Of a stretch of DNA of 64,000 bases, positions 1 through 64,000 are shown piece after piece. The stretch lies in the IMG/VR virus record IMGVR_UViG_3300019487_000025; one strand, 5' to 3'. Origin of the DNA: a virus. The position numbers were made by a program, and so were the translations under genes. The notes under the pieces were generated by a model, which saw nothing but the letters and a program-made list of their open reading frames with translations, was not told the DNA's origin and did no database searches. Every line of letters starts with the position of its first letter. Position 1 is the stretch's first letter.

Positions 1-156
1 GGCTTATTCCATTTCAGATTCTTTGGATTCATTTAACATGGACACAGTTTTGGGATTGGCTAATTTATGGAACTATGTTAGAAATGGTGTTCACATATCC
101 AATAGCTAAGGCAGGGGTTAAATACAACCCAAAGATAACTAAATGGGTGAAGAAGA

Positions 157-348
157 ATGTTTAAGGCATATCGTAAATGGTGTCTTATGGTGGCGTGTCT
201 TTGGTTAGTTAATGCAATTTTAACTACAATTGTATTTATACAAGAACCATCTAAAACAACTTTCGGAATACCATATATCGTAGCACCTGTATTGACTTGG
301 ATACTTGTAATATGGTGGACTGTTTTTGCATTTTTAAAAAGAGGATGA
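157..348 (+). CDS. Small two-TM membrane protein
   Basis: ORF with two hydrophobic stretches; stop overlaps next ATG. Confidence 0.6.
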   Translation: MFKAYRKWCLMVACLWLVNAILTTIVFIQEPSKTTFGIPYIVAPVLTWILVIWWTVFAFLKRG

Positions 349-521
349 AAATGAGAATAATATGTCCAACTTGTAAGTATCTAGAATCACCCAAATGTGT
401 TGCATCATGTATTTTACACAATAATCCAGATAAGCAGAAATATTTTTGTTTTTGTGAAGGCGGGGTTACTAAACAAGAAATGAAACGACACTATAAAATG
501 AAGATTGATGAAGAAATTTGA
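345..521 (+). CDS. Cys-rich microprotein (CPTC...C...C..H...CFC)
   Basis: ATGA overlap at 345-348 suggests start at 345 rather than 297. Confidence 0.55.
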   Translation: MKMRIICPTCKYLESPKCVASCILHNNPDKQKYFCFCEGGVTKQEMKRHYKMKIDEEI

Positions 522-560
522 AGAAAAAAGTTAATACGAAAGTAGCACCATTTAAACAAT

Positions 561-665
561 ATGGATATATACTGTTTGAAATGTAAAAGATTAATGGTTG
601 AACATAAATCACAGAACATTCATATTTGCCTTGGATGTGAATACAGGGTAAAGGTAGAGTATTAA
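561..665 (+). CDS. 34-aa CxxC...CxxC zinc-ribbon microprotein
   Basis: Manual translation MDIYCLKCKRLMVEHKSQNIHICLGCEYRVKVEY; TAATG coupling to next ORF. Confidence 0.55.
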   Translation: MDIYCLKCKRLMVEHKSQNIHICLGCEYRVKVEY

Positions 666-751
666 TGGATAAATGTAAGAAATGTGGACGTAAAATTAGT
701 AATGATTTTGAAGATAAACTATGCCCAATGTGTTGGTGGATATTGAATTGA
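665..751 (+). CDS. 28-aa CxxCG...CPxC microprotein
   Basis: Manual translation MDKCKKCGRKISNDFEDKLCPMCWWILN; stop overlaps TTG of methyltransferase. Confidence 0.5.
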   Translation: MDKCKKCGRKISNDFEDKLCPMCWWILN

Positions 752-1239
752 TTACAGAAAAGTTCAAACCAATAGTTTGGCACTTACCTAGACCCAACCC
801 AACGCGATATAAAGGCAGTGTTCCACTTCATTTTGAAACAAAGTTTTTGAACTTTACTGGCATAAAAGAAAAGGGATTATTAAATATGTTTTCTGGGGGT
901 TCTAAAATGGGACACACAGTTGATATTAATCCAAAAGTAAAACCCAAGACTGTAGCAGATTGTCATAACCTGCCGTTTGATGATGAAAGCTTTGATAATG
1001 TGTTTTTAGATCCACCATATTCAAATGAAGAGTCGAAGCAACTTTACGGAACAGGAATATTAAAACCATCAAAATACGTGGGCGAAGCAATTAGAGTATG
1101 TAAGCCAAATGGAATAATTGCTCTTTATCATATCTATTGGGCACCAATTCCAGAAGGTTGTAATTATTTGGGAATTATAGCAATTATTACAAGAGTGTAT
1201 CACAAACCAAGATTGTGTACTCTTTTTAGGAAGAAATAA
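748..1239 (+). CDS. SAM-dependent amino (m6A/m4C) DNA methyltransferase-like protein
   Basis: Motif I-like LLNMFSGGS followed by catalytic FLDPPY; TTG start at 748 via TTGA overlap (track start 721). Confidence 0.75.
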   Translation: MITEKFKPIVWHLPRPNPTRYKGSVPLHFETKFLNFTGIKEKGLLNMFSGGSKMGHTVDINPKVKPKTVADCHNLPFDDESFDNVFLDPPYSNEESKQLYGTGILKPSKYVGEAIRVCKPNGIIALYHIYWAPIPEGCNYLGIIAIITRVYHKPRLCTLFRKK

Positions 1240-1428
1240 ATGAACCCTTTTGAATGTGGAACACTAGCACATAACGCGTGGGAGAGTAGAACTGGAGAAT
1301 CTAATTGTGATAAAAAAGAAGAAGTAAAATCACGAAAACGCCGTCAACCAATAGAAGTACCAACTTGGGAAGATTGGCAAGATTTTTTAAAGTCATGCGG
1401 TTTGTCCAAAAAAACAAACAAACCTTAA
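1240..1428 (+). CDS. Hypothetical protein
   Basis: ORF directly after methyltransferase stop. Confidence 0.5.
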   Translation: MNPFECGTLAHNAWESRTGESNCDKKEEVKSRKRRQPIEVPTWEDWQDFLKSCGLSKKTNKP

Positions 1429-1453
1429 TATATAGCATGATTGTAGGGATAGT

Positions 1454-1684
1454 ATGAAGCAACAATTAGTCTTCAAGAAAACACAGGTAACAATTCAACA
1501 AGAAAAAACTCTAAAAAATGTCTTAGAAGAGGCAATGATTGTTCAGGGACTTGATTTAGAATTGTTTGATAAAGTTGCAAGCCATGTGATTTTCAATGTT
1601 GAGGGTATGTTGGTTAGAGCCCTTGATACGATAATCAAAGTTGGTCAAACTGTGAAACTTATTCCTGCGGTCAAAGCAGGATAA
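1454..1684 (+). CDS. Ubiquitin-like beta-grasp protein (MoaD/ThiS/SAMP-like)
   Basis: 76 aa; C-terminus ALDTIIKVGQTVKLIPAVKAG resembles L..gD.v.llPavaGG of sulfur-carrier/SAMP proteins. Confidence 0.7.
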   Translation: MKQQLVFKKTQVTIQQEKTLKNVLEEAMIVQGLDLELFDKVASHVIFNVEGMLVRALDTIIKVGQTVKLIPAVKAG

Positions 1685-1709
1685 ACCCTCTTTTTGTTGT
1701 TATTTTTTT
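1685..1709 (+). terminator. Archaeal oligo-T terminator
   Basis: ccctctttttgttgttatttttt immediately after stop. Confidence 0.55.
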
Positions 1710-1749
1710 ACAAACAATAGTTTATATAATGTAGTGTTATAATATGTAC
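1710..1749 (+). promoter_or_regulatory. Divergent copy of repeated ACAAACAA-x3-TTTATATA promoter
   Basis: acaaacaatagtttatataatgtagtgttataa; ATG at 1750 lies at the same spacing as in the other copies. Confidence 0.6.
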
Positions 1750-2562
1750 ATGAGCAAAATGATTAATTTTGGTAATGGTCTTCAAAGAAAATACAAGACA
1801 AATCCAGAATCAGATATTGTATCAGATGCTGAAAAAACTCAAGCACAAAAAGATCGTGAAGCACTTAGAAAACATGCTGAATCTAGAAGAACCCAACGTG
1901 AAGTTAGAATGGAATATAGAGATGCCAATAGAAAATCAGTTGCTGAAGATGCAAAAGAGCAAATTGTTTTAACTAAAAGAGATGAAAAGACCAGACTTGA
2001 ACAATTAGAGGCTAATAAAGAAAATAGAATTGAAAGTCAAATAGAAGAAGCAAAAGAGAAAACAAATCATTTAGCTAGAAAACACGGTTTACAAGAACCA
2101 AATAATCCAGAAGCATTAAAACATGACAGGTTCCATTGTTATAACTGTGATATGAAATTACATATTCCAAATGCCTATAAAAATCTACCAAAAGAGGTTC
2201 AACAATTATTTGATAATGACAACGATGTAAGACACTTATGTTGTTTTTGTTTTGGTAAGATGGAAGATAACGAAATTATAGAATTGAAAAGTAAAGAATC
2301 TGACAAAAAAATAAGAATGGCAATTTATAATCCAGAAATGTATGTCAAAGAAAACGCGGAGGAATCACACCAAGAAGATATCAAACAAATACAAGAATTA
2401 ACAAAAGAACGAATTATGTACTACCAGTCAAAGATTAAGCAATATGAACATATTGTTTCATTCGTTGGAACTGTAAAACATGATAATTTACAGGAAGTAG
2501 ATGATCTTGAGAACACTGTAAGAAACCACGCATTTACAAGATATAATTATGGAGACAGATAA
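1750..2562 (+). CDS. Hypothetical coiled-coil protein with CxxC...CCxC zinc site
   Basis: ORF track; start placed at 1750 from promoter spacing. Confidence 0.7.
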   Translation: MSKMINFGNGLQRKYKTNPESDIVSDAEKTQAQKDREALRKHAESRRTQREVRMEYRDANRKSVAEDAKEQIVLTKRDEKTRLEQLEANKENRIESQIEEAKEKTNHLARKHGLQEPNNPEALKHDRFHCYNCDMKLHIPNAYKNLPKEVQQLFDNDNDVRHLCCFCFGKMEDNEIIELKSKESDKKIRMAIYNPEMYVKENAEESHQEDIKQIQELTKERIMYYQSKIKQYEHIVSFVGTVKHDNLQEVDDLENTVRNHAFTRYNYGDR

Positions 2563-2655
2563 ATGACTGGAAAAAATTGTGGTCATAAAAGATATAATCC
2601 ATGGTGTAACGAATGTTACGTTTATATGCTTGATCACACAAGAAAACATAGATGA
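2563..2655 (+). CDS. 30-aa Cys/His microprotein
   Basis: Manual translation MTGKNCGHKRYNPWCNECYVYMLDHTRKHR; ATGA overlap with next ORF. Confidence 0.45.
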   Translation: MTGKNCGHKRYNPWCNECYVYMLDHTRKHR

Positions 2656-2789
2656 CAACATTTAGCGATAGGTTTCTATGTCCTACCTGTATGTTTTGGA
2701 ATAAAAAATATAGGGGCATACTTCTTAATCTTGCATTACTTTTAGCAGGGTTGCTTGGATTTTCAATAGGATTAATGTTTGATGTATAA
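2652..2789 (+). CDS. 45-aa CPTC microprotein with C-terminal TM helix
   Basis: Manual translation MTTFSDRFLCPTCMFWNKKYRGILLNLALLLAGLLGFSIGLMFDV. Confidence 0.5.
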   Translation: MTTFSDRFLCPTCMFWNKKYRGILLNLALLLAGLLGFSIGLMFDV

Positions 2790-2821
2790 GTTCATAAGGG
2801 AGTTATTCGTATAAAAGTGAT

Positions 2822-3040
2822 ATGAGTGAGATTGATGAACGATTAAAACGGGTACAGGATCAAATAGATGAAATAAAGCCAGAGTATGACGCTTTTAACA
2901 AAAGACTAATGTTAAGCAAGGAAGAAGCAACTAGAAAAGCAGAAATAGGACATGAACTCTACAGGCTTAATATAGAAGCTATTGGGATACTTAATGAATT
3001 ACATAGAGAAAGAGATGAAGGAAAAAGGGATAGAGTATGA
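2822..3040 (+). CDS. Small coiled-coil hypothetical protein
   Basis: ORF track; TATA-like element upstream. Confidence 0.55.
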   Translation: MSEIDERLKRVQDQIDEIKPEYDAFNKRLMLSKEEATRKAEIGHELYRLNIEAIGILNELHRERDEGKRDRV

Positions 3041-3043
3041 ATT

Positions 3044-3250
3044 ATGGGGAGAGAAAGAATGGATGAAACTGAGATAAAGGAAAGAATAGAACAATATGAA
3101 GAATCAAAGAAAAAGATTTTTGAGGAATTAAAAACAAAGCAAGGTAGAGAACGAGAGGAAGTTGAATATAGAATAGAATGTGTTGAAGGACTGATAGATC
3201 ATTTATATGACCGACTTAACCCAACAAAAAAGAAGGAGATGTATAAATGA
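3044..3250 (+). CDS. Small coiled-coil hypothetical protein
   Basis: ORF track; coupled to next gene. Confidence 0.55.
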   Translation: MGRERMDETEIKERIEQYEESKKKIFEELKTKQGREREEVEYRIECVEGLIDHLYDRLNPTKKKEMYK

Positions 3251-3537
3251 GGCAATCAACCATAGCAATAATAGGTATTATATGTGCAGTTTCACTAGTG
3301 GCAGGATTGTTAGTATTATCACAACCACACACACAACCACCTATTATAAAACCACCAGTTAAACCACCATACAAATATGAAGTAAAGTGTTATGACATGT
3401 GTTACTCATTAATGAAGAATTTTTCAACGGGAGGATATGATCCAAGATTTTTAGCACTTCCAGAAGTTAAATCAACATGCATAGAAGCAATTAAAGATGG
3501 AGCAATATTGGGATTTTGTGATACTAATGGCAATTAA
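3247..3537 (+). CDS. Membrane-anchored protein with Pro-rich linker and Cys-rich ectodomain
   Basis: N-terminal TM, PPIIKPPVKPP, four Cys. Confidence 0.6.
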   Translation: MRQSTIAIIGIICAVSLVAGLLVLSQPHTQPPIIKPPVKPPYKYEVKCYDMCYSLMKNFSTGGYDPRFLALPEVKSTCIEAIKDGAILGFCDTNGN

Positions 3538-3627
3538 AAAAACATTATATCCTCTTGGAAAAGAGAAAGGTATGACTTTTTATATTTTTGAAGAACTTCC
3601 AAATATTTCAGTTTTGTCAGAGGATGA

Positions 3628-3921
3628 ATGGATATGACTGGTAGAAATAAGGACATATTTAATACCCCATGTTCAAATCCAGCATACACGCGAAATATGC
3701 TAATTGAAGAAATAAAAACAAGATATAGAAACGGATGGGAGTTAAATTGGTTTACAACCAATGTAAAAAGTTTTGGATGGGAGGATATAAATCCAGAAGT
3801 TAGTAAGTTTTTGAAGAGATTAAAGACACTAGATTTTGAACGAGCAGATGTATCATTTTTTAATCCAACTACAAAAGATACGGTTTATGAATGCTATGAG
3901 CTGGTAAAAAATGAAATGTGA
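3628..3921 (+). CDS. Hypothetical protein
   Basis: ORF track. Confidence 0.55.
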   Translation: MDMTGRNKDIFNTPCSNPAYTRNMLIEEIKTRYRNGWELNWFTTNVKSFGWEDINPEVSKFLKRLKTLDFERADVSFFNPTTKDTVYECYELVKNEM

Positions 3922-4055
3922 ACATAAAGCAAGTCCAAACTATGAATATCAATGCATATTAGAAAGAGGACATAAAGGTGGTCATAAGTATAATATAGGC
4001 AATCATAAAGAAATACAACTTTCTGGGTGTTGTCCTGATGGACAAATAGCAAAAT

Positions 4056-4247
4056 ATGAGTCAGAAGATTAAACTAACATGTCCATATTGTCATTATTAT
4101 GATACTCCCGACTTGATGATAGAAGTGATATTCACTAATGTATCCTTTGAGTTTAAATGTAAGATATGTGAAAAGAATGTGAGGATATATGTACCACTTA
4201 AAGAATATGGAGAAGTCACATATACAAAGATTGGAAAAGGAGAGTGA
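4056..4247 (+). CDS. Zinc-ribbon protein (CPYC...CKIC)
   Basis: Two CxxC motifs. Confidence 0.6.
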   Translation: MSQKIKLTCPYCHYYDTPDLMIEVIFTNVSFEFKCKICEKNVRIYVPLKEYGEVTYTKIGKGE

Positions 4248-4759
4248 TTATGGACGATATGTCTAAGTATTATTTTTCAAAAGATGAACTCTTATCACAA
4301 ATTAAGTTATTGGACAAATACCAACAAAACAGCGAAGAATACAAGAATCAAGGATTAAAGATAATTGCGTCATATTGCAAGCCATTAATACTAACTAAGA
4401 AAGGAATAGATTGTGGTTTAGATTTACTCGCCAAATATAAAAGTGGATTAAAACTAAGTAGAACAGAATTATTTAATTTGTACATAGTTGGAACTGAAGC
4501 TAATCTTATTACTGGTGGAAAAGGAACGTATGAATTGCTATCATCAATATGGAAAGAAATACAGGAAAAATACAATCCAGATGCAGATTATCTACAATCA
4601 TATATCTATGAACGAATATTTACAGATGGGTATATGAAGGGAAACCCAAGTTATACAGAAAACTTGAACAAAACTGTGAAAAATTATACTAGTGAAAGAC
4701 CGGCATTAAGGGCGATATTCTTTACAATAGATATTCATATTATGAGGGATAAAACCTAG
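4244..4759 (+). CDS. Hypothetical protein
   Basis: 171-aa ORF coupled to previous gene. Confidence 0.65.
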   Translation: MIMDDMSKYYFSKDELLSQIKLLDKYQQNSEEYKNQGLKIIASYCKPLILTKKGIDCGLDLLAKYKSGLKLSRTELFNLYIVGTEANLITGGKGTYELLSSIWKEIQEKYNPDADYLQSYIYERIFTDGYMKGNPSYTENLNKTVKNYTSERPALRAIFFTIDIHIMRDKT

Positions 4760-4802
4760 TGTTGAAAAAATGATAATAAGCAACGAAATCTAATGGTGAT
4801 TT

Positions 4803-5099
4803 ATGGTGAAAAAGAAAAGTAAGAAAGAACAGGATCATGATTTTTACTATGAAGGTGGGAGAGTACACTTATATGAAGCCGATGCATTTATATCACAAAT
4901 AAAGCACATGATGAGAGATGTAATACCAGACGTTGATTTCGCTGTATATTTAGGTGTAAATGACAGAGATTGTATAGATGTTTGGGTTAGAGATGAAAAT
5001 GAAACAATGTATCAAATAGAACCAAAAAATTTAGATAATGAAGAGAGTGAAATAAGATTAAGGGAAGTAGATAATGAAGGAGACGACGAAGATGAATGA
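4803..5099 (+). CDS. Acidic hypothetical protein
   Basis: ORF track. Confidence 0.6.
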   Translation: MVKKKSKKEQDHDFYYEGGRVHLYEADAFISQIKHMMRDVIPDVDFAVYLGVNDRDCIDVWVRDENETMYQIEPKNLDNEESEIRLREVDNEGDDEDE

Positions 5100-5382
5100 T
5101 GAATTAATTAGAATGTTTAATATAAATACTGCCCCGGAAACAATTTTACATGAATTCACAGGACTTAACAACGAATATAAAAGATGTGAATCAGTGTGTA
5201 TTGATAGTGATTCTTATGGGTTTAAAATGCAGTGTAATTTAAAGGCAGATCATGAACTTGAACACGCTTATGGAATAGACAGTTGTTTATGGTATCTTTT
5301 AGATGGAGTAGAACAATGTAAAGGAGACGATCATATAGGTAATTGTGCAGTTTGTTGGGTAAGGGAGGTTAGAGATAGATGA
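5074..5382 (+). CDS. Cys/His-rich hypothetical protein
   Basis: C...C.L...H...H and C...H...CxxC patterns. Confidence 0.55.
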   Translation: MKETTKMNDELIRMFNINTAPETILHEFTGLNNEYKRCESVCIDSDSYGFKMQCNLKADHELEHAYGIDSCLWYLLDGVEQCKGDDHIGNCAVCWVREVRDR

Positions 5383-5584
5383 CCAGATGCCGTAGATGTG
5401 GATGGTACTATAAGAATATAAAGGACTGGCTATATCATCAATATGACCATAAAAATGGAAGAACAAGAAAATTTGGGAATACTCGACGAAATTCTATTCA
5501 AAAGACTTCTGGCGGAAATGATAGAAAAGGGAATAGTTAAATACATTGAACGCGTTGAAAGAGGTAAGAGAATAAGGTATTATT

Positions 5585-5728
5585 ATGTGTAAACATATGG
5601 ATGATAATGGAATAGCTTTGTTTGAAATAAAACAAAAAAAGGGGCAATCTCCACTTTATATTTGTAAGCTTTGTCATGGTTCATTTAATCAATTTCAGGC
5701 GGAAGCCATATTGGAGGGATTATTATAA
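5585..5728 (+). CDS. 47-aa zinc-finger microprotein, paralog of 5728..5943
   Basis: Manual translation MCKHMDDNGIALFEIKQKKGQSPLYICKLCHGSFNQFQAEAILEGLL; TAATG coupling. Confidence 0.6.
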   Translation: MCKHMDDNGIALFEIKQKKGQSPLYICKLCHGSFNQFQAEAILEGLL

Positions 5729-5943
5729 TGGGAATTTGTCATCATTTAGATTGGGATAATTTACAGATATTAGTAGATGGCAGAAAACAACCACCTACTT
5801 ATAGATGCATATTATGTGATAAAGAATTTAATGAGAAAGAATACAAAGAAATAATAAAAGAGATTAGACAAAAGGTTAAGGATCATAAATTAGATGAATG
5901 GAGAACTCCAAACGGTGAATTACAAAAGGTGGAAGAAGAATGA
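5728..5943 (+). CDS. Zinc-finger protein (CxH...CxxC)
   Basis: CHHL...PTYRCILCDKEFN. Confidence 0.6.
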   Translation: MGICHHLDWDNLQILVDGRKQPPTYRCILCDKEFNEKEYKEIIKEIRQKVKDHKLDEWRTPNGELQKVEEE

Positions 5944-6130
5944 ATAAGAATAGAATATGTAAAAAGAATGAAAAACATTATATAGATGATTGGGGATGCG
6001 TAGATTGTATGTTTGATGCATTATCAGAAAAATTATGGAAAGAAGATGAGGAAGATGGAAATAGATGAAAACAAACTATGGTTCTGTGAAAGAAAAGGAT
6101 ATCATATAATGTATAAAGAGTGGATAAAAG

Positions 6131-6310
6131 ATGATTGATGACGAAGCAGAAAGAATAAACAAAGCAATAGTAAGAAGAGAAAAGGCATTAAGAAAAGGTG
6201 ACGAATCTAAAGCCAAATCAATAGAAGAAGAATTAGCAAAAGAAGGATTTGAAATATATGACACAAAAGATATAACATATGTCAATAGAAAAAAGAAAGC
6301 AAATATCTGA
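6131..6310 (+). CDS. 59-aa protein resembling the C-terminal helical tRNA-binding domain of cysteinyl-tRNA synthetase
   Basis: Manual translation ...INKAIVRREKALRKGDESKAKSIEEELAKEGFEIYDTKDITYV..., matching the recalled CysRS pattern R..Ar..kd...aD.ir..L...Gi...D....t. Confidence 0.5.
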   Translation: MIDDEAERINKAIVRREKALRKGDESKAKSIEEELAKEGFEIYDTKDITYVNRKKKANI

Positions 6311-6479
6311 GATGTGTCCTATTTGTGAAGATTGGTCTGGGAAGAACGTTAAATTTAAATTATGTGAAAAATGTAAATTTGAATCAGAGATAATGTATAA
6401 CGCGGTTATGATAAATGTGGGAGAAGAAGATAATCCCGTTTTCAAGTCACTAAAGGAAATCATGGAACGTAAATTATGA
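6279..6479 (+). CDS. Zinc-finger protein (CPIC...CEKC)
   Basis: Two CxxC motifs. Confidence 0.55.
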   Translation: MSIEKRKQISEMCPICEDWSGKNVKFKLCEKCKFESEIMYNAVMINVGEEDNPVFKSLKEIMERKL

Positions 6480-6525
6480 TGTTCTGCACACAAACATTTA
6501 TTAATAGGTATGGGGTAGGGTATAT

Positions 6526-8661
6526 ATGAAGTTCAGGATATTGGGATTACTACTTATAGTGTTAGTGTTATCTAGCTTTATACAAGATGCTTATGCTCTC
6601 ACAACAGGTCAATTAAGTCCAACAACAGCAATAAGCACCGGATCTACCATTAACCAATTTGCTGGTAGAAACAACGCATTTACAAGTAATAATAATTACG
6701 CAAGAGGAGCAAATAACGATGATCAAGCATATGGAGGCTTTGGTATTTCTATTCCAACATATGCAACTATTAATGGAATTACAGTTAATTTGGAAGGACA
6801 ACGTTTTCAATGTGCATCTGCAGATAATCCAAGATTCAGAGTTCAATTATCTACACCTTCATTAATAGGAAATCCTACTGGATTGGGTTCATTTACAAGT
6901 ACAACACAAACAACAACTAATTATGGATCTTCTGATTCGACAATAACATTGGGTGGAGTCTCTGATATGTGGGGATTATCTTATACTTCAACACAACTAA
7001 CTAATTTTTGGGTATTGGTGACAGCACTTTGTAATACAGGTGGAAATAATTTAAGATTAGATCATTTAACAGTAGAAATTACTTATACATTAACAGTTCC
7101 AAATGCTCCAGTCTTATCAACAACTGGTCACACTTCTTCAACAATCAGTCTAAGTTGGACTACCCCAACCAATGGAGGTTCTGCAATAACTTCTTATACT
7201 TTAGAACGTTCTATCAATAATTTCGTATCGGTTGATCAATCATTTTCTATTCCTTTTGGTACAAACACTAAAGTGGATAGTGGCTTAAGTCCAAACACAT
7301 CATACCAATACAGAGTAAAAGCGACAAACGTGATAGGTGATAGTCCGTATTCAAACATACTTCCTGTCACCACTGATTCAACTATTCCAGATACTCCAAT
7401 TTTGTCAGAAATTAGTCACACTTCACTATCAGTTGCTACAAGCTGGACAACGCCTTTTAATGGTGGAACGCCTATAACCTCATATACCCTAGAACGTTCT
7501 ACTGATAACTTTGGTTCTATAGATCAATCCTATGTTCTTTTATTCGGAACCAATACATATAATAATACAGGTTTATCAGCTAACACTTTATATCAATTCA
7601 GAGTAAAGGCTACTAATCCAGTTGGAGATAGCCCATACTCAAACATTGTAAGTGTTACAACCGATCCAACGCCTCCTCCAATAGATGTGACTCCTCCAGT
7701 TTTAACAATATTAGGTTTCAATCCACTTAATCACACTATAAATACTCCATATATAGACGCGGGAGCAACAGCTAACGATGATTTTGACGGCGATATTACT
7801 ACCAGCATAATTACAACCAACAATGTAAATGCAAGTGCATTAGGAACTTATACAGTCGATTACTTTGTCGAAGATTTGGCTGGAAATAACTCAACGGCTA
7901 GTAGAACAGTTTATGTAGTAAGTTCACCACCAATATCTCCACCAATATCTAATTCTACAACTCCTACTCCACACAGCAATCAATGTAGAGATTGTGTTCC
8001 TCCGACACTTGGTATTGATGTAAATAATAAAGCAAGAGTAAGTGGTGGATTTACCTATAACGGAAAAACAGTAGATGTAACCTCTTTCAGAACACCATTT
8101 CCACAAATTGGAACTAATGTAGGAGATAATAATACTTTGACTTTGAAAATTTATGAGGATTCTGGAGTCAATAATATAAAACATATAGCAATAGGATTTG
8201 GACTTGAGAAAAATAGAGGATTCTCAGAAAGTAAAGCCTATATTGAATTCAATAGAGATTGGAAGGGAAACACATCTACCAAAATAACAGGTAATATTCA
8301 AAATGTTACATATTCTAGTAATATTGTTCAATGTGGAATAGTTAGAGCAAACTGTCTGGAATTTACAGTGTATCATACATTCACAAAAGATGTAAGTGGA
8401 ATAGTTGGAACTCTTGTGTGGGATGATAAAAGAAACTCATGGTCTAATTACTTTAACCATGGAATAATTATAAAGGATAATAAAATTATTATTCAGGAAC
8501 CAGAACCTGAAAAGGTAGATGAAGATAAATTAAAAGGAGTAACATCTTTTGGATACTTTGAAAGAAAGAGTTTTGCTTTTGAAAATTATAAACAGTATCA
8601 AGCAGATGAAGCTAAAAAATTGTTTAACAGTTTATATGGACGAATAAATAATTGGGATTAA
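6526..8661 (+). CDS. Secreted/surface protein: signal peptide, beta-sandwich, two Fn3 domains, DUF5011-like Ig domain, thaumarchaeal-type C-terminal domain
   Basis: Two PxAP...ISLSWTTPxNGGSxITSYTLERS...YQYRVKATN..GDSPYSN Fn3 repeats; PVLTILGFNP...YIDAGATANDDFDGDIT; DCVPPTLG...KIYEDSG...WDDKRNSWSNYFNHG tail recalled from Nitrosopumilaceae surface proteins. Confidence 0.8.
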   Translation: MKFRILGLLLIVLVLSSFIQDAYALTTGQLSPTTAISTGSTINQFAGRNNAFTSNNNYARGANNDDQAYGGFGISIPTYATINGITVNLEGQRFQCASADNPRFRVQLSTPSLIGNPTGLGSFTSTTQTTTNYGSSDSTITLGGVSDMWGLSYTSTQLTNFWVLVTALCNTGGNNLRLDHLTVEITYTLTVPNAPVLSTTGHTSSTISLSWTTPTNGGSAITSYTLERSINNFVSVDQSFSIPFGTNTKVDSGLSPNTSYQYRVKATNVIGDSPYSNILPVTTDSTIPDTPILSEISHTSLSVATSWTTPFNGGTPITSYTLERSTDNFGSIDQSYVLLFGTNTYNNTGLSANTLYQFRVKATNPVGDSPYSNIVSVTTDPTPPPIDVTPPVLTILGFNPLNHTINTPYIDAGATANDDFDGDITTSIITTNNVNASALGTYTVDYFVEDLAGNNSTASRTVYVVSSPPISPPISNSTTPTPHSNQCRDCVPPTLGIDVNNKARVSGGFTYNGKTVDVTSFRTPFPQIGTNVGDNNTLTLKIYEDSGVNNIKHIAIGFGLEKNRGFSESKAYIEFNRDWKGNTSTKITGNIQNVTYSSNIVQCGIVRANCLEFTVYHTFTKDVSGIVGTLVWDDKRNSWSNYFNHGIIIKDNKIIIQEPEPEKVDEDKLKGVTSFGYFERKSFAFENYKQYQADEAKKLFNSLYGRINNWD

Positions 8662-8691
8662 CTTTATATATCTCTTTGTTATCTATTTGAC

Positions 8692-8895
8692 GTGGAACCA
8701 CGTTATCATTGTAATGAAGAAATGGAATATTTGGGGATGAAAGATAAAGAACATTGGTTTGAATGCAAACAATGTAGTATAAGAGAGGCAACATTAGATC
8801 CAGAAAAGCCTACAACTCCAGAAGAAAAACCATCGAAAAGCATGTTAGAATACGGCAGTGCAACACTAATAGGCAAGAGTATATATCATAATTAA
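8692..8895 (+). CDS. Zinc-ribbon microprotein
   Basis: HC...CKQC; GTG start after TATA element. Confidence 0.5.
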   Translation: MEPRYHCNEEMEYLGMKDKEHWFECKQCSIREATLDPEKPTTPEEKPSKSMLEYGSATLIGKSIYHN

Positions 8896-8920
8896 CTATG
8901 TTTATATTCTACACAAGGTA

Positions 8921-9271
8921 TTGTTACTTATGAGCCAAAGACTCGTACAACAAAAAACAGTGATAAAGAGATTAACTATCCATGAGATTAGTCCACAATG
9001 GGCTAGACTTTTACCACTCATACCAGAAACCGAAGAACAGCAATTCTATAGGAATGGAATAGTATTAGATATATCTAATCCAAAATTTTGTGTGGTTGGT
9101 GAGGCATATGGATTTAATGGAGATTATATGAATTGTATGAATAAAGAATCATTTTGTAGAGGATGTCATTCACATTCTATCAATTTTGCCAGTTCATTAA
9201 TGGTTAAACCATCGGAAAGAAAAGAGTTAGTAAGATCATTTGTAAGACATTGGAATAATGTTCATGTTTAG
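8921..9271 (+). CDS. Hypothetical protein of a Nitrososphaerota-associated family
   Basis: RLTIHEISPQWARLL...CVVGEAYGF...CxxC...FVRHWNNVH pattern recalled from thaumarchaeal genomes. Confidence 0.6.
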   Translation: MLLMSQRLVQQKTVIKRLTIHEISPQWARLLPLIPETEEQQFYRNGIVLDISNPKFCVVGEAYGFNGDYMNCMNKESFCRGCHSHSINFASSLMVKPSERKELVRSFVRHWNNVHV

Positions 9272-9303
9272 GTTTATATTACTCGTAATACTTACTAACG
9301 ACA

Positions 9304-9696
9304 ATGAAGGGGCAGTTACAGGAAATTAAGAAAGAAGTAACTTTAAAGGATAAGCTACATCTTATGGCAGAAACACTCAGAAATTGTAACTTGAATCAAG
9401 GAGTATATGATTTCTGCACGAAAAATAAAGATGGTAAGGAATCTTTTTGTGTTTATGGAGCACTTGGATTTATGGCAGGAATTCCAAAAGACGATTTACA
9501 ATTCAATCCTTATATTCCAATTCTTAGAAAATATGGAATAACAGAAGACAAAGAATCAGAAATGCTTGTGGAAGTACCACAATTTCATCAATACGCAGAA
9601 AGACAGATGCCTTTGTGTAATGCACTTTGGTATATGAACGATCATGGAACATCCTTTAATAAAGTAGCAGATTGGTTGGACAACATTAAGGTTTAA
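9304..9696 (+). CDS. Conserved hypothetical protein (C..GA...MND.GTSF..vADwL family)
   Basis: FCVYGALG and YMNDHGTSFNKVADWL motifs; own TATA element. Confidence 0.6.
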   Translation: MKGQLQEIKKEVTLKDKLHLMAETLRNCNLNQGVYDFCTKNKDGKESFCVYGALGFMAGIPKDDLQFNPYIPILRKYGITEDKESEMLVEVPQFHQYAERQMPLCNALWYMNDHGTSFNKVADWLDNIKV

Positions 9697-9750
9697 AACC
9701 TTCCCACTTTTTTCTAATCATTTATATTACCTAAATAACAAGGATTTCCC

Positions 9751-9993
9751 ATGGCAAAAGCAGTAAGCCTAATAGGAATATTAATATTAATAGGCGGAAT
9801 ATGTGGCATATTGTTTGTTACCATCCCATCAATATATGCAATAGGTAATGGTGTCGAGAGTGTAGTAGAAGGAGATTCAAGTGGAATAAGTGGAGCTATA
9901 GTTGGTGGAATTTTATTGTATTTCACTACAGTCGTCTTTATCTTTCTTATTCTTATTGGATTAGTGATAACAATACTTGGCATAACTGAATAG
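9751..9993 (+). CDS. Two-TM membrane protein
   Basis: Two hydrophobic segments. Confidence 0.6.
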   Translation: MAKAVSLIGILILIGGICGILFVTIPSIYAIGNGVESVVEGDSSGISGAIVGGILLYFTTVVFIFLILIGLVITILGITE

Positions 9994-10023
9994 TTAATAT
10001 TACCCATAAAATAAGGGTATGCC

Positions 10024-10134
10024 ATGACGAGATCAAGAGCAGATAGACTTGGAATAGGTATTACACTATTCATCCTCGCGGGTGCATTGGGTGTTACCTA
10101 TGCCAAAATAGTAGGAATTCCAATAGGTTTCTAA
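10024..10134 (+). CDS. 36-aa single-TM microprotein
   Basis: Manual translation MTRSRADRLGIGITLFILAGALGVTYAKIVGIPIGF. Confidence 0.45.
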   Translation: MTRSRADRLGIGITLFILAGALGVTYAKIVGIPIGF

Positions 10135-10165
10135 GTTTATATTAGGAACCATCCTTTTTTCTATA

Positions 10166-10324
10166 ATGGGAAACTGTGAAATCTGCAGAAAAATGGTTGA
10201 TAAACGAATAAAACTTCCAACAAATACAGGGGACTTGGTTTGTTATGATTGCTTTTATTGGTGGCAAGAAGACATCCCATGTAAAGAATTAAAGAAAAGA
10301 TTCAAAGAGCACTATAAAGAATAA
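10166..10324 (+). CDS. 52-aa zinc-finger microprotein
   Basis: CEIC...CYDC; TTTATATT about 22 nt upstream. Confidence 0.55.
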   Translation: MGNCEICRKMVDKRIKLPTNTGDLVCYDCFYWWQEDIPCKELKKRFKEHYKE

Positions 10325-10363
10325 AATATGTTTTTAAGTTGAATTATCCTATTCACTATATAT

Positions 10364-11299
10364 ATGGCTACAAAGACATTTACATGTGACGTTTTGCTAG
10401 AAAGCACAGTTACAAAAACATGGCAACTTAGAGAATGGGATGTTAACGCTTCATTTAGTCCAGATATTACATTTCAACAGGAAGTTACATCTCCCAGCAG
10501 ATTGCAAATAATCAGTGGTACTTCTTCTATAGCTAGTGGTCTAGTGTTTAAAGTATTTCCAAAATCTGAAATAACTGGAAGTGACATAACAGTAATTTGG
10601 GAAGAAACTCCTTCTGGTATAGATACAAGTTGTCGTATAGAAGTAAGAGACGGTGCTTACGACGCAACATCATTAACCGACATGCCGAATAATAGTGGGG
10701 CATTTGCTGTAAAGGGAGCAGGTTCAATAGGACTTTTACAAGTTCTTAATCCAAATCCTGAACAAACCGATACTCTTTCAGCATCAAGTATAGATTATGC
10801 AAGTTCTACAGAACAATTCATAACAGTTTTTGTTTATCTTGCAGATACCAATCTTGGGATTACAGCAAATCTCTTTATTAGAGAAATAGCCGTATCTAAT
10901 ATTGCTACATTTGACTTTACGCCCGCAACCGTTTCAATGTACTTAACTGGAACAGTTAATGATTATGGTTATGTAAACGCAGACACAGTAACGTTAACAT
11001 CAGCAACAGTAACAGATAAAGACTTTATAATAGATGCAAGATTGATAATGGAAGATTTTGGTGATTTCAGGGATATTGGAGATTTAATTATAAGAGTATT
11101 GATAGAAAATCCAGAGGGGTTGAGTGGTAGACAAGTAGTTGATGAAATACGAGTTATAACGGAAATGGAACCAGAATGGGGATTTTTGGGTAAGACTCAC
11201 AGAGTAAAAGGATGGATTAATTTTCTATTTAAGAATGGAACTATCCAGAATGATGGAAGCGACCCAGATTGGTGGCAATCAGTCTGGACTCTTGTGTAG
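10364..11299 (+). CDS. Putative virion accessory beta-sandwich protein carrying F-T-x-D-A-like strands
   Basis: N-terminal TKTFTCDVLL and internal KDFIIDARL match the repeat of 32408..37216. Confidence 0.6.
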   Translation: MATKTFTCDVLLESTVTKTWQLREWDVNASFSPDITFQQEVTSPSRLQIISGTSSIASGLVFKVFPKSEITGSDITVIWEETPSGIDTSCRIEVRDGAYDATSLTDMPNNSGAFAVKGAGSIGLLQVLNPNPEQTDTLSASSIDYASSTEQFITVFVYLADTNLGITANLFIREIAVSNIATFDFTPATVSMYLTGTVNDYGYVNADTVTLTSATVTDKDFIIDARLIMEDFGDFRDIGDLIIRVLIENPEGLSGRQVVDEIRVITEMEPEWGFLGKTHRVKGWINFLFKNGTIQNDGSDPDWWQSVWTLV

Positions 11300-11307
11300 C
11301 AAACTGA

Positions 11308-11347
11308 ACAAACAAGCATTTATATACCCCTTAGTATATAGATAAAG
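11308..11347 (+). promoter_or_regulatory. 40-bp repeated promoter/operator, copy A
   Basis: acaaacaagcatttatataccccttagtatatagataaag, identical to 14867..14906; contains TATATAC-N6-GTATATA inverted repeat. Confidence 0.85.
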
Positions 11348-11348
11348 C

Positions 11349-11666
11349 ATGAATCAAATCATAGAAACAATGGTCGAACAAGTCAACCGAAAACCTGAGA
11401 GCGAACCTTTGAAGTTGTTTACAGCATTAAACGCTTCTCAAATAGTTTATTCTGATGAGGATAAATTTATTCAATTCAAAATCAGGGGTGATAGAGATGT
11501 TAACAAAGTCAAAGTAATCTATGATGAAGGTCAGGATTTATACAATGTTGAGTTTTGGGATATTAGAGTAGGAAGTAAAATGGTTATGGATAAGAAAGAT
11601 GAAATGAAAGGATTATTCAATGATCAAGTAACAGATGCAATTTGGAGAAGGTGTGTTATTATATGA
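11349..11666 (+). CDS. Conserved viral hypothetical protein
   Basis: V.V.YDeg.DLY.veF...glf.dQ pattern common in small phage proteins; leaderless start. Confidence 0.7.
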   Translation: MNQIIETMVEQVNRKPESEPLKLFTALNASQIVYSDEDKFIQFKIRGDRDVNKVKVIYDEGQDLYNVEFWDIRVGSKMVMDKKDEMKGLFNDQVTDAIWRRCVII

Positions 11667-11736
11667 AACGAAGTGTAAAGGTTATTGATGGAAATAAGAT
11701 TTTCCTTAATGCCGTAAAAAAGGACTTGAGAAAATA

Positions 11737-11910
11737 ATGGTAGAAGAAAATGAGGTGTTTGAATTCTTAGACGATCTTAGAGATTCTGGTGTAACTAACA
11801 TGTTTGGAGCAAGCCCATATATAGTAGATATGTTTGAAGTTGAACCAAAAGAAGCAAGAGAATTATTGACAAAATGGATGGAAACCTTTTCGGAGAGACA
11901 TCCACAATGA
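11737..11910 (+). CDS. 57-aa conserved viral protein (LDDLRDSGVTNMFGASPY family)
   Basis: Manual translation MVEENEVFEFLDDLRDSGVTNMFGASPYIVDMFEVEPKEARELLTKWMETFSERHPQ. Confidence 0.7.
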   Translation: MVEENEVFEFLDDLRDSGVTNMFGASPYIVDMFEVEPKEARELLTKWMETFSERHPQ

Positions 11911-12095
11911 ATCTGAATGAATACGCCAAAATGGTAAAGTATCATCACGAAGTCCTCAACAAAAAATGTGAAGACCATATATCTGATTGCATATGTTTGG
12001 ATTGTATGACACGTGTCAATAGTGCTTCAATGATACGAGAACATAGAAGTAAATTTATTGGGTTTGCTTGTAAGTGTAAGGAGTGTTTAAAATGA
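11907..12095 (+). CDS. Cys-rich hypothetical protein
   Basis: ATGA overlap at 11907; CxCxxC twice. Confidence 0.55.
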   Translation: MNLNEYAKMVKYHHEVLNKKCEDHISDCICLDCMTRVNSASMIREHRSKFIGFACKCKECLK

Positions 12096-12096
12096 A

Positions 12097-12136
12097 AAAA
12101 CAAGCATTTATATATCCCATAGTATATGAACAAACT
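12097..12136 (+). promoter_or_regulatory. Repeated promoter/operator, variant copy
   Basis: aaaacaagcatttatatatcccatagtatatgaacaaact; ATG at 12137 at conserved spacing. Confidence 0.75.
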
Positions 12137-12289
12137 ATGAAACAAAATCCATATGATCCAGAATCATATCCAATGTATATAACAATAGCAACACAATCTG
12201 ATTTAACACAAAAGAGTAGAGTTAAGGTATACAGTTTAGAAGACATCAAAACATACCAAAAAGCAAGATATGAGGTGTCTTACGATTGA
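12137..12289 (+). CDS. Small hypothetical protein (start corrected from 12083)
   Basis: The first codons of the track ORF are the promoter repeat. Confidence 0.55.
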   Translation: MKQNPYDPESYPMYITIATQSDLTQKSRVKVYSLEDIKTYQKARYEVSYD

Positions 12290-12474
12290 TGAAAAGACTA
12301 AAACCATCAGTAATTGAACAACTGAAAACTATATCAAAAATATTGGACGACTTGGAATATTATGAATATGACGTTTGTGGTAATGATTACACAGATGCAA
12401 TAACATATTCTAAATTACGCGATCAAGTCGAAGCACAAATCAAAGAAATAGAATTTAGGAGTAAATCCAAATGA
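12286..12474 (+). CDS. Hypothetical protein
   Basis: ORF track; coupled. Confidence 0.55.
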   Translation: MMKRLKPSVIEQLKTISKILDDLEYYEYDVCGNDYTDAITYSKLRDQVEAQIKEIEFRSKSK

Positions 12475-12620
12475 CTAATGAATTTGGTGAAGTTACATGC
12501 GAATGTTGTGGTCAATTATTTCCAGAAGACATGATTCAGAGTGAAGATGAAAACGTGTGCGAAGAATGTTACATTCAAAGAGGAATAGACAGAGCGGAGA
12601 GTAAATACGATCTTGATTAG
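12471..12620 (+). CDS. 49-aa zinc-finger microprotein
   Basis: Manual translation with CECCG...CEECYIQRGIDRAES. Confidence 0.55.
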   Translation: MTNEFGEVTCECCGQLFPEDMIQSEDENVCEECYIQRGIDRAESKYDLD

Positions 12621-12771
12621 CAAATGTGAATACTGTGAAAAGATAGATGAATGCACAGAAGATTGTGAATGTTCAGAATGTTGTGAAAACCATGATCAAC
12701 CTTGTATGTGTGATGGTTGTGTTGAAAGTCGTATTGACTTTGCAGAATCAATGAGGGATGCGTATGACTAA
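12613..12771 (+). CDS. 52-aa protein with 10 Cys (metallothionein-like composition)
   Basis: TTG start; SKCEYCEKIDECTEDCECSECCENHDQPCMCDGCVESRIDFAES. Confidence 0.5.
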   Translation: MISKCEYCEKIDECTEDCECSECCENHDQPCMCDGCVESRIDFAESMRDAYD

Positions 12772-13162
12772 TAAGAACGACATGATTACAGACATCACAT
12801 ATATATTAAGAAAACGTGATATATCTGAGAAAGTGGTTAAAGATATATGGAACAAATTGATGGATGAATTTTTATGATTAGTCAATACCATTTTAGATTA
12901 TTGCATACTGATTTCGAGTGTAAAGTACCACTTAAGAAAAAGGGGATAAATAAAAATGACTAGTATGAGAATAACAGTGGGAGAAACTAACCACTTTTAT
13001 GTAAAAGACGAAAACATCGAGAAGTGTTTAGAGTTTATATCAAGCCATGCATACAAAAGGGAGTTTGAAGAAATATGATTCATAACCCAGAAACCTGTAC
13101 AGATTGTAAAAAGAAAGAACAATCAGTTAATGCTTATTGGAAGAACATAGATACAAGAGCAT

Positions 13163-13348
13163 TTGATAGAAGGGAGTTTAAAAGAATTGTTCTGTAAATG
13201 TGGTGCTGTTACAATAGTAGTAGTGTTAGTTAGAAGATGTGGTAAGACTTATCAAGATCCCAAAACATGTGACGGTGTATTTCATGGAGGAAGAGGCTGT
13301 AGGGTTCTAACAAGAACAATAAAGGTGAATCAACATGCACGAGAATAA
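13163..13348 (+). CDS. Cys-rich hypothetical protein
   Basis: ORF track. Confidence 0.4.
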   Translation: MIEGSLKELFCKCGAVTIVVVLVRRCGKTYQDPKTCDGVFHGGRGCRVLTRTIKVNQHARE

Positions 13349-13662
13349 GAAAAAAGAGACCAAAAAGCTTCAAGGCGAATTGAACAAATATATACAGGGT
13401 AAGTCTTCGTTTAGTTACTTTATACGTCAATGTATGCAAATAGAAGAGTTTTATAGAGATGACTGAACGTTATCAAAACTATTGTACTAAGTGCAAAAAA
13501 TATCAAGACTATGATTGTGATTTGTATAGAAGAGAAGGTGAAGATACACATATGATTTTAGATTGTGTCATAAACACGAAAAGGAATTGTGGGAGTTTAT
13601 AGGCGAAGAAGCAGAACTTCCGTGGGAAGACGAGTAAACAATTATATAACGTATAGAACAAG

Positions 13663-13953
13663 GTGAACGTAATGCAAAAGAGAACAATATTATTAAGTGT
13701 ATTGATTATAGTATCACTAGCACTACTAGTATCAACAGTCACAAAAGCAACTTTTAATAATGAATCAAGTGGAAATCATTATACCGTTAATTTGGAAGAA
13801 TCTTTATCAATGTCTGATTCACTAGAAGTCCACAAACCACATCCATTAGTGGGTACACTGGTTTATAGTGCAGATGGTTCAATATGTTGGAAGATTGAGG
13901 AAAAACAGGGAGCACTTTATTATAAAATACAAAGTGATTGTCAAAATGCCTAA
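13663..13953 (+). CDS. Membrane-anchored or secreted small protein
   Basis: N-terminal hydrophobic segment. Confidence 0.55.
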   Translation: MNVMQKRTILLSVLIIVSLALLVSTVTKATFNNESSGNHYTVNLEESLSMSDSLEVHKPHPLVGTLVYSADGSICWKIEEKQGALYYKIQSDCQNA

Positions 13954-14131
13954 ATTTAATGGAAGAGATTACCTATTAAGGAAATTAAATGAATGGGAAA
14001 TTAACTCAGTGAGAGCAGGTGGATTAGAATATCTTGTTGCAACAAACCTGATTATAATAGAAGAGCTTCAAAAACTTAACGGTTTGTTAAGAAAACCAAA
14101 AGAACCAAAATCAATGTTGGATGTATCATGA
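13946..14131 (+). CDS. Hypothetical protein
   Basis: In frame with track ORF 13868; ATG overlaps previous gene end; ATGA-coupled to PCNA. Confidence 0.55.
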   Translation: MPKFNGRDYLLRKLNEWEINSVRAGGLEYLVATNLIIIEELQKLNGLLRKPKEPKSMLDVS

Positions 14132-14862
14132 AATTTAGTGCAACCATAAGAACAACAAAAGAGTTCAAAACAGCAATTTCATCAATTCAAGGACTTATAG
14201 AAGAAGCCACATTTTATGTCAACAAAGACGGAATAAAGTTTAGAGGGTTGGAACCATCCCATGTGAGATATTTAGAAGTAACATTCCCTGCCGATAGATT
14301 TCTTAGTTTTAATATTGAAGATGAATTGAAATTCACTATAAAGCCAAACGATTTTCTGGAAGTAGTAAAGCGAGCAAAAGACGGAGATCAAATAACGATA
14401 GAGGTGGAAAAGGAAAATGCTCCTTTGAACGTTCATATTGAAGGTAGAAAACATTTTACACTTGGTTTGATTTCTATTGAACACGATGCACCAGTTCCAC
14501 ACTTCAAGTTTCCATCAAAAACTGTTATGCCATATTCCAATTTTAGTGACTATGTAAAAGATATTGCTGTTGTTGGATCTAATTTTGTGGTGGAAATAGA
14601 AGAAGGTAAAATGAAGATATCGGGTAAAGGAGATCGCGGAAAAGTGGAAGTTGATGCTGAAGGAAGTATGGTTCAAATACAAGAAGGAAAGATTAAAAGT
14701 GAATTCGCAATAGATTTTCTTGTGGAAGCTATAAAGACGTTTGGAACAGCATTTGAAAGTATTACAGTAGAAACTGGTAATAATATGCCACTTAGTCTTA
14801 CTTTAGATAGTCCTGCTATGGGAACTATTCAATATGTTCAAGCTCATAAACAGTTGTCATAA
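14128..14862 (+). CDS. pcn: PCNA DNA polymerase sliding clamp
   Basis: 244 aa; FKTAISSIQGLIEEATFYVNKDGIKFRGLEPSHVRYLE and GNNMPLSLTL...GTIQYVQA match archaeal PCNA. Confidence 0.9.
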   Translation: MKFSATIRTTKEFKTAISSIQGLIEEATFYVNKDGIKFRGLEPSHVRYLEVTFPADRFLSFNIEDELKFTIKPNDFLEVVKRAKDGDQITIEVEKENAPLNVHIEGRKHFTLGLISIEHDAPVPHFKFPSKTVMPYSNFSDYVKDIAVVGSNFVVEIEEGKMKISGKGDRGKVEVDAEGSMVQIQEGKIKSEFAIDFLVEAIKTFGTAFESITVETGNNMPLSLTLDSPAMGTIQYVQAHKQLS

Positions 14863-14866
14863 AATT

Positions 14867-14906
14867 ACAAACAAGCATTTATATACCCCTTAGTATATAG
14901 ATAAAG
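14867..14906 (+). promoter_or_regulatory. 40-bp repeated promoter/operator, copy B
   Basis: Identical to 11308..11347; ATG at 14908. Confidence 0.85.
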
Positions 14907-14907
14907 T

Positions 14908-15225
14908 ATGAATCGAAAAGAAATACATCTCTTCAGAGGAGAAGGAATTGAAGAGGGCGACGAATTTGTTGCTCATATTGATTCCGTAGAAGGTCATAGA
15001 CGAGTGACTTTAATAAGAAAGGAAACCCCCTATGTACTTGGTGCGGTGAAGAGTTTAATGAGGAACCGCATTATGATTGTGAAGCGGAAAAAAAAACAAG
15101 TACAAGCCCAAGAAGCAAGAGGAGATATGGAAATGATGCAAGAACCAGATTATTATGATGAACGTTCTGCTGATTTAGAAATGCAAGCAGATCTTACATA
15201 TGATGGAGATCCTGAACTTGACTAA
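14908..15225 (+). CDS. Hypothetical protein with acidic tail
   Basis: Leaderless start after repeat promoter. Confidence 0.65.
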   Translation: MNRKEIHLFRGEGIEEGDEFVAHIDSVEGHRRVTLIRKETPYVLGAVKSLMRNRIMIVKRKKKQVQAQEARGDMEMMQEPDYYDERSADLEMQADLTYDGDPELD

Positions 15226-15511
15226 GGATTTAACAATTCAAATATTAAGAGACGCAGTTAAGAACAAAACATACATAGAACAAGAATTTAGAGATATGAA
15301 ATTCTATGGATTTAACGATGAAGATGCGGAGATAGAAAACATTAAAACTCCAACAAAGGGAGTCATAATTGATATGAATACAGCAAATGTATTAGTAAAT
15401 GTATATGATGCAATGAAAGATGAAACCAACAAACATAAGTTTGAAAATATGCTAAGAAGTTGGTTTGACTTTGAAAAACTTGTTACCTTCGCGTGGAGGT
15501 ATGTTAAATGA
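15200..15511 (+). CDS. Conserved viral hypothetical protein
   Basis: IDMNTANVLVNVYDAM...KFE.ML...KLVTFAW motif recalled from phage proteins. Confidence 0.65.
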   Translation: MMEILNLTKDLTIQILRDAVKNKTYIEQEFRDMKFYGFNDEDAEIENIKTPTKGVIIDMNTANVLVNVYDAMKDETNKHKFENMLRSWFDFEKLVTFAWRYVK

Positions 15512-15831
15512 ATTACGAAGAAATAGTAAAGAAAAAATTATTCGAATTATGGAAAAAAGAAGCAATTCGCATTGAGAAAATTAATCAGGGTTGGGAACGC
15601 AGAAAAGTAAGTCTAGGTCAAGGCGTTATTAAGATTCAAGGAATACTTCCAGTTTATGATATGATTAAGGCTATCGAGGACTTTGGAATTCCAAGTGAGA
15701 AACTAAAGGAATACAATTTGAATTATGATCAAATAAATGAGATATATGATGCAATTAAAGCATATAGAATATCTGTAAAGTTTTTGAAGGATTTGAAAAC
15801 GAAATTTGATTTATTCAAGAGGTATGACTAA
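15508..15831 (+). CDS. Hypothetical protein
   Basis: ATGA-coupled ORF. Confidence 0.6.
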   Translation: MNYEEIVKKKLFELWKKEAIRIEKINQGWERRKVSLGQGVIKIQGILPVYDMIKAIEDFGIPSEKLKEYNLNYDQINEIYDAIKAYRISVKFLKDLKTKFDLFKRYD

Positions 15832-18030
15832 TGGACACACCAACATTCTTAAATCACAAGGCACGAGTATTGAACGAAATATTACAAAGTGCAAGATCAT
15901 TAAACGATAATGGATTTTTGAACGCGGAAGGTCATCTTAGGGAAGCATTAGGATTGATGAAATCATTACAAAAGGAAATGAAAAAAGATGAAAAAACATC
16001 CATTTAGAACTAATTGGTGGAGTCATACATGTTCGGACGGAACAATTATATGGAAACGTAAACAGTATCTACATTGTGATAAATGTGGGTATATTAACGG
16101 AAGAACACATATTGCGAGGAAAACAATATGACTACAACAGACGAAGAAGTGGATAAATTGGTAGAGGACTTAAAAAAGACTGGATTTAATGTTGTTGCTT
16201 ATGGAAAAGCTAAAGACTTGTTAAAATTAATGGAAGAAGGAGAATTTTCCGAGAAGACAAAGGAGGAAAGTAAATGACTGAAAAAGACATTCCAAATTTG
16301 TTAAGAGAAATTTATAGATTGAGTCATCTTTATGAAAATGATAAAAGAAGTCCTACTAAATTACGTGATAGATTAGATGCTATTAACAGTTTAATAATGA
16401 CATTGTGGATTGCAGTAGTAAAAAAACAAAGTTGGGGTGCAGTTTCTGAAAGTGAAATTTTAGGAGAAAACTAAATGACAGATTATCAAACATGTCCAAC
16501 ATGTAAAAAATATTTTAGTCTCGAACAAGCTGATTTATGTCATTTCTGTCCATATTGTGGTGAAGATCTTTGGTATCAACTAGAAGAAATAATGAAGGAG
16601 ATAAATAAATAATGGCATGTTGGCATAGATTTAAGAAAAGACAAAAAGGTTTATGTTTAAGATGTAGGGTTCTTGATAATAAATATGTGTTTTATGCTTC
16701 TATAGTATATTGCGTTATTTTATATTTTACAGGAATACATCATTTATATTGGAAGATTTATGATTTGAGACATAAGGAGAAGAAACAATAATGCATGGTC
16801 AAAAAATAATTAATGTAATATGTCATGTTTGTGGCGAAAAAATGCCTGATTTAGTTGATGATCACTGTTGGGGTATTTCAGAATGTTTATGTGGTAATTG
16901 GTACGATGTACAAGGTGCAAGAACAAAGGGTGGAGGTAAACTAGTTGGATAAGACAATAATGAGATTGTGGTATTGTAAAGCCGATAAAAAAACAGGCAA
17001 ACCGATTATAGTACAGGATCTAGAAAAAGGAATAATTTATAATACAAACAAAATAGATATGAAGAACGTTAATATTAGGATGTCTTTTAACAACGCCATG
17101 GGCAAAGCCAAATACAGTGGAGCTACCACAATTCTAGAGGTTTATAAAAATGACTAAAATACCAACAAAGAAACTTAATGAAGAATCGGAATTCGAACAT
17201 GTTGCAAACATTTACGGTCAATATATGGAAGCATTAAAGAAATTTCCAAATAAGTCACAGGAAGAACAACAGGAGTTTCTTGTGGGGTTTGGTAAAGACA
17301 TGAATACTCTTCTACTGGTTCTTTATGAGTGGATTCACAGGAATGACGGAAAAGAAGGAAATTAAGGTAAAAGGTATTATATCTGGATATACGAGTCTAC
17401 AAGAAGAAAACGTTGTTACACTTAAAGTAAAAACTGATGGATTATCAAAAGAAGACTTAAGTATGTTGAAAGAGTTATATCAATTTGGGAAAGGAGGTTT
17501 GAAACCAAAAGCTATACTTAGAATAATATTTGATGGTACAACATATGAATTATTAGGTGCTTATAAAAATGCTTACTGATCTTAATGCTAAATTTATGAA
17601 TATGATAGAGGAAATTATTAGGGAAAAATACCAGCATGCTGAAGCAGAGTTAGAAAAAGCCAAACATCATAAGGAACTGCTGGAATTACCACCAAAAAAG
17701 GAAAATTGGAGTGCACAGGAAAACGCAGAAGAAAAAATGATGGAACACATAAAAAAAACTCTACAGATAATGGCAGAAGTTGACATATTAATGGATGGGT
17801 TACTTGTATTTCAAGATGGTTTAACATATAGGCGATTAAGAGAAAAGGGTACAATACGAAAAAGTGTAAGGTGAAACAAAGTGGGATTTGCTGAAGACAA
17901 AAGATGGGATAAATACAAAGACGATCCACATAGACCCGGAATTTTACCACCAGATAAAAAAGTAAAAATATATTTAGGATTATCTACAATAGGCATGGCA
18001 TTATTTTTAGCTTTATTGTGGTTATCACCA
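15831..18030 (+). other. Run of short coupled + strand ORFs (incl. 16274..16474, 16945..17157, 17150..17365, 17325..17579, 17557..17874 and several <60 aa CxxC peptides)
   Basis: Overlapping stop/start junctions; no recognisable families. Confidence 0.5.
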
Positions 18031-18062
18031 TAGGATACCTTTATATTATTCTATATAGTTAA

Positions 18063-18335
18063 TTGTATATCATAATGGCTGGGGATACATGTGGTAAATG
18101 TCATTCGGAAACTATACTTAACATTATCGTAGGATTTACTATTTCATATTTGGTTAATTTTTTAGTTGTTCCGCATTTTGCAGAAGGCATAAAAAACTAT
18201 GATTTTTTAGCTAGTTTTGCAGTAACAGTAATTTTTACTATCGCTTCTTATATTAGAGGATTTTCAATAAGAAGATTATTTGCTAAGTTAGGAAATAATT
18301 ATACGTTATTATCGTTTTTTAGATCCAAGCTATAA
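18063..18335 (+). CDS. Conserved viral two-TM membrane protein
   Basis: SETILNIIVGF...P.F...FTIASYIRGFSIRRLF pattern recalled from phage proteins. Confidence 0.6.
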   Translation: MYIIMAGDTCGKCHSETILNIIVGFTISYLVNFLVVPHFAEGIKNYDFLASFAVTVIFTIASYIRGFSIRRLFAKLGNNYTLLSFFRSKL

Positions 18336-18367
18336 GATTATATAACCCACAAATACAACTAAACTTC

Positions 18368-18682
18368 ATGAACAGGAAGATAGCTATATTACCACTAATC
18401 GCTATGGTATTCACCGTAGGATTAATTAGTTCGGTAAGTGCTTCAAATTGGGAAGTAGAAAAAACATTCGCTGGAGATGGTTCTGGCGAAGGTAACGTTT
18501 CAGAAAACCCGGCAATAGCAGAAAGAAGTGTATTAAGACCTCATTCATATGGTAACTTACAAGATCCACCTCAAACAGTGTGTGGAGATCACATCTGCAA
18601 ACCGGGCGAAAATGCACCAGTTTTGTCTAAATTTAAGACATATGGTGGATACACTGAACGAAAACACATAGATACACCATAA
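18368..18682 (+). CDS. Secreted protein with thaumarchaeal VCGDHIC motif
   Basis: Signal peptide; TVCGDHICKPGE resembles the VCGD.LC motif recalled from Nitrosopumilaceae secreted proteins. Confidence 0.6.
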   Translation: MNRKIAILPLIAMVFTVGLISSVSASNWEVEKTFAGDGSGEGNVSENPAIAERSVLRPHSYGNLQDPPQTVCGDHICKPGENAPVLSKFKTYGGYTERKHIDTP

Positions 18683-18857
18683 GGAAGTAATTCCTTTTTT
18701 ATTTTTTTATATTAATTTATATTACGCTTAGGTGTTTATTTCTCTGTGATTAAGAAAGCAGATTTGTTTGAAAACAGTATTGGAGGAGTATTAAAAGTTG
18801 GGTTTTACTATGAATTGAAACGAGTATTAGATGAGTTAGTTGATAAGGTAAACGATC

Positions 18858-19424
18858 TTGATAGAAGGGTGGGTAGCGATGAATTATCTTGAATATGAGC
18901 ACATAATAGAACAATTTGATGTTTATCCATATGACACTCACAAAACACTGTATTATATTACTGGAGTAAATGGAGAATATGATGAATTATTAGAAAAGAT
19001 ATATGAATCTAGGATTAACAACGAAATTAATAGAGAAGAGTTAATGAAGGAAGGAGGTGATGTTTGTTGGTATCTTACAAGATTGGCTAACTCATTTAAT
19101 ATTTCCATTGCAAAATTAATACCAAGTCAAATACCAAAACCCAATTCATTTGAAGAATTAATGAAAATGATTCATCACGCAAGAGGAAAACTAACTGAAA
19201 CAATAAAGAAACTGTACAGAGATAACAGAGGAAAAGCAGATTATCAGGTTATGATAAATATAGATGTTTATCTATGTAAAGCTTTTGCTGTATTAAAATT
19301 ACTTGGAGAGAACTATCAAATAAGCCTAATTGATATGATGGAATCAAACGTAAAAAAACTAACACTTAGAAAAGAGAAAAATCTATTACATGGTAGTGGA
19401 GATAGTAGGGAGGTAACACTTTAA
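18858..19424 (+). CDS. mazG: MazG-like nucleotide pyrophosphohydrolase with duplicated helical unit
   Basis: GEYDELLEK...KEGGDVCWYL; C-terminal NVKKLTLRKEKNLLHGSGDSR typical of viral MazG-like proteins. Confidence 0.8.
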   Translation: MIEGWVAMNYLEYEHIIEQFDVYPYDTHKTLYYITGVNGEYDELLEKIYESRINNEINREELMKEGGDVCWYLTRLANSFNISIAKLIPSQIPKPNSFEELMKMIHHARGKLTETIKKLYRDNRGKADYQVMINIDVYLCKAFAVLKLLGENYQISLIDMMESNVKKLTLRKEKNLLHGSGDSREVTL

Positions 19425-19699
19425 ATGAGTGAAGAGCCAGTAAATCCATATTATTTCTATGATGAATTTTCAAGAGAGGACTTGAAAGAAGCATTGGTGA
19501 AAAGAGTATTTGAATTTGATAGTTATATAAGATGGGCAGAGCGATCTTTGGAAGAAGTTAAATACATCCAAATGGTATTGAGAATGAGGAAAAAATGAGT
19601 ATGTGCAACAAATGTGTATGGAACCATGATAATAAAAAAGATGTATTAATGCCAAATCATTGTAAATGCGAATGTCATACATTCAGGGGGGTTTAAATA

Positions 19700-20405
19700 A
19701 TGCATTATACATGTCCAAAACCAGATTGTTCTTTTACAAGTAATGAGAATGACAATATACGAGAAATATTAGAACATGAAAAAACTCATCCAAAAGAAGA
19801 AGTTATTACAATAAATCCAATTACCACAGAAACATGTAAATTTTGTAACGGCAAAGGTTACGTAGAAGTGAATATTAGATGTATTCAAAACCCATAGAAG
19901 GTGAAACAAATCTCACCTATATAATGGCACTTCAAAGAGAAATCAATGACTATACTGGATTATTAGAAGCAATAGAAAACTCACCAGTAAAAGAATATGT
20001 AAAAAGAGTTCCAGATTTTTTTATGTGTTATGAAAGCATAAAGGCGGGAATAGAATCAAGAAAAAAGAGATTAGAGCAAGTAGTAAGAGAAGACACATGT
20101 ATATTCTGTGGGGATTTAACAATAATTTGGTATGAAGAGAAGTATAAAGGTTATATGGGTCGGTGTGATAGATGTGAGAGTAATTGGAGGGAATCCTAAT
20201 GTTTGGGTTTGATAAGAAAAAAACTACAAAGAAGAAAATAACTAAGGAAGTAAAAAAAGGTGTAGAAAAGGGCAGAACACCAATTAAAGGGATTGTGAGG
20301 TGCGAATGTCCAAAACACAAATGTAGTGGATTTTCTAGATTTAGGGATTATTTATGTAATAATTGTTATGAAAAGGTTAAATGTAATAAAGAACAGGTAA
20401 TATAA
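19700..20405 (+). other. Three coupled zinc-finger ORFs (19700..19897, 19879..20199, 20184..20405)
   Basis: C2H2-like CPKPDC...HEKTH plus CxxC pairs. Confidence 0.55.
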
Positions 20406-20406
20406 T

Positions 20407-20853
20407 ATGGGACAAGTGGGAGCAGGAAGAATAGACAGACAGGAAAAATGTGTAGTTTGCCAAAAAACATTTGAAGAGGATGAATTAATCTTAACACCGT
20501 ATAATTTAACAAATACAGTTGAATTAATGTGCGGATCTTGTTCAAAAACACAAACTGTAGAAAGCGTTGAAGAAGTTCTAATAAAAACAGAAATAACAGA
20601 AGATAAAATAGACGTAACTACAGCAAAAAAACCAAACAAAATGAAGGAAGCAGTTAACGACACGAAAAAAGAAGTAAAAGCAAAGTCAACGTGTGCCTGT
20701 GCTAAATTTCCTTTATGTAAAGCCGTTAGAGCAATTCAGGCATTTGATGAGTTTTCTAATTCTGAGATACGAGCATATTTTATAAGTGCATATGGAGATT
20801 ATTATAAAATAGACTTTTGCCCGTTTTGTGGAAGTGGACTGTATAAACAATGA
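20407..20853 (+). CDS. Multi-zinc-finger protein
   Basis: CVVC, CGSC, CAC...C, CPFCG. Confidence 0.6.
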   Translation: MGQVGAGRIDRQEKCVVCQKTFEEDELILTPYNLTNTVELMCGSCSKTQTVESVEEVLIKTEITEDKIDVTTAKKPNKMKEAVNDTKKEVKAKSTCACAKFPLCKAVRAIQAFDEFSNSEIRAYFISAYGDYYKIDFCPFCGSGLYKQ

Positions 20854-21242
20854 AAGCAACAAACAAACAAAAACAAAAAATGAGAGAATATAATAAACTT
20901 CATGTTGATATAATTAATGCTCGTGCAAGAGAATGGAATAAAAATAATAAAGAAAGAAGAAATGAGCATAGTAGAAGATTTAGAAAAAATCATCCGGGTT
21001 ATTTTACAGGAAAAACAATTAGAGTAGGAAAAAAAAGAATTTATTTAGGTTACAACCCAAGAAAAGGAATATGTGGTGATTGTGGAAAAACCAACGCAAA
21101 AACAGTTCTTCATCATCTCAAATATGATTTAAAAAATCCCTTAGCACATACATTTGAATTATGTATTGGATGTCATGCAAGACAGCACAGATTAATGAAA
21201 TATAAAGGAAAGAGATCTGATCGTTTATATATATCAAGATAG
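20850..21242 (+). CDS. HNH endonuclease-like protein
   Basis: CGDCG...VLHHLKY...ELCIGCHARQH with basic N-terminal helix. Confidence 0.7.
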   Translation: MKATNKQKQKMREYNKLHVDIINARAREWNKNNKERRNEHSRRFRKNHPGYFTGKTIRVGKKRIYLGYNPRKGICGDCGKTNAKTVLHHLKYDLKNPLAHTFELCIGCHARQHRLMKYKGKRSDRLYISR

Positions 21243-21531
21243 TGAAAGCTTATATAAGCAATAGAGGTATTGGAGATATGCCTTATGACATGAGATGCCC
21301 CATGTGTGGAAGTTATGGAATTAAAGACATTTGTAATAGCTGTGGATTACCATTTTGTATAAACCATATTTTTAGACACAGAAACTGTAAAGAGGGACGA
21401 TAATGAATCAATGTATAAAATATCCAGATGATTGTAGCGGTAAAGTCATATATGATGATATAGAAGATAAATGGTATTGTACGAAACATTTTTATACTCT
21501 GGAGCACTTAAAAGAAACAGGTAGAAAATAA

Positions 21532-21816
21532 ATGGTAATAGCAGAACCTTGGTATCCGGGAATTCCATGGAAACAACCGTGGACAACACCACAACCATAT
21601 CCAGAAGTTTGTCCCATTGTCACTGGAACATATACAGTTGAAAGAATAAAGGAAGTGGAAAAAAAGTGGAAAGAGAAACACATCAAAAATGTAAAGAAAG
21701 GAATCTTTATTACATTTGAAGGAGATGAAGAACCTCTTTTCATTGCAACAGATGACGCATGTTTTCAGAAGATAATGGATGCAATAAAAGACGAAAAGAC
21801 AAGTAAAAAACCTTAA
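21532..21816 (+). CDS. Hypothetical protein with Pro/Trp-rich N-terminus
   Basis: ORF track. Confidence 0.55.
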   Translation: MVIAEPWYPGIPWKQPWTTPQPYPEVCPIVTGTYTVERIKEVEKKWKEKHIKNVKKGIFITFEGDEEPLFIATDDACFQKIMDAIKDEKTSKKP

Positions 21817-21839
21817 ATAGTTATATACTACAAAGTAGT
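21816..21839 (+). promoter_or_regulatory. Second repeated promoter motif with inverted repeat
   Basis: aatagttatatactacaaagtagt; 22/24 identical to 27061..27084. Confidence 0.55.
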
Positions 21840-22180
21840 AAGATAATTGGTATACATGCACTGTATGAAATGCGGGTCTTTACTCGATAGCATAAGTGAT
21901 GAGCAAATGGTCGGCAGACATATAACTTTGTGTCCAAGGGATGCACTTTACGAAAAAAACATTCCGGAAGAAACAAAGGAAGAGGAAGATTTCTAGAGAA
22001 ATAATCGGTTTTTCTAGAATGTTTATATTGTGAAATATCCACCTTAGAGTATGAAAATACTAAATAGTGGAGAGCATTTCGTAGTAAAGACTGTCGATGG
22101 AGAAGGGCTAGAGTATGAAACAACAAACAATTTATTAACCCCTTTCAAGTTAATTAAAACATTATCAAAGAAAGAGGTTA

Positions 22181-22435
22181 ATGAGTATGAAACTACATGC
22201 TAGAATACTGGAATATTTAATGATTGTGGGAATCGCTTATGGCACATACGCGATCATATTATCACCTATATTTTATTTTGGTTCTGTTGGAATGTCATTA
22301 GAACAAATCAAAGAGTGGCTTTGGCAAGGATTATTAGTTGATTTGTGCATTGCATATCCAGTTGGTAAGTTAACTATTAAGATAAGAAAAAAATACAAGG
22401 GGTTGTTTGATGGAAAACAAATGTTATTTTTGTGA
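22181..22435 (+). CDS. Membrane protein
   Basis: Two hydrophobic segments. Confidence 0.55.
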   Translation: MSMKLHARILEYLMIVGIAYGTYAIILSPIFYFGSVGMSLEQIKEWLWQGLLVDLCIAYPVGKLTIKIRKKYKGLFDGKQMLFL

Positions 22436-22613
22436 TTCTACAGATACAACGTATTGTTCAGTATGTGGTCATTATTTTTGTGATAACTGTAGAAAAAACA
22501 AATCTAAAAGAATAGTTGCTATGGCTAAAGAATGGTGTAAAAAGATGGGTTGGGGCGAATTTTTGACTCCAGAAGAAGTAGAAGAACGAAAGAAAAAAGA
22601 AAGCAATCATTAA
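22407..22613 (+). CDS. Zinc-finger protein (CYFC...CSVCGHYFCDNC)
   Basis: Treble-clef-like Cys pattern. Confidence 0.6.
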   Translation: MMENKCYFCDSTDTTYCSVCGHYFCDNCRKNKSKRIVAMAKEWCKKMGWGEFLTPEEVEERKKKESNH

Positions 22614-22642
22614 TATATGGGAAATGACGAATTAAACCAAGT

Positions 22643-23047
22643 ATGGCAAAAGATATAAAAGCTGGTGGTTACGTAACAAAAGATTCTGGAAAAAGGGAAA
22701 ACCACAAATCAGGTGCTGTACGTGATATCAGATTTGGCAAAGGTAGATATGATTTAATTTCACCATTAGCCACAAAGCGAAGAGCTGGTGTTTATGAAAG
22801 AGGTGCATTAAAATATGAGGATAGAAATTGGGAAAAAGGAATGAAGCTAAGTCGATATCTTGATTCTGCAAAAAGACATTTGGATCAATATCAAGAAGGA
22901 TTGAGAGATGAAGATCATTTGGCACAAGCAGGATGGAATATAGATGCTATGATGCACACGGAAGAAATGATTAAACGTGGGTTTTTACCAAAAGAATTAG
23001 ATGATTTACCAAGATATGTAAAAAAGCAAAAAAATGAGGCGAAATAG
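22643..23047 (+). CDS. dATP/dGTP diphosphohydrolase domain protein (DUF5664-like)
   Basis: SGAVRD...GKGRYDLI...GALKYEDRNWEKG...YLDSAKRHL...EDHLAQAGWN. Confidence 0.85.
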   Translation: MAKDIKAGGYVTKDSGKRENHKSGAVRDIRFGKGRYDLISPLATKRRAGVYERGALKYEDRNWEKGMKLSRYLDSAKRHLDQYQEGLRDEDHLAQAGWNIDAMMHTEEMIKRGFLPKELDDLPRYVKKQKNEAK

Positions 23048-23518
23048 TTATAAAGGTTATATTTAAGGTGATCGTATGTTACTTGATATGAATCTAACTG
23101 TGGAAACTGCTAAAATGGCATATAACTGGTTTCATCACGCTTTTCCAAATTACAAATATAATCGATATTGTAGTGAAGAAGATATAAGATTACGGGATGA
23201 ATTGGAACAATGGCTGATAAAACAAGGAGAGTAAATGATCCTCATGTTGAGATTGAGGTAAAAATGTTACAATTAAAATTAGAACAAATAGATTTACTTG
23301 AAAGACTAAAGAGAAATAAAAAAGAGTTTGATAAATTGTTTAAAAAATTATTGGCAATCAACAAGGGATTTAAAAATGAATAAGACTGAAAAATCTCAAA
23401 AGAAATGCATATTTTGTGGAGTACCACTAACCAAAAAAGAAAGCGGTGTATGTAAATTCTGTAGTAAATACAATTAACGATAAATTAATATACCCCTTTA
23501 TTCTTAGTTAATATTAGA

Positions 23519-23785
23519 ATGGCAGAGCAACAAGAAAAGCCAAAATACAATTCCAAGTTTACAGAAATTAAACGTTGGAAGAGTTCTGAAGCCCAAGACA
23601 AAGAGCTTGTCTTTAGCCTCATTACTGATCTCGATACAGGAAAGAAAAAGTTCTTTCTAAACGAGCAAGGTAAAACGAAGGCTGGAGAGAAGTACAGCAA
23701 AAAAGGCACAGTTATCCCAGTCGCATTAGCTTCTGAGGTAGCCGACTCTTTAAGAATTGCGAGTGCTACAGAGGTGACTGGGTAA
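23519..23785 (+). CDS. Possible PC4/PUR-like single-stranded nucleic-acid-binding protein
   Basis: Beta-rich small protein ending KKGTVIPVALASEVADSL; standalone transcription unit. Confidence 0.4.
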   Translation: MAEQQEKPKYNSKFTEIKRWKSSEAQDKELVFSLITDLDTGKKKFFLNEQGKTKAGEKYSKKGTVIPVALASEVADSLRIASATEVTG

Positions 23786-23806
23786 AACCCAGTATTTCTT
23801 TTTTTT
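23777..23806 (+). terminator. Hairpin plus T-run terminator
   Basis: ACTGGGT-AAA-ACCCAGT followed by atttctttttttt. Confidence 0.7.
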
Positions 23807-24039
23807 ATGGTGATGATATGAAATATAGATATTCAGTTCGATTTATTAACAAAAACGGGGATTGGCAGGAAGAAGATGCATTTGAAACATATAATGAAGC
23901 CAATGAAATAAAAGATAAAGTAATGGCAAGAGAGAATAGAGAAACCAAAGTTATAGATTTAGAGAAACAAGAGGATACGTATTACTAATGACAACATCAG
24001 CAATTATCGCAATAACAGAAGATTTGGATAAGATAGATA

Positions 24040-24429
24040 ATGATTGAACCAGTTTTTATAATGACGATATGTTCGTTAACACTAATGTCGCCATATTATG
24101 ACTGTTCTAGTGAAGTGACGATTCAAATATATGAAGATAGACTTCCAGATACTAAAGCAATAGGAATCACTGAATGGACACGCAATCCATTTTTGGGTAA
24201 AGGAATCATATCTTTGGCTGGTGATTATAAAGAACGCAGAGGTACACATGATCACTTTTTAAAGGGAGGAGGTGTTTTATGGCATGAAATATTACATATA
24301 AAGTGTAAATGTGATTGGCATGCACATTGGGATACACTAAAACAAATCAGCGATGATAATAAATCTCATATTAGAGTACCACCTATACCACAAGAAGTTT
24401 TACCATATTTGGTTATTAAGGGAAAATGA
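24040..24429 (+). CDS. Putative zinc metallopeptidase (HExxH)
   Basis: GVLWHEILHIKC; hydrophobic N-terminus. Confidence 0.55.
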   Translation: MIEPVFIMTICSLTLMSPYYDCSSEVTIQIYEDRLPDTKAIGITEWTRNPFLGKGIISLAGDYKERRGTHDHFLKGGGVLWHEILHIKCKCDWHAHWDTLKQISDDNKSHIRVPPIPQEVLPYLVIKGK

Positions 24430-24839
24430 AGATATCTATAGTAGGTTCAAGTCATTTATCAGAAGGAGAATCAATAACTGCCAGACAATTTGCTAGTGCC
24501 GTATTAAATAATTATATTAGAGATTTTGGAAAAGACAATTTAATTTTCATATCTGGAGGAGCCAAAGGAGTTGATACTGAAGCAGAGGACGTGGCAAACC
24601 AATTAGGAATAAAATGTGAAATACATAAACCATTAGTAAATGATTGGGAGAAAGGATATAAACCACGTAATCTGAAAATTGCTCAAAACTGTGATGTAAT
24701 TTATTGTTTTCCAACCAAAATAAAAACAACCCCATGTTACCATTGTGATACAAATGATCATGAAGTAACAGGGGGATGCTGGACACTAAAGCAAGCTAAA
24801 CTACTTAAAAAGCAGGTACATCTAGTACCGTTGATCTAA
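24426..24839 (+). CDS. SLOG-superfamily protein (YspA/DprA-like)
   Basis: KISIVGSS, ISGGAKGVDTEAE, RNLKIAQNCD, GGCWTLKQAK. Confidence 0.8.
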   Translation: MKISIVGSSHLSEGESITARQFASAVLNNYIRDFGKDNLIFISGGAKGVDTEAEDVANQLGIKCEIHKPLVNDWEKGYKPRNLKIAQNCDVIYCFPTKIKTTPCYHCDTNDHEVTGGCWTLKQAKLLKKQVHLVPLI

Positions 24840-24872
24840 CAGAGCGTTTATATAATGGAGACAATTAAGTGA

Positions 24873-25790
24873 TTGCGAATGGGGCAAACAATCGAACAAT
24901 TAAAAGATCTGAATAAGAAGCAACAAGAACGAATAGAAACACTAACAAAACAAAATGTTGAATTAAAGTCAGGTCGTTCAACTTCATCAAAGTCGTTTGT
25001 AATATTTAGTGATATACACGACGGTTCGAAATACGCTGTATGTTCAGATGAACCAGTGTTGGATAATGGTGGTAGTTATAAACCATCAAAAATGCAAAGA
25101 AAATTACTAGCATCATGGTATGAATCAATAGATGCATTGATAACAAAACCGAAGATATTAATAATTAACGGCGAACCTGTTGATGGAAGCAATCCACGAA
25201 GTTTAGGTGATTCAGTTTGGTCTACAAATTATCTTGATCAAATAGTGGATGTTGAAAAACTGATCAAGTTAATACCACACGAAAAAATATATCTAATTAG
25301 TGGATCACCATATCATGTAACAAGAGAAGCAACAAACTTTGAAAAGATATTTGGGAAGAAGATAGGAGCTGAACAGTACACAAGTGTTATAGGTAATGAA
25401 ACAATGGCTGACTTTGAAGCTACATTCGAGGCATTTGGTAAACACTTACACTTTACGCATCATGTGGGTTATTCCGGATGGTGGATGTATAGACCAACAC
25501 CGATAGCAAGAGAACTAGTAAAGATGCACTTCCAGCATAGAGAAAATGGATTTCATACTGATTTGTTAGTTAGAAGCCATGTTCATTATTATGTTGAAGT
25601 AAGATTTCCAAACACGATAGGATTGTCAACACCAGCATGGAAGTTTCCAGACGGATTTTTATATAAACAAGGAGAACCAGAAATGCCAACCGTTGGCAAT
25701 ATTGAAGTTATTGTGGAATCTAATGGTAAAATCATAGTTGAACCACATTTGGCACCAATAAAATGGGAAAAACCGGTGATACATATTTGA
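24873..25790 (+). CDS. Calcineurin-like metallophosphoesterase with N-terminal coiled coil
   Basis: FSDIHDGS, NGEPVDG, GSPYH, THH, RSHVH. Confidence 0.8.
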   Translation: MRMGQTIEQLKDLNKKQQERIETLTKQNVELKSGRSTSSKSFVIFSDIHDGSKYAVCSDEPVLDNGGSYKPSKMQRKLLASWYESIDALITKPKILIINGEPVDGSNPRSLGDSVWSTNYLDQIVDVEKLIKLIPHEKIYLISGSPYHVTREATNFEKIFGKKIGAEQYTSVIGNETMADFEATFEAFGKHLHFTHHVGYSGWWMYRPTPIARELVKMHFQHRENGFHTDLLVRSHVHYYVEVRFPNTIGLSTPAWKFPDGFLYKQGEPEMPTVGNIEVIVESNGKIIVEPHLAPIKWEKPVIHI

Positions 25791-26101
25791 AAGAAATAGT
25801 AATTACTCCAGAAGATTTAAAAGAATTAGAAGACGTTCATCATGGATCTTCTGTGAATAATCATCTAGATAGAACATCACTAAAGGTATTTGATTTTGCA
25901 AAACAAAGAAAATTAACAACCGCCATGTTGATAGAAGTAAAATTAGGTATGAACAAAAGAACCGCACATATAGCATTAAGAAAATTAGAGAGGGTAGGGC
26001 TCTTAAAATGTGAAATGATGAACATAAAATCAACTGATGGAGTAGGACATCCAACCTGTGTATATTTTGTGGTAGAAAAAGATGAAAAGAAGAAGAAATG
26101 A
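25787..26101 (+). CDS. Winged-helix DNA-binding protein
   Basis: TTAMLIEVKLGMNKRTAHIALRKLERVGLL plus wing; TTGA overlap start (track 25763). Confidence 0.65.
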   Translation: MKEIVITPEDLKELEDVHHGSSVNNHLDRTSLKVFDFAKQRKLTTAMLIEVKLGMNKRTAHIALRKLERVGLLKCEMMNIKSTDGVGHPTCVYFVVEKDEKKKK

Positions 26102-26198
26102 ATCTAAATAATGTTTTTATTCTGAGTCGTTGTACTATACTATATGAACCTAATTTTCGAAGAGGAAATAGAAAAAATAAACCCAAAGAAAGATCCCT

Positions 26199-26755
26199 AT
26201 GCGGAAGAGGATATTGAAAACTACGAAGAAGAGGAAGAAGATTTCTAATAGAAGGTTTCAAATTAAAACCTTCATATTTGATATGGTAAAGAAAACCGAA
26301 AAGGCAGAAGAAATAGATGAACCAGTCAATGCATTTCTTAAAACTGCTAACGTTAAAAACGAAGAAAGTATTATGATAGATCAAGGAGAAGGTTATGTTA
26401 GAGTGTCAATTATACATAGGGTGAAAATAGATAAAGTGTAAAGGATGCAAACATGAACAATCTATTCATGTGGGTAATAAAAGATGTTACTTTTTAGGTT
26501 GTAAATGTAAAAAGTATATTTAATAACCAATAATCCATATGTTAGTCCATGGCTGGCACTCTAAAAAAGTGTAAGTATTGTAATAGTTATGGTTTAACAA
26601 AAATTGGAGAAGCGGGTCATACAAGATTGTATTTTTGTGCTAAATGTGAACGGCAAACAACACAATATTTGAAAAAACTAGTAAAATGTAAGCATATTTT
26701 TGATGATGATAGATGTTATAAATGTGGATACAAGAAAAAGGAAAAATATACTTAA
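26199..26755 (+). other. Two small ORFs (26199..26441; zinc-ribbon 26549..26755)
   Basis: ORF track; CxxC pairs in the second. Confidence 0.5.
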
Positions 26756-26779
26756 ATTCATATTAAACAATAACTATTC

Positions 26780-27061
26780 ATGCAAGATCAGCTCTTTCTA
26801 ACCATATTCGGAGCAATTTTGACTGCGATATTTGGTGCAATAGGATGGAAAATAAAAACTAGATTAGATAATCAAAAGAGACATTTAGACGATGTTATGG
26901 ATTTGAGAAAAGCAGTTTGGCGATTAAATAAAACGGTTGTCATTATGGCTAAAATATTGGATAGCATGTCAAAGAAAACCCATCCAGAATTAGAATCTGA
27001 ATTAGAAGAGATTGCAAGAGAATTATTAAGTACAAACAATGATTATGAAGAAGACGCCTAA
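26780..27061 (+). CDS. TM plus coiled-coil protein (holin-like context)
   Basis: N-terminal TM followed by coiled coil. Confidence 0.5.
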   Translation: MQDQLFLTIFGAILTAIFGAIGWKIKTRLDNQKRHLDDVMDLRKAVWRLNKTVVIMAKILDSMSKKTHPELESELEEIARELLSTNNDYEEDA

Positions 27062-27084
27062 ATAGATATATACTACTAAGTAGT
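27061..27084 (+). promoter_or_regulatory. Second repeated promoter motif, copy 2
   Basis: aatagatatatactactaagtagt. Confidence 0.55.
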
Positions 27085-27094
27085 TGATTATGAC

Positions 27095-27355
27095 ATGGCA
27101 AGTGTAGTCGATAGAATAACTATCAACAACATACTAGCAAGCATAATTATAGTAACCTACTGTTCTATGTGGGGATTTACACTATATTATGGTATTACTA
27201 ATTCCGTGGAAGAAGGAACAAATCCAGTAATTGGTGTTCTTCAAGCTATGGAGCAGTTAGCTAGCGTAATAGGTACGATGACGATAATTGTGGTTCTAGT
27301 AGTGCAATTTTACTTTAGAACTGCACCAAAGCCAGTCGAAGCACCTACACCATAG
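27095..27355 (+). CDS. Two-TM membrane protein (holin-like)
   Basis: Two hydrophobic helices; start of late region. Confidence 0.5.
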   Translation: MASVVDRITINNILASIIIVTYCSMWGFTLYYGITNSVEEGTNPVIGVLQAMEQLASVIGTMTIIVVLVVQFYFRTAPKPVEAPTP

Positions 27356-27397
27356 AAATAACCAAAAGGTTATAAACTATGGTTTTTATTATTTTTT

Positions 27398-27877
27398 ATG
27401 TCAGAAAAGGATACGAAATTTGAATTGACAGAAATCGGTGCAGAAATTACTGGTGATAAACGAAATAGTTTAACAGATTCTGAGAGAAAACGCAAACTCA
27501 TAGAAGAACTAACAGATAATGTAGAGCAAAAACCTAGAGAACTGCCAAAGATCAAACAACTAGTTGCACAAATACCTGAAAATGGAAAGTTAGGTCAAAA
27601 ATTTACGGTGAAGTTAGGAAAACGATTTGACAGTGTCAATTTGAAAGTATATCAAGGGGAAACAATAGAAGAAGTAGCAGGAAATACAAACATAGTACAC
27701 GATAAAACAGAAAAAAACAAAGATGAGATATCGTATGATTTTTATGATCCAGTTCCAATAAAACAAACTTTTATTAATGGATTACTAGCAGGAAAATATC
27801 TCGTAAAAGTAGAAGCACATGGAAATGAAGCAAATGATCAATTAGAACAAGAACGGGTAATTGATATTAGTGCGTAA
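27398..27877 (+). CDS. Hypothetical protein, possible Ig-like C-terminal domain
   Basis: GKYLVKVEAHG strand pattern. Confidence 0.55.
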   Translation: MSEKDTKFELTEIGAEITGDKRNSLTDSERKRKLIEELTDNVEQKPRELPKIKQLVAQIPENGKLGQKFTVKLGKRFDSVNLKVYQGETIEEVAGNTNIVHDKTEKNKDEISYDFYDPVPIKQTFINGLLAGKYLVKVEAHGNEANDQLEQERVIDISA

Positions 27878-27912
27878 AATAAGCTTATAAGTAAAATTTA
27901 CGAATTTATAAT

Positions 27913-28221
27913 ATGCCCGGAAGAGGTCAACCTTGGAGAGAAGGTGGATTACCTGATTCAACTATAACTACTGCTGAATTAAAAGATTTCACAGTTAGAG
28001 GTGTTGATTTAAGTTTTTTCAAAAGCCCTCCAATACTAATGACTGGAGCACCAGTACCAATTCCACACGGATTAGGTAGGGTTCCAGCAAAGGTAACAGT
28101 AACAATCGTTGATGGACCTCCAGCTTATACACCACCTATGATAGTAGAAGGTGTTCATACAATGACAGACGTTATTGTATCAGGAACAACTGGATGGTTT
28201 GTAGTAGTAGAAGCTACTTAA
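27913..28221 (+). CDS. Putative fibre/decoration protein starting MPGRGQPW
   Basis: IPHGLGRVP motif of fibre beta domains; N-terminus shared with next gene. Confidence 0.6.
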   Translation: MPGRGQPWREGGLPDSTITTAELKDFTVRGVDLSFFKSPPILMTGAPVPIPHGLGRVPAKVTVTIVDGPPAYTPPMIVEGVHTMTDVIVSGTTGWFVVVEAT

Positions 28222-28278
28222 TCAACAATTTTTATTTTTTTTAAATATGTTTAAATACTTTCTATACTATTGTAGGAT

Positions 28279-29076
28279 ATGCCCGGAAGAGGTCAACCTT
28301 GGAAAGTGGGAGGAATACCCGATAATACTGTTACAAGTGCAGATATTAAACAAAGTACTATTAAACTAGAAGATTTATCCCAAGAAGTATTAGATGAACT
28401 TGGTGGTGGAAGTGGAGTTGATGCCGAGCATGTTGTAGATCCTTTTGATAATTATTGGTTTTATGATGAATTTTATTATCCAAATCCGGGTAGTGATTTA
28501 TCAGACCATTTTGAATTAGATTCTTCAAGTACAAACGCTGTAAATAACAGTGTTAGTGGAGTCGTTTCAATAGAAACAAGTGGTCTTGCAGATAATATTG
28601 CAAGAGTAAATCTATGTGGTGCTGGATTAGTAGCAATAGACGCTACAAAGAACTTTAGAGTTGTTTGGAGAATGGCTTTACCAAGCCCAAGCGATGCTGA
28701 ACAGGCTATTAGAGTTGGATTATTTGTTAACACAGGTGCAACTCCGGGTGGAACATTTCCATTTGCAAGTGAACCAACACAAAGATTATGGTTTAAAGCA
28801 GACGGAACAGGAAATTGGTTCACAGAAATTGATGATGGTACAACTGAACAGGATGATGATACAGGTGTAGCACAATCATCTGGAATACACACATTTGAAA
28901 TAAGATCAAATCCATCAACACCAAATATTGAATTTCTAATTGACAATGTAGTTGAAGCAACATATACAACTGATCTACCAACAGGAAATGCAACAGCTTA
29001 TATTGGAATACAAGAATCTGCTTTGAACGCTAAAGCATTATGGATAGATTCATTGTTTATTTACTCTGATAGATAA
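28279..29076 (+). CDS. Putative fibre protein with ConA/LamG-like domain, starting MPGRGQPW
   Basis: TVTSADIK fibre repeat; HTFEIR...IEFLIDNVVEAT lectin-fold pattern. Confidence 0.65.
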   Translation: MPGRGQPWKVGGIPDNTVTSADIKQSTIKLEDLSQEVLDELGGGSGVDAEHVVDPFDNYWFYDEFYYPNPGSDLSDHFELDSSSTNAVNNSVSGVVSIETSGLADNIARVNLCGAGLVAIDATKNFRVVWRMALPSPSDAEQAIRVGLFVNTGATPGGTFPFASEPTQRLWFKADGTGNWFTEIDDGTTEQDDDTGVAQSSGIHTFEIRSNPSTPNIEFLIDNVVEATYTTDLPTGNATAYIGIQESALNAKALWIDSLFIYSDR

Positions 29077-29078
29077 AC

Positions 29079-29468
29079 ATGTTAAAATCTGAATTAGATT
29101 TACTTAAAATAGCATTGAAATTATATTATAGAATAAATGAAATGGATAGACGAGATCTTTATTCTGAATCAGAAGTTAACAGTCTTCTAAGAGAATTAGA
29201 AAGAGTTGATTACATTCCACGGGTGAGGGAAGCACTTGATCATTATTATAAAAGAGTAAATCAATATCCCAATAGAACAGAAATAACAAGTAATATTAAT
29301 AAAATTAGAAGCATATTTCATTCAATAATAAAAAAACATAACATACAAGTTTTAGACAAAGGGAATAATCCAAGAAGTTTAGAAGATATACTTATTAATG
29401 ATGTTGTTTTACTTCAACTATGCCCGGAAGACAAAAAGGTATTAGGCGTTCAAAACAAAGTAGAATAG
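29079..29468 (+). CDS. Hypothetical helical protein
   Basis: ORF track. Confidence 0.6.
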   Translation: MLKSELDLLKIALKLYYRINEMDRRDLYSESEVNSLLRELERVDYIPRVREALDHYYKRVNQYPNRTEITSNINKIRSIFHSIIKKHNIQVLDKGNNPRSLEDILINDVVLLQLCPEDKKVLGVQNKVE

Positions 29469-29563
29469 ATAGATATTATACAGTAACTGATAAAGATCCA
29501 GTAACTGGTTCCCTTCCAAAAGAAGAAGTAAAAGCGGAAGAAAAAAAAGAAGACCAAATCTAA
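29420..29563 (+). CDS. 47-aa peptide starting MPGR
   Basis: Manual translation MPGRQKGIRRSKQSRIDRYYTVTDKDPVTGSLPKEEVKAEEKKEDQI. Confidence 0.5.
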   Translation: MPGRQKGIRRSKQSRIDRYYTVTDKDPVTGSLPKEEVKAEEKKEDQI

Positions 29564-29599
29564 TAAATGCTTATAAATGAAATATGATTATGTTATATC

Positions 29600-30169
29600 A
29601 TGGTAGCAACAGTAGCAGTATTTGTAGATACAGGAGCAGGACCTACTCCAACAGACACATCGATATCAGGTCCTCCAAATATTCGTTTTAAGACCGCTGA
29701 TGATGCCTTGATTGATGCAAACAATCCAATACCAATTCCAACAGGTATTCCAAATAGAAGTTATTGGAAGCATATTTACCTAAAAGTAACAGGTGGACCT
29801 TTTACTCAAATTGATAACATAAAGTTCTTCACTGACGGAACTGGATTCGGTACTGGTATTACTGTATTCGTTGGTGACGAAACTCCAACTAAAAACTCAG
29901 GTTCAAGTGCTGGTTATGACCAAGCATTTGGAACTGTAGGAACAACTGGAAACGAGTTAACAACCCATGCGTTTATTACAGCTAAAACAAATGCATTTAC
30001 TTTCACTTCAGGTTCACCAAAAACAATAACAATTAGTGAAGCTGGTGCAATTATAAATGCGTCAGGAGAGACAAGCAATTATTTGGTTGCTCAAATGGAT
30101 GTAGCAAATACAGCATCACCCGGTGATTTGGCAGACGAGACTTGGACATTCCAGTACGATGAAATTTAA
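29600..30169 (+). CDS. Virion structural protein
   Basis: Thr/Gly-rich; SYWKHIYLK...IDNIKFFTDG; own GCTTATA promoter and T-rich terminator. Confidence 0.6.
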   Translation: MVATVAVFVDTGAGPTPTDTSISGPPNIRFKTADDALIDANNPIPIPTGIPNRSYWKHIYLKVTGGPFTQIDNIKFFTDGTGFGTGITVFVGDETPTKNSGSSAGYDQAFGTVGTTGNELTTHAFITAKTNAFTFTSGSPKTITISEAGAIINASGETSNYLVAQMDVANTASPGDLADETWTFQYDEI

Positions 30170-30270
30170 ACCTTTCCATACTACGTAGATATAGATAGGT
30201 TTATATTATCCTTTTTTTATTTTATAACATATCCTTCAAAGTTAAATAGTACTATACACTTTATTACTAT

Positions 30271-30696
30271 ATGGGTATAACTGATACCGTAAAATGGCGA
30301 GCAGTTTATAATGATGGAACTTATCTTGACGAATTAGAACCAAATGGAACAGAACATGCTTTTAAGGAAATAAATTTTATGAAGATAGAGGCATTTCAAC
30401 TCATTAATCAACAAAAAATACCTATTTGTCAGGTAAGACTGGGTAATGGAAAACGATTAATTTTTGCAAGGAGAAAATTAATGACAACTGGTGCAAGAAC
30501 AATATTACAAGGTGATGTTAAGATTTCTATACCGGCAGAAGCACGTAAAGTAGTAATAATTCTAGGTTGGCAGAAGACTGTAAATAATGTTAATTTAAAA
30601 TCAATATTTTATCTATTACCTGACGGAAGAATAGAAATGGATGACGAATGGAGAGAGGATTCACTACATTCTCAAGTAAATACACCAAGTTTATAG
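30271..30696 (+). CDS. Conserved hypothetical protein in virion module
   Basis: WRAVYNDGT pattern; ORF track. Confidence 0.6.
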   Translation: MGITDTVKWRAVYNDGTYLDELEPNGTEHAFKEINFMKIEAFQLINQQKIPICQVRLGNGKRLIFARRKLMTTGARTILQGDVKISIPAEARKVVIILGWQKTVNNVNLKSIFYLLPDGRIEMDDEWREDSLHSQVNTPSL

Positions 30697-30768
30697 ATTT
30701 TATGCTTATATAGAGAGTATGTATATTGAATAATATGGCAATACAATGCTTTAAGGTGAGTCAATACA

Positions 30769-32343
30769 ATGACAGGGAGAATTACTGAGTTTACTGAGGC
30801 AACTCCAACAGACGATGATTATTTAGAATTTATAGATCTCGCAGAAGCAATTAACACAGATGCTAGAAATAAGAGAACAACTTTTGGTGATTTAAGGGGA
30901 GTTAATTCATGCAAAGATTCTGTTAGGGTTGCTACAACAACTAACGGAGATTTAGCAACAGCTTATGAAAATGGAGATACAGTAGATGGGGTTGTTCTTA
31001 ATACTGGAGACAGAATATTACTTAAAAATCAAACAACTGGTTCGGAAGACGGTATTTATACTGTTAATGCAAGCGGAGCACCAACTAGGGCAAAAGATTT
31101 TGATACAAGCACAGATGCAAGAAGCGGTTCTTTAGTACTAGTTCAGGAAGGAACAACAAATGCAGATACGATTTGGCAACTTACAACAAATGCTCCCATT
31201 ACATTAGGATCAACCTCTTTGACATTTACACAAGTTGATGCAAGCCATAATTTACTTTCATCAAAACACGGGGATACATTATCTGGAACCGTAGTTAGAG
31301 GTGATTCAATTGTAGGAAATAGCACCCCAGCATGGTCTAGAATAGGTATAGGAACAGCATCTAAACGCTGGAAGAGTGATGGAACAGATCCAAGTTGGGC
31401 TTGGGATAATGTAGTAACAAAAACATCAACTGCCACATTAGTAGATAGTGAAGAAATTATTTTAGTAAATCCTAGCACAAGTGCAATGACAATTAACTTA
31501 CCCCCTGCAAGTGGAAGAGGAGGAAAAAAATATAAATTAATTTATATTTCAACGACAGGTCAGCCAGTAACTATAGATGCAGATGGAAGTGAAACAATTA
31601 ATGGGAAACTAACAGTTTTACATGAACATAAATATACACAATGGTATTTAAGATGTGATGGTTCAAACTGGTTTGGAGAGTATAGTTCTAGACCATTTGC
31701 AAGTTTTTCATTTATAGATTTAATTGATGATTTTAATGGTGTTGATGGTTCAGTAATAGGTAATTTATCATGGGCTGGTCAGGGAGTTGGAACAGAAGTT
31801 ATAGAATCAATAGCTGGAGAGGCTAATCACTTTGGAATTTATAGGTTTTCTACAGGTGGTGCAAGTGGAGACGATTGTATTGTATTTTTAGGAGAAACAC
31901 CAACAATAGGTTCTTTAATCGCCAGTGATGATTGGAGTGTTACATTTTTAATAAGAATAACTGGAACATTAGCAAATGCAACAAGAAGATATGGTTTATT
32001 TGGTACTGCTACTTCAAACAGTAACGAAACAAGCGAAAACGCCTGTTTCTTGTTTGATACTGCCGTAAGTGCAAATTGGAGAATGAGAACGAGAAGTTCA
32101 GGTGGTACTGATCAAACTACAACTGGTTCTGGTGCGGTCACATTAAATACTTGGTATAAACTAAAAATTGTAAACGATGGTGGAACAATAAGATTTTATA
32201 TTAATGATATAAATGTTGCTAATCATTCAACTCAAGTTCCAAGTGGTGCTGTTTTGCCAGTCATAACTGTTGATAATACATCGGCATCATCGAGATCACA
32301 TGATATTGATTACTTTAACATCAGAGTGATACAATCAAGGTGA
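30769..32343 (+). CDS. Tail fibre or head decoration protein
   Basis: KDSVRVATT...DGVVLNTGDRILLKNQT...DGIY...TRAKDFD domain; C-terminal lectin-like fold. Confidence 0.8.
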   Translation: MTGRITEFTEATPTDDDYLEFIDLAEAINTDARNKRTTFGDLRGVNSCKDSVRVATTTNGDLATAYENGDTVDGVVLNTGDRILLKNQTTGSEDGIYTVNASGAPTRAKDFDTSTDARSGSLVLVQEGTTNADTIWQLTTNAPITLGSTSLTFTQVDASHNLLSSKHGDTLSGTVVRGDSIVGNSTPAWSRIGIGTASKRWKSDGTDPSWAWDNVVTKTSTATLVDSEEIILVNPSTSAMTINLPPASGRGGKKYKLIYISTTGQPVTIDADGSETINGKLTVLHEHKYTQWYLRCDGSNWFGEYSSRPFASFSFIDLIDDFNGVDGSVIGNLSWAGQGVGTEVIESIAGEANHFGIYRFSTGGASGDDCIVFLGETPTIGSLIASDDWSVTFLIRITGTLANATRRYGLFGTATSNSNETSENACFLFDTAVSANWRMRTRSSGGTDQTTTGSGAVTLNTWYKLKIVNDGGTIRFYINDINVANHSTQVPSGAVLPVITVDNTSASSRSHDIDYFNIRVIQSR

Positions 32344-32407
32344 TTTTAAATGATATTAAATGATAAAATGTCTAATACAATAGATAAATCAAATCCTAAT
32401 ACAATAG

Positions 32408-35400
32408 GTGGTAAAAATGACTTTAAGATATCTTGAAGGTGGTTCTACAGAACGTAGATTAGAAGGCAATTCAACTGAAAGAACACTTGAAGGTATTACA
32501 AGAACTAAGACTTTTACATGCGATGCAATATTAGTAAATAGGAACACACAAACATTCACATGTGATGGATTATTAGAAGCAACGATTAATTTCAATTTTA
32601 CAGTAGATGCATTAATAGAAGCAGAAGTAATGGAGTTTTTCCTAGTAGATGCATTATTGGAGCAAACATTTGATGAAACATTTACAGTTGATGCAATATT
32701 AAACAAAGTATCAGATTTTACAGTAGATTCATTATTAAGAGATACATTTGATGGAACATTTACTGTAGATTCGATTGTAATAAACAGAATAAACAAGACA
32801 TTTATTGTAGATACCATATTATCACAAGAAGCATTAAATCTATTTTTGATAGATGCTTTATTAGAAGAGACCAATACATTTACGTTTGATATAGATGCAA
32901 TAACATATTTACCAATTTATAATACATATACTATAGATGCTTTATTAAAGAAAGAAAAGACAAAAACTTTCATTATTGATGCTGTATTTGAACAAGAAAA
33001 AACTAAAACATTTACAGTTGACTCATTATTAATTTCATCAACACAACCTACAAAACTATTTGCTGTTGATGCAAGGTTAAAACAAGTTCAAACAGAAACA
33101 TTCACGGTTCAGGCAAACTTAAGATATAAACAAACTAAAACACCAACCGTTGATGCATTAATAAAACTAACAGGAGAGGTCTTATGTAGTACGTTAGAAC
33201 CAATATTCTCTGATACATTTGATTCAAGTACAGGATGGACGACATTTGGATTAATCACAGTTGATTCGTTAGCAAACCCCGATGTATTAAGATATAGTTG
33301 TGTTAATTCATCAAATCCGGGTTCTCAGGCAATAAAGACGTTACCTATTCCAACGGGAGAAGAATTTAGGATAGAATTTACACACAATAATATTGGAGGA
33401 TGTACATCATTCGGTTCATTTGCTTCATTTGGACTTACTGATTCAACAACAAGAATAGGACACCAATTTACCGCCGTACCAAAATTAGAATATAGAGTTA
33501 ATTCGGGTGATGGACCTAATGGCGAAGGAATAAGAATACTTTACAGATCTACAGTATCAGATCCAGTATTAATTAGTGTAAGTGCTATTCCAATGACTGA
33601 TAATACAACATATTATGTAAGAATAGACAAAAACTTGGCAAGTATAATTACGCTAAGTATGTTCTCAGATTCAGCTAGAACAATTCACGTATCAGGCTCT
33701 CCAATTACATTAGATGTATCGTCACAGATTAAGGTTCCATTTACATATGTTCAAGCTTCAAACGTAGGTCCTGCAGGTCCGGGTAGTGCAAGACAATATA
33801 CTGGAGAAATAGAGGATTTGATAATATATGAAGACAGATGTCCAAACTTCCTTGTAGACGCATTCTTGAAGAAAACACAAGAAGAGGTATTTAATATTGA
33901 TGCAAATCTTTCAACTAGATTCCAATTTACTTGTGATGCTTTATTAAAGAAAACAAGAACTAAGACATTTACAATAGATGCATTCTTTGAAGCGGAAGAT
34001 ACGCTAGAAACATTTACAACAGATGCACTTCTTGTAAGAGTTAAAAAATTCAGTTTAGATGCTCTTATCAAAGCATTGGGAGACAATAGATGTCCATTTG
34101 AGAATATATTTGAGGAACACTTTACAACTACATCAGGATGGAGTGTTGAAATTAATAATACTACTGTAGATGGATGGGGAACACAAAGAATATTCATAGA
34201 TGGTGAATCTCTATCTTCACAAGAATTAGACCAATTTGGCGATACTAATGGGTTTGCTTATATCATAATGCCTCCGGGCGGATTTAATCCATCTGATACA
34301 CCTATATTGAAATCGAAATACAGGAGAAAGAAACTTGATTTTAATGGAGGAATAGGAAGAGTAAGAGGAAATAATATTAGATTAGACTTTGAACTTACAC
34401 ATATTTCTGGAACATTAGGAAAATGGGTAGTATTGAATAAATCAAGCTTACATCCAGACAATGATCCAAATACTGCAACTTTAAATGTAAATGTATCTGC
34501 TTCTCAAGCAATATCAGTTACACTTGGTGATGGAGTAAACAGTGCAACTACATCATCGTTATCAATAGGAGGAGTAAAAAGATATGTATCTATAGAATCG
34601 GTTGGAAATACACTAACATTAAACGTATATTCAGATGAAGCACATACAACTCACATAGCAGGTTCTCCAATTAATGTTAATACATCTTCTGTAAATAAGG
34701 ATCAATTAGATTTAAGTTGGTTAATAATAGGTGCAAATAACAAGAGTGCTAGTACAGCAAATCCAGATACAATCGGAAAAGTTGATAATATTAAGATATT
34801 TTCATCACCATGTCCAGTAGCATATGTTGATGGTTATTTAACACAATCATTTAGTACCACATTAACGATAGATGCAAGATTAATAAAAGAACAACGATTC
34901 ACAATAGATGCTATAATACAAGGCAGAAAGTTCTTTAATGTTGATGCCAAATTAGTAAGAGAAAGAACAACAATAATAGATGCTTTGTTATTCAAGACTA
35001 GAACTAGACTATTTACAGTAGATCCGTTACTAATAGGAGCGGTAAATAAGACATTTAAAATAGATGGATTACCATTTGTTCCACCAGCGGTATTAATAAT
35101 AACCGACGCAATAATTAACTTACAGGATGTAAATAAAACATTTGATATTGATTCTATATTAATAAAAGGAGCATTCCATACATTTACTGTAGATGCATTT
35201 ATAATACAATTAACTATAAATAAACAATTTACCGTAGATTCAAGAATAAGAGAAACAAACATAGAATCATTTTATGTAGACGCATTGGTAAAAATGTTAG
35301 GATCTAACGGAACATGTAATTTCCAGCCAGATCCATTCTTTGCTATCGATACTGGATTGGAACAATATATCGGACCTATAACTCCAGAGCATGAGGAAAG

Positions 35401-37216
35401 TGTTGATTTATTGATAGGACAAGAAGTTATTTTGAATAATCAACAAGTAAGAAGAGTAATTGTATTATTAAGAGCAAGTGGGTTCCCCAATGAGATAATA
35501 GAAGAATCATTGATAATAGGAAAAATATGGGGCAATGTTGTAGTAGGCAATCCAGCAGGAGAAATAGTTGAATCAACCTCAGAAAATACTATAAACGCAC
35601 AAAATACATCTGGAGATCTTCCAGCAGGTGTTTGGAGAGAAATAACATTTATTTATGATCCTTTGACAACTCCATTCCTAACAGGAAACTTTGTAGTTGG
35701 ATTCCAGCACTTTGTTGGACCTAATACAAATGATCCACAAGGAGTAGGAATTGCAATTCCAGTTATATCTAATAGCAACGTAATATCTGGAAGTGCTGTG
35801 ATGAGAAGAGAAGGAAATTCAATAATTGATCCATTGACGTGGCAATACCTAACCTCAATGTCTAAGGATATAGTAATAAGAGTTGAAGTGGTAAATGGCG
35901 ATGACGTAGTAGAAGGAATAAACAGACGATGTCCAAGAGTAGATTCACTGTTGTCACTAGCAAACACAAAAGTAGTAACTGTTGATGCTCATATTGCAAC
36001 CAGAAAGTTATTCACATTAGATGCATTGTTTGATCAAGCAAAACCAAAGACATTTATCATAGATGCTAGATTGATTGGTAATCCAAAACCAAAAGTAGAT
36101 GCAATACTTATAACAGCATCAATATTTACAATAGACGCTGTAACATTCACACCACCAGCAATAACATTCACTATAGATGCGTTATTAAGAGGAGCAAAAT
36201 TTACGATAGATGCATACATTGAGCAACAAAACAAAAACAAAATATTTAATTGCAATGCATTATTATCAGTTCCAAATAATCTAAAAACATTCAGTATTGA
36301 TGCAAAAACACAGTACTTTAATCTAGTTGCTCCATTCAAGGTAGATGGATTTGTAATAAGATTCCCAAGTGCATTATTCTTCATAGATGGAATAGTTAAA
36401 GCCTTTAACAAACAGAAGTTATTCAGAGTAGACGCTTTATTAGAAAAAACAAAAACATCCACTTTCTTAGTTGATGCAAGAGTAAAGAAAACAGGATTTA
36501 AGACATTTACAGTGGATGCTGAATTAATAATAAAAGACAAAGTAGTAACATTTGACATAACAGCATCGCTAGCAACTACACAGCCTCCAATATTATTCAG
36601 TGTTGGTGCATTAATAATTAAAACAAATGCAAGATATAGAGTAGATTCACTATTAAGATTAAGAAAAACAAAGACATTTACAGCGGATGCAAGATTATCA
36701 AGTAGACTAAACAAAACATATTTAACAGATGCATTGATTAAAGAATTTAATGTAGCAGAGTTGGTAATAATAGATTCAATAATAAAGAAACAAACGGATC
36801 TGCAATTCATAGTAGATGCAAATGTAGAATCAACGGCTGGGGTTGTTACATTTACAATAAACTCTAGATTAGTGTTCCCATTCAAGAAACCACTGGTTGA
36901 TGCAAGAGTGGTAAATAGGAAAATAAAGGAATTTACTGTTGATAGTTTCATAGATCCACCATTTAAACAAAAACCAAGAGTAGATGCAATAGTTAAAGCA
37001 TTTGGAATAAATAGACCATTTACAATAGATGCATTAATAGGAATTGGTCAAAAGAAAGTAACAGTTGACGCAAAGCTAAATAAGATTAAGATCTTTACTA
37101 TAGATGCTATGACTGGAGAATTAATAGATGTGGGAGTGGAAGCAGAATCTGTAATAAACGATGGTAGTGGTAACGTAGGATTCGAATCAACCATGGGTAT
37201 AGGTGGTACACAATGA
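32408..37216 (+). CDS. 1602-aa repetitive fibre-like protein: ~60 F-T-[VI]-D-A repeats with three inserted globular domains
   Basis: Repeats counted manually in the translation; inserts bounded by Cys. Confidence 0.8.
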   Translation: MVKMTLRYLEGGSTERRLEGNSTERTLEGITRTKTFTCDAILVNRNTQTFTCDGLLEATINFNFTVDALIEAEVMEFFLVDALLEQTFDETFTVDAILNKVSDFTVDSLLRDTFDGTFTVDSIVINRINKTFIVDTILSQEALNLFLIDALLEETNTFTFDIDAITYLPIYNTYTIDALLKKEKTKTFIIDAVFEQEKTKTFTVDSLLISSTQPTKLFAVDARLKQVQTETFTVQANLRYKQTKTPTVDALIKLTGEVLCSTLEPIFSDTFDSSTGWTTFGLITVDSLANPDVLRYSCVNSSNPGSQAIKTLPIPTGEEFRIEFTHNNIGGCTSFGSFASFGLTDSTTRIGHQFTAVPKLEYRVNSGDGPNGEGIRILYRSTVSDPVLISVSAIPMTDNTTYYVRIDKNLASIITLSMFSDSARTIHVSGSPITLDVSSQIKVPFTYVQASNVGPAGPGSARQYTGEIEDLIIYEDRCPNFLVDAFLKKTQEEVFNIDANLSTRFQFTCDALLKKTRTKTFTIDAFFEAEDTLETFTTDALLVRVKKFSLDALIKALGDNRCPFENIFEEHFTTTSGWSVEINNTTVDGWGTQRIFIDGESLSSQELDQFGDTNGFAYIIMPPGGFNPSDTPILKSKYRRKKLDFNGGIGRVRGNNIRLDFELTHISGTLGKWVVLNKSSLHPDNDPNTATLNVNVSASQAISVTLGDGVNSATTSSLSIGGVKRYVSIESVGNTLTLNVYSDEAHTTHIAGSPINVNTSSVNKDQLDLSWLIIGANNKSASTANPDTIGKVDNIKIFSSPCPVAYVDGYLTQSFSTTLTIDARLIKEQRFTIDAIIQGRKFFNVDAKLVRERTTIIDALLFKTRTRLFTVDPLLIGAVNKTFKIDGLPFVPPAVLIITDAIINLQDVNKTFDIDSILIKGAFHTFTVDAFIIQLTINKQFTVDSRIRETNIESFYVDALVKMLGSNGTCNFQPDPFFAIDTGLEQYIGPITPEHEESVDLLIGQEVILNNQQVRRVIVLLRASGFPNEIIEESLIIGKIWGNVVVGNPAGEIVESTSENTINAQNTSGDLPAGVWREITFIYDPLTTPFLTGNFVVGFQHFVGPNTNDPQGVGIAIPVISNSNVISGSAVMRREGNSIIDPLTWQYLTSMSKDIVIRVEVVNGDDVVEGINRRCPRVDSLLSLANTKVVTVDAHIATRKLFTLDALFDQAKPKTFIIDARLIGNPKPKVDAILITASIFTIDAVTFTPPAITFTIDALLRGAKFTIDAYIEQQNKNKIFNCNALLSVPNNLKTFSIDAKTQYFNLVAPFKVDGFVIRFPSALFFIDGIVKAFNKQKLFRVDALLEKTKTSTFLVDARVKKTGFKTFTVDAELIIKDKVVTFDITASLATTQPPILFSVGALIIKTNARYRVDSLLRLRKTKTFTADARLSSRLNKTYLTDALIKEFNVAELVIIDSIIKKQTDLQFIVDANVESTAGVVTFTINSRLVFPFKKPLVDARVVNRKIKEFTVDSFIDPPFKQKPRVDAIVKAFGINRPFTIDALIGIGQKKVTVDAKLNKIKIFTIDAMTGELIDVGVEAESVINDGSGNVGFESTMGIGGTQ

Positions 37217-39924
37217 CAGCGTGGGATATTTCAACAGCAGTATTTCAAAATTCAAAACAAGTAGTAACTTCTTCAACACATTCACCAACAGGATTGTTTA
37301 TCAGAAGTGATGGATTAAAAATGTATGTTATAAACAATTCGAGGGTAAATGATGGAAATCCAGCAAACACAAATCAAATTTTAGAATTTAATCTTTCTAC
37401 AGCATGGAATATAACAACAGCTTCACTTGTTCAATCTTTTAACGTTACTCCAAACACTGTTGATCCAAAAGGGATATTTTTTAGACCTGATGGTACTAGA
37501 ATGTTTCTGGTAAAAGGTGAACCACCTGTAAGAATACATCAATATAATTTATCAACACCATGGAATATATCAACGGCAATATTTAACATAACCAGTATAG
37601 AACTACCAGCACCAACACCAGTAGTATTTCCACAAGATATATTCTTTAGAAGTGATGGATTGAAACTATACATAACAAATACTGATGATGATGAAATACT
37701 TGAATATAATTTATCAGTACCATGGGATGTAACAAACCCATCACTTTCATTTGTTCAAAGTAAAAGTGTAGTTGCTCAAGACACCGTTCCAACTGGAATA
37801 TTCTTTAAACCAGATGGATTAAAAATGTATATAACGGGAGGACAAAATAGAAATATTTATGAATATAATCTTTCTACAGCATGGAATATATCTACTGCCA
37901 CATTTTTCCAAAGTAAAAATATAAGTACTGAGGATACACTTCCAATAAGCTTATTTTTCAAGCCAGATGGATTAAATATATTTACAACTGGTGATACAAA
38001 CGGTCGTGTTTATTCATATGATTTATCAGAAGCACCGCCACCACCATGTTTACCTCCTTGTATATTTTGTGATGATATTTCTACGAATACTGGATGGGTA
38101 AGAACAGGTCCTATTGTAAATAGCATGATATTGATTGATGATCCATCGTTTCCAGACACAATGAGATTAAATAGTTTAAATGGTAATAATTGGGCTTACA
38201 AAGATATAGGAGGTGCAATTTCAGGAAACAATATTAAATTTCAATTTAAACTTGATTATGAATCTAGAGTAACAGTAACTGGATTTTCTCCTAGAATTTC
38301 AGTAGCATTTGGCTCATCCACTGGTCATCCACAAACACAAACAGGAAGCATAATTAGAGTTGATGTTGACATATCAAAACAACCATATAGTGTATTAAAT
38401 GGTATAGTTAGTGATGGAATAACAACAATAAACACAGTTTCTGGAGCAAGTAACCAACATGCGTTATGGATATATCCTAATAATAATGTTCCAGCATCAA
38501 ATGATTCATTGAAAGGTCCTTATTATGTAACCGTTGAATTAAAGGATAATAAGTTAAGATTAAGTATGTATATTGATTCGGCTAGAACTCAACACATGAG
38601 AGGCAGTCCAATAACTGTAGATGCCATTGGTATGAATTTAACGAATCTTAGATATGTACTGGTTAGTGGTGGTTTTAATGCTGGCAGTGGAAGAGCATTT
38701 ACTGGATTTATTGATGATATATGTGTGTTTCAAAACTCTGGCGGGTTATCAATAATACCACAAAAATTTATTCCAGCCACAGGTTCATTTATAGAAACAT
38801 GGGATGGATACGCAACAGGAGATCAAAATCCAACGCCATGGATAAGTAGAAACGAAGTGATAGGAGGTCCTGTTACATTATTAACTGATATACATGAGGT
38901 TTCAACAATAAATCCAATAGAAGGAACAAAGGCATTTAAGATAAATCATAAATTTAGTAGGATAGGAAATGGACCAAGAGAAGGAAGAGAATCAGTTTCA
39001 AGATTTGTTCCAGCAGTAGTAAGAACAGATGGATCTGGATTAGATATACCATTATCATTAACCGCTAAAATGAGAGCAGATATCTTGAGTCTAGCAAGTG
39101 ATCCAATAGGAGTTATGGTAGGATATGAATTATTGTTGGGAGCACCAAGTGTTCCAACACCAACAAGAGGCATTTTCTTTAAATTATACGGAAATAATAG
39201 TTCAACAGTTGCTTATATATGGGATGGAACACAATGGATATCTAATAATCCTTTAGATGCACCTATCTCACAATCTAATCCTGTTGGTTCAATTCAAGAA
39301 ATATCTGTTTTTAATTTAAAAAATGAATTTGATAGTAGTGTTCAAAGCGAATTACTTGGATGGGATTTTGAATCTCACGTATCTGGAATATGGGTAGGAT
39401 ATGTAGGAGTTAATATTGCGGGTGCAAATTTTAATCCAACAGAGGTATTAATAAATGGTGATACAATATCTATGTTAAATGCTGGAGTAACAATAAAAAC
39501 ATTCCCTGTAGGTGCAATAATAAAAGGAGTGACACCGAAAGAATTCAAAGTAAGTGCTAAATTAATCAAAAGAAAAGAATTTACAATAAATGCTCATATT
39601 CCACCAATTCCAAAGAAACCAAAAGTTAATGCTAGATTAGTAAGAAGAAATGCAGTTAACAGTACCTATGTTAATGCTATTTTGTTTGGTACAGTAACAA
39701 TAACAACTCAAACAAAAACATTCTTGATAAACGCTATTATACAGCAACCTCTCTATAAGACTCCATTAGTAAATGCAATATTGATAAAAAGAAAAGAAAA
39801 AACCACTTCGATTAATGCTATATTGGTTCCTTTATCTAAGACTTTCAAAATAGATGCGTTAGTAGGAATATTTGAGCCAATGTCTATTTTAGACGTTGAG
39901 TCGGTGATAGGGCATGAAGTTTAA
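37213..39924 (+). CDS. Beta-propeller + lectin-like domains + C-terminal F-T-I-[DN]-A repeats
   Basis: Repeated G.FF[KR].DGLK.Y...EYNLSTAW.I.TA blades; middle domain similar to inserts of upstream gene; about nine shaft repeats. Confidence 0.8.
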   Translation: MTAWDISTAVFQNSKQVVTSSTHSPTGLFIRSDGLKMYVINNSRVNDGNPANTNQILEFNLSTAWNITTASLVQSFNVTPNTVDPKGIFFRPDGTRMFLVKGEPPVRIHQYNLSTPWNISTAIFNITSIELPAPTPVVFPQDIFFRSDGLKLYITNTDDDEILEYNLSVPWDVTNPSLSFVQSKSVVAQDTVPTGIFFKPDGLKMYITGGQNRNIYEYNLSTAWNISTATFFQSKNISTEDTLPISLFFKPDGLNIFTTGDTNGRVYSYDLSEAPPPPCLPPCIFCDDISTNTGWVRTGPIVNSMILIDDPSFPDTMRLNSLNGNNWAYKDIGGAISGNNIKFQFKLDYESRVTVTGFSPRISVAFGSSTGHPQTQTGSIIRVDVDISKQPYSVLNGIVSDGITTINTVSGASNQHALWIYPNNNVPASNDSLKGPYYVTVELKDNKLRLSMYIDSARTQHMRGSPITVDAIGMNLTNLRYVLVSGGFNAGSGRAFTGFIDDICVFQNSGGLSIIPQKFIPATGSFIETWDGYATGDQNPTPWISRNEVIGGPVTLLTDIHEVSTINPIEGTKAFKINHKFSRIGNGPREGRESVSRFVPAVVRTDGSGLDIPLSLTAKMRADILSLASDPIGVMVGYELLLGAPSVPTPTRGIFFKLYGNNSSTVAYIWDGTQWISNNPLDAPISQSNPVGSIQEISVFNLKNEFDSSVQSELLGWDFESHVSGIWVGYVGVNIAGANFNPTEVLINGDTISMLNAGVTIKTFPVGAIIKGVTPKEFKVSAKLIKRKEFTINAHIPPIPKKPKVNARLVRRNAVNSTYVNAILFGTVTITTQTKTFLINAIIQQPLYKTPLVNAILIKRKEKTTSINAILVPLSKTFKIDALVGIFEPMSILDVESVIGHEV

Positions 39925-39984
39925 AGAGATATTAGGGTATCAATTTATAAATAAGATAGCAATAAGTATATATGGGGCGAGTCA

Positions 39985-40341
39985 ATGGTAAACATAATTC
40001 CAGATATTAAGGTAGGCAATATAGGCACGCGTCTACGCGTAAGAATGACAAAAGTGAAGGATTCTATAGCACCAGAAAATGTTAAAGGCGATCCTTCTGA
40101 AAGAGAACCAGTAAGCTTATCAACTACTTCAGGAACATGGATAGAATTAGAAGTTCCAAAAGGCAAAAGAAAACCACTTTTAGTAGCAACTATTATAGAT
40201 TCTCAAAATGGGTTAATGGAGCATATTGATTCTGTTGGTATATTTGATGTTGACGGAAGATGGAAAATTCGAGGTGTAGTTCAATTTAATTCGGGTAATA
40301 TATTTAAAGGAACTTGGACTGGCTTCATGGTAGGTGATTAA
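39985..40341 (+). CDS. BppU-N-like Ig domain protein
   Basis: VGNIGTRLRV...GIFDVDGRWKIRGVV. Confidence 0.6.
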   Translation: MVNIIPDIKVGNIGTRLRVRMTKVKDSIAPENVKGDPSEREPVSLSTTSGTWIELEVPKGKRKPLLVATIIDSQNGLMEHIDSVGIFDVDGRWKIRGVVQFNSGNIFKGTWTGFMVGD

Positions 40342-49226: not shown

Positions 49227-50288
49227 ATGAACGTAGAAGCAATACAAGATGAAAAAAATTCAGTTGTTGACGTAATCAAAAAGAAAGATTACACACCTTC
49301 TTTTGAGATGGTGAAAGTCAACCATTACGGAAAGATGATTGATGTACCACAAATAGTTCTAAGCCCAAAAAACGTGGGAACAAAGTACATCCTTCAAGGA
49401 AGACCATTCAGTAAGTTTCTAACCTTCATTAAAGTTCGCAAGTCAAAACTAATGCCAAAAGTTAGGGCTGGCTTGAGAAAAGGTGAAACATTAGAAGCAC
49501 ACAACAAATACATCCAAAACAAATATCCAAAGTCACCAACAAAGAAATTCCAAATACTACATAATGCTGGAATAGTAAGTAGATTTACTTCCAACAAATA
49601 TATGTCAGTTGAACAGGAATTCATTCAGAAAACAATCGAAGATAGATTAACTGCCGAAGGAATTAAATTTGAAAAGAAAATCAGATTTGAAGGCATTAAT
49701 GGTGTCTATAAATTGCTAAATGCTGTGACTGCAGGTTCAGAAGTTGCAAAAACTGTAAGCTACATCAACAAGAATAACGGTGACAAGTCACTAAGATTCT
49801 ATGGTGGAGCAGTTGTTTTAGTATGTTCTAATGGAATGATTTCTAACAATTCGACGTCAGAAATCAAACTAAGGCATATGAAAACAAACGCAGAAATTGC
49901 AAGAGAAATCAACAAACACATTGGAGCAATTCTAGAAAAACTAGATGTCCTACCTGAGAAAGTCTTCAAACTCCGCGAAATCGAAGTAACAAAGAAACAA
50001 GCTAAGAAAAGAATCAACGCATTGCCAATTCCTCAATACATGCAAAAAGCAATCTGGAAGAGATTGTTTACCAAGTCAGATAAAACACTGAATGGTAAAA
50101 TGGATTGGGATGGAACACTTTATGGCATCTATATGGCATCCACCTATGTAGGAAGCAATATGGAAACCATTAAGAAAAGCAAAAACAGAACAGAAGAGAT
50201 TAATGAATCCCATGCAGAAATACTACAAAACTTCGAGTTAATCACAACTGATTATACAGGTAAAATACCTATTCCAGTGGCGATTTAG
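49227..50288 (+). CDS. DUF932/DUF945-like protein
   Basis: SLRFYGGAVVLVCSNGMI...LRHMK. Confidence 0.7.
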   Translation: MNVEAIQDEKNSVVDVIKKKDYTPSFEMVKVNHYGKMIDVPQIVLSPKNVGTKYILQGRPFSKFLTFIKVRKSKLMPKVRAGLRKGETLEAHNKYIQNKYPKSPTKKFQILHNAGIVSRFTSNKYMSVEQEFIQKTIEDRLTAEGIKFEKKIRFEGINGVYKLLNAVTAGSEVAKTVSYINKNNGDKSLRFYGGAVVLVCSNGMISNNSTSEIKLRHMKTNAEIAREINKHIGAILEKLDVLPEKVFKLREIEVTKKQAKKRINALPIPQYMQKAIWKRLFTKSDKTLNGKMDWDGTLYGIYMASTYVGSNMETIKKSKNRTEEINESHAEILQNFELITTDYTGKIPIPVAI

Positions 50289-50337
50289 CCACTTCTTTTT
50301 TATTTATGAATAAATACTAGTAAGTTATAACTATAAT

Positions 50338-51000
50338 GTGGCTCGCTTAATAGAATGGGAAAGTGTAAAGGAAAAATTACGATTAAATGACGATACTTTA
50401 AAGGAAGAAATGTATCTATATATTCAAGAAGTAGACGATCTTGTAAATAACAGACTTCGAAATAAGTTAGGAACAGTTGATTTTAATGGTATAGATATTA
50501 TACTTCCACTTACAGTTGATAGTGAACCTGCTATTGATGAGGAATTAAAAGCAATAGCAACAGATTTGGTTATAGGTAAATTTAGATTACAAACTTCTGA
50601 GAAACCATTAGTTTGGGATACTGCAATTAAAAACTTAGATAATTATTTGGATAGACGATTTGGATATACAAGAGATGTTCCATTTAGGCAAATTCCCATA
50701 TTAATACCAGATACATTAGTAGGACCACCAAGCACCGTTGTAACAATAGAAGGGCAAAGATGGAAACCAAATTCATTATTAAAAATTTTTGTTGACGGCA
50801 TACAAGTTATCACATTCCCCGTACCAACGATTGTAAACGTAAATGGACAATTTTCAGGTGTAACTTTTACAATACCTAGGACATCACCTATTAATGATGT
50901 AGTAGAAATAAATGTTACTGATGGAAAAAACGCCAAACAGGTTAGTTTTAGTGTTATTCCATTTGTTAAAAGCTTTACGATTGATGGTAGGTTGCTATGA
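50338..51000 (+). CDS. Head-tail adaptor-like protein with C-terminal Ig/IPT domain
   Basis: Helical N-terminus (VKEKLRL...IATDL); Ig-like C-terminus ending SFTIDGRLL. Confidence 0.6.
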   Translation: MARLIEWESVKEKLRLNDDTLKEEMYLYIQEVDDLVNNRLRNKLGTVDFNGIDIILPLTVDSEPAIDEELKAIATDLVIGKFRLQTSEKPLVWDTAIKNLDNYLDRRFGYTRDVPFRQIPILIPDTLVGPPSTVVTIEGQRWKPNSLLKIFVDGIQVITFPVPTIVNVNGQFSGVTFTIPRTSPINDVVEINVTDGKNAKQVSFSVIPFVKSFTIDGRLL

Positions 51001-51833
51001 GTTCGTCAGGTAATTTTCAAGTTGATACACTTACTCAGGATCAGATAGTTGATATACTAAAACAGGGAACATATCCATATAAAACATTAAGGTTTTTTAC
51101 ACAAAAACAAAAATTTCCAGATTATCCAAGTGTAGAAGTAAGAAGAGTTGGTTCACCATCTACAATATCAGATGTACAAAAAACAACCGTAGATACAACG
51201 TTTGAAGTTACATTATTATTAAAATATACGAGGGAAGAAGAATTTGAAGAAGCAGATAGATTAGTGACCGAGGATGAAATATTAAAATTATTAGAAGATG
51301 CAGATTTACCACCACCATTTAACCCTGTTTCTGCAATGATATTTTTTGAGAGTAAAAGCTGGAGTACATCAACAATCGATAGTGCAATTTATGGTAGTGA
51401 AAGTACGCTTCGTTTTGTTTTTAGGCAAATTTTATCCACAACAGGAACAGGAATAGTAGGTGCAAATAACCAATTTGAATTAGATAGTGATGGCGTAGGT
51501 TCTCCACTTTCGGGTCCACTTAAAATACAAGTTCTTTCTATAACCGATGTATCAGGTGTAACAGTTGATCAACATAGTATAGATACAGGGGAAATGCAAT
51601 ATGACCCAAGGGAATTAAGAGAAGGAGAATTAAGTATAACATATGAATCAAACGCCAATATAGATGCCTTAGTAGATCAATTACATACAGCAAGAGAAGA
51701 ATTTAAGGGTAAACTAGTAAGAAACGGCATATCAAAAAATGTGTTATTTTTAGCAGGAACAAGCACAAGAACAAGCCAATTTACTGAGATTGAAAGGGTA
51801 ACAACCCAGTTTTTCGTGGTGGGAACATGGTAG
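50997..51833 (+). CDS. Tail terminator/completion-like protein
   Basis: Gene order; YPSVEV...FEVTLLL...ESTLRF pattern. Confidence 0.45.
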   Translation: MSSSGNFQVDTLTQDQIVDILKQGTYPYKTLRFFTQKQKFPDYPSVEVRRVGSPSTISDVQKTTVDTTFEVTLLLKYTREEEFEEADRLVTEDEILKLLEDADLPPPFNPVSAMIFFESKSWSTSTIDSAIYGSESTLRFVFRQILSTTGTGIVGANNQFELDSDGVGSPLSGPLKIQVLSITDVSGVTVDQHSIDTGEMQYDPRELREGELSITYESNANIDALVDQLHTAREEFKGKLVRNGISKNVLFLAGTSTRTSQFTEIERVTTQFFVVGTW

Positions 51834-51873
51834 GAAAATATATGTTTTTAAACAATAAAGGTGAATGTAATCT

Positions 51874-52416
51874 ATGGTGTTAAACAACTTTAACTTGCAA
51901 GGGCTTAGAACTCGTGCATTTAAAGGATTTATTCAATTTCAAGATCCTTCAAATTCATCAAATTATCTAAGATTGAAAGAAAGACAAACTGCTTCAGTTA
52001 CATTTAATTGGGCTAGAGATCCGCATTATGATGATGCTGGTATAAAAGTTCTAGATCCAGCCGGACATGCACATACTTTTGAAATGACTTTGAAACTCAC
52101 CTCAGATTTAATAGACGATGAATATAATAAAGTAAATCCAGACGGAACAGCAGATAAGAAAACAGTCTCTTATTGGATGCTCAAAAATGAATTATATGAA
52201 CCAATTCAAATTATTTTTGTAACCACACTTGAAACACAAAGTGGTCCTACTGGTGATGTAGCAGAAAAATTCTTACATTTTAAATTTGTTTTAGATCCCA
52301 ATAAATTCGGTCCTGTTACTTTAGGAGCGACTGGTGGAACAGTTAGTATTCCTGTTTCTGGAGAAGTAATAAGTATATCCGAAGTAAGGAGAACCGCAAC
52401 AAGCGATGCACCTTGA
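51874..52416 (+). CDS. Putative tail tube or neck protein
   Basis: Gene order; beta-rich. Confidence 0.4.
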   Translation: MVLNNFNLQGLRTRAFKGFIQFQDPSNSSNYLRLKERQTASVTFNWARDPHYDDAGIKVLDPAGHAHTFEMTLKLTSDLIDDEYNKVNPDGTADKKTVSYWMLKNELYEPIQIIFVTTLETQSGPTGDVAEKFLHFKFVLDPNKFGPVTLGATGGTVSIPVSGEVISISEVRRTATSDAP

Positions 52417-52901
52417 TTCCCACAATAGAAGATGCACAGAAATATAGAACGAAAATATCACACTTAAAAGGCAACATAGATGATATTTCGCTAAAGAGAG
52501 CAGAATATTGGGTTAACGTGTTGATTGTAGATGAAATAACTAATAGAATGCGTATCGCTAATTTTTCACAAAAAATATGGATGAGTACAAAGGTTATAAC
52601 ATCTAGAATTGAGCAAGATAAAATAATAGTAACTATACAAAATTACTATTTTTCAGATTCTGGATTTGATGTGGCAATAGCTAGAGAATATGGAACAAAA
52701 GATCATTGGATTAGACCAAAATTTAAACAATTATTAAGTTGGATACATGAAGGCAAAAGATTATTTTCAAGAGGACACATAGTTAGTGGAATAAAATCAC
52801 TTCATATTATAAGAGACACAGTCAAAGAAAAAATGCCAGAAGTTCAAAGAAAATTAGCCGAAGACATCGAAACGTGGAGAAATCATATTTTTGCACAATA
52901 A
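52413..52901 (+). CDS. HK97 gp10-like neck protein
   Basis: AREYGTKDHWIRPKFKQLLSW...GHIVSGIK. Confidence 0.7.
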   Translation: MIPTIEDAQKYRTKISHLKGNIDDISLKRAEYWVNVLIVDEITNRMRIANFSQKIWMSTKVITSRIEQDKIIVTIQNYYFSDSGFDVAIAREYGTKDHWIRPKFKQLLSWIHEGKRLFSRGHIVSGIKSLHIIRDTVKEKMPEVQRKLAEDIETWRNHIFAQ

Positions 52902-52903
52902 AA

Positions 52904-53014
52904 TTGTATAAATGGTTAATTAGAACCAAATTTCCAAAAGAATTTCAAACTTTATGTTGGAATTGTAATATTGCTAAAGGATTTTTTGGCGGGTGCCCAC
53001 ACAAAAAAAGCTAA
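52904..53014 (+). pseudogene. C-terminal fragment of an HNH-type endonuclease
   Basis: Manual translation LYKWLIRTKFPKEFQTLCWNCNIAKGFFGGCPHKKS. Confidence 0.6.
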
Positions 53015-53040
53015 TATAAGCTAGCTAGTTTATATTAATC

Positions 53041-53328
53041 ATGAAGAGTCTTAATGAAGAATATGAGTTAAAACGTGTTATATATGAAAGCCAAAAAAAG
53101 TATAGAAAAACTCCAGAAGGTAAAGAAGCACTAGCGAAAGCAAACAAAAAATACAAGGTAAAACAAAGAATACAACAACTTTATGATATTAGTAAAACAA
53201 AATCACCAACTTGCCACGGATGCGGTGAAACATATTTAGGATTTTTAACTGTTTTTGATAATGATATTACATGTTATAATTGTAAGTTTGGGATAAACGA
53301 ACAAGAGATTGAGGAGGTATGCCAGTAG
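53041..53328 (+). CDS. Degenerate HNH-related zinc protein
   Basis: Basic helix then CHGCGETYLGFLT...CYNC; catalytic His not seen. Confidence 0.5.
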   Translation: MKSLNEEYELKRVIYESQKKYRKTPEGKEALAKANKKYKVKQRIQQLYDISKTKSPTCHGCGETYLGFLTVFDNDITCYNCKFGINEQEIEEVCQ

Positions 53329-54245
53329 AGAAGGACATAAATTTAGACAAACCACTTTCGGAAGCAGACATTAGACAAATGGAAGCAGAGGCTGATAGAT
53401 TAGAGCAATTAGCCAAAGACGCACATGAAGATGCTCAAAAAGCAAATGATCTATTATCTAATGAAGATAAATTGTTAGCAGATGCAGTTAAGAAAATAGA
53501 GCAAATAGAAAAAGAAGCAGAAAAAGCGGAAAAGGCGAGAACAAAAATAGGTAAAACAATTACAGAAGTAAATATGCTAGCAGAACATAGATCTGCTTTA
53601 GCTAATTTTGGTGGAGCAGAAGAATTTACAGAATCAGAATCAAGAGGATTTGAAGGAATGGGTGGAAGAGATCCGTTTACTGGTAGATTAAAAACTGGAA
53701 GAACAGCATTTGGAACAGGACAAGAAAGATCACCAATGGGATCGATTATAAGACTTCAAGCAGAACTGGAAGAAACTAAAAAATTATTGGAACAACAAAA
53801 GAAACAACAAAAAGCAGTAGAAAATGAACTTAGAGAAAAACTAGCAGAACAAAAAGCAATATTAAGTAAAGTACAAAACGATTTCAGTCAGGCATTTCAA
53901 ATTAATGCTGATCCTGTTGGGTTCGGTATAGGAAAATTAAAAGGACTTGTAGTTAAAGGTGGAATATATGGATTAATAGCACTAGCAGTTATTGAAATGT
54001 CAGAACAAATTTTTCAAGAAGTTGTTAAACTATATGGATCTGGTGGACCTTATGATATAAGAAAAGCAGTAACTGATCAAACTAAAGAAATAACAGAATT
54101 AGAGCACTTATTAGATAGGAGAGCAGGAAGAGTATTTTTCACTTCAGATGTTGAATTGCAATCAGGACCGCCAGAATCTTCAAACACTACGAGATTAGGT
54201 CACAGAGTTATTCAATATCAAGCTTGGAATGTTGGTGGTGCATAG
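53319..54245 (+). CDS. Coiled-coil tail protein (short tape-measure-like)
   Basis: Long helical heptads and a hydrophobic segment; precedes tail-tip genes. Confidence 0.45.
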   Translation: MPVEKDINLDKPLSEADIRQMEAEADRLEQLAKDAHEDAQKANDLLSNEDKLLADAVKKIEQIEKEAEKAEKARTKIGKTITEVNMLAEHRSALANFGGAEEFTESESRGFEGMGGRDPFTGRLKTGRTAFGTGQERSPMGSIIRLQAELEETKKLLEQQKKQQKAVENELREKLAEQKAILSKVQNDFSQAFQINADPVGFGIGKLKGLVVKGGIYGLIALAVIEMSEQIFQEVVKLYGSGGPYDIRKAVTDQTKEITELEHLLDRRAGRVFFTSDVELQSGPPESSNTTRLGHRVIQYQAWNVGGA

Positions 54246-54736
54246 TGGCAGACGCATTACTTTTTTATAGACTTGAAGCAAGTAAACAATCTGTAACTCC
54301 AAATCCAAATAATTTACCAATTTCACAAAAATTACAATTTACTTTGCCAGAGGAATTACTGGAATCTGTTTCTCTTATCCATGAAAATAACATAAAAGAT
54401 TCACCAGTATCTAATGCATCTGGAGCAAGAAAAGTAGCCAAACAAGACAATGGATTGCAAGGACTTACACTGACTTTTAGAGGACGTTTTAGAGATGCTA
54501 GTACAGACATTACAAAGATACAATCTTTTGCAAAACGACTGCAAGTTGAAGGACAATTTCATCAATATGGAATATTTGGGTTTAAAGCATCTAATACAGT
54601 TTCAACGCCGTTTAATTTCGATCCTACAGATCAATTTGGATTCACCATAAAAAGACTGTTAATTTCAAGAGTAGGAGGTAAACCCAAGAACTTTGATTTT
54701 GAGCTAATCTTAACTTCTGGTGGTACATTACAATGA
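54245..54736 (+). CDS. Distal tail-like protein
   Basis: GTG start overlapping previous stop; gene order. Confidence 0.45.
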   Translation: MADALLFYRLEASKQSVTPNPNNLPISQKLQFTLPEELLESVSLIHENNIKDSPVSNASGARKVAKQDNGLQGLTLTFRGRFRDASTDITKIQSFAKRLQVEGQFHQYGIFGFKASNTVSTPFNFDPTDQFGFTIKRLLISRVGGKPKNFDFELILTSGGTLQ

Positions 54737-57700
54737 GTTTTATTAATCCCAATGCTTTTTATCAAGAAGAGTTAATTTTATTAGATAAAAATTTAGAAGC
54801 ACCAACACCAATTACAGAAGGACAAGTAATAAATGGTGATTTGCAACCATTTAGAGCTAGGTTAGAACTAGTTAATACAGGTAATGAATTACAAAATAAT
54901 GGAGTTATTACGTTGAGAATACCACCTGACGGAACATTTGTAAGAAAAGAGCCAATATTAATAGATGAAAGTGCAAAAGACGATTATATTATTCAAGCAA
55001 GAATAAAGCAAGACAGAGATAAAGATGGCGTATATGAAACAGAAGGAAGATTATTTAGATTTTTTATAGGGCAACCATCACTGATAGACAATGCACTTAC
55101 TGGCGAAACATTAAAAATAACATTAATTTCTGTTGAATATCATACGAGAGAAACACTTGATTCAGAAAGAATAACATTTCCATTTAAAACACCAAAGGAA
55201 GCATTTTTTAGAAGAGTATCCGCATACAACACAATAAAAGGCAACCAAAACACTCAATTAATATTTACATCTAGTGATATAAAACTACCAAATGCAGAAT
55301 CACTAAGACAAGACTGGAGACCATTAGCACCAACACCAACACATGATTTGCTTAGAGAAATAGTAAAAAGACAGTCTTTATCGGGTATTGAAGGAGGTGT
55401 TTTTCGAGACTTCTTTTTTGATTATGAACCATTTGCACTTTCAACTAAAGCGGTATCACTAAAAGCAGAAGAGGAAGGAACTACCAATAGAGGTGTAATA
55501 TTAGATCCACTTACTTTTAATTTTGTTTCTGATACTGAGAAAGATAAAACCATCAACGTTGATCTGATTAAATTTAAAAATAACATTATAATGGAAGGTA
55601 ATCCACTAGGAGGAACTTTGCCAATGGAAAATGCACGGTTTTCTTCTATATATGAACATGCAAAAATAAGACCTGATTGGGATTCAACTACGCAATATTT
55701 TAATGGGTCTAATAATACAGATCAAAGTGAGATAAAAGTTTTTGATCAAGTTTTAAGTCAACCAAGATTTTTCAAAGCATTACAAACAACTGGAAATATA
55801 AACATTAATCCATTAGATCATCCAAGCAGAGCACTTTTTTGGGAAGAAGATTTTGTAACAATTCCAGATTATAACAAGTATGCTAGTTATAACGAAGATG
55901 ATATAATAGTTTATGATGGTGGTTCTGGAACAGTAAGGTTTTATAGAGCACTTCAAGATGTTCCAAACAATCCCACTAATTTATCAACATACATACCACA
56001 AGTCGGCGGAACACCATATTGGCAAGACACAGGCAGATCGTTTCCAGCCGGATTGGAACATCCATTAAAAGATCCTAGTGTACCGACAGGTTTGGCAAGA
56101 GCAGGAAGAACACAATTTTTTAGTTATACACCATGGACTGAAGATTTTGAAGCTATGAGAGTTGCAACACTATTTGGAATTGGTGATTCACAACAAGAAG
56201 ATAACTTCGAAGAAGCTGGATATCAAGGAGTAGTGCCTGACTGGAATTTTGTACGATCAAATTTTGATAGAGTTGATGCTCTTAATCAATATGAACAAGT
56301 TGTGGGAAAAGACGTAATAAAAACATTATCTAACGCACCACCAGAAGGAGAAAGATATTTAGGAGCAAGGTATTTAGTGTCAGCAAGTCCAACAGGATTA
56401 TTTACTGGACAAGCAAATAGAATAGCCGAATATATAGGTCCTGATTTTGGTCTTTCTGCAAATACTGTAGATGAGTGGGCATTTAGTAAGTTTCCAGAAC
56501 ATGGTGAAGTAATTTGTCATCAAGCAAGGGGTGTTATGCTAGTATGGAGAAATACAACTGCTCAATGGGAAGATTTTTCAAATATTTTAGACGTAACACC
56601 GGGAAATGTTGATGATACAATATGGAAAAAAATAATAGATGGAACAATAGCATCAACATTCTTTTTTATAATAACAGCATTAGGACCTATTGCTGGTACA
56701 GCGGTTTCATTTTTATTTGATACGGCGACATTTGCCAGTGCAACAAAACAATCACCATTACATATTTGTAAAGATATAAAATTAGTGGAAGGTGCAAGTG
56801 GAATTCCGGGTCAGGCATTTGAATTAAGATTTGATTGGAATCCATTTAAATCTAATTTTCATTTTAATGGTGAATCAGGTGGTGATAAGAAAAACTATAA
56901 TAGTATAGGTGCATGGTGGTATATGTCATTTCCGTATCCAAAAATACCTACGTTTGGGAGAAATGTCGGTGATACATATCAAAATCCAGTAATAGATTCT
57001 AATAATCTAACATTAAATCACAAAGGAGAATATGGTTGGAATAACGGTTTAGATAGTGAAGATTTAGGAAGAATACAAAAAGTTCATTTTAAAGCAAGAT
57101 TATCATTATATGGTTCAGTGTTTGGACAGTTGGCTTTAGGCTATGCTGATATGCCAATGATTTTTTGGGCAGTTGATATATTTGATAGAATTTGGTATGC
57201 TCAATTTAAGTTAAGAAGAAATGGTCAATATTCATATCAATCATTATCATTTGGTGAAAATTCAATGCAGTTAATTCACCACGGACGATATGATGAATAC
57301 CTTAAGTTGTTTGGCATAGTTTTAGAAACAGATTGGCTAATAAAAGAAAAAGAATTTAGTGGAATTGAGTTTGACTGGAGATTTGTAAAAGGAATGGGAA
57401 TGTTTTATGAAGCTGGTTATAATAATGAAGGATTATATGTAGCAAATCAATTTCCAGACTATGTAAAAAATATATCAGAACAAGTAGCAGGTCAAACATT
57501 TCCGTTTATTGTTTCAACTGCATTACCGGGTGAAGCATATCAACCAAAAGATTTATTGGTTAACAATGCCAGATTAGCAATAGATGAACTTCATTTTGAA
57601 AAACAATCATTTGTAAATTCAGATGATCAGTCACTCAGAGTCCTAGGAGCTAATTCAAGAACTAAATTGGATCACGATGCTTCTGAAGTTGATTACTTGA

Positions 57701-57933
57701 ATTTGAAAATAAAAGCACAAGCTTCAAGAGAAAGAAAGAAATTTGTTGAGCAGGCTTGGTTTATGCAATGTCACGGAGATGTAAGATTAAGATTTGGAGA
57801 AGAATTTATAGCACAAGGAGATAGAGTTCCCGGCGGTTCGCAAGAATTAATATGTGCAGAAGTTAAACATATTATAGATAATGATGGTTATATGATGCAA
57901 ATTACAGGCAAACGAAAGTTTGTTTTTGAATAA
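54733..57933 (+). CDS. Tail tip/baseplate hub-like protein
   Basis: 1066 aa; C-terminal GDVRLRFGEEF...EVKHIIDNDGYMMQITG typical of hub OB region. Confidence 0.6.
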   Translation: MSFINPNAFYQEELILLDKNLEAPTPITEGQVINGDLQPFRARLELVNTGNELQNNGVITLRIPPDGTFVRKEPILIDESAKDDYIIQARIKQDRDKDGVYETEGRLFRFFIGQPSLIDNALTGETLKITLISVEYHTRETLDSERITFPFKTPKEAFFRRVSAYNTIKGNQNTQLIFTSSDIKLPNAESLRQDWRPLAPTPTHDLLREIVKRQSLSGIEGGVFRDFFFDYEPFALSTKAVSLKAEEEGTTNRGVILDPLTFNFVSDTEKDKTINVDLIKFKNNIIMEGNPLGGTLPMENARFSSIYEHAKIRPDWDSTTQYFNGSNNTDQSEIKVFDQVLSQPRFFKALQTTGNININPLDHPSRALFWEEDFVTIPDYNKYASYNEDDIIVYDGGSGTVRFYRALQDVPNNPTNLSTYIPQVGGTPYWQDTGRSFPAGLEHPLKDPSVPTGLARAGRTQFFSYTPWTEDFEAMRVATLFGIGDSQQEDNFEEAGYQGVVPDWNFVRSNFDRVDALNQYEQVVGKDVIKTLSNAPPEGERYLGARYLVSASPTGLFTGQANRIAEYIGPDFGLSANTVDEWAFSKFPEHGEVICHQARGVMLVWRNTTAQWEDFSNILDVTPGNVDDTIWKKIIDGTIASTFFFIITALGPIAGTAVSFLFDTATFASATKQSPLHICKDIKLVEGASGIPGQAFELRFDWNPFKSNFHFNGESGGDKKNYNSIGAWWYMSFPYPKIPTFGRNVGDTYQNPVIDSNNLTLNHKGEYGWNNGLDSEDLGRIQKVHFKARLSLYGSVFGQLALGYADMPMIFWAVDIFDRIWYAQFKLRRNGQYSYQSLSFGENSMQLIHHGRYDEYLKLFGIVLETDWLIKEKEFSGIEFDWRFVKGMGMFYEAGYNNEGLYVANQFPDYVKNISEQVAGQTFPFIVSTALPGEAYQPKDLLVNNARLAIDELHFEKQSFVNSDDQSLRVLGANSRTKLDHDASEVDYLNLKIKAQASRERKKFVEQAWFMQCHGDVRLRFGEEFIAQGDRVPGGSQELICAEVKHIIDNDGYMMQITGKRKFVFE

Positions 57934-57944
57934 GGTGAAACGAA

Positions 57945-60900
57945 ATGAGTTATGAACCAGACACAATGGATCGAGCAATAAGAGAAGTAAGGGAAGAATT
58001 AAACAAAATAAGAGAGCAACAATTTTTTAAGGCATTTTCAACAGGTTCAGGTGGTTCTGGTGTATCTAAATCAGGTAGCAGTATAGGTGGTTCATTGCCA
58101 GCAACAGGTATAGCTTCATTTACACCAAACGCAATTAGACTAACTAAAGATACTGGCGTAATAGACAAATTGGATTATAAAAATCTAGTTTTAAATATGG
58201 ATTTTACTATAGGAGAAACAATAACTGGTGGGACATCTGGTGCAACCGCTGTTATTGGAGATATAGATATATTGACTTCAACTACTGGTGTTCTAATACT
58301 TGTTCCTAATTCTATTTCTGGAGTTTTTGTGGATAGTGAAAACTTAACTGGAGACATAAATGGAGATGCAGATGTTGATGGAACACTTTACACACAAACT
58401 GGTAGAGGTCACCTAAATGCTGGTTCTGCTTCAATTATAGTAATAGGTGTTGATTTACCATATGAAATTCATTTTATAGATAATGCAAAACAAAACGGAC
58501 AAATAGTATTATTAAGAGCACAAGACACTCAAACAATAAAAGTTAGAAGAGCAGTAACAAACGATAGAAACACAGGAAACATAGATTTGGATTCTTCGTT
58601 TAATATAGTAGAAAATGCAATAGTAATTCTTCAATATCAAGGAGCAAGTAATGTAACACCTGATGGTGGTTGGGTTCCAGTTTTATCTAGTGTTACTACA
58701 ACCACTGGTACTGGTACTGGCATAGATTTTCCAATACTTTATCCTAAAGAAGATTTAGGAGATCAATCATTTGTAACTGTAAGTCTATTATTGAATCAAT
58801 CAAATGGTCACTACAAAAGAATAAGAATGACTGGAGACATATCATTGGCATTTAACAGTCCACCACCTTCAACGAATGGATTTAAATTTTATGTATTATT
58901 AGTTCAGGATGGAACTGGAGGATGGGATTTAACATCATTACCAACTTCTGTTAAAAATGGTTCTTCTATATTAACACAAATAGATTCAACTGCAAATTCA
59001 CAAACTTTAATACAATTTGTAACTGCTGATGGAGGAATAACATATCACGCACAAATAATACAACCATCTGGTTCTGCAATAGATAATCCTTGGACTACTA
59101 ATCATGATGCAAATACATATGATTTATTTAATTTGGATAAACTATTATTTGCACCAGCGGGTGGATTTAGTTTCCCTACAGATAATACATTAAAAGGATT
59201 TTCAACGTCAGGTACGGGCATAGAAGCAAATGTTTCACCATCACAACAATATAGATGGTATATCGGTGGTTTCGAACATATGACATTAGATACTTTTGAT
59301 TTGTTTATGCATAATTTTAATATAAGAGATTTGAAATTATTAGCTTTTAGCAATAACGGTTCGTTCAGTGCTCAGATAGCAAGCATTCCATCTAGTGCTC
59401 AATTAAACTATTCTGTAGTTGGTGCAGGTGCGAATCATGGATTTTATGTAGATAATGGAGTAAATGCAAACATGGAAATGAGATTGAATGTTAATAAATC
59501 AAATGTTAATTTAGACATGGTTACAAATGATATATTAAATATAGATCAAGCACAATTTGATCAGTTTGGTGGATTTGTTCCTTCAATCAATCACGGTGAA
59601 AGAAGAATTACTGGTGGTAATGCTGGAATAAATATAAACATACCACAACCACCAGAACCAATTCTTAGATCACTAAGAATCTGGATAGAGAATGCAACAC
59701 AAACAAATAGTAATGTAGAGTATGAATTTAATAAGGATAAAGCATTGTGGAATAATAATATAATTCAAGATTTAGGTGGAATAATATTCACTCCGTTTTC
59801 GGGATTTTCTGCTTCTATATCTCCCCTTTTTAATTTTATTGAATATAATACAGGAGTTTCTACGATGGCACATAGATTTAATGTTGCTGGTATACAAGTA
59901 TTAGAAATAAATGGAACGGAAACTGGTACAAATCAAGGTAAAATCAAATTGTTCCATGATCTTAATCTTCAAACACAAGATATAACTAATGTTGATAGAT
60001 TACATTTCAATTCAAATAACGGATTGGTTGGAGGAAACCAATTTGCAATCGCTGGTGATTTTCCACTTGGAAGAGGATTTCAATTTAATGCCCCATTAAG
60101 CAAACAATTTAGATTCAGTGAGAATGATATACCAATAATGCAATTAACAAACGGACTTCTTGAAATGAAGACAACTGTTTTTGAACCTAATCCAACAATT
60201 AGTACGCATCAATTATTTTTATCTACACATACGGCAGGAATAACTGGAATGGGTGATGGAGTGATTAGATTAGTAAATAATGGAGGTTCATTTGATGTAA
60301 TGGTGGGAACTGGTGGGTTTATAAGAAATTTGACAAATCCGGGTACAACATCATTTGTAGGATTTACAGCAGATGATGATCTAAACATGGGTACTTTCAA
60401 TATCTTTAATGTAGATGTGATAAGATATGCAATAGACAGTGGGGTAATAGGATTTGGAGAATATGGCTCAGCTGTTGATTCAACTAATACAAAATTAAAA
60501 TGGAGTGTTCCAATAAATAAATTCTACGAATTTGAAGTTAATCTAGATCCAGTTGCATCTATAAGCACCGCTGGAATACAAGCTTTATCAAATACATTAA
60601 TTCCAAATCCATCGGTAAGGGCTAGGGAACTTGCATTATCTGGAGCACATACTGGAGGAGTCAGTGGAATGGCTAACGGTGCATTTAGATTAGTAGGAAC
60701 AGATGTTATAGTTAGAACAGGAAGTAACAATCTTAATTTATCATCACTTGTTGCTAGTTCTGGAGCTACAAGACAATTAGATAATCTTTTAGTTACTTCA
60801 ATTAATGCCGATTTACTTCCTCAAACTAACCTTTCGATTGGAAGTTCACTTTCAGTATGGGATGATGTATTTGCCAAATTAACAGATTATGCTTCAGTAG

Positions 60901-61526
60901 CTTCTACAAATAGTTCAAGAAGACAAATATTTAGAGATGTTTCGGGTGGAATAGGTGTTAATGTTCCAACAGGGGATCAAGTGAGATTTTATAGACAAGG
61001 AACATTTGGATTTGGTATAAGTGGAAATGATATTACTGTTACAGGATATACAAATACAAATAGAATTCAATTAGGAGTTTCACCAAGTAATCCAACATTT
61101 CCGGGAGAATTTAGAATGGTTGGTTCTGACGTTTTTGTATTTTCTGGCGGTGTTGCAAGAAATCTATCATCAATCGGTGTAGGTGGAGTAGATCAAAACA
61201 ATACATGGACTGGTACAAATACATTTACTGCTCCAGTTACTTTTACTAGTAACGTTACTTTTGTAGATGGCACTATATCGATTTTTGACATAGCAGGAAC
61301 CGCTGTTAACTTAATTACTGCACAAACTATAACTGGTAATAAGACATTTAGTGGTTCTTCAGTATTTAGCGGATCATGGAGACATACAGGTTCACAATTA
61401 GCGTTCTTTGGATCAAGTTTACAATCAAAGTTACCAACTGTTTCAGCAACTGGTTCTCTAGCATCTGTAACTTCTGCATTTAATTTATTAAGAAATGTTC
61501 TAGTCCAATATGGATTAATTAACTAA
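57945..61526 (+). CDS. Tail fibre/receptor-binding protein
   Basis: Gly/Thr-rich modular repeats; C-terminal LAFFGS...LRNVLVQYGLIN. Confidence 0.75.
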   Translation: MSYEPDTMDRAIREVREELNKIREQQFFKAFSTGSGGSGVSKSGSSIGGSLPATGIASFTPNAIRLTKDTGVIDKLDYKNLVLNMDFTIGETITGGTSGATAVIGDIDILTSTTGVLILVPNSISGVFVDSENLTGDINGDADVDGTLYTQTGRGHLNAGSASIIVIGVDLPYEIHFIDNAKQNGQIVLLRAQDTQTIKVRRAVTNDRNTGNIDLDSSFNIVENAIVILQYQGASNVTPDGGWVPVLSSVTTTTGTGTGIDFPILYPKEDLGDQSFVTVSLLLNQSNGHYKRIRMTGDISLAFNSPPPSTNGFKFYVLLVQDGTGGWDLTSLPTSVKNGSSILTQIDSTANSQTLIQFVTADGGITYHAQIIQPSGSAIDNPWTTNHDANTYDLFNLDKLLFAPAGGFSFPTDNTLKGFSTSGTGIEANVSPSQQYRWYIGGFEHMTLDTFDLFMHNFNIRDLKLLAFSNNGSFSAQIASIPSSAQLNYSVVGAGANHGFYVDNGVNANMEMRLNVNKSNVNLDMVTNDILNIDQAQFDQFGGFVPSINHGERRITGGNAGININIPQPPEPILRSLRIWIENATQTNSNVEYEFNKDKALWNNNIIQDLGGIIFTPFSGFSASISPLFNFIEYNTGVSTMAHRFNVAGIQVLEINGTETGTNQGKIKLFHDLNLQTQDITNVDRLHFNSNNGLVGGNQFAIAGDFPLGRGFQFNAPLSKQFRFSENDIPIMQLTNGLLEMKTTVFEPNPTISTHQLFLSTHTAGITGMGDGVIRLVNNGGSFDVMVGTGGFIRNLTNPGTTSFVGFTADDDLNMGTFNIFNVDVIRYAIDSGVIGFGEYGSAVDSTNTKLKWSVPINKFYEFEVNLDPVASISTAGIQALSNTLIPNPSVRARELALSGAHTGGVSGMANGAFRLVGTDVIVRTGSNNLNLSSLVASSGATRQLDNLLVTSINADLLPQTNLSIGSSLSVWDDVFAKLTDYASVASTNSSRRQIFRDVSGGIGVNVPTGDQVRFYRQGTFGFGISGNDITVTGYTNTNRIQLGVSPSNPTFPGEFRMVGSDVFVFSGGVARNLSSIGVGGVDQNNTWTGTNTFTAPVTFTSNVTFVDGTISIFDIAGTAVNLITAQTITGNKTFSGSSVFSGSWRHTGSQLAFFGSSLQSKLPTVSATGSLASVTSAFNLLRNVLVQYGLIN

Positions 61527-61552
61527 TAGGTTATATATGAGAGTGTGGAAAT

Positions 61553-61801
61553 ATGATTATGGCAATAGATGAAAATGTGGTTACAACTTTACTTGAAAAA
61601 TTATATATAAAGTTAAGCGAAACAGTTGATACTGAAAGACGGTTAGGGCAATTAATTAATGCTTTAATTACAATAAGAAAAGCACCAGATGATTCTTTAC
61701 CAATAGATACATTAACAGGTAATACAATGACTGAAGATAGAAGAAGCGAAATACTTGAAGCGACAATAAGGAACTCAATTCAATTTGTCGGAGGTGAATA
61801 A
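61553..61801 (+). CDS. Hypothetical protein (possible fibre chaperone)
   Basis: Follows fibre gene. Confidence 0.55.
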   Translation: MIMAIDENVVTTLLEKLYIKLSETVDTERRLGQLINALITIRKAPDDSLPIDTLTGNTMTEDRRSEILEATIRNSIQFVGGE

Positions 61802-61803
61802 CA

Positions 61804-62094
61804 ATGAGCAAAAAGAACAATAAAGGTGTAGTAGATTTATCACAACCAAAAGGAGCAGAACCAAAAACTCCACAGCCAGAGCAACCACAAATGACTGAAG
61901 AACAAGCATTTATGGCTTATATAAATAATTTGATGAGTAACACAATATTGGAACATGAAAATGCAAAAACTTCATCAATAGAAGCAATAAAAAACATAGG
62001 TCAAAAACTAAATCTCTATATGAGAGAAGTAAGCCGACTAACAAAGGAAAATGAAGCACTTAAGAAACAGGTGGATGAACTAAAGAAAAAGTAG
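61804..62094 (+). CDS. Coiled-coil hypothetical protein
   Basis: ORF track. Confidence 0.6.
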   Translation: MSKKNNKGVVDLSQPKGAEPKTPQPEQPQMTEEQAFMAYINNLMSNTILEHENAKTSSIEAIKNIGQKLNLYMREVSRLTKENEALKKQVDELKKK

Positions 62095-62122
62095 TTCATT
62101 TATATTACCCTGCTAGGTAAAT

Positions 62123-62545
62123 GTGTCTAATATGGCAGAACTGACTCAAGAAGAAAAAGACAAAGCGTGGACTAATCTAAAATTTTGGTGGAAAGTTAAA
62201 AAAGGCGAAGAAAAAGGAGATCCAGAAAAGGCAAAAAAGGAAATAAACAAGATTCAAAAATTACTTGGTGTTGAAATAACAGATTTTGATAAAGAAGAAC
62301 CAGCCAAAGATGTAAAAGAATACACAAATGAAACAGCAGAAGCATTCTTCACAGAAGAGCAAATAGAAAAAATGAAAACCAATGTGGAAAGAGCAATCGC
62401 CATAAAATATTTATTGTCTGGCATGATAGTAAAACACATGCCGTCTTTGAAGGGAAACGCACCGGGAATTGGTCAAGTAGTAAATATCACATATGATTTA
62501 ATAAAAGATGATTTAAAGAAAATGTTGAAAGAGGATACAAAATGA
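62123..62545 (+). CDS. Hypothetical protein
   Basis: ORF track; TATA element upstream. Confidence 0.6.
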   Translation: MSNMAELTQEEKDKAWTNLKFWWKVKKGEEKGDPEKAKKEINKIQKLLGVEITDFDKEEPAKDVKEYTNETAEAFFTEEQIEKMKTNVERAIAIKYLLSGMIVKHMPSLKGNAPGIGQVVNITYDLIKDDLKKMLKEDTK

Positions 62546-62799
62546 GTGTAAAAACAACATTGAAACTTGGTGATGAAGTACATAATTTTGATGAACACGA
62601 TCAATTTTATCATACACCAGAAAATTTACGACAATTAGAAACATTTAAAATTGGTATGGGTATAATGGTACAATCAATAGAGTTACAAAATCCTAAGATG
62701 AAAAACAAACGAATAGAAGTGATTATAGAATTCGAAGATGATGGATTTTATGTTGTAATAGGAAGAAAACCAAAAGAGGTGGAGGGTTTTGGCACCTAG
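62542..62799 (+). CDS. Hypothetical protein
   Basis: ATGA-coupled ORF. Confidence 0.55.
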   Translation: MSVKTTLKLGDEVHNFDEHDQFYHTPENLRQLETFKIGMGIMVQSIELQNPKMKNKRIEVIIEFEDDGFYVVIGRKPKEVEGFGT

Positions 62800-63994
62800 G
62801 AAAAAAGAAGAGATACAGCAAAATCTTCAAGAAGTTGAAGAAGCACTAAGCTTTAATCTAGCAGATATTGAAGGTATTGGACCCGTTAAGTTAAAAAAGA
62901 TGCATGATAATGGAATATTTGAGGCTTCTGATTTAATAATTAGAGGTCCTAAAGAATTAGCAGTTTTGCTTGACTTGGATACCAGTCAAACAACAAAAAT
63001 GATAGAGGATGCAAAAGAATATTTACGTAGTAAAGGTGTTGTAAAAAAAGCAGTTTTTACAGGAAGAGAATATTATAACTTTGAAACACTAACACGATAT
63101 AAATTAAGTAGCGGTGTAGAAGGATTTGATGAAATAATGAATGGTGGGTTTGAAAGTGGTTCGTTAACTGAATTATATGGAGAATTTTCATCTGGAAAAA
63201 CACAATTCTGTTTCTTGTCTACTATTATTGCACAGCTTCCATATAAGAAAAAATGTCACAGATGTTTCGAAGTATTTAATGATCAAAAGATAGAAAGATG
63301 TCCAAAATGTGATGTAAAAACGATAAAAATTGGTGGGTTATCAGAAGAAGGACAACCATGTCGTATCATTTATATTGATACAGAAGGAACATTTAAACCA
63401 CATAGAATAGAACAGATTATTTATGAACGAGGTTTAGTACAAACAAAAGTGCAAACTAAACTGGAAGAAAAAAGAAAAGATCCAAAAAAACCACTTAATG
63501 AAGAAGAAAGAGAAAAAGCATTAAAGTTTTTGGATAATGTAATTTTAATCAAAGTATCAAATGCAGGACATCAAACGTTAGTAGGTGAAGAGTTAGGCAC
63601 ATATATAAATGATAAAATTCAAGCACCAGTAAGACTCGTAATAATTGATTCGATTACTGCAACATTTAGACTTGATTTTCTTGGAAGAGGAGAAATAGGA
63701 GAAAGACAACAATATCTAACAAAACATGTAAAACACATATCAAGACTTTGTGATACATATAACATAGTGGGTATTATAACTAATCAGGTACTAAAATCAC
63801 CTACAGGGTTTGGTGATCCTAATGTGGCTTCTGGTGGAACAGTTTTAGCACACACATCATCACATAGAATATACCTACAAAAAAGTGGTAAAAAAATAGT
63901 TGCTAGAATAGTAGATTCGCCAGATCATGCGAAATCTGAAGTAATTTTAGAACTTACTAATAAAGGAGTAGAAGACGCAACTGCTTCATCATAA
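62789..63994 (+). CDS. radA: RadA recombinase with zinc-ribbon insertion
   Basis: HhH LADIEGIG; Walker A GEFSSGKTQ; YIDTEGTFKPHRI; IIDSITATFR; ITNQV; GGTVLAHTSSHRIYL. Confidence 0.93.
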   Translation: MAPRKKEEIQQNLQEVEEALSFNLADIEGIGPVKLKKMHDNGIFEASDLIIRGPKELAVLLDLDTSQTTKMIEDAKEYLRSKGVVKKAVFTGREYYNFETLTRYKLSSGVEGFDEIMNGGFESGSLTELYGEFSSGKTQFCFLSTIIAQLPYKKKCHRCFEVFNDQKIERCPKCDVKTIKIGGLSEEGQPCRIIYIDTEGTFKPHRIEQIIYERGLVQTKVQTKLEEKRKDPKKPLNEEEREKALKFLDNVILIKVSNAGHQTLVGEELGTYINDKIQAPVRLVIIDSITATFRLDFLGRGEIGERQQYLTKHVKHISRLCDTYNIVGIITNQVLKSPTGFGDPNVASGGTVLAHTSSHRIYLQKSGKKIVARIVDSPDHAKSEVILELTNKGVEDATASS

Positions 63995-64000
63995 CACTTA

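Follow-up and report, generated by a model that had tools for sequence, protein, structure and literature searches.

Loss of Ala-Ala and Trp-Pro from the proteome of a virus whose DNA lacks four short palindromic words

In a 64,000-nucleotide stretch of the virus record IMGVR_UViG_3300019487_000025 (hereafter the window), four short palindromic words are absent from both strands, and with them every Ala-Ala and Trp-Pro pair from the encoded proteins. The probable cause, in our view (probability of roughly 0.85), is that the virus avoids Type II restriction sites while the restriction–modification repertoire of its hosts changes, a pressure strong enough to constrain amino-acid sequence.

1..64000, no strand assigned: the window, in which neither strand contains GCNGC, GGCC, GCGC or CCWGG, hence free of Ala-Ala and Trp-Pro in all six frames

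Exact counts of all four words were 0. Shuffling codon order within genes gave expectations of 62.3 for GCNGC, 35.6 for GGCC, 18.9 for GCGC and 59.1 for CCWGG, with none of 200 shuffles yielding near-zero counts; a first-order Markov model gave 37, 51, 21 and 43, and the Poisson probabilities of a zero count are 9e-28, 4e-16, 6e-9 and 2e-26, respectively. GGCC and GCGC are the only 4-mers missing from the window, and the only missing 5-mers with an expectation above 4, leaving out those that contain GGCC or GCGC, are CCAGG, CCTGG, GCAGC, GCTGC, GCGGC and CTCGG. Control palindromes are present at normal counts (CCGG 38, CGCG 18, GATC 192 and GGWCC 27), and the purge holds for a further 10 kb of the 139-kb contig beyond the window. 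Every purged word is a short palindrome that fits a classical Type II specificity: GCNGC is of the Fnu4HI type, GGCC of the HaeIII type, GCGC of the HhaI type and CCWGG of the EcoRII/BstNI type. The first-pass annotation of this DNA had proposed a purge of GCNGC and, on what it took to be weaker evidence, of GGCC. Both hold on exact counting, but the GGCC deficit (0 versus 35.6) proved as strong as that of GCNGC, and the proposed set was incomplete, lacking GCGC and CCWGG.

Ala-Ala is always encoded as GCNGC and Trp-Pro always as TGGCC, so these pairs must have been lost by changing the protein rather than by synonymous recoding. Across 101 plus-strand open reading frames (ORFs; 19,366 amino acids, 5.2% Ala), Ala-Ala occurs 0 times against 52.1 expected and Trp-Pro 0 times against 9.4, which confirms the absences noticed on first reading. 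Both pairs are at zero in all six reading frames, and their absence is therefore independent of the gene calls. No Ala-Ala was rescued as GCC-GCN or GCG-GCN; GCSGC is thus banned as well, and the avoided word is GCNGC and not merely GCWGC. About 90% of the missing GCNGC sites required an amino-acid change beyond silent recoding, and across all words about 56 of the roughly 170 expected sites that were lost did so. Codon choice follows the same bans. Pro-Gly is written 25 times, always with CCC or CCG (11% of Pro codons) before GGN, and Gly-Pro 27 times, always with GGA or GGT before CCN. None of the 997 Ala codons follows an NGC codon, and TGG and AGG are never preceded by an NCC codon. Gly-Pro and Pro-Gly are roughly halved, Pro-Gly being kept at 44% of expectation through its rare codons.

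Selection could instead act against Ala-Ala in the proteins themselves, for example through cleavage at that pair by a viral or host protease. Nothing specific favours this reading, although the head proteins appeared to be processed on first reading of the sequence, and we consider it extremely improbable: GCNGC is also missing from the other frames, the non-coding strand and intergenic DNA (0 versus an expectation of 5.6 that preserves the protein sequence; the annotation, too, had noticed no out-of-frame sites), and the Ala-Ala ban coincides with the synonymous purging of three other DNA palindromes. Mutational decay, in which methylated cytosines deaminate and an AT-rich genome sheds GC-rich words without selection, would suit the 33% G+C of the window and the mild under-representation of several other GC-containing words. 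It is nevertheless very improbable, because equally GC-rich controls stand at or above expectation (CCGG 38 versus 30; CGCG 18 versus 12), the words that C-to-T deamination would produce are not in excess (ratios 0.45–1.35), and such a total loss of sites, in part through mostly transversional amino-acid changes, is unlike mutation bias. Both explanations were rejected on these grounds.

The amino-acid replacements can be read from homologues of two window proteins.

47269..49041, + strand: major capsid protein, HK97-type, with 62 Ala and no Ala-Ala
62789..63994, + strand: RadA/Rad51 recombinase, with 18 Ala and no Ala-Ala

Against 6.5 Ala-Ala pairs expected, the capsid protein has none among the 62 Ala of its 590 residues (the annotation had put the Ala content at about 60), and the pair is likewise absent from 93 of 120 capsid homologues despite an Ala content of about 10%. 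By contrast, the P0021 capsid, which is 81% identical to that of the window, carries 7 Ala-Ala pairs against 6.0 expected, and its contig contains GCNGC 13 times against 11 expected. Near-expected Ala-Ala at this level of identity means that the capsid fold tolerates the pair. On the capsid tree, the presence or absence of Ala-Ala must switch 12 times, and well-supported branches force at least 8 of these switches. In RadA, 45 of 46 members of the viral clade are free of Ala-Ala (1 pair versus about 55 expected), whereas the distant, mostly cellular homologues have 166 pairs against 164 expected. One RadA column that is Ala-Ala in 51 of 70 distant homologues reads Asp-Ala in the window and Ser-Ala, Lys-Ala or Gly-Ala in its viral relatives. 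Consistent with the Ala replacements anticipated by the annotation for orthologues, the columns that hold Ala-Ala in capsid and RadA relatives bearing the pair are mostly Ala-Ser, Ser-Ala, Ala-Gly or Gly-Ala in purged lineages; the replacements are chiefly Ser and Gly, which are transversions, and not Val or Thr. In lineages that carry GCNGC, Ala-Ala is at expectation again, a return that mutational decay would not predict.

The banned set is not fixed within the family. It differs among the window and G001 on the one hand and G002, G003, L014, L017 and L018 on the other. The close relative G002 bans GGWCC instead of GGCC, and at 13 of 13 conserved Gly-Pro sites it uses GGC or GGG where the window uses GGA or GGT. 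A complete 78-kb relative additionally bans CCNGG, CCGG and GTAC and has no Pro-Gly, and G003 also purges GTAC, GAATTC, CAATTG and CTSAG. L017 shows the reverse of the window: it is depleted in GCWGC, and GCS-GCN encodes 6 of its 8 Ala-Ala pairs. Relatives that are 93% identical differ in their purge sets without obvious gene turnover. An assembly artefact was rejected because the purge is found, with differing word sets, in independent assemblies from several projects. The idea of a hidden out-of-frame avoidance of GCNGC in relatives that carry Ala-Ala was dropped: out-of-frame sites are few in AT-rich coding sequence, and with about 1–2 expected per locus such avoidance cannot be judged. Taken together, the palindromic Type II words, the recoding of Pro-Gly and Gly-Pro, its mutually exclusive form between relatives and the varied purge sets support selection at the level of DNA.

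Among the window ORFs only one was seen to resemble a methylase, and it is not of the cytosine-5 DNA type.

721..1239, + strand: small ORF resembling a generic SAM methyltransferase; its Methyltransf_11 and RsmD-like matches are weak

No DNA methylase family was detected among the window ORFs, a search that covers 74 kb of the 139-kb contig and in which most ORFs are unannotated, and PF00145, the cytosine-5 methylase family, went unmatched in five related contigs, which include a complete genome. Because the virus appears to have no such enzyme, having no sites would itself be its protection. We propose that a virulent head–tail virus of an uncultured marine archaeon has been selected to shed all copies of several orthodox Type II words met in its host population, with sites removed synonymously where the genetic code permits and the protein altered otherwise. 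Ala-Ala and Trp-Pro would thus have been swapped out, mostly for Ala-Ser, Ser-Ala, Ala-Gly or Gly-Ala, and the banned set would shift between relatives as the restriction–modification repertoire of the hosts turns over. Restriction enzymes as the selecting agent, the virulent lifestyle and the identity of the host are what we infer from these patterns.

Site loss could also serve a virus that attacks its host. Chloroviruses encode site-specific nucleases that shred host DNA, and a virus doing the same would keep its own genome safe by having no sites. Most window ORFs are unannotated (PHROGs gave no annotation for ten large window proteins), a PD-(D/E)XK-like gene is found shortly after the window ends and the L015 locus shows weak Vsr-like and HNH matches, all of which leave some room for such enzymes. 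Yet no restriction-endonuclease family in Pfam was matched among the 101 window ORFs, four to twenty specificities per genome would demand many nuclease genes, and the 93%-identical relatives change their sets without evident gain or loss of genes; we judge this explanation to be quite improbable. Escape from host methylation is a further alternative; sequence alone does not distinguish avoidance of methylation from avoidance of cleavage. Under that alternative, m5C marks acquired by viral DNA in one host would expose it to cutting by Type IV (McrBC-like) nucleases in the following host, and common m5C words would be shed. The four purged words are all classical m5C methylase targets, and in a published table (PMC11033074) the thaumarchaeal enzymes predicted for CCWGG, GCWGC and GGCC are m5C methylases throughout. 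It is unlikely all the same, because relatives also purge m4C/m6A-type or plain Type II words (GTAC, GAATTC, CAATTG and CTSAG in G003) and because rapid swaps of single words between close relatives fit individual Type II systems. For restriction-site avoidance, the host-side support for matching enzymes comes solely from that same table, which lists REBASE-predicted m5C methylases in Thaumarchaeota for CCWGG, GCWGC, GGCC, GGWCC and GTAC and, among the thaumarchaeal entries shown, none for GCGC or full GCNGC (PMC11033074).

Avoidance of short palindromes has been surveyed in non-temperate double-stranded DNA phages and archaeal viruses (Rusinov et al. 2018, PMC6286503) and reviewed (PMC8410138); temperate phages show no such avoidance, and GCNGC is usually not avoided in phages, falling below expectation in only 22.5% of genomes (PMC6286503). 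The reviews consulted frame the phenomenon as synonymous codon choice, and our full-text literature search found no paper that describes the loss of a dipeptide. The mechanism is thus already known, and its reach into proteins is little described. The window shares with the known cases depleted or absent Type II words, a virus without a cognate methylase, an avoided set that would track the host repertoire and a temperate relative (here Pro-Nvie1) without avoidance; it goes beyond them in that four words are totally purged, non-synonymous change is forced and two dipeptides are banned, with a third, Pro-Gly, banned in relatives. Avoidance can therefore exclude amino-acid pairs from the entire proteome of a virus, and the ban persists across a large and environmentally common family and reverses when the DNA constraint lifts. 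The case is a concrete example of the extent to which innate immunity can narrow the sequence space open to viral proteins. Missing dipeptides or odd substitutions in viral proteins may accordingly stem from DNA-level selection and not from protein function, and the banned words could provide a sequence-only route to the restriction specificities deployed by uncultured marine archaea. Slightly better than an even bet, in our view, is the broader claim that restriction enzymes are a standing constraint on protein evolution across an abundant family of marine archaeal viruses, with Ala-Ala, Trp-Pro and Pro-Gly toggled at least 8 times as the banned words change, even at the RadA position that is Ala-Ala in most distant homologues. 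If so, past alternation between GGCC and GGWCC bans, and between CCWGG and CCSGG bans, would account for the half-depletion of Gly-Pro and Pro-Gly, and the banned-word sets would record the restriction–modification pan-repertoire of uncultured hosts and be usable for virus–host matching.

The host assignment draws on the head module, in which the gene order portal, Rel/Spo-domain protein, protease and capsid is the same as in Pro-Nvie1, a Nitrososphaera provirus.

40334..44536, + strand: large virion protein, C-terminal domain of RelA/SpoT type, at the position of the Pro-Nvie1 portal gene
44983..47187, + strand: prohead protease-like protein, matched in its C-terminal part by the protease portion of the Pro-Nvie1 protease/MCP
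14128..14862, + strand: PCNA sliding clamp (archaeal-type replication gene)

Pro-Nvie1 (FR725450.1) was the only match to the capsid and protease among 50,697 phage records (tblastn E values of 1e-42 and 1e-11; identities of 29–31%, 31% for the capsid). Where the window has the large virion protein, the provirus has its portal gene and then a gene for a separate Rel_Spo-like protein, and this arrangement makes the head module syntenic with the thaumarchaeal provirus. The two elements differ in other respects: Pro-Nvie1 is temperate and integrated, spans 20 kb at 53% G+C and shows no avoidance of words, whereas the window belongs to a 139-kb contig with 33% G+C, purges four words and has its own PCNA, RadA and MCM, with no integrase seen in relatives (a search for the tyrosine integrase family alone found none in five related contigs or in window scans). 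Magroviruses of Marine Group II, which are marine archaeal tailed viruses of 65–100 kb, typically also carry a sliding clamp, MCM and RadA-like ATPase (PMC5434244), genes that they share with the window. However, their head module is described as halovirus-like (PMC5434244), whereas the window capsid and protease match only the thaumarchaeal provirus; haloviruses in the phage collection were matched by the window RadA and not by its capsid or protease. The thaumarchaeal assignment thus leans on the head module, the replication genes being typical of magroviruses as well.

Other searches for a host gave little. No tRNA gene was found in the window, the relatives lack amoC, no spacer link to a host was found, and RadA and MCM homologue searches returned no informative named cellular neighbours. 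A capsid profile search of the genome collection recovered two binned contigs only, one in a Flavobacteriaceae bin, where it is probably mis-binned, and one in an archaeal bin. The archaeal bin has no match to AmoA or rhodopsin and is a mixture, with contigs that carry several different purge patterns, so that its seven C5-methylase matches can be attributed to no one host. One RadA fragment homologue is labelled Nitrosopumilaceae.

Exact counting over the 64,000 bases found not one copy of GCNGC (a Fnu4HI-type site), GGCC (HaeIII-type), GCGC (HhaI-type) or CCWGG (EcoRII/BstNI-type), against 62.3, 35.6, 18.9 and 59.1 copies, respectively, expected from a within-gene shuffle of codon order (probabilities of zero from 6 × 10^−9 to 9 × 10^−28). 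Control palindromes occur about as often as expected (CCGG 38, CGCG 18, GATC 192 and GGWCC 27). An unbiased scan returned GGCC and GCGC as the only absent 4-mers; among 5-mers with an expectation above 4, leaving out those that contain GGCC or GCGC, the absent ones are the components of CCWGG and GCNGC, plus CTCGG (expectation of 6). The first-pass annotation had reported that Ala-Ala, which is always encoded by GCNGC, is missing from a proteome of roughly 19,000 residues, and that Trp-Pro, which always contains GGCC, appears to be missing too. Both claims are borne out: across 19,366 residues there are no Ala-Ala pairs (52 expected) and no Trp-Pro pairs (9.4 expected), and its capsid figures, about 60 Ala and 6–7 expected Ala-Ala pairs, are also correct. 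Six-frame translation yields neither dipeptide, so gene calling is irrelevant to the result. Both in the window and in its close relatives, Gly-Pro and Pro-Gly occur about half as often as expected. AGCT is scarce in the window (93 versus 156–164 expected, about 60%), and CATG, CTNAG and CANTG are likewise low.

When protein sequences were held fixed and synonymous codons alone reshuffled, the expectations became 5.6 for GCNGC, 21 for GGCC, 20 for GCGC and 29 for CCWGG, indicating that the last three words were removed largely by silent recoding. In the window, all 25 Pro-Gly pairs use CCC or CCG (11% of all Pro codons), such that the dipeptide persists through rare codons at 44% of expectation, and all 27 Gly-Pro pairs use GGA or GGT. 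An NGC codon precedes an Ala codon in 0 of 997 cases, and NCC codons are never found before TGG or AGG. GCNGC differs: Ala-Ala would have accounted for about 56 of its 62 expected copies, and approximately 90% of the purge therefore had to fall on proteins. Nowhere does GCC-GCN or GCG-GCN preserve an Ala-Ala pair, which means that GCSGC is banned as well and that the word is GCNGC, wider than GCWGC. By contrast, the relative L017 takes the opposite route: its GCWGC is depleted, and of its eight Ala-Ala pairs six are coded GCS-GCN. Selection acting on the proteins themselves is ruled against by the absence of GCNGC out of frame and on the reverse strand, and by the synonymous purging of three other words. 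Mutational decay is ruled against by the normal frequencies of CCGG and CGCG; moreover, deamination products are not in excess and the replacements are mostly Ser and Gly.

Orthologues carry the imprint of the purge. The capsid has at least 281 homologues. Among the best 120 of those from public metagenomes, 93 lack Ala-Ala despite an Ala content of about 10%. The capsid fold is compatible with the dipeptide: a homologue with 81% identity (P0021) has 7 Ala-Ala pairs against 6.0 expected, and its contig contains GCNGC as often as expected. We surveyed the 30 alignment positions that are occupied by Ala-Ala in at least one of 24 representative capsids. At these positions the Ala-Ala-free capsids have mostly Ala-Ser, Ser-Ala, Ala-Gly or Gly-Ala, in agreement with the Ala-to-Ser/Gly swaps anticipated by the first-pass annotation. 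Two sequences have Ala-Ala-Ala in one conserved stretch where all 11 Ala-Ala-free sequences have Ala-Ser-Ala. A FastTree phylogeny of 116 capsids requires 12 changes between the Ala-Ala-free and Ala-Ala-bearing states, of which well-supported branches force at least 8, and the Ala-Ala-bearing capsids tend to lie on long terminal branches. Ala-Ala is missing from 45 of the 46 RadA proteins in the viral clade (1 pair found versus about 55 expected), whereas 74 more distant, mostly cellular homologues have 166 versus 164 expected. A RadA column with Ala-Ala in 51 of 70 distant homologues holds Ser-Ala, Lys-Ala, Asp-Ala or Gly-Ala in the viral proteins.

The set of banned words differs among relatives. 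Contigs with 93% capsid identity (G001 and L001/L002/L004) share the purge of GGCC, CCWGG and GCNGC; over its whole 98 kb, G001 retains 4 GCGC and also lacks CAATTG. The relative G002 (IMGVR_UViG_3300025167_000008; L030–L033; capsid identity 92%) bans GCGC, CCWGG, GCNGC (zero in 80 kb) and GGWCC. The last ban leaves GGC-CCN and GGG-CCN as the only spellings of Gly-Pro, and each of its 17 GGCC copies comes from a Gly-Pro pair coded in this way. Trp-Pro is still absent from G002 (0 versus 14 expected), and GGCC therefore seems to be tolerated there only where the second ban leaves no alternative. At all 13 Gly-Pro positions conserved between the two, the Gly codon is GGC or GGG in G002 but GGA or GGT in the window; G001 matches the window at 22 of 22 shared Gly-Pro sites. 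A more distant relative, G003 (IMGVR_UViG_3300009103_000015; L021–L024; capsid identity 53%), is a complete 77,876-bp genome with terminal repeats. It lacks around 20 palindromic or near-palindromic words, including CCGG, all CCNGG, GTWAC, CTSAG and ACATGT, with zero counts for GTAC (135 expected), CTCAG (61), GAATTC (40) and CAATTG (41). Because all CCNGG is absent, G003 has no Pro-Gly (46 expected); Ala-Ala and Trp-Pro are absent too, and no C5 or N6/N4 methylase match was found in it. In four further loci (L014, L015, L016 and L020), GCNGC is present almost solely as Ala-Ala. Since Gly-Pro always contains GGNCC and Pro-Gly always contains CCNGG, alternating bans in the past may explain why these dipeptides occur at about half their expected level. 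An assembly artefact is excluded, as the effect is seen in independent assemblies with different word sets.

The window has a G+C content of 33%, a strongly purine-rich plus strand and nearly all of its genes on that strand. It encodes fibre-like proteins with fn3, Ig and lectin domains, and the following features:

14128–14862, PCNA clamp
18858–19424, weak MazG match
22643–23047, dATP/dGTP diphosphohydrolase N-terminal domain (PF18909; E = 3 × 10^−18)
40334–44536, 1400-aa virion protein with a RelA/SpoT domain at its end
44983–47187, protease-like protein
47269–49041, 590-aa capsid protein
62789–63994, RadA/Rad51 recombinase

The PF18909 and MazG matches are nucleotide-pool enzymes, the former name referring to a purine dNTP diphosphohydrolase. 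The window comes from a tailed virus of archaeal type. In a collection of 50,697 phage records, its capsid and protease matched nothing but the protease/capsid gene in the Nitrososphaera provirus Pro-Nvie1 (FR725450.1), which has the same gene order (portal, Rel/Spo-domain protein, protease/capsid). The window's head module suggests a thaumarchaeal affiliation; its replication genes would also suit a magrovirus-like virus of Marine Group II (PMC5434244). The parent metagenomic contig (139,429 bp) exceeds the size of its relatives (78–98 kb). The 10 kb at L038 11207–21206, past the window, encodes a NAPRTase, a metallophosphatase, an MCM helicase and a PD-(D/E)XK-like gene, along with three tandem, paralogue-sized ORFs of 82 aa each. 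In relatives, a CCA-adding-enzyme-like gene (tRNA_NucTransf2) lies just upstream of the capsid gene (L015 8647–9933, L017 8510–9928 and L018 996–6605); in L018 this domain and the RelA/SpoT domain belong to a single 1869-aa protein.

Taken together, the best reading of the word purge is restriction avoidance. Three properties of the words favour this explanation: the banned ones are short palindromes matching classical Type II specificities, the loss does not extend to non-palindromic words, and the set turns over between close relatives. So does the gene content of five related contigs, in which no cytosine-5 methylase and no tyrosine integrase was found; only two have an N6/N4 methylase. Unlike the window, the integrated relative Pro-Nvie1 shows no word avoidance whatever. 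Published surveys record avoidance chiefly of orthodox Type II sites by non-temperate dsDNA viruses (PMC6286503). It would be less economical to suppose that the purged words evade methylation rather than cleavage, or that a virus-encoded nuclease lies behind their absence. The mechanism is already known; a full-text literature search found no paper on its reach into protein sequence, and the avoidance survey (PMC6286503) and a review of the subject do not mention such an effect. The predicted thaumarchaeal specificities tabulated in a review (PMC11033074) show good overlap with this virus family's banned words: REBASE-predicted m5C methylases are given for CCWGG in Cenarchaeum and Nitrosopumilus AR2, GCWGC in Nitrosoarchaeum limnia, GGCC in Nitrosopelagicus brevis, and GGWCC and GTAC in Nitrososphaera viennensis. 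AGCT (m4C) and GATC (m6A) are given there as motifs of Nitrosopumilales, AGCT being reported as methylated in marine members.

An archaeal genome bin containing a relative's contig (G006; L044–L055) is a mixture with seven C5-methylase matches, the top one broken by five stop codons. Individual purge patterns mark several of the contigs in this bin: C114 (L049/L050) lacks GGCC (29 expected) and CCGG (16 expected), C56 lacks GCGC (11 expected), and C1 and C3 have no GGWCC and are enriched in GGCC.

What the first reader, a model, noticed from the sequence alone, without database searches (positions are those of the whole stretch)
17932..62470. Every Pro-Gly is encoded CCC/CCG-GGN: CCWGG avoidance
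Seen: all 26 Pro-Gly pairs I traced use CCC or CCG (e.g. 18602, 27916, 30119, 41084, 46807, 48228, 56598, 62462) although Pro is otherwise mostly CCA/CCT in this AT-rich genome; I saw no CCAGG or CCTGG. Known: CCWGG is the EcoRII/Dcm motif. Inference: a second host defence specificity and a usable host-prediction fingerprint. The viral DPPY methyltransferase (748..1239) presumably protects a different motif. Erosion by 5mC deamination is an alternative cause.
Basis: partly seen in the sequence, partly recalled or inferred. Interest (0 to 1): 0.6.

Follow-up and report, generated by a model that had tools for sequence, protein, structure and literature searches.

The report
CCWGG-free archaeal virus genome
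This uncultured virus, probably of ammonia-oxidising archaea, and nearly all of its relatives contain no copy of the five-letter DNA word CCWGG and spell every Pro-Gly pair with rare codons to avoid it, which is the well-known footprint of escape from DNA-cutting restriction enzymes, here unusually complete and one of at least eight such purged words.

Summary
The 64-kb window has 0 CCWGG. A 3rd-order Markov model expects about 60. Synonymous-codon shuffles of the coding part expect 26.1 +/- 2.7. All 23 Pro-Gly pairs in confident + strand ORFs use CCC/CCG (25 with two short ORFs), although 92% of other Pro codons are CCA/CCT (Fisher p 2e-24).

The best explanation is ordinary restriction-site avoidance by selection. 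Deamination does not fit, because CTWGG and CCWAG are not in excess. CCWGG is not a lone "second" specificity. GGCC, GCGC, GCNGC, GGATCC, CCCGGG and GGTACC are also absent, and CAATTG nearly so. As a result the proteins have no Ala-Ala and no Trp-Pro.

CCWGG is the most conserved taboo of the virus family: 7 observed against 676 expected over 37 related genomes and contigs. Other words toggle between close relatives. G003 swaps GGCC avoidance for GGWCC avoidance at all 16 aligned sites. L078 uses CCWGG and bans CCSGG.

The virus is archaeal (PCNA, RadA). Its nearest named relative is a Nitrososphaera provirus. REBASE-predicted thaumarchaeal methylases target CCWGG, GCWGC, GGCC, GGWCC and GTAC.

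The kind of feature is known, and this scan has already found CCWGG avoidance on other DNA (cyanophages, giant viruses). This is a new member of a known kind.

The parts
1..64000 (.). Whole window free of CCWGG. Also free of GGCC, GCGC, GCWGC, GCSGC, GGATCC, CCCGGG and GGTACC. CAATTG occurs twice (227, 31307).
   Evidence: Observed/expected by Markov model: CCWGG 0/59.9, GGCC 0/28.6, GCGC 0/22.0, GCNGC 0/43.5, GGATCC 0/11, CAATTG 2/23.6.
17935..62466 (+). The 25 in-frame Pro-Gly pairs, all spelled CCC/CCG-GGN. First base at 17935, 18602, 20994, 21556, 27916, 28282, 28486, 28744, 30119, 33317, 33779, 34274, 41084, 41288, 41987, 46807, 47395, 48229, 56599, 56806, 57526, 57829, 60339, 61101, 62462.
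   Evidence: At 17 Pro-Gly sites conserved with G002 and 8 conserved with G003 the third base is S in both genomes. At other conserved Pro codons a CCS in the window is CCW in G002 in 30 of 36 cases.
1..17900 (+). Left arm of small accessory genes under a stricter ban. It has no Pro-Gly and no Gly-Pro at all, only 3 CCGG, and no GGWCC (none before 24 kb), yet it holds 12 of the 18 CGCG.
   Evidence: Pro-Gly 0 against 8.2 expected; Gly-Pro 0 against 8.2 (0 against 10.8 up to 24 kb). This arm has no nucleotide alignment to G002 or G003.
721..1239 (+). Small (172 aa) SAM-dependent methyltransferase-like protein with FSGGS and DPPY motifs. Target unknown.
   Evidence: Pfam Methyltransf_11 6e-5, PHROG DNA methyltransferase 8e-10, PADLOC orphan/Type II MTase 1e-5. 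No PDB sequence hit.
14128..14862 (+). Archaeal-type PCNA sliding clamp (marker of the host domain).
40334..44536 (+). Portal protein with a C-terminal Rel/Spo-like domain. The domain's best named match is the Nitrososphaera provirus Pro-Nvie1.
   Evidence: 42% identity, E 2e-34. Pro-Nvie1 has the same gene order, portal, Rel_Spo, protease/MCP.
47269..49041 (+). Major capsid protein, used to collect the virus family. It contains two CCS-GGN Pro-Gly pairs (47395, 48229).
   Evidence: Its only hit among 50,697 phage records is the Pro-Nvie1 protease/major capsid protein, E 1e-42.
62789..63994 (+). RadA/Rad51-type recombinase (archaeal marker).

Best explanation
The virus has been purged of CCWGG by natural selection because its hosts, most likely ammonia-oxidising archaea (Nitrososphaeria), carry a restriction enzyme that cuts unmethylated CCWGG. 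Any site created by mutation is lethal or costly at the next infection, so sites are lost. Where the protein needs Pro-Gly, the only synonymous escape is to put C or G at the third base of the Pro codon (CCS-GGN). The other two reading frames are cleared by codon choice: no NCC before Trp or AGG, and no CAG or CTG between a codon ending in C and one starting with G. The same process has removed at least seven other short palindromes. Where no synonymous escape exists, the dipeptide itself is gone: Ala-Ala because of GCNGC, and Trp-Pro because of GGCC. Shown here: the absence, its statistical weight, its synonymous and context-dependent nature, its conservation across the family, and its reversal in some relatives. 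Inferred: that a CCWGG endonuclease exists in the host, and which organism the host is.
For: CCWGG is 0 against 59.9 (Markov) and 26.1 +/- 2.7 (codon shuffle). Pro-Gly uses CCS in 23 of 23 cases against 8% CCS elsewhere, p 2e-24. Codon choice follows context: 17 of 17 conserved Pro-Gly sites stay S in the window and G002, although four-fold sites are only 65% identical. The middle base flips C<->G at 6 of 18 aligned CCSGG sites and is never A or T. Where the neighbouring Gly differs between the genomes, the Pro codon is S in the genome that has Gly and W in the other (3 of 3). Across the family, 7 CCWGG are observed against 676 expected in 37 genomes and contigs with capsid identity from 46 to 93%, and the count is 0 in 34 of 36 sets with expectation of at least 5. 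The ban is not intrinsic to the virus. L078 spells Pro-Gly CCA-GGN, with 6 CCWGG, and has no CCSGG or CCGG. G003 has 0 GGWCC and carries GGSCC at 16 of 16 aligned sites that are GGWCC in G002. An unrelated complete virus, G006, shows the same core set: CCWGG 0/50, GGCC 0/47, GCGC 0/44. The temperate relative Pro-Nvie1 keeps CCWGG at 38/59, which matches the temperate versus non-temperate contrast reported in PMC6286503. A REBASE-derived table lists predicted CCWGG m5C methylases in Cenarchaeum symbiosum A and Nitrosopumilus sp. AR2, and GCWGC, GGCC, GGWCC and GTAC methylases in other Thaumarchaeota (PMC11033074).
Against: No host genome could be examined, so no CCWGG endonuclease has been shown. 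The REBASE entries are predicted methylases and could be orphans. The host assignment rests on distant homology to one provirus (31% and 42% identity), on archaeal replication genes, and on one MAG label. Part of the Markov expectation may be inflated by the high frequency of CCAG and CAGG. The conservative codon-shuffle expectation is 26.
Confidence: 0.8

Rival explanations
1. Erosion by deamination. CCWGG sites methylated at the inner C by a Dcm-like enzyme mutate C to T faster than other sites and decay without any selection by an endonuclease.
For: Predicted m5C CCWGG methylases exist in some Thaumarchaeota.
Against: The decay products are not in excess: CTWGG 41 against 39.3 and CCWAG 62 against 58.6 in codon shuffles, with a Markov ratio of 0.76. 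Pro-Gly sites were kept by changing W to S, which deamination cannot produce and which preserves the protein. Total loss in 34 of 36 sets is not what a raised mutation rate gives. No C5 methylase gene was found in four related viral contigs.
Confidence: 0.03
2. Avoidance of being methylated. Hosts carry an orphan Dcm-like CCWGG methylase, and progeny marked with 5mC would be cut by methylation-dependent (Type IV) enzymes in the next host, so the virus removes the methylase's target.
For: The thaumarchaeal entries are methylases only. The outcome (no sites, synonymous escape) would look identical.
Against: It needs two host factors instead of one. The seven other purged words are classic targets of orthodox Type II enzymes, the class for which avoidance is documented (PMC6286503). 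Nothing here tests it directly.
Confidence: 0.08
3. Virus-intrinsic cause. The virus itself uses CCWGG, for example through its own endonuclease against host DNA or as a packaging or regulatory signal, and therefore keeps the word out of its genome.
For: The ban is conserved across a deeply diverged family.
Against: Family member L078 tolerates 6 CCWGG, three of them inside the capsid gene. An unrelated virus, G006, shares the ban. No EcoRII-C-like gene was found in G001-G004, though that search rang in no control genome and so shows little. No defence-type nuclease hit was found among ten window proteins.
Confidence: 0.04
4. Passive mirroring. The virus merely shares the oligonucleotide usage or mutational bias of its host, without selection acting on the virus itself.
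For: Virus and host k-mer usage often correlate (own knowledge). Host genomes could not be checked.
Against: Close relatives with 85% nucleotide identity differ in an all-or-none way at exactly the middle base of GGNCC. Two different taboo sets coexist within this one window. The 3.9 kb of Nitrososphaera host flank held here has CCWGG 15/16.
Confidence: 0.05

Closest known systems
Restriction-site avoidance in non-temperate dsDNA phages and archaeal viruses (survey: Rusinov et al. 2018, PMC6286503)
   Same: Short palindromic targets of orthodox Type II enzymes are eliminated from a dsDNA virus genome, while a temperate relative (Pro-Nvie1) is not purged.
   Different: At least eight words are eliminated at once. 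The ban reaches protein sequence: Ala-Ala 0/50 and Trp-Pro 0/8.8 in the window, and Pro-Gly 0/43 in G004. The host is uncultured and probably an ammonia-oxidising archaeon. The survey's text does not mention codons or amino acids (0 occurrences of either term).
Depletion of EcoRII/Dcm sites (CCWGG) in coliphages T7/T3
   Same: The same word is depleted, with the same presumed cause.
   Different: As I recall, T7 keeps a few widely spaced sites, which suffices against EcoRII because that enzyme needs two sites. Here the count is exactly zero over hundreds of kilobases, which suggests an enzyme that cuts single sites (MvaI/BstNI/PspGI-like). This is an inference.
Nitrososphaera provirus Pro-Nvie1 (FR725450.1)
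   Same: Nearest named relative of the capsid protein (E 1e-42) and of the Rel/Spo-like domain (42% identity). It has the same portal, Rel_Spo, protease/capsid gene order.
   Different: It is integrated and 53% G+C, with CCWGG 38/59 and no purged palindromes.
Earlier findings of this scan on other DNA (cyanophages, giant viruses, a wastewater phage)
   Same: CCWGG-free genomes with Pro-Gly spelled CCS-GGN, close relatives that purge different sets, and loss of dipeptides.
   Different: This case is an archaeal virus family. It adds a family-wide count, clean site-by-site toggles (GGCC/GGWCC and CCWGG/CCSGG), and two taboo sets within one genome.

Membership tests
Restriction-site avoidance (Type II palindromes) in a virulent dsDNA virus | The word is far rarer than composition-matched models predict | tested here: met
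   0 against 59.9 (Markov) and 26.1 +/- 2.7 (codon shuffle, minimum 19 of 200).
Restriction-site avoidance (Type II palindromes) in a virulent dsDNA virus | The word is a known recognition site of Type II restriction-modification systems | tested here: met
   CCWGG is listed for PspGI and several archaeal methylases in PMC11033074. EcoRII/MvaI/BstNI are from own knowledge.
Restriction-site avoidance (Type II palindromes) in a virulent dsDNA virus | Removal is by synonymous, context-dependent codon choice, that is, selection on the DNA rather than on the protein | tested here: met
   23 of 23 Pro-Gly pairs use CCS. 17 of 17 conserved sites keep S, while 30 of 36 other CCS codons revert to W in G002.
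Restriction-site avoidance (Type II palindromes) in a virulent dsDNA virus | The host encodes an active endonuclease for the word | not testable with these tools
   No host genome was reachable. The only support is literature: predicted CCWGG methylases in two Thaumarchaeota.
Restriction-site avoidance (Type II palindromes) in a virulent dsDNA virus | Non-temperate lifestyle | not tested
   No search for an integrase was made. G004 and G006 have direct terminal repeats, which is compatible with a free linear virion genome.
5-methylcytosine deamination erosion | Excess of the products CTWGG/CCWAG | tested here: not met
   CTWGG 41 against 39.3 and CCWAG 62 against 58.6. Markov ratio 0.76.
Head-tailed viruses of Nitrososphaeria (Thaumarchaeota) | Structural genes related to a virus or provirus with a known thaumarchaeal host | tested here: met
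   The capsid protein's only hit and the Rel/Spo domain's best hit in 50,697 phage records are both Pro-Nvie1, which has the same gene order.
Head-tailed viruses of Nitrososphaeria (Thaumarchaeota) | Direct host link (CRISPR spacer, shared tRNA, integration site) | not tested
   No tRNA in the window. Spacer matching is not possible with the tools at hand. Indirect hints are archaeal PCNA and RadA and one RadA relative binned as Nitrosopumilaceae.

The most novel reading that the evidence does not exclude
A CCWGG-cutting enzyme is an ancient, nearly universal core defence of ammonia-oxidising archaea. It has kept a whole family of their head-tailed viruses, and at least one unrelated virus, free of the word in ocean, sediment and groundwater. 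The variable remainder of the barcode (GGCC or GGWCC, CCGG or CCWGG, GCWGC, GTAC, AGCT) toggles quickly enough to match uncultured viruses to individual host strains. Within one genome, the accessory arm obeys a different and stricter set than the structural arm.
Probability: 0.3. Interest if true: 0.6.

Novelty: new member of a known kind. Interest (0 to 1): 0.42.

Why it matters
Ammonia-oxidising archaea are major drivers of the global nitrogen cycle. Few of them are cultured, almost none has a virus in culture, and their defence systems are known mainly from gene predictions. A virus family whose genomes record which DNA words are lethal gives an indirect and testable picture of which restriction enzymes are active in these hosts. 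CCWGG appears everywhere; GGCC, GGWCC, GCWGC, GTAC and CCGG vary by lineage. The clean site-by-site toggles also show how quickly such bans turn over, and that they can remove whole dipeptides from viral proteins. As a phenomenon it is textbook restriction-site avoidance, and the scan has met it repeatedly.

Tried and rejected
- Megablast of 10 kb against 50,697 phage records gave no match.
- There is no whole genome for the window, so its assembly could not be searched.
- The single genome-contig scan, run with RadA, returned only a Methanosarcina RadA at 32% identity. No Nitrososphaeria genome could therefore be reached to test host CCWGG frequency or the host's restriction-modification genes.
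- The PF00145 (C5 methylase) search was negative in G001-G004. The PF01555 methylase is present in both G001 and G003, so it does not explain their difference at GGCC/GGWCC.
- The EcoRII-C search was negative but uninformative, because no control genome rang.
- The first literature search, on dipeptide bans, returned nothing relevant.
- The deamination hypothesis and the virus-intrinsic hypothesis were considered and rejected on the evidence given above.
Full report
**1. The observation**

The window is 64,000 bases, 33.1% G+C, and almost all genes lie on the + strand. CCAGG and CCTGG each occur 0 times anywhere in the window, while CCSGG occurs 28 times. A maximal-order Markov model expects 59.9 CCWGG sites, z = -9.8, the lowest score of all 5-mers.

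A stricter model keeps every protein sequence and the overall codon usage and only shuffles synonymous codons. It gives 26.1 +/- 2.7 sites in the coding part, and never fewer than 19 in 200 shuffles. By reading frame the shuffles expect 20.6 sites as CCW|GGN, 3.3 as NCC|WGG and 2.8 as NNC|CWG|GNN. All three frames are empty.

In 78 + strand ORFs there are 23 Pro-Gly pairs: 14 CCG and 9 CCC, no CCA and no CCT. Pro elsewhere is 560 CCA, 160 CCT, 33 CCC and 29 CCG. Fisher p = 1.8e-24. Two further in-frame pairs lie in short + ORFs at 17935 and 21556. Three CCCGG are out of frame.

**2. Selection, not decay**

Deamination of a Dcm-methylated site gives CTWGG/CCWAG. These are at expectation: 41 against 39.3 and 62 against 58.6. 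The change that rescues Pro-Gly (A to G, or T to C, at the third base of Pro) is not a deamination product, and it is silent.

The window was compared with two relatives, G002 and G003. They are 80% and 79% identical in nucleotides, and about 65% identical at four-fold sites.
- All 17 and 8 conserved Pro-Gly sites carry S in both genomes.
- The middle base of aligned CCSGG sites flips between C and G at 6 of 18 sites between the window and G002, and is never A or T.
- At conserved Pro codons not followed by Gly, 30 of 36 window CCS codons are CCW in G002.
- In the three cases where the neighbouring Gly is present in only one genome, the Pro codon is S in the genome that has Gly and W in the other.

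So the constraint is on the five-base word, and it is still acting.

**3. Part of a larger purge**

The following words are also absent from the window (observed/expected, Markov):

| Word | Observed/expected |
|---|---|
| GGCC | 0/28.6 |
| GCGC | 0/22.0 |
| GCWGC | 0/33.7 |
| GCSGC | 0/9.8 |
| GGATCC | 0/11.0 |
| CCCGGG | 0/5.2 |
| GGTACC | 0/6.6 |
| CAATTG | 2/23.6 |

Where the genetic code leaves no silent escape, the dipeptide itself is missing. Ala-Ala is 0 against 50.3, because GCN-GCN always contains GCNGC. Trp-Pro is 0 against 8.8, because TGG-CCN always contains GGCC. Pro-Gly (23 against 54.8) and Gly-Pro (27 against 54.8) are halved. I confirmed it here.

**4. The family**

The capsid gene (47269-49041) recovered relatives from IMG/VR and from metagenomes whose record names point to ocean (TARA), groundwater (Hain-H41) and other sites: 60 loci with 36 to 93% capsid identity. 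Three larger genomes were fetched whole.

Over 37 genomes or contigs of at least 6 kb, CCWGG is seen 7 times against 676 expected. It is absent from 34 of the 36 sets that expect at least 5. No other word is so constant:
- GGCC is absent from 18 of 23 sets.
- GCWGC is absent from 22 of 34.
- GTAC is absent from 5 of 37.
- CCGG is absent from 6 of 22.
- AGCT is absent from 1 of 37.

G004, a complete 77.9-kb genome with terminal repeats, lacks CCNGG entirely and so has no Pro-Gly at all (0 against 42.8). It also lacks GTAC (0/162) and GAATTC (0/43). In its capsid the conserved Pro-Gly of the window is Thr-Gly.

**5. Toggles**

G003 (capsid 92% identical, 85% nucleotide identity to G002) has 0 GGWCC against 26.5 expected, but 17 GGCC, all of them inside GGSCC, equal in number to its 17 Gly-Pro pairs. 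All 16 alignable sites are GGWCC in G002. All 13 aligned sites that are still GGNCC in G003 are GGWCC in the window and GGSCC in G003. GGCC is still missing everywhere else in G003, and Trp-Pro is 0 against 13.1. This suggests a recent switch from a GGCC ban to a GGWCC ban.

L078 (capsid 49% identical) does the reverse at CCNGG. It has six CCWGG, spelled CCA/CCT-GGN, three of them inside the capsid gene, and no CCSGG or CCGG. L043 keeps the CCWGG ban (1/15) but has lost the GCGC and GCWGC bans. These all-or-none differences between relatives argue against mutational bias and against a virus-intrinsic reason.

No C5 methylase gene was found in G001-G004. An N6/N4 methylase is shared by G001 and G003, so it does not explain their difference.

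**6. Two regimes inside the window**

The left 17.9 kb consists of small accessory genes and does not align to G002 or G003. It has no Pro-Gly (0/8.2) and no Gly-Pro (0/8.2). GGWCC does not appear before 24 kb, and only 3 of the 38 CCGG lie in the first 16 kb. Yet the left arm holds 12 of the 18 CGCG. The structural arm allows CCSGG and GGWCC and almost lacks CGCG. Either the arms have different recombination histories, or early and late DNA face different enzymes. I could not decide between these. Mosaicism is real in this family: the RadA of G003 is 49% identical to the window's, while its capsid is 92% identical.

**7. Host**

The window encodes an archaeal PCNA and a RadA/Rad51 recombinase. 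Among 50,697 phage records, the capsid protein hits only the Nitrososphaera provirus Pro-Nvie1 (E 1e-42). The Rel/Spo-like domain fused to the portal has that same provirus as by far its best hit (42% identity, E 2e-34), and the provirus has the same gene order. One RadA relative is binned as Nitrosopumilaceae. An earlier follow-up on this genome reached the same host guess (e1-5326819). The G+C content of 33% fits Nitrosopumilales (own knowledge). This is suggestive, not proven.

A REBASE-derived table (PMC11033074) lists these predicted methylases for Thaumarchaeota:
- CCWGG: Cenarchaeum symbiosum A and Nitrosopumilus sp. AR2
- GCWGC: Nitrosoarchaeum limnia
- GGCC: Nitrosopelagicus brevis
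- GGWCC and GTAC: Nitrososphaera viennensis
- AGCT and GATC: Nitrosoarchaeum sp. BD3 and Nitrosomarinus catalina

Apart from GATC, each of these words is a complete taboo in one or more family members. The integrated provirus Pro-Nvie1 is not purged (CCWGG 38/59), as expected for temperate elements (PMC6286503).

G006 is a complete 93.7-kb virus of 31.5% G+C. It has no detectable homologue of this capsid and only three weak protein matches to the window. It carries the same core bans: CCWGG 0/50, CCGG 0/42, GGCC 0/47, GCGC 0/44, CGCG 0/34 and GTAC 3/121. That points to a shared host environment rather than shared ancestry.

**8. Mechanism and rivals**

The best explanation (0.8) is selection by a host CCWGG endonuclease. 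A count of exactly zero over hundreds of kilobases suggests an enzyme that cuts single sites, rather than a two-site enzyme like EcoRII (inference from own knowledge).

The rivals are:
- avoidance of methylation to escape Type IV enzymes (0.08);
- passive mirroring of host word usage (0.05);
- a virus-encoded function that uses CCWGG (0.04);
- deamination (0.03).

The DPPY protein at 721-1239 is a plausible small DNA methyltransferase with an unknown target.

**9. Novelty**

Restriction-site avoidance is long known (PMC6286503). This scan has already recorded CCWGG-free genomes with CCS-GGN Pro-Gly pairs in cyanophages and giant viruses, different sets of purged words in close relatives, and loss of dipeptides. 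A recent survey of viruses of ammonia-oxidising archaea does not mention restriction or palindromes.

What is new here is the setting and the resolution: an archaeal virus family, a family-wide count, and site-by-site toggles. It is a new member of a known kind, of moderate interest.

Noticed in passing
window 1-24000 versus 24000-64000: Two different taboo sets in one genome. The left arm has no Pro-Gly, no Gly-Pro and no GGWCC, few CCGG, and most of the CGCG. The structural arm allows CCSGG and GGWCC and almost lacks CGCG.
   Followed up: partly
whole window; also G002, G003, G004: No Ala-Ala (0 against 50, 79, 55 and 52) and no Trp-Pro (0 against 9, 15, 13 and 10) in any of the four proteomes. 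GCNGC and GGCC avoidance force this. G004 also has no Pro-Gly (0 against 43).
   Followed up: yes
G003 (L015-L019) versus G002 (L010-L014): Complete swap of the middle base of GGNCC at Gly-Pro codons: 16 of 16 aligned sites are GGSCC in G003 and GGWCC in G002. G003 still lacks GGCC everywhere else, as if the GGCC ban was lifted only recently.
   Followed up: yes
L078:776-6729: A family member with the reverse polarity: six CCWGG (Pro-Gly as CCA/CCT-GGN) and no CCSGG or CCGG.
   Followed up: partly
G006 (L095-L099), IMGVR_UViG_3300005573_000073: A complete 93.7-kb, 31.5% G+C virus with an archaeal-type RadA and no detectable homologue of this capsid. It shows the same core purge, CCWGG, CCGG, GGCC, GCGC and CGCG all 0, and GTAC 3/121.
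   Followed up: partly
window 40334-49041 and L094 (FR725450.1) 4429-8659: The portal, Rel/Spo-like domain, protease and capsid order is shared with the Nitrososphaera provirus Pro-Nvie1. In the window the Rel/Spo domain is fused to the portal; in the provirus it is a separate gene.
   Followed up: partly
L025 (G003) versus L007-L009: The RadA of G003 is only 49% identical to the window's, while its capsid protein is 92% identical. The replication and structural modules have different histories.
   Followed up: no
window 227 and 31307: These are the only two CAATTG in the window (23.6 expected). G002, G003 and G004 have none.
   Followed up: no

Follow-up and report, generated by a model that had tools for sequence, protein, structure and literature searches.

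A candidate lectin-decorated virion fibre built on an undescribed 14-residue repeat in an uncultured tailed virus of archaea

How can a repetitive fibre shaft carry whole globular domains along its length, and what would such a protein do for its virus? The question is raised by a gene in IMG/VR record IMGVR_UViG_3300019487_000025, of which a stretch of 64,000 nucleotides (the window) was analysed. The window encodes PCNA, RadA and a portal-RelA fusion, and its source is an uncultured tailed virus of archaea. To our knowledge the tailed viruses that infect ammonia-oxidising archaea, or uncultured archaea related to these, have yet to be brought into culture; the fibre gene cluster described here is a concrete candidate for their adhesion apparatus. 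The fibre gene and its parts are as follows.

32408..37216, (+) strand: fibre gene, 1602 open codons from GTG
32507..33178, (+) strand: shaft block 1, aa 34-257, 16 units
33185..33841, (+) strand: insert 1, aa 260-478, from Cys260 to Cys478-Pro
33842..34084, (+) strand: shaft block 2, aa 479-559, 6 units
34091..34813, (+) strand: insert 2, aa 562-802, from Cys562 to Cys802-Pro
34814..35305, (+) strand: shaft block 3, aa 803-966, 12 units
35315..35932, (+) strand: insert 3, aa 970-1175, from Cys970 to Cys1175-Pro
35933..37123, (+) strand: shaft block 4, aa 1176-1572, 29 units
37124..37213, (+) strand: acidic C-terminal tail with two G-[VF]-E-x-E-S-[VT]-[IM]-like peptides

On the public record the start is placed at Met4 (ATG at 32417), giving a product of 1599 aa. 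A position matrix detected 63 shaft units of a 14-residue repeat with the core K-T-F-T-[VI]-D-A-L-L, arranged in blocks of 16 + 6 + 12 + 29 and preceded by an N-terminus of 33 aa. Spacings of 14 aa were found 27 times, of 12 aa nine times and of 15 aa seven times, and the core columns were highly occupied (F in 48/63 units, V or I in 53/63, D in 58/63 and A, S or G in 61/63). The strict motif occurred 59 times, where 2000 shuffled versions of the protein had 6.6 ± 2.5 and at most 16, and the count of about 60 F-T-x-D-A repeats at a 12-15 aa period given in an earlier note on this DNA was thereby confirmed. Since no 42-nt tandem repeat was detectable in the fibre DNA, the shaft repeat is old and has been maintained at the protein level. 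In units 1 and 2 of block 1 the core V/I position is taken by a cysteine (C38, C52).

The shaft gave no match to Pfam, PHROG, solved structures or sequenced phages, in agreement with the earlier statement that it belongs to no recognised fibre family, and the whole fibre matched no Pfam family at E ≤ 0.01; it shares the period of 14 with the YadA-like head. The repeat itself was detected in 353 protein clusters (E ≤ 1e-3), both in archaeal viruses and in phage-like contigs that share bins with ultrasmall (CPR) bacteria or with Planctomycetia. The family is characterised by extended tandem runs of a unit of 12-16 aa whose core is F-x-[VI]-D-[ASG]-hydrophobic-hydrophobic, and the fibre has such runs. 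This FTxDA shaft repeat, in a family that includes P0003, P0004, P0006, P0009, P0049, P0050 and about 350 clusters, defines a sizeable undescribed family with no family model, structure or literature. Domains carried by other members include LamG, DUF2341, a BclA_C-like domain and a 'minor tail protein' domain. Two traits of the archaeal-virus clade are present here, the insert 3 domain ahead of the last shaft block and the acidic ...E-S-V-I C-terminal tail, whose peptide is common to the product of the next gene and to the relatives. The N-terminal globular domain of about 405 aa typical of the clade was absent from the fibre, and a tblastn search against the window found repeats only. P0003 (IMG/VR UViG_3300025313_000008, 2304 aa) is 61% identical to the fibre over the shared part and has the same three inserts, brackets and gene neighbours; unlike the fibre, it has about 24 extra units and the 405-aa N-terminal domain.

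The three inserts (219, 241 and 206 aa) are placed between the four shaft blocks. The bracketing cysteines, residues 260/478, 562/802 and 970/1175, are encoded at 33185/33839, 34091/34811 and 35315/35930, so that both the number of inserts and the codon positions proved exactly as reported earlier. Each opener follows the pattern D-A-L-[IV]-K-x-[LT]-G-x(3-4)-C and each closer C-P-x(1-3)-[VI]-D, and the junctions have a constant geometry: from the Asp of its unit to the opener Cys there are 11-12 residues, and the closer Cys stands 4 or 6 residues ahead of the next unit's Asp. This G-x(3-4)-C / C-P frame stands at a fixed distance from the flanking units in 3/3 inserts of the fibre. The register of the shaft, which the earlier note supposed to be unbroken, may be carried across the inserts less than exactly: a bracketed loop exceeds a normal unit by about 3-4 residues.

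The AF2 model of insert 1 (pLDDT 70-90) had as top Foldseek matches in the PDB 5zbt, Emp46p/47p and soybean agglutinin (E 2e-8 to 5e-7, TM 0.57-0.66 on the target), with the CBM2 of the phage J-1 Dit (5ly8) also among the fold matches. It has the fold of a two-sheet jelly-roll β-sandwich of the concanavalin-A/legume-lectin type, and contains a second conserved Cys pair (298/332). Insert 2, which aligned with insert 1 over the C-terminal ~80 aa (phmmer E 5.5e-6), is its distant paralogue and would be ConA-like by paralogy. Insert 3 (pLDDT 65-90) is likewise modelled as a β-sandwich of lectin/CBM type, with VIA Z scores of 8.1 for the Cwp84 lectin-like domain, 6.7 for a phi812 baseplate chain and 6.1 for CBM15; it is the most conserved domain of the clade, present in eight relatives with both Cys invariant. 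No Pfam lectin match was found for the isolated inserts 1-3.

In an alignment of 27 insert copies, which reached down to about 25-45% identity, almost every copy had both bracket Cys, the few exceptions being offset or cut rows. The combinations of inserts differ among relatives: one has a doubled type 2, another two type 1 domains together with a novel one, and the number of inserts can reach five or more. Such gain, loss and swapping amounts to turnover of cassettes. The flanking Cys are thus retained while insert number and type vary, the pattern for which the earlier note had suggested a search. Its proposal of separately folding plug-in domains is supported by the β-sandwich folds predicted for inserts 1 and 3; the Cys brackets, which formed part of it, are clade-specific. 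Many inserts of more distant family members, LamG included, have no Cys, and given these, insertion as such would need no Cys clamp.

The single-chain AF2 models bear on the form of the shaft. Two independent runs predicted one strand of 6-9 residues per unit (7-9 aa in block 4, at pLDDT about 50-65), and the shaft is β-rich, as had been proposed; the two runs gave it a pLDDT of 30-40 and of about 50-65, respectively. The best VIA match of this low-confidence model was the SufB/D-type β-helix 9h78_B (Z 12.9, rmsd 4.1 Å over 226 residues), with further matches to curli CsgA (Z 9.9) and SufD 1vh4 (Z 9.8), where a Z of about 13 can arise with any regular repeat because repeats inflate it. Foldseek returned no match for the shaft model at E ≤ 1e-3. 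SufD is a flattened β-helix with two strands per turn, whose length is doubled by end-to-end dimerisation (PMC6006206). If the shaft is an obligate oligomer, modelling a single chain might itself have produced the low-confidence solenoid. The numbers of units between inserts are mostly even, and since exceptions of 5, 3 and 25 exist this tendency does not establish a structural period of 28 aa. In P0006 and P0049 two large domains are only two units apart, and would be crowded on a solenoid rising 4.8 Å per two units.

Shaft units and lectin-type domains were also found elsewhere in the window.

30769..32343, (+) strand: upstream neighbour, 524 aa, capsid-decoration-like N-terminal domain and Laminin_G_3 (ConA-like)
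37213..39924, (+) strand: partner gene, 903 aa, whose start overlaps the fibre stop by 4 nt (ATGA)
50962..50997, (+) strand: a lone unit of the shaft, K-S-F-T-I-D-G-R-L-L, at the very C-terminus of a putative head-tail adaptor, ORF 50338-51000
10373-10402 and 11018-11047, (+) strand: two single shaft units in ORF 10364-11299, matrix scores 19.4 and 19.7

The 524-aa neighbour matched PHROG head decoration (2.4e-29), Pfam PF13385 (3.7e-7) and the PDB entry 9nx3, 'capsid decoration protein' (E 2.6e-5). The partner protein has five propeller-like blades of ~55 aa, a Cys-flanked lectin domain and a further domain, and ends in about nine F-x-I-N-A shaft units followed by ...D-V-E-S-V-I-G. Its position beside the fibre gene is conserved in relatives. 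Proteins of virion type that bear lectin domains are therefore encoded on both sides of the fibre gene. The lectin domain of the partner is homologous to inserts 1 and 2 and keeps its flanking Cys with no shaft around it.

The fibre is a real, undescribed variant of the lectin-decorated virion fibre, and probably the means by which the virus sticks to its host. We consider it somewhat probable that it is a surface fibre of the virion which binds host-surface sugars at several points by means of a β-shaft and Cys-closed, lectin-type inserts; the repeat, the inserts, the lectin fold of insert 1, the conserved cysteines and the cassette turnover are observed, and within this mechanism we infer the solenoid geometry, the disulfides, the sugar binding and the virion position. 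Each of the 63 units would form one β-strand with F, V/I, A and L facing one way and T, T and D the other, and the strands would stack into a long β-shaft, most likely a flattened two-sheet β-solenoid in which each 4.8 Å turn takes up two units (28 aa). The solenoid is probably subject to further association by way of its outer faces, which present Thr, Asp and hydrophobic residues. The chain would depart from the shaft at three of the arcs between strands, in each case after the conserved Gly, build a lectin-type β-sandwich of 206-241 aa with both ends together, and re-enter through Cys-Pro. A disulfide between the flanking Cys would turn this detour into a closed loop that exceeds a normal arc by just a few residues, so that the next unit could stack on, and the inserts would for this reason be exchangeable cassettes. 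Through the inserted domains the virus may then adhere to host-envelope glycans in a multivalent and probably reversible manner. If the junction works in this way, it is a natural scaffold whose defined loops accept entire domains of 200 aa, of use in the annotation of host-range modules and in display.

The closest parallel is with the CBM-decorated proteins of phage adhesion devices (evolved Dit, Tal, NPS, MTP), in which lectin/CBM 'bricks' are plugged into loops of virion proteins, are exchangeable, add host-glycan binding and include neck appendages; insert 1 matches the J-1 Dit CBM2 by fold. Unlike these, the fibre has as carrier a long 14-residue repeat array without a Pfam or PHROG match, a conserved Cys pair at the junctions and an archaeal host. 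The flattened right-handed β-helix of SufD/SufB (1VH4, 5AWF, 9H78) and curli CsgA resemble the low-confidence shaft model in that each turn has two strands and a pair of parallel sheets face each other, and differ from the shaft in function and in having no sequence relation to it. The YadA-like head of trimeric autotransporter adhesins is a left-handed parallel β-roll with a 14-residue repeat. This period within an adhesin is shared, whereas the consensus is another, no Pfam match was obtained and the large core residues of the shaft do not fit so tight a roll. The triple β-spiral (adenovirus fibre, reovirus sigma1, PRD1 P5) is likewise a viral shaft of about 15-residue β repeats with alternating hydrophobics. 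Its unit of 15-16 aa has a Gly/Pro β-turn and two hydrophobic strands; the fibre has no Gly/Pro column, one strand per unit, a nearly invariant Asp and globular domains along the shaft, not only at the tip.

The shaft might instead be an intertwined homotrimeric β-fibre, the unit being one side of a three-chain layer as in a triple β-helix or spiral-like fold, with three copies of every lectin domain ringing it at each level. We regard this as possible though rather unlikely. The low confidence of the monomer models is what an obligate oligomer would give, phage and adenovirus fibres are trimers as a rule, and a weak N-terminal BclA_C domain (trimeric, C1q/TNF-like) occurs in some family members. 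The outward face of the strand, where a near-invariant Asp is joined by two ladders of Thr and by a column of mostly hydrophobic residues (41/59 units), fits a buried interface between chains, and a longer rise per unit would ease crowding where 2 or 6 units part large inserts. Against this, the unit lacks the turn and second hydrophobic strand of the triple β-spiral, and no solved trimeric fibre was matched by sequence, by profile or among the fold matches of the shaft. It is more doubtful still that the flanking Cys are no staple of the shaft at all, being intrinsic to mobile lectin domains, or free or metal-bound, with insertion tolerated simply because the termini of the insert folds are adjacent; we hold this improbable. 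The shaft-free lectin domain of the partner protein and the Cys-free inserts of distant members would suit it. However, three unrelated insert folds (types 1/2, type 3, LamG in P0013, others) share the G-x(3-4)-C ... C-P frame at fixed distances from the flanking units, which points to a property of the junction and not of one domain family.

Where on the virion would the fibre stand? We rate the tail as no more probable than the neck or head. That it is a classical distal tail fibre, the primary receptor-binding protein, we consider unlikely: its size and lectin content suit such proteins and the N-terminal region of P0015 matches PHROGs named 'minor tail protein', but its gene precedes the portal by 3 kb, beside the capsid-decoration-like LamG protein, outside the tail module and a long way from the genes presumed to encode the tail (about 51-61.5 kb). 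The family member on a phage-like contig of Planctomycetia, too, is encoded ahead of the tail tube and tape measure and not behind them, and Pfam and PHROG searches found no known tail-attachment domain.

The single unit on the putative adaptor, a neck protein, also argues against a tail fibre. This unit scored 15.5 with the matrix, where 0.08 such matches were expected in the remaining proteins of the window, and it recurs as a one-unit C-terminal tag in 40/76 homologue clusters of the adaptor, whose own identity is weak (Pfam Phage_connect_1, E 0.015). The tag, to judge from these sequences, is new here, and its conservation on a neck protein suggests a simple rule for mounting such fibres. 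A speculative reading, which we think quite unlikely, is that the 14-residue unit has a second role as a portable docking strand, open shaft ends accepting units of other proteins by β-strand addition; candidate donors would be the adaptor tag, the nine units of the partner and the two units of ORF 10364-11299. If so, the neck fibres would be hetero-polymers of separately encoded, swappable pieces, and the tag would be dispensable where the fibre brings an N-terminal anchor domain of its own; the adaptor of the P0003 virus, unlike the one here, has none. In ORF 10364-11299 the two units flank a globular domain, and that at 10373-10402 has a core Cys. In relatives this globular domain lies within the partner protein, and the ORF is 40% identical to their partner gene.

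The fibre, the product of the open reading frame at 32408-37216 on the + strand, is a real, conserved and modular virion fibre that is built on an undescribed repeat scaffold and carries lectin-type domains at Cys-framed junctions. The frame holds 1602 open codons, and a public protein collection contains the product as a 1599-aa protein starting from Met4, on a 139-kb contig. With a position matrix derived from the repeat, the shaft was resolved into 63 units in blocks of 16, 6, 12 and 29, and the three inserts between them, which are globular domains, occupied residues 260-478, 562-802 and 970-1175. The repeat and insert architecture described in the earlier note was thus borne out in every detail, and the Cys codons bracketing the inserts were precisely where that note had placed them. 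The core of the unit was K-T-F-T-[VI]-D-A-L-L, with F in 48/63, V or I in 53/63, Asp in 58/63 and A, S or G in 61/63 units. The commonest spacing between units was 14 residues (27 times); spacings of 12 and 15 residues occurred 9 and 7 times. The strict motif was present in 59 copies, compared with 6.6 +/- 2.5 (maximum 16) in 2000 shuffles. Tandem Repeats Finder detected no 42-nt tandem array in the fibre DNA, which argues that the repeat is old and has been kept at the protein level. Ahead of the first unit there is a 33-aa leader (32408-32506), in which a small repeat, L-E-G-[GN]-S-T-E-R, occurs two to three times. Past the last unit (37124-37213 in the fibre; homologous proteins P0006, P0010, P0017 and P0018) there are short tandem peptides that differ by lineage, for example G-V-E-S-V-I-V-E-N-N-S in 2 or 3 copies, D-S-G-I-L-T-Q-T-N-T in 2 and N-T-D-W-F-D-K-N-N-T in 3 or 4. 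The fibre gene also contains antisense ORFs of up to 305 aa, at 36034-36951 (-), 32389-32874, 33751-34197 and 34834-35262 (-). Long antisense ORFs inside the fibre gene were seen in locus L001 too; most likely these ORFs simply reflect the codon pattern of the repeat.

The window has a G+C content of 31-36% and carries nearly all of its genes on the + strand. It encodes PCNA, a RadA/Rad51 recombinase and a fusion of the portal with a RelA/SpoT domain; the fibre gene is located 3 kb upstream of the portal, and the presumed tail genes, weakly annotated, lie far downstream of the fibre at ~51-61.5 kb. The genes on either side of the fibre gene are the following:

30769-32343: upstream neighbour; capsid-decoration-like N-terminal domain followed by Laminin_G_3 (PHROG 'head decoration', 2.4e-29; PDB 9nx3 'capsid decoration protein', E 2.6e-5; Pfam)
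37213-39924, + strand: partner gene, directly downstream; its start overlaps the fibre stop (ATGA)

The partner protein has five propeller-like blades, a lectin domain that shares homology with inserts 1 and 2 and also has flanking Cys, and one more domain. Its end is formed by about nine F-x-I-N-A units and an acidic ...E-S-V-I tail identical in kind to that of the fibre. Its N-terminus (37213-38067) contains five repeats of ~55 aa, '..Y-N-L-S-T-A-W-N-I-S-T-A..', with a weak Pfam match to SGL/beta-propeller and many N-x-S/T sequons. In relatives, a 110-aa ORF is found where the window has the decoration/Laminin_G_3 gene.

Inserts 1 and 3 were modelled with AF2, insert 1 together with three to seven flanking units. 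Insert 1 (pLDDT 70-90) matched legume-lectin-like sandwiches, namely 5zbt, Emp46p/47p and soybean agglutinin (E ~1e-8, TM 0.6-0.66 on the target), and its fold also matched CBM2, a module of the evolved Dit in Lactobacillus phage J-1. Insert 2 is distantly paralogous to insert 1. Insert 3, which is better conserved than any other domain of the clade (the archaeal-virus branch of this fibre family), was predicted as a beta-sandwich (pLDDT 65-90). Its best fold match was to a lectin-like domain in Cwp84 (Z 8.1), and a phi812 baseplate chain and CBM15 came next; these middling Z values speak to the kind of fold only. Searches of the isolated inserts and of the whole fibre protein against Pfam and PHROGs gave nothing usable. 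In its probable function the fibre comes closest to the CBM-decorated devices with which phages of lactic acid bacteria adhere; there, CBMs located in Dit, tail and neck proteins have been demonstrated to bind host cells (PMC6669499). The fibre differs from these devices in its carrier, its junction and the domain of its host.

Both bracket Cys, that is the one opening (G-x(3-4)-C) and the one closing (C-P) each insert, were retained in nearly all of 27 aligned insert copies from relatives; the exceptions (P0007_1775, P0004_981, P0033 and the partner ORF) were rows that were truncated or in which the Cys was shifted by one to four positions. The opener lies 11-12 residues past the Asp of the preceding unit, with a Gly at +7/8, and the closer 4 or 6 residues ahead of the next Asp. 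These fixed distances give a bracketed junction of ~17-18 residues, which exceeds a normal unit only slightly. In the homologue P0013, LamG inserts share an identical Cys frame. The sets of inserts found in relatives included two of type 2 with one of type 3, two of type 1 with a novel domain and one of type 3, and at least five inserts. The expectation that insert number and type would vary while the flanking Cys are kept therefore holds within the clade. Inserts without Cys are common in the more distant, mostly bacterial-type members of the family, which makes the bracket a feature of the clade that the scaffold itself does not require.

The earlier note had not recognised a named fibre family, and we found none that matches the shaft: no match was obtained in Pfam or PHROG families, in 50,697 sequenced phage records, or in PDB sequences searched with both a single sequence and a family profile. 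The ESM Atlas returned unnamed viral clusters only and offered no model, and literature searches on the motif or on 14-residue fibre repeats found no relevant paper. When the whole fibre protein was used as a query 47 clusters were detected. With the last shaft block alone, a search of 1.84 billion proteins gave 353 representative clusters (139 at E<=1e-10), none of them with a name. A 2304-aa version of the fibre, 61% identical and in the same gene order, is present on three IMG/VR contigs. A scan of 185,579 species genomes with a strict DNA pattern of two adjacent canonical units yielded 44 stretches, of which four or five were true family members, on MAG contigs of Saccharibacteria, Patescibacteria and Planctomycetia; the others were chance matches or unrelated repeats. 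The Planctomycetia contig CAYVYZ010000009.1 (loci L029 and L042) has a phage-like region with the order CBM96 protein, family member, tail tube (PF18906) and tape measure, so that, relative to the tail genes, the member sits on the head/neck side. More distant members carried LamG, DUF2341 and weak BclA_C or 'minor tail protein' domains. Two other candidates were rejected. One was the reading of the Patescibacteria member L023 as a pilin fusion. The other was the 'discoidin domain' protein of Oceanospirillum phage vB_OliS_GJ44 (L052:6977-8617), a weak match to a family member. This protein, at the Dit position, has ~20 copies of a Pro-rich 14-aa repeat, T-P-A-D-A-[VI]-P-[SV]-Q..., then a discoidin domain, and its repeat is different from, and unrelated to, the FTxDA unit.

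Both AF2 runs placed one strand of 6-9 residues in each unit, with a shaft pLDDT of 30-40 in run 1 (25 sequences) and ~50-65 in run 2 (74 sequences). Residues 240-481 of the run-2 model, at this shaft pLDDT of ~50-65, aligned to the SufB/D-type beta-helix 9h78_B (Z 12.9, rmsd 4.1 A, 226 residues), and the run-2 shaft also matched SufD, SufBCD and curli CsgA (Z ~10) and, more weakly, tailspike and autotransporter beta-helices. Foldseek with the second model gave no match at E<=1e-3, and a BFVD fold search gave weak, high-rmsd matches to repetitive viral proteins only. The chances that the shaft is a single-chain solenoid, possibly oligomerised, appear to us about even. SufD forms a flattened beta-helix in which each turn has two strands, and its end-to-end dimerisation doubles its length (PMC6006206); the shaft model would therefore imply two units per turn. 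Unit counts between inserts were mostly even (6, 12, 10, 2, 16, 4), but 5, 3 and 25 occur and many of the counts are inherited.

The inner face of the strand alternates strictly (F, V/I, A, L), and the outer face presents T, T and D together with a mostly hydrophobic column. Since the outer face looks buried, further association or an intertwined oligomer is still likely. An intertwined trimer as the fold of the shaft itself is a tentative alternative, which we hold rather unlikely; the triple beta-spiral is defined by a Gly/Pro turn and a second strand that are both absent from the fibre unit. The small remainder of our expectation goes to a shaft of some other kind than the single-chain solenoid or the intertwined trimer.

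Applied to the other proteins of the window, the matrix detected four units scoring >=15, versus 0.08 expected. One was the last unit of the partner protein, and the other three were found in two features:

10364-11299: ORF of 311 aa with units at residues 3-12 and ~219-228, flanking a globular domain
50962-50997: adaptor tag, a single shaft unit at the extreme C-terminus of ORF 50338-51000

The first unit of ORF 10364-11299 has a core Cys, as do the first two units of the fibre. Its globular domain occurs inside the partner protein of relatives (40% identity), which shows cassette traffic between fibre proteins, and the product looks like a free-standing cassette. Also in the early region, a 711-aa protein (6526-8661) that combines fibronectin type III domains with bacterial Ig-like ones may likewise act at the surface or in adhesion.

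ORF 50338-51000, located after the capsid gene, encodes a putative gp6-like head-tail adaptor (Pfam E 0.015 only). Its homologues carried a C-terminal tag, typically P-F-T-K-T-F-x-[LIV]-D-G-V-L, in 40 of 76 clusters, and those of the untagged clusters terminated 12-13 residues sooner. The adaptor of the three IMG/VR relatives is 76% identical and has no tag, and their fibre has a 405-aa N-terminal domain that is not encoded in the window. As judged from sequence comparison of these two lineages, this is suggestive of an inverse relation between the adaptor tag and the N-terminal domain of the fibre. The 33-aa leader of the fibre stands in the place of this domain.
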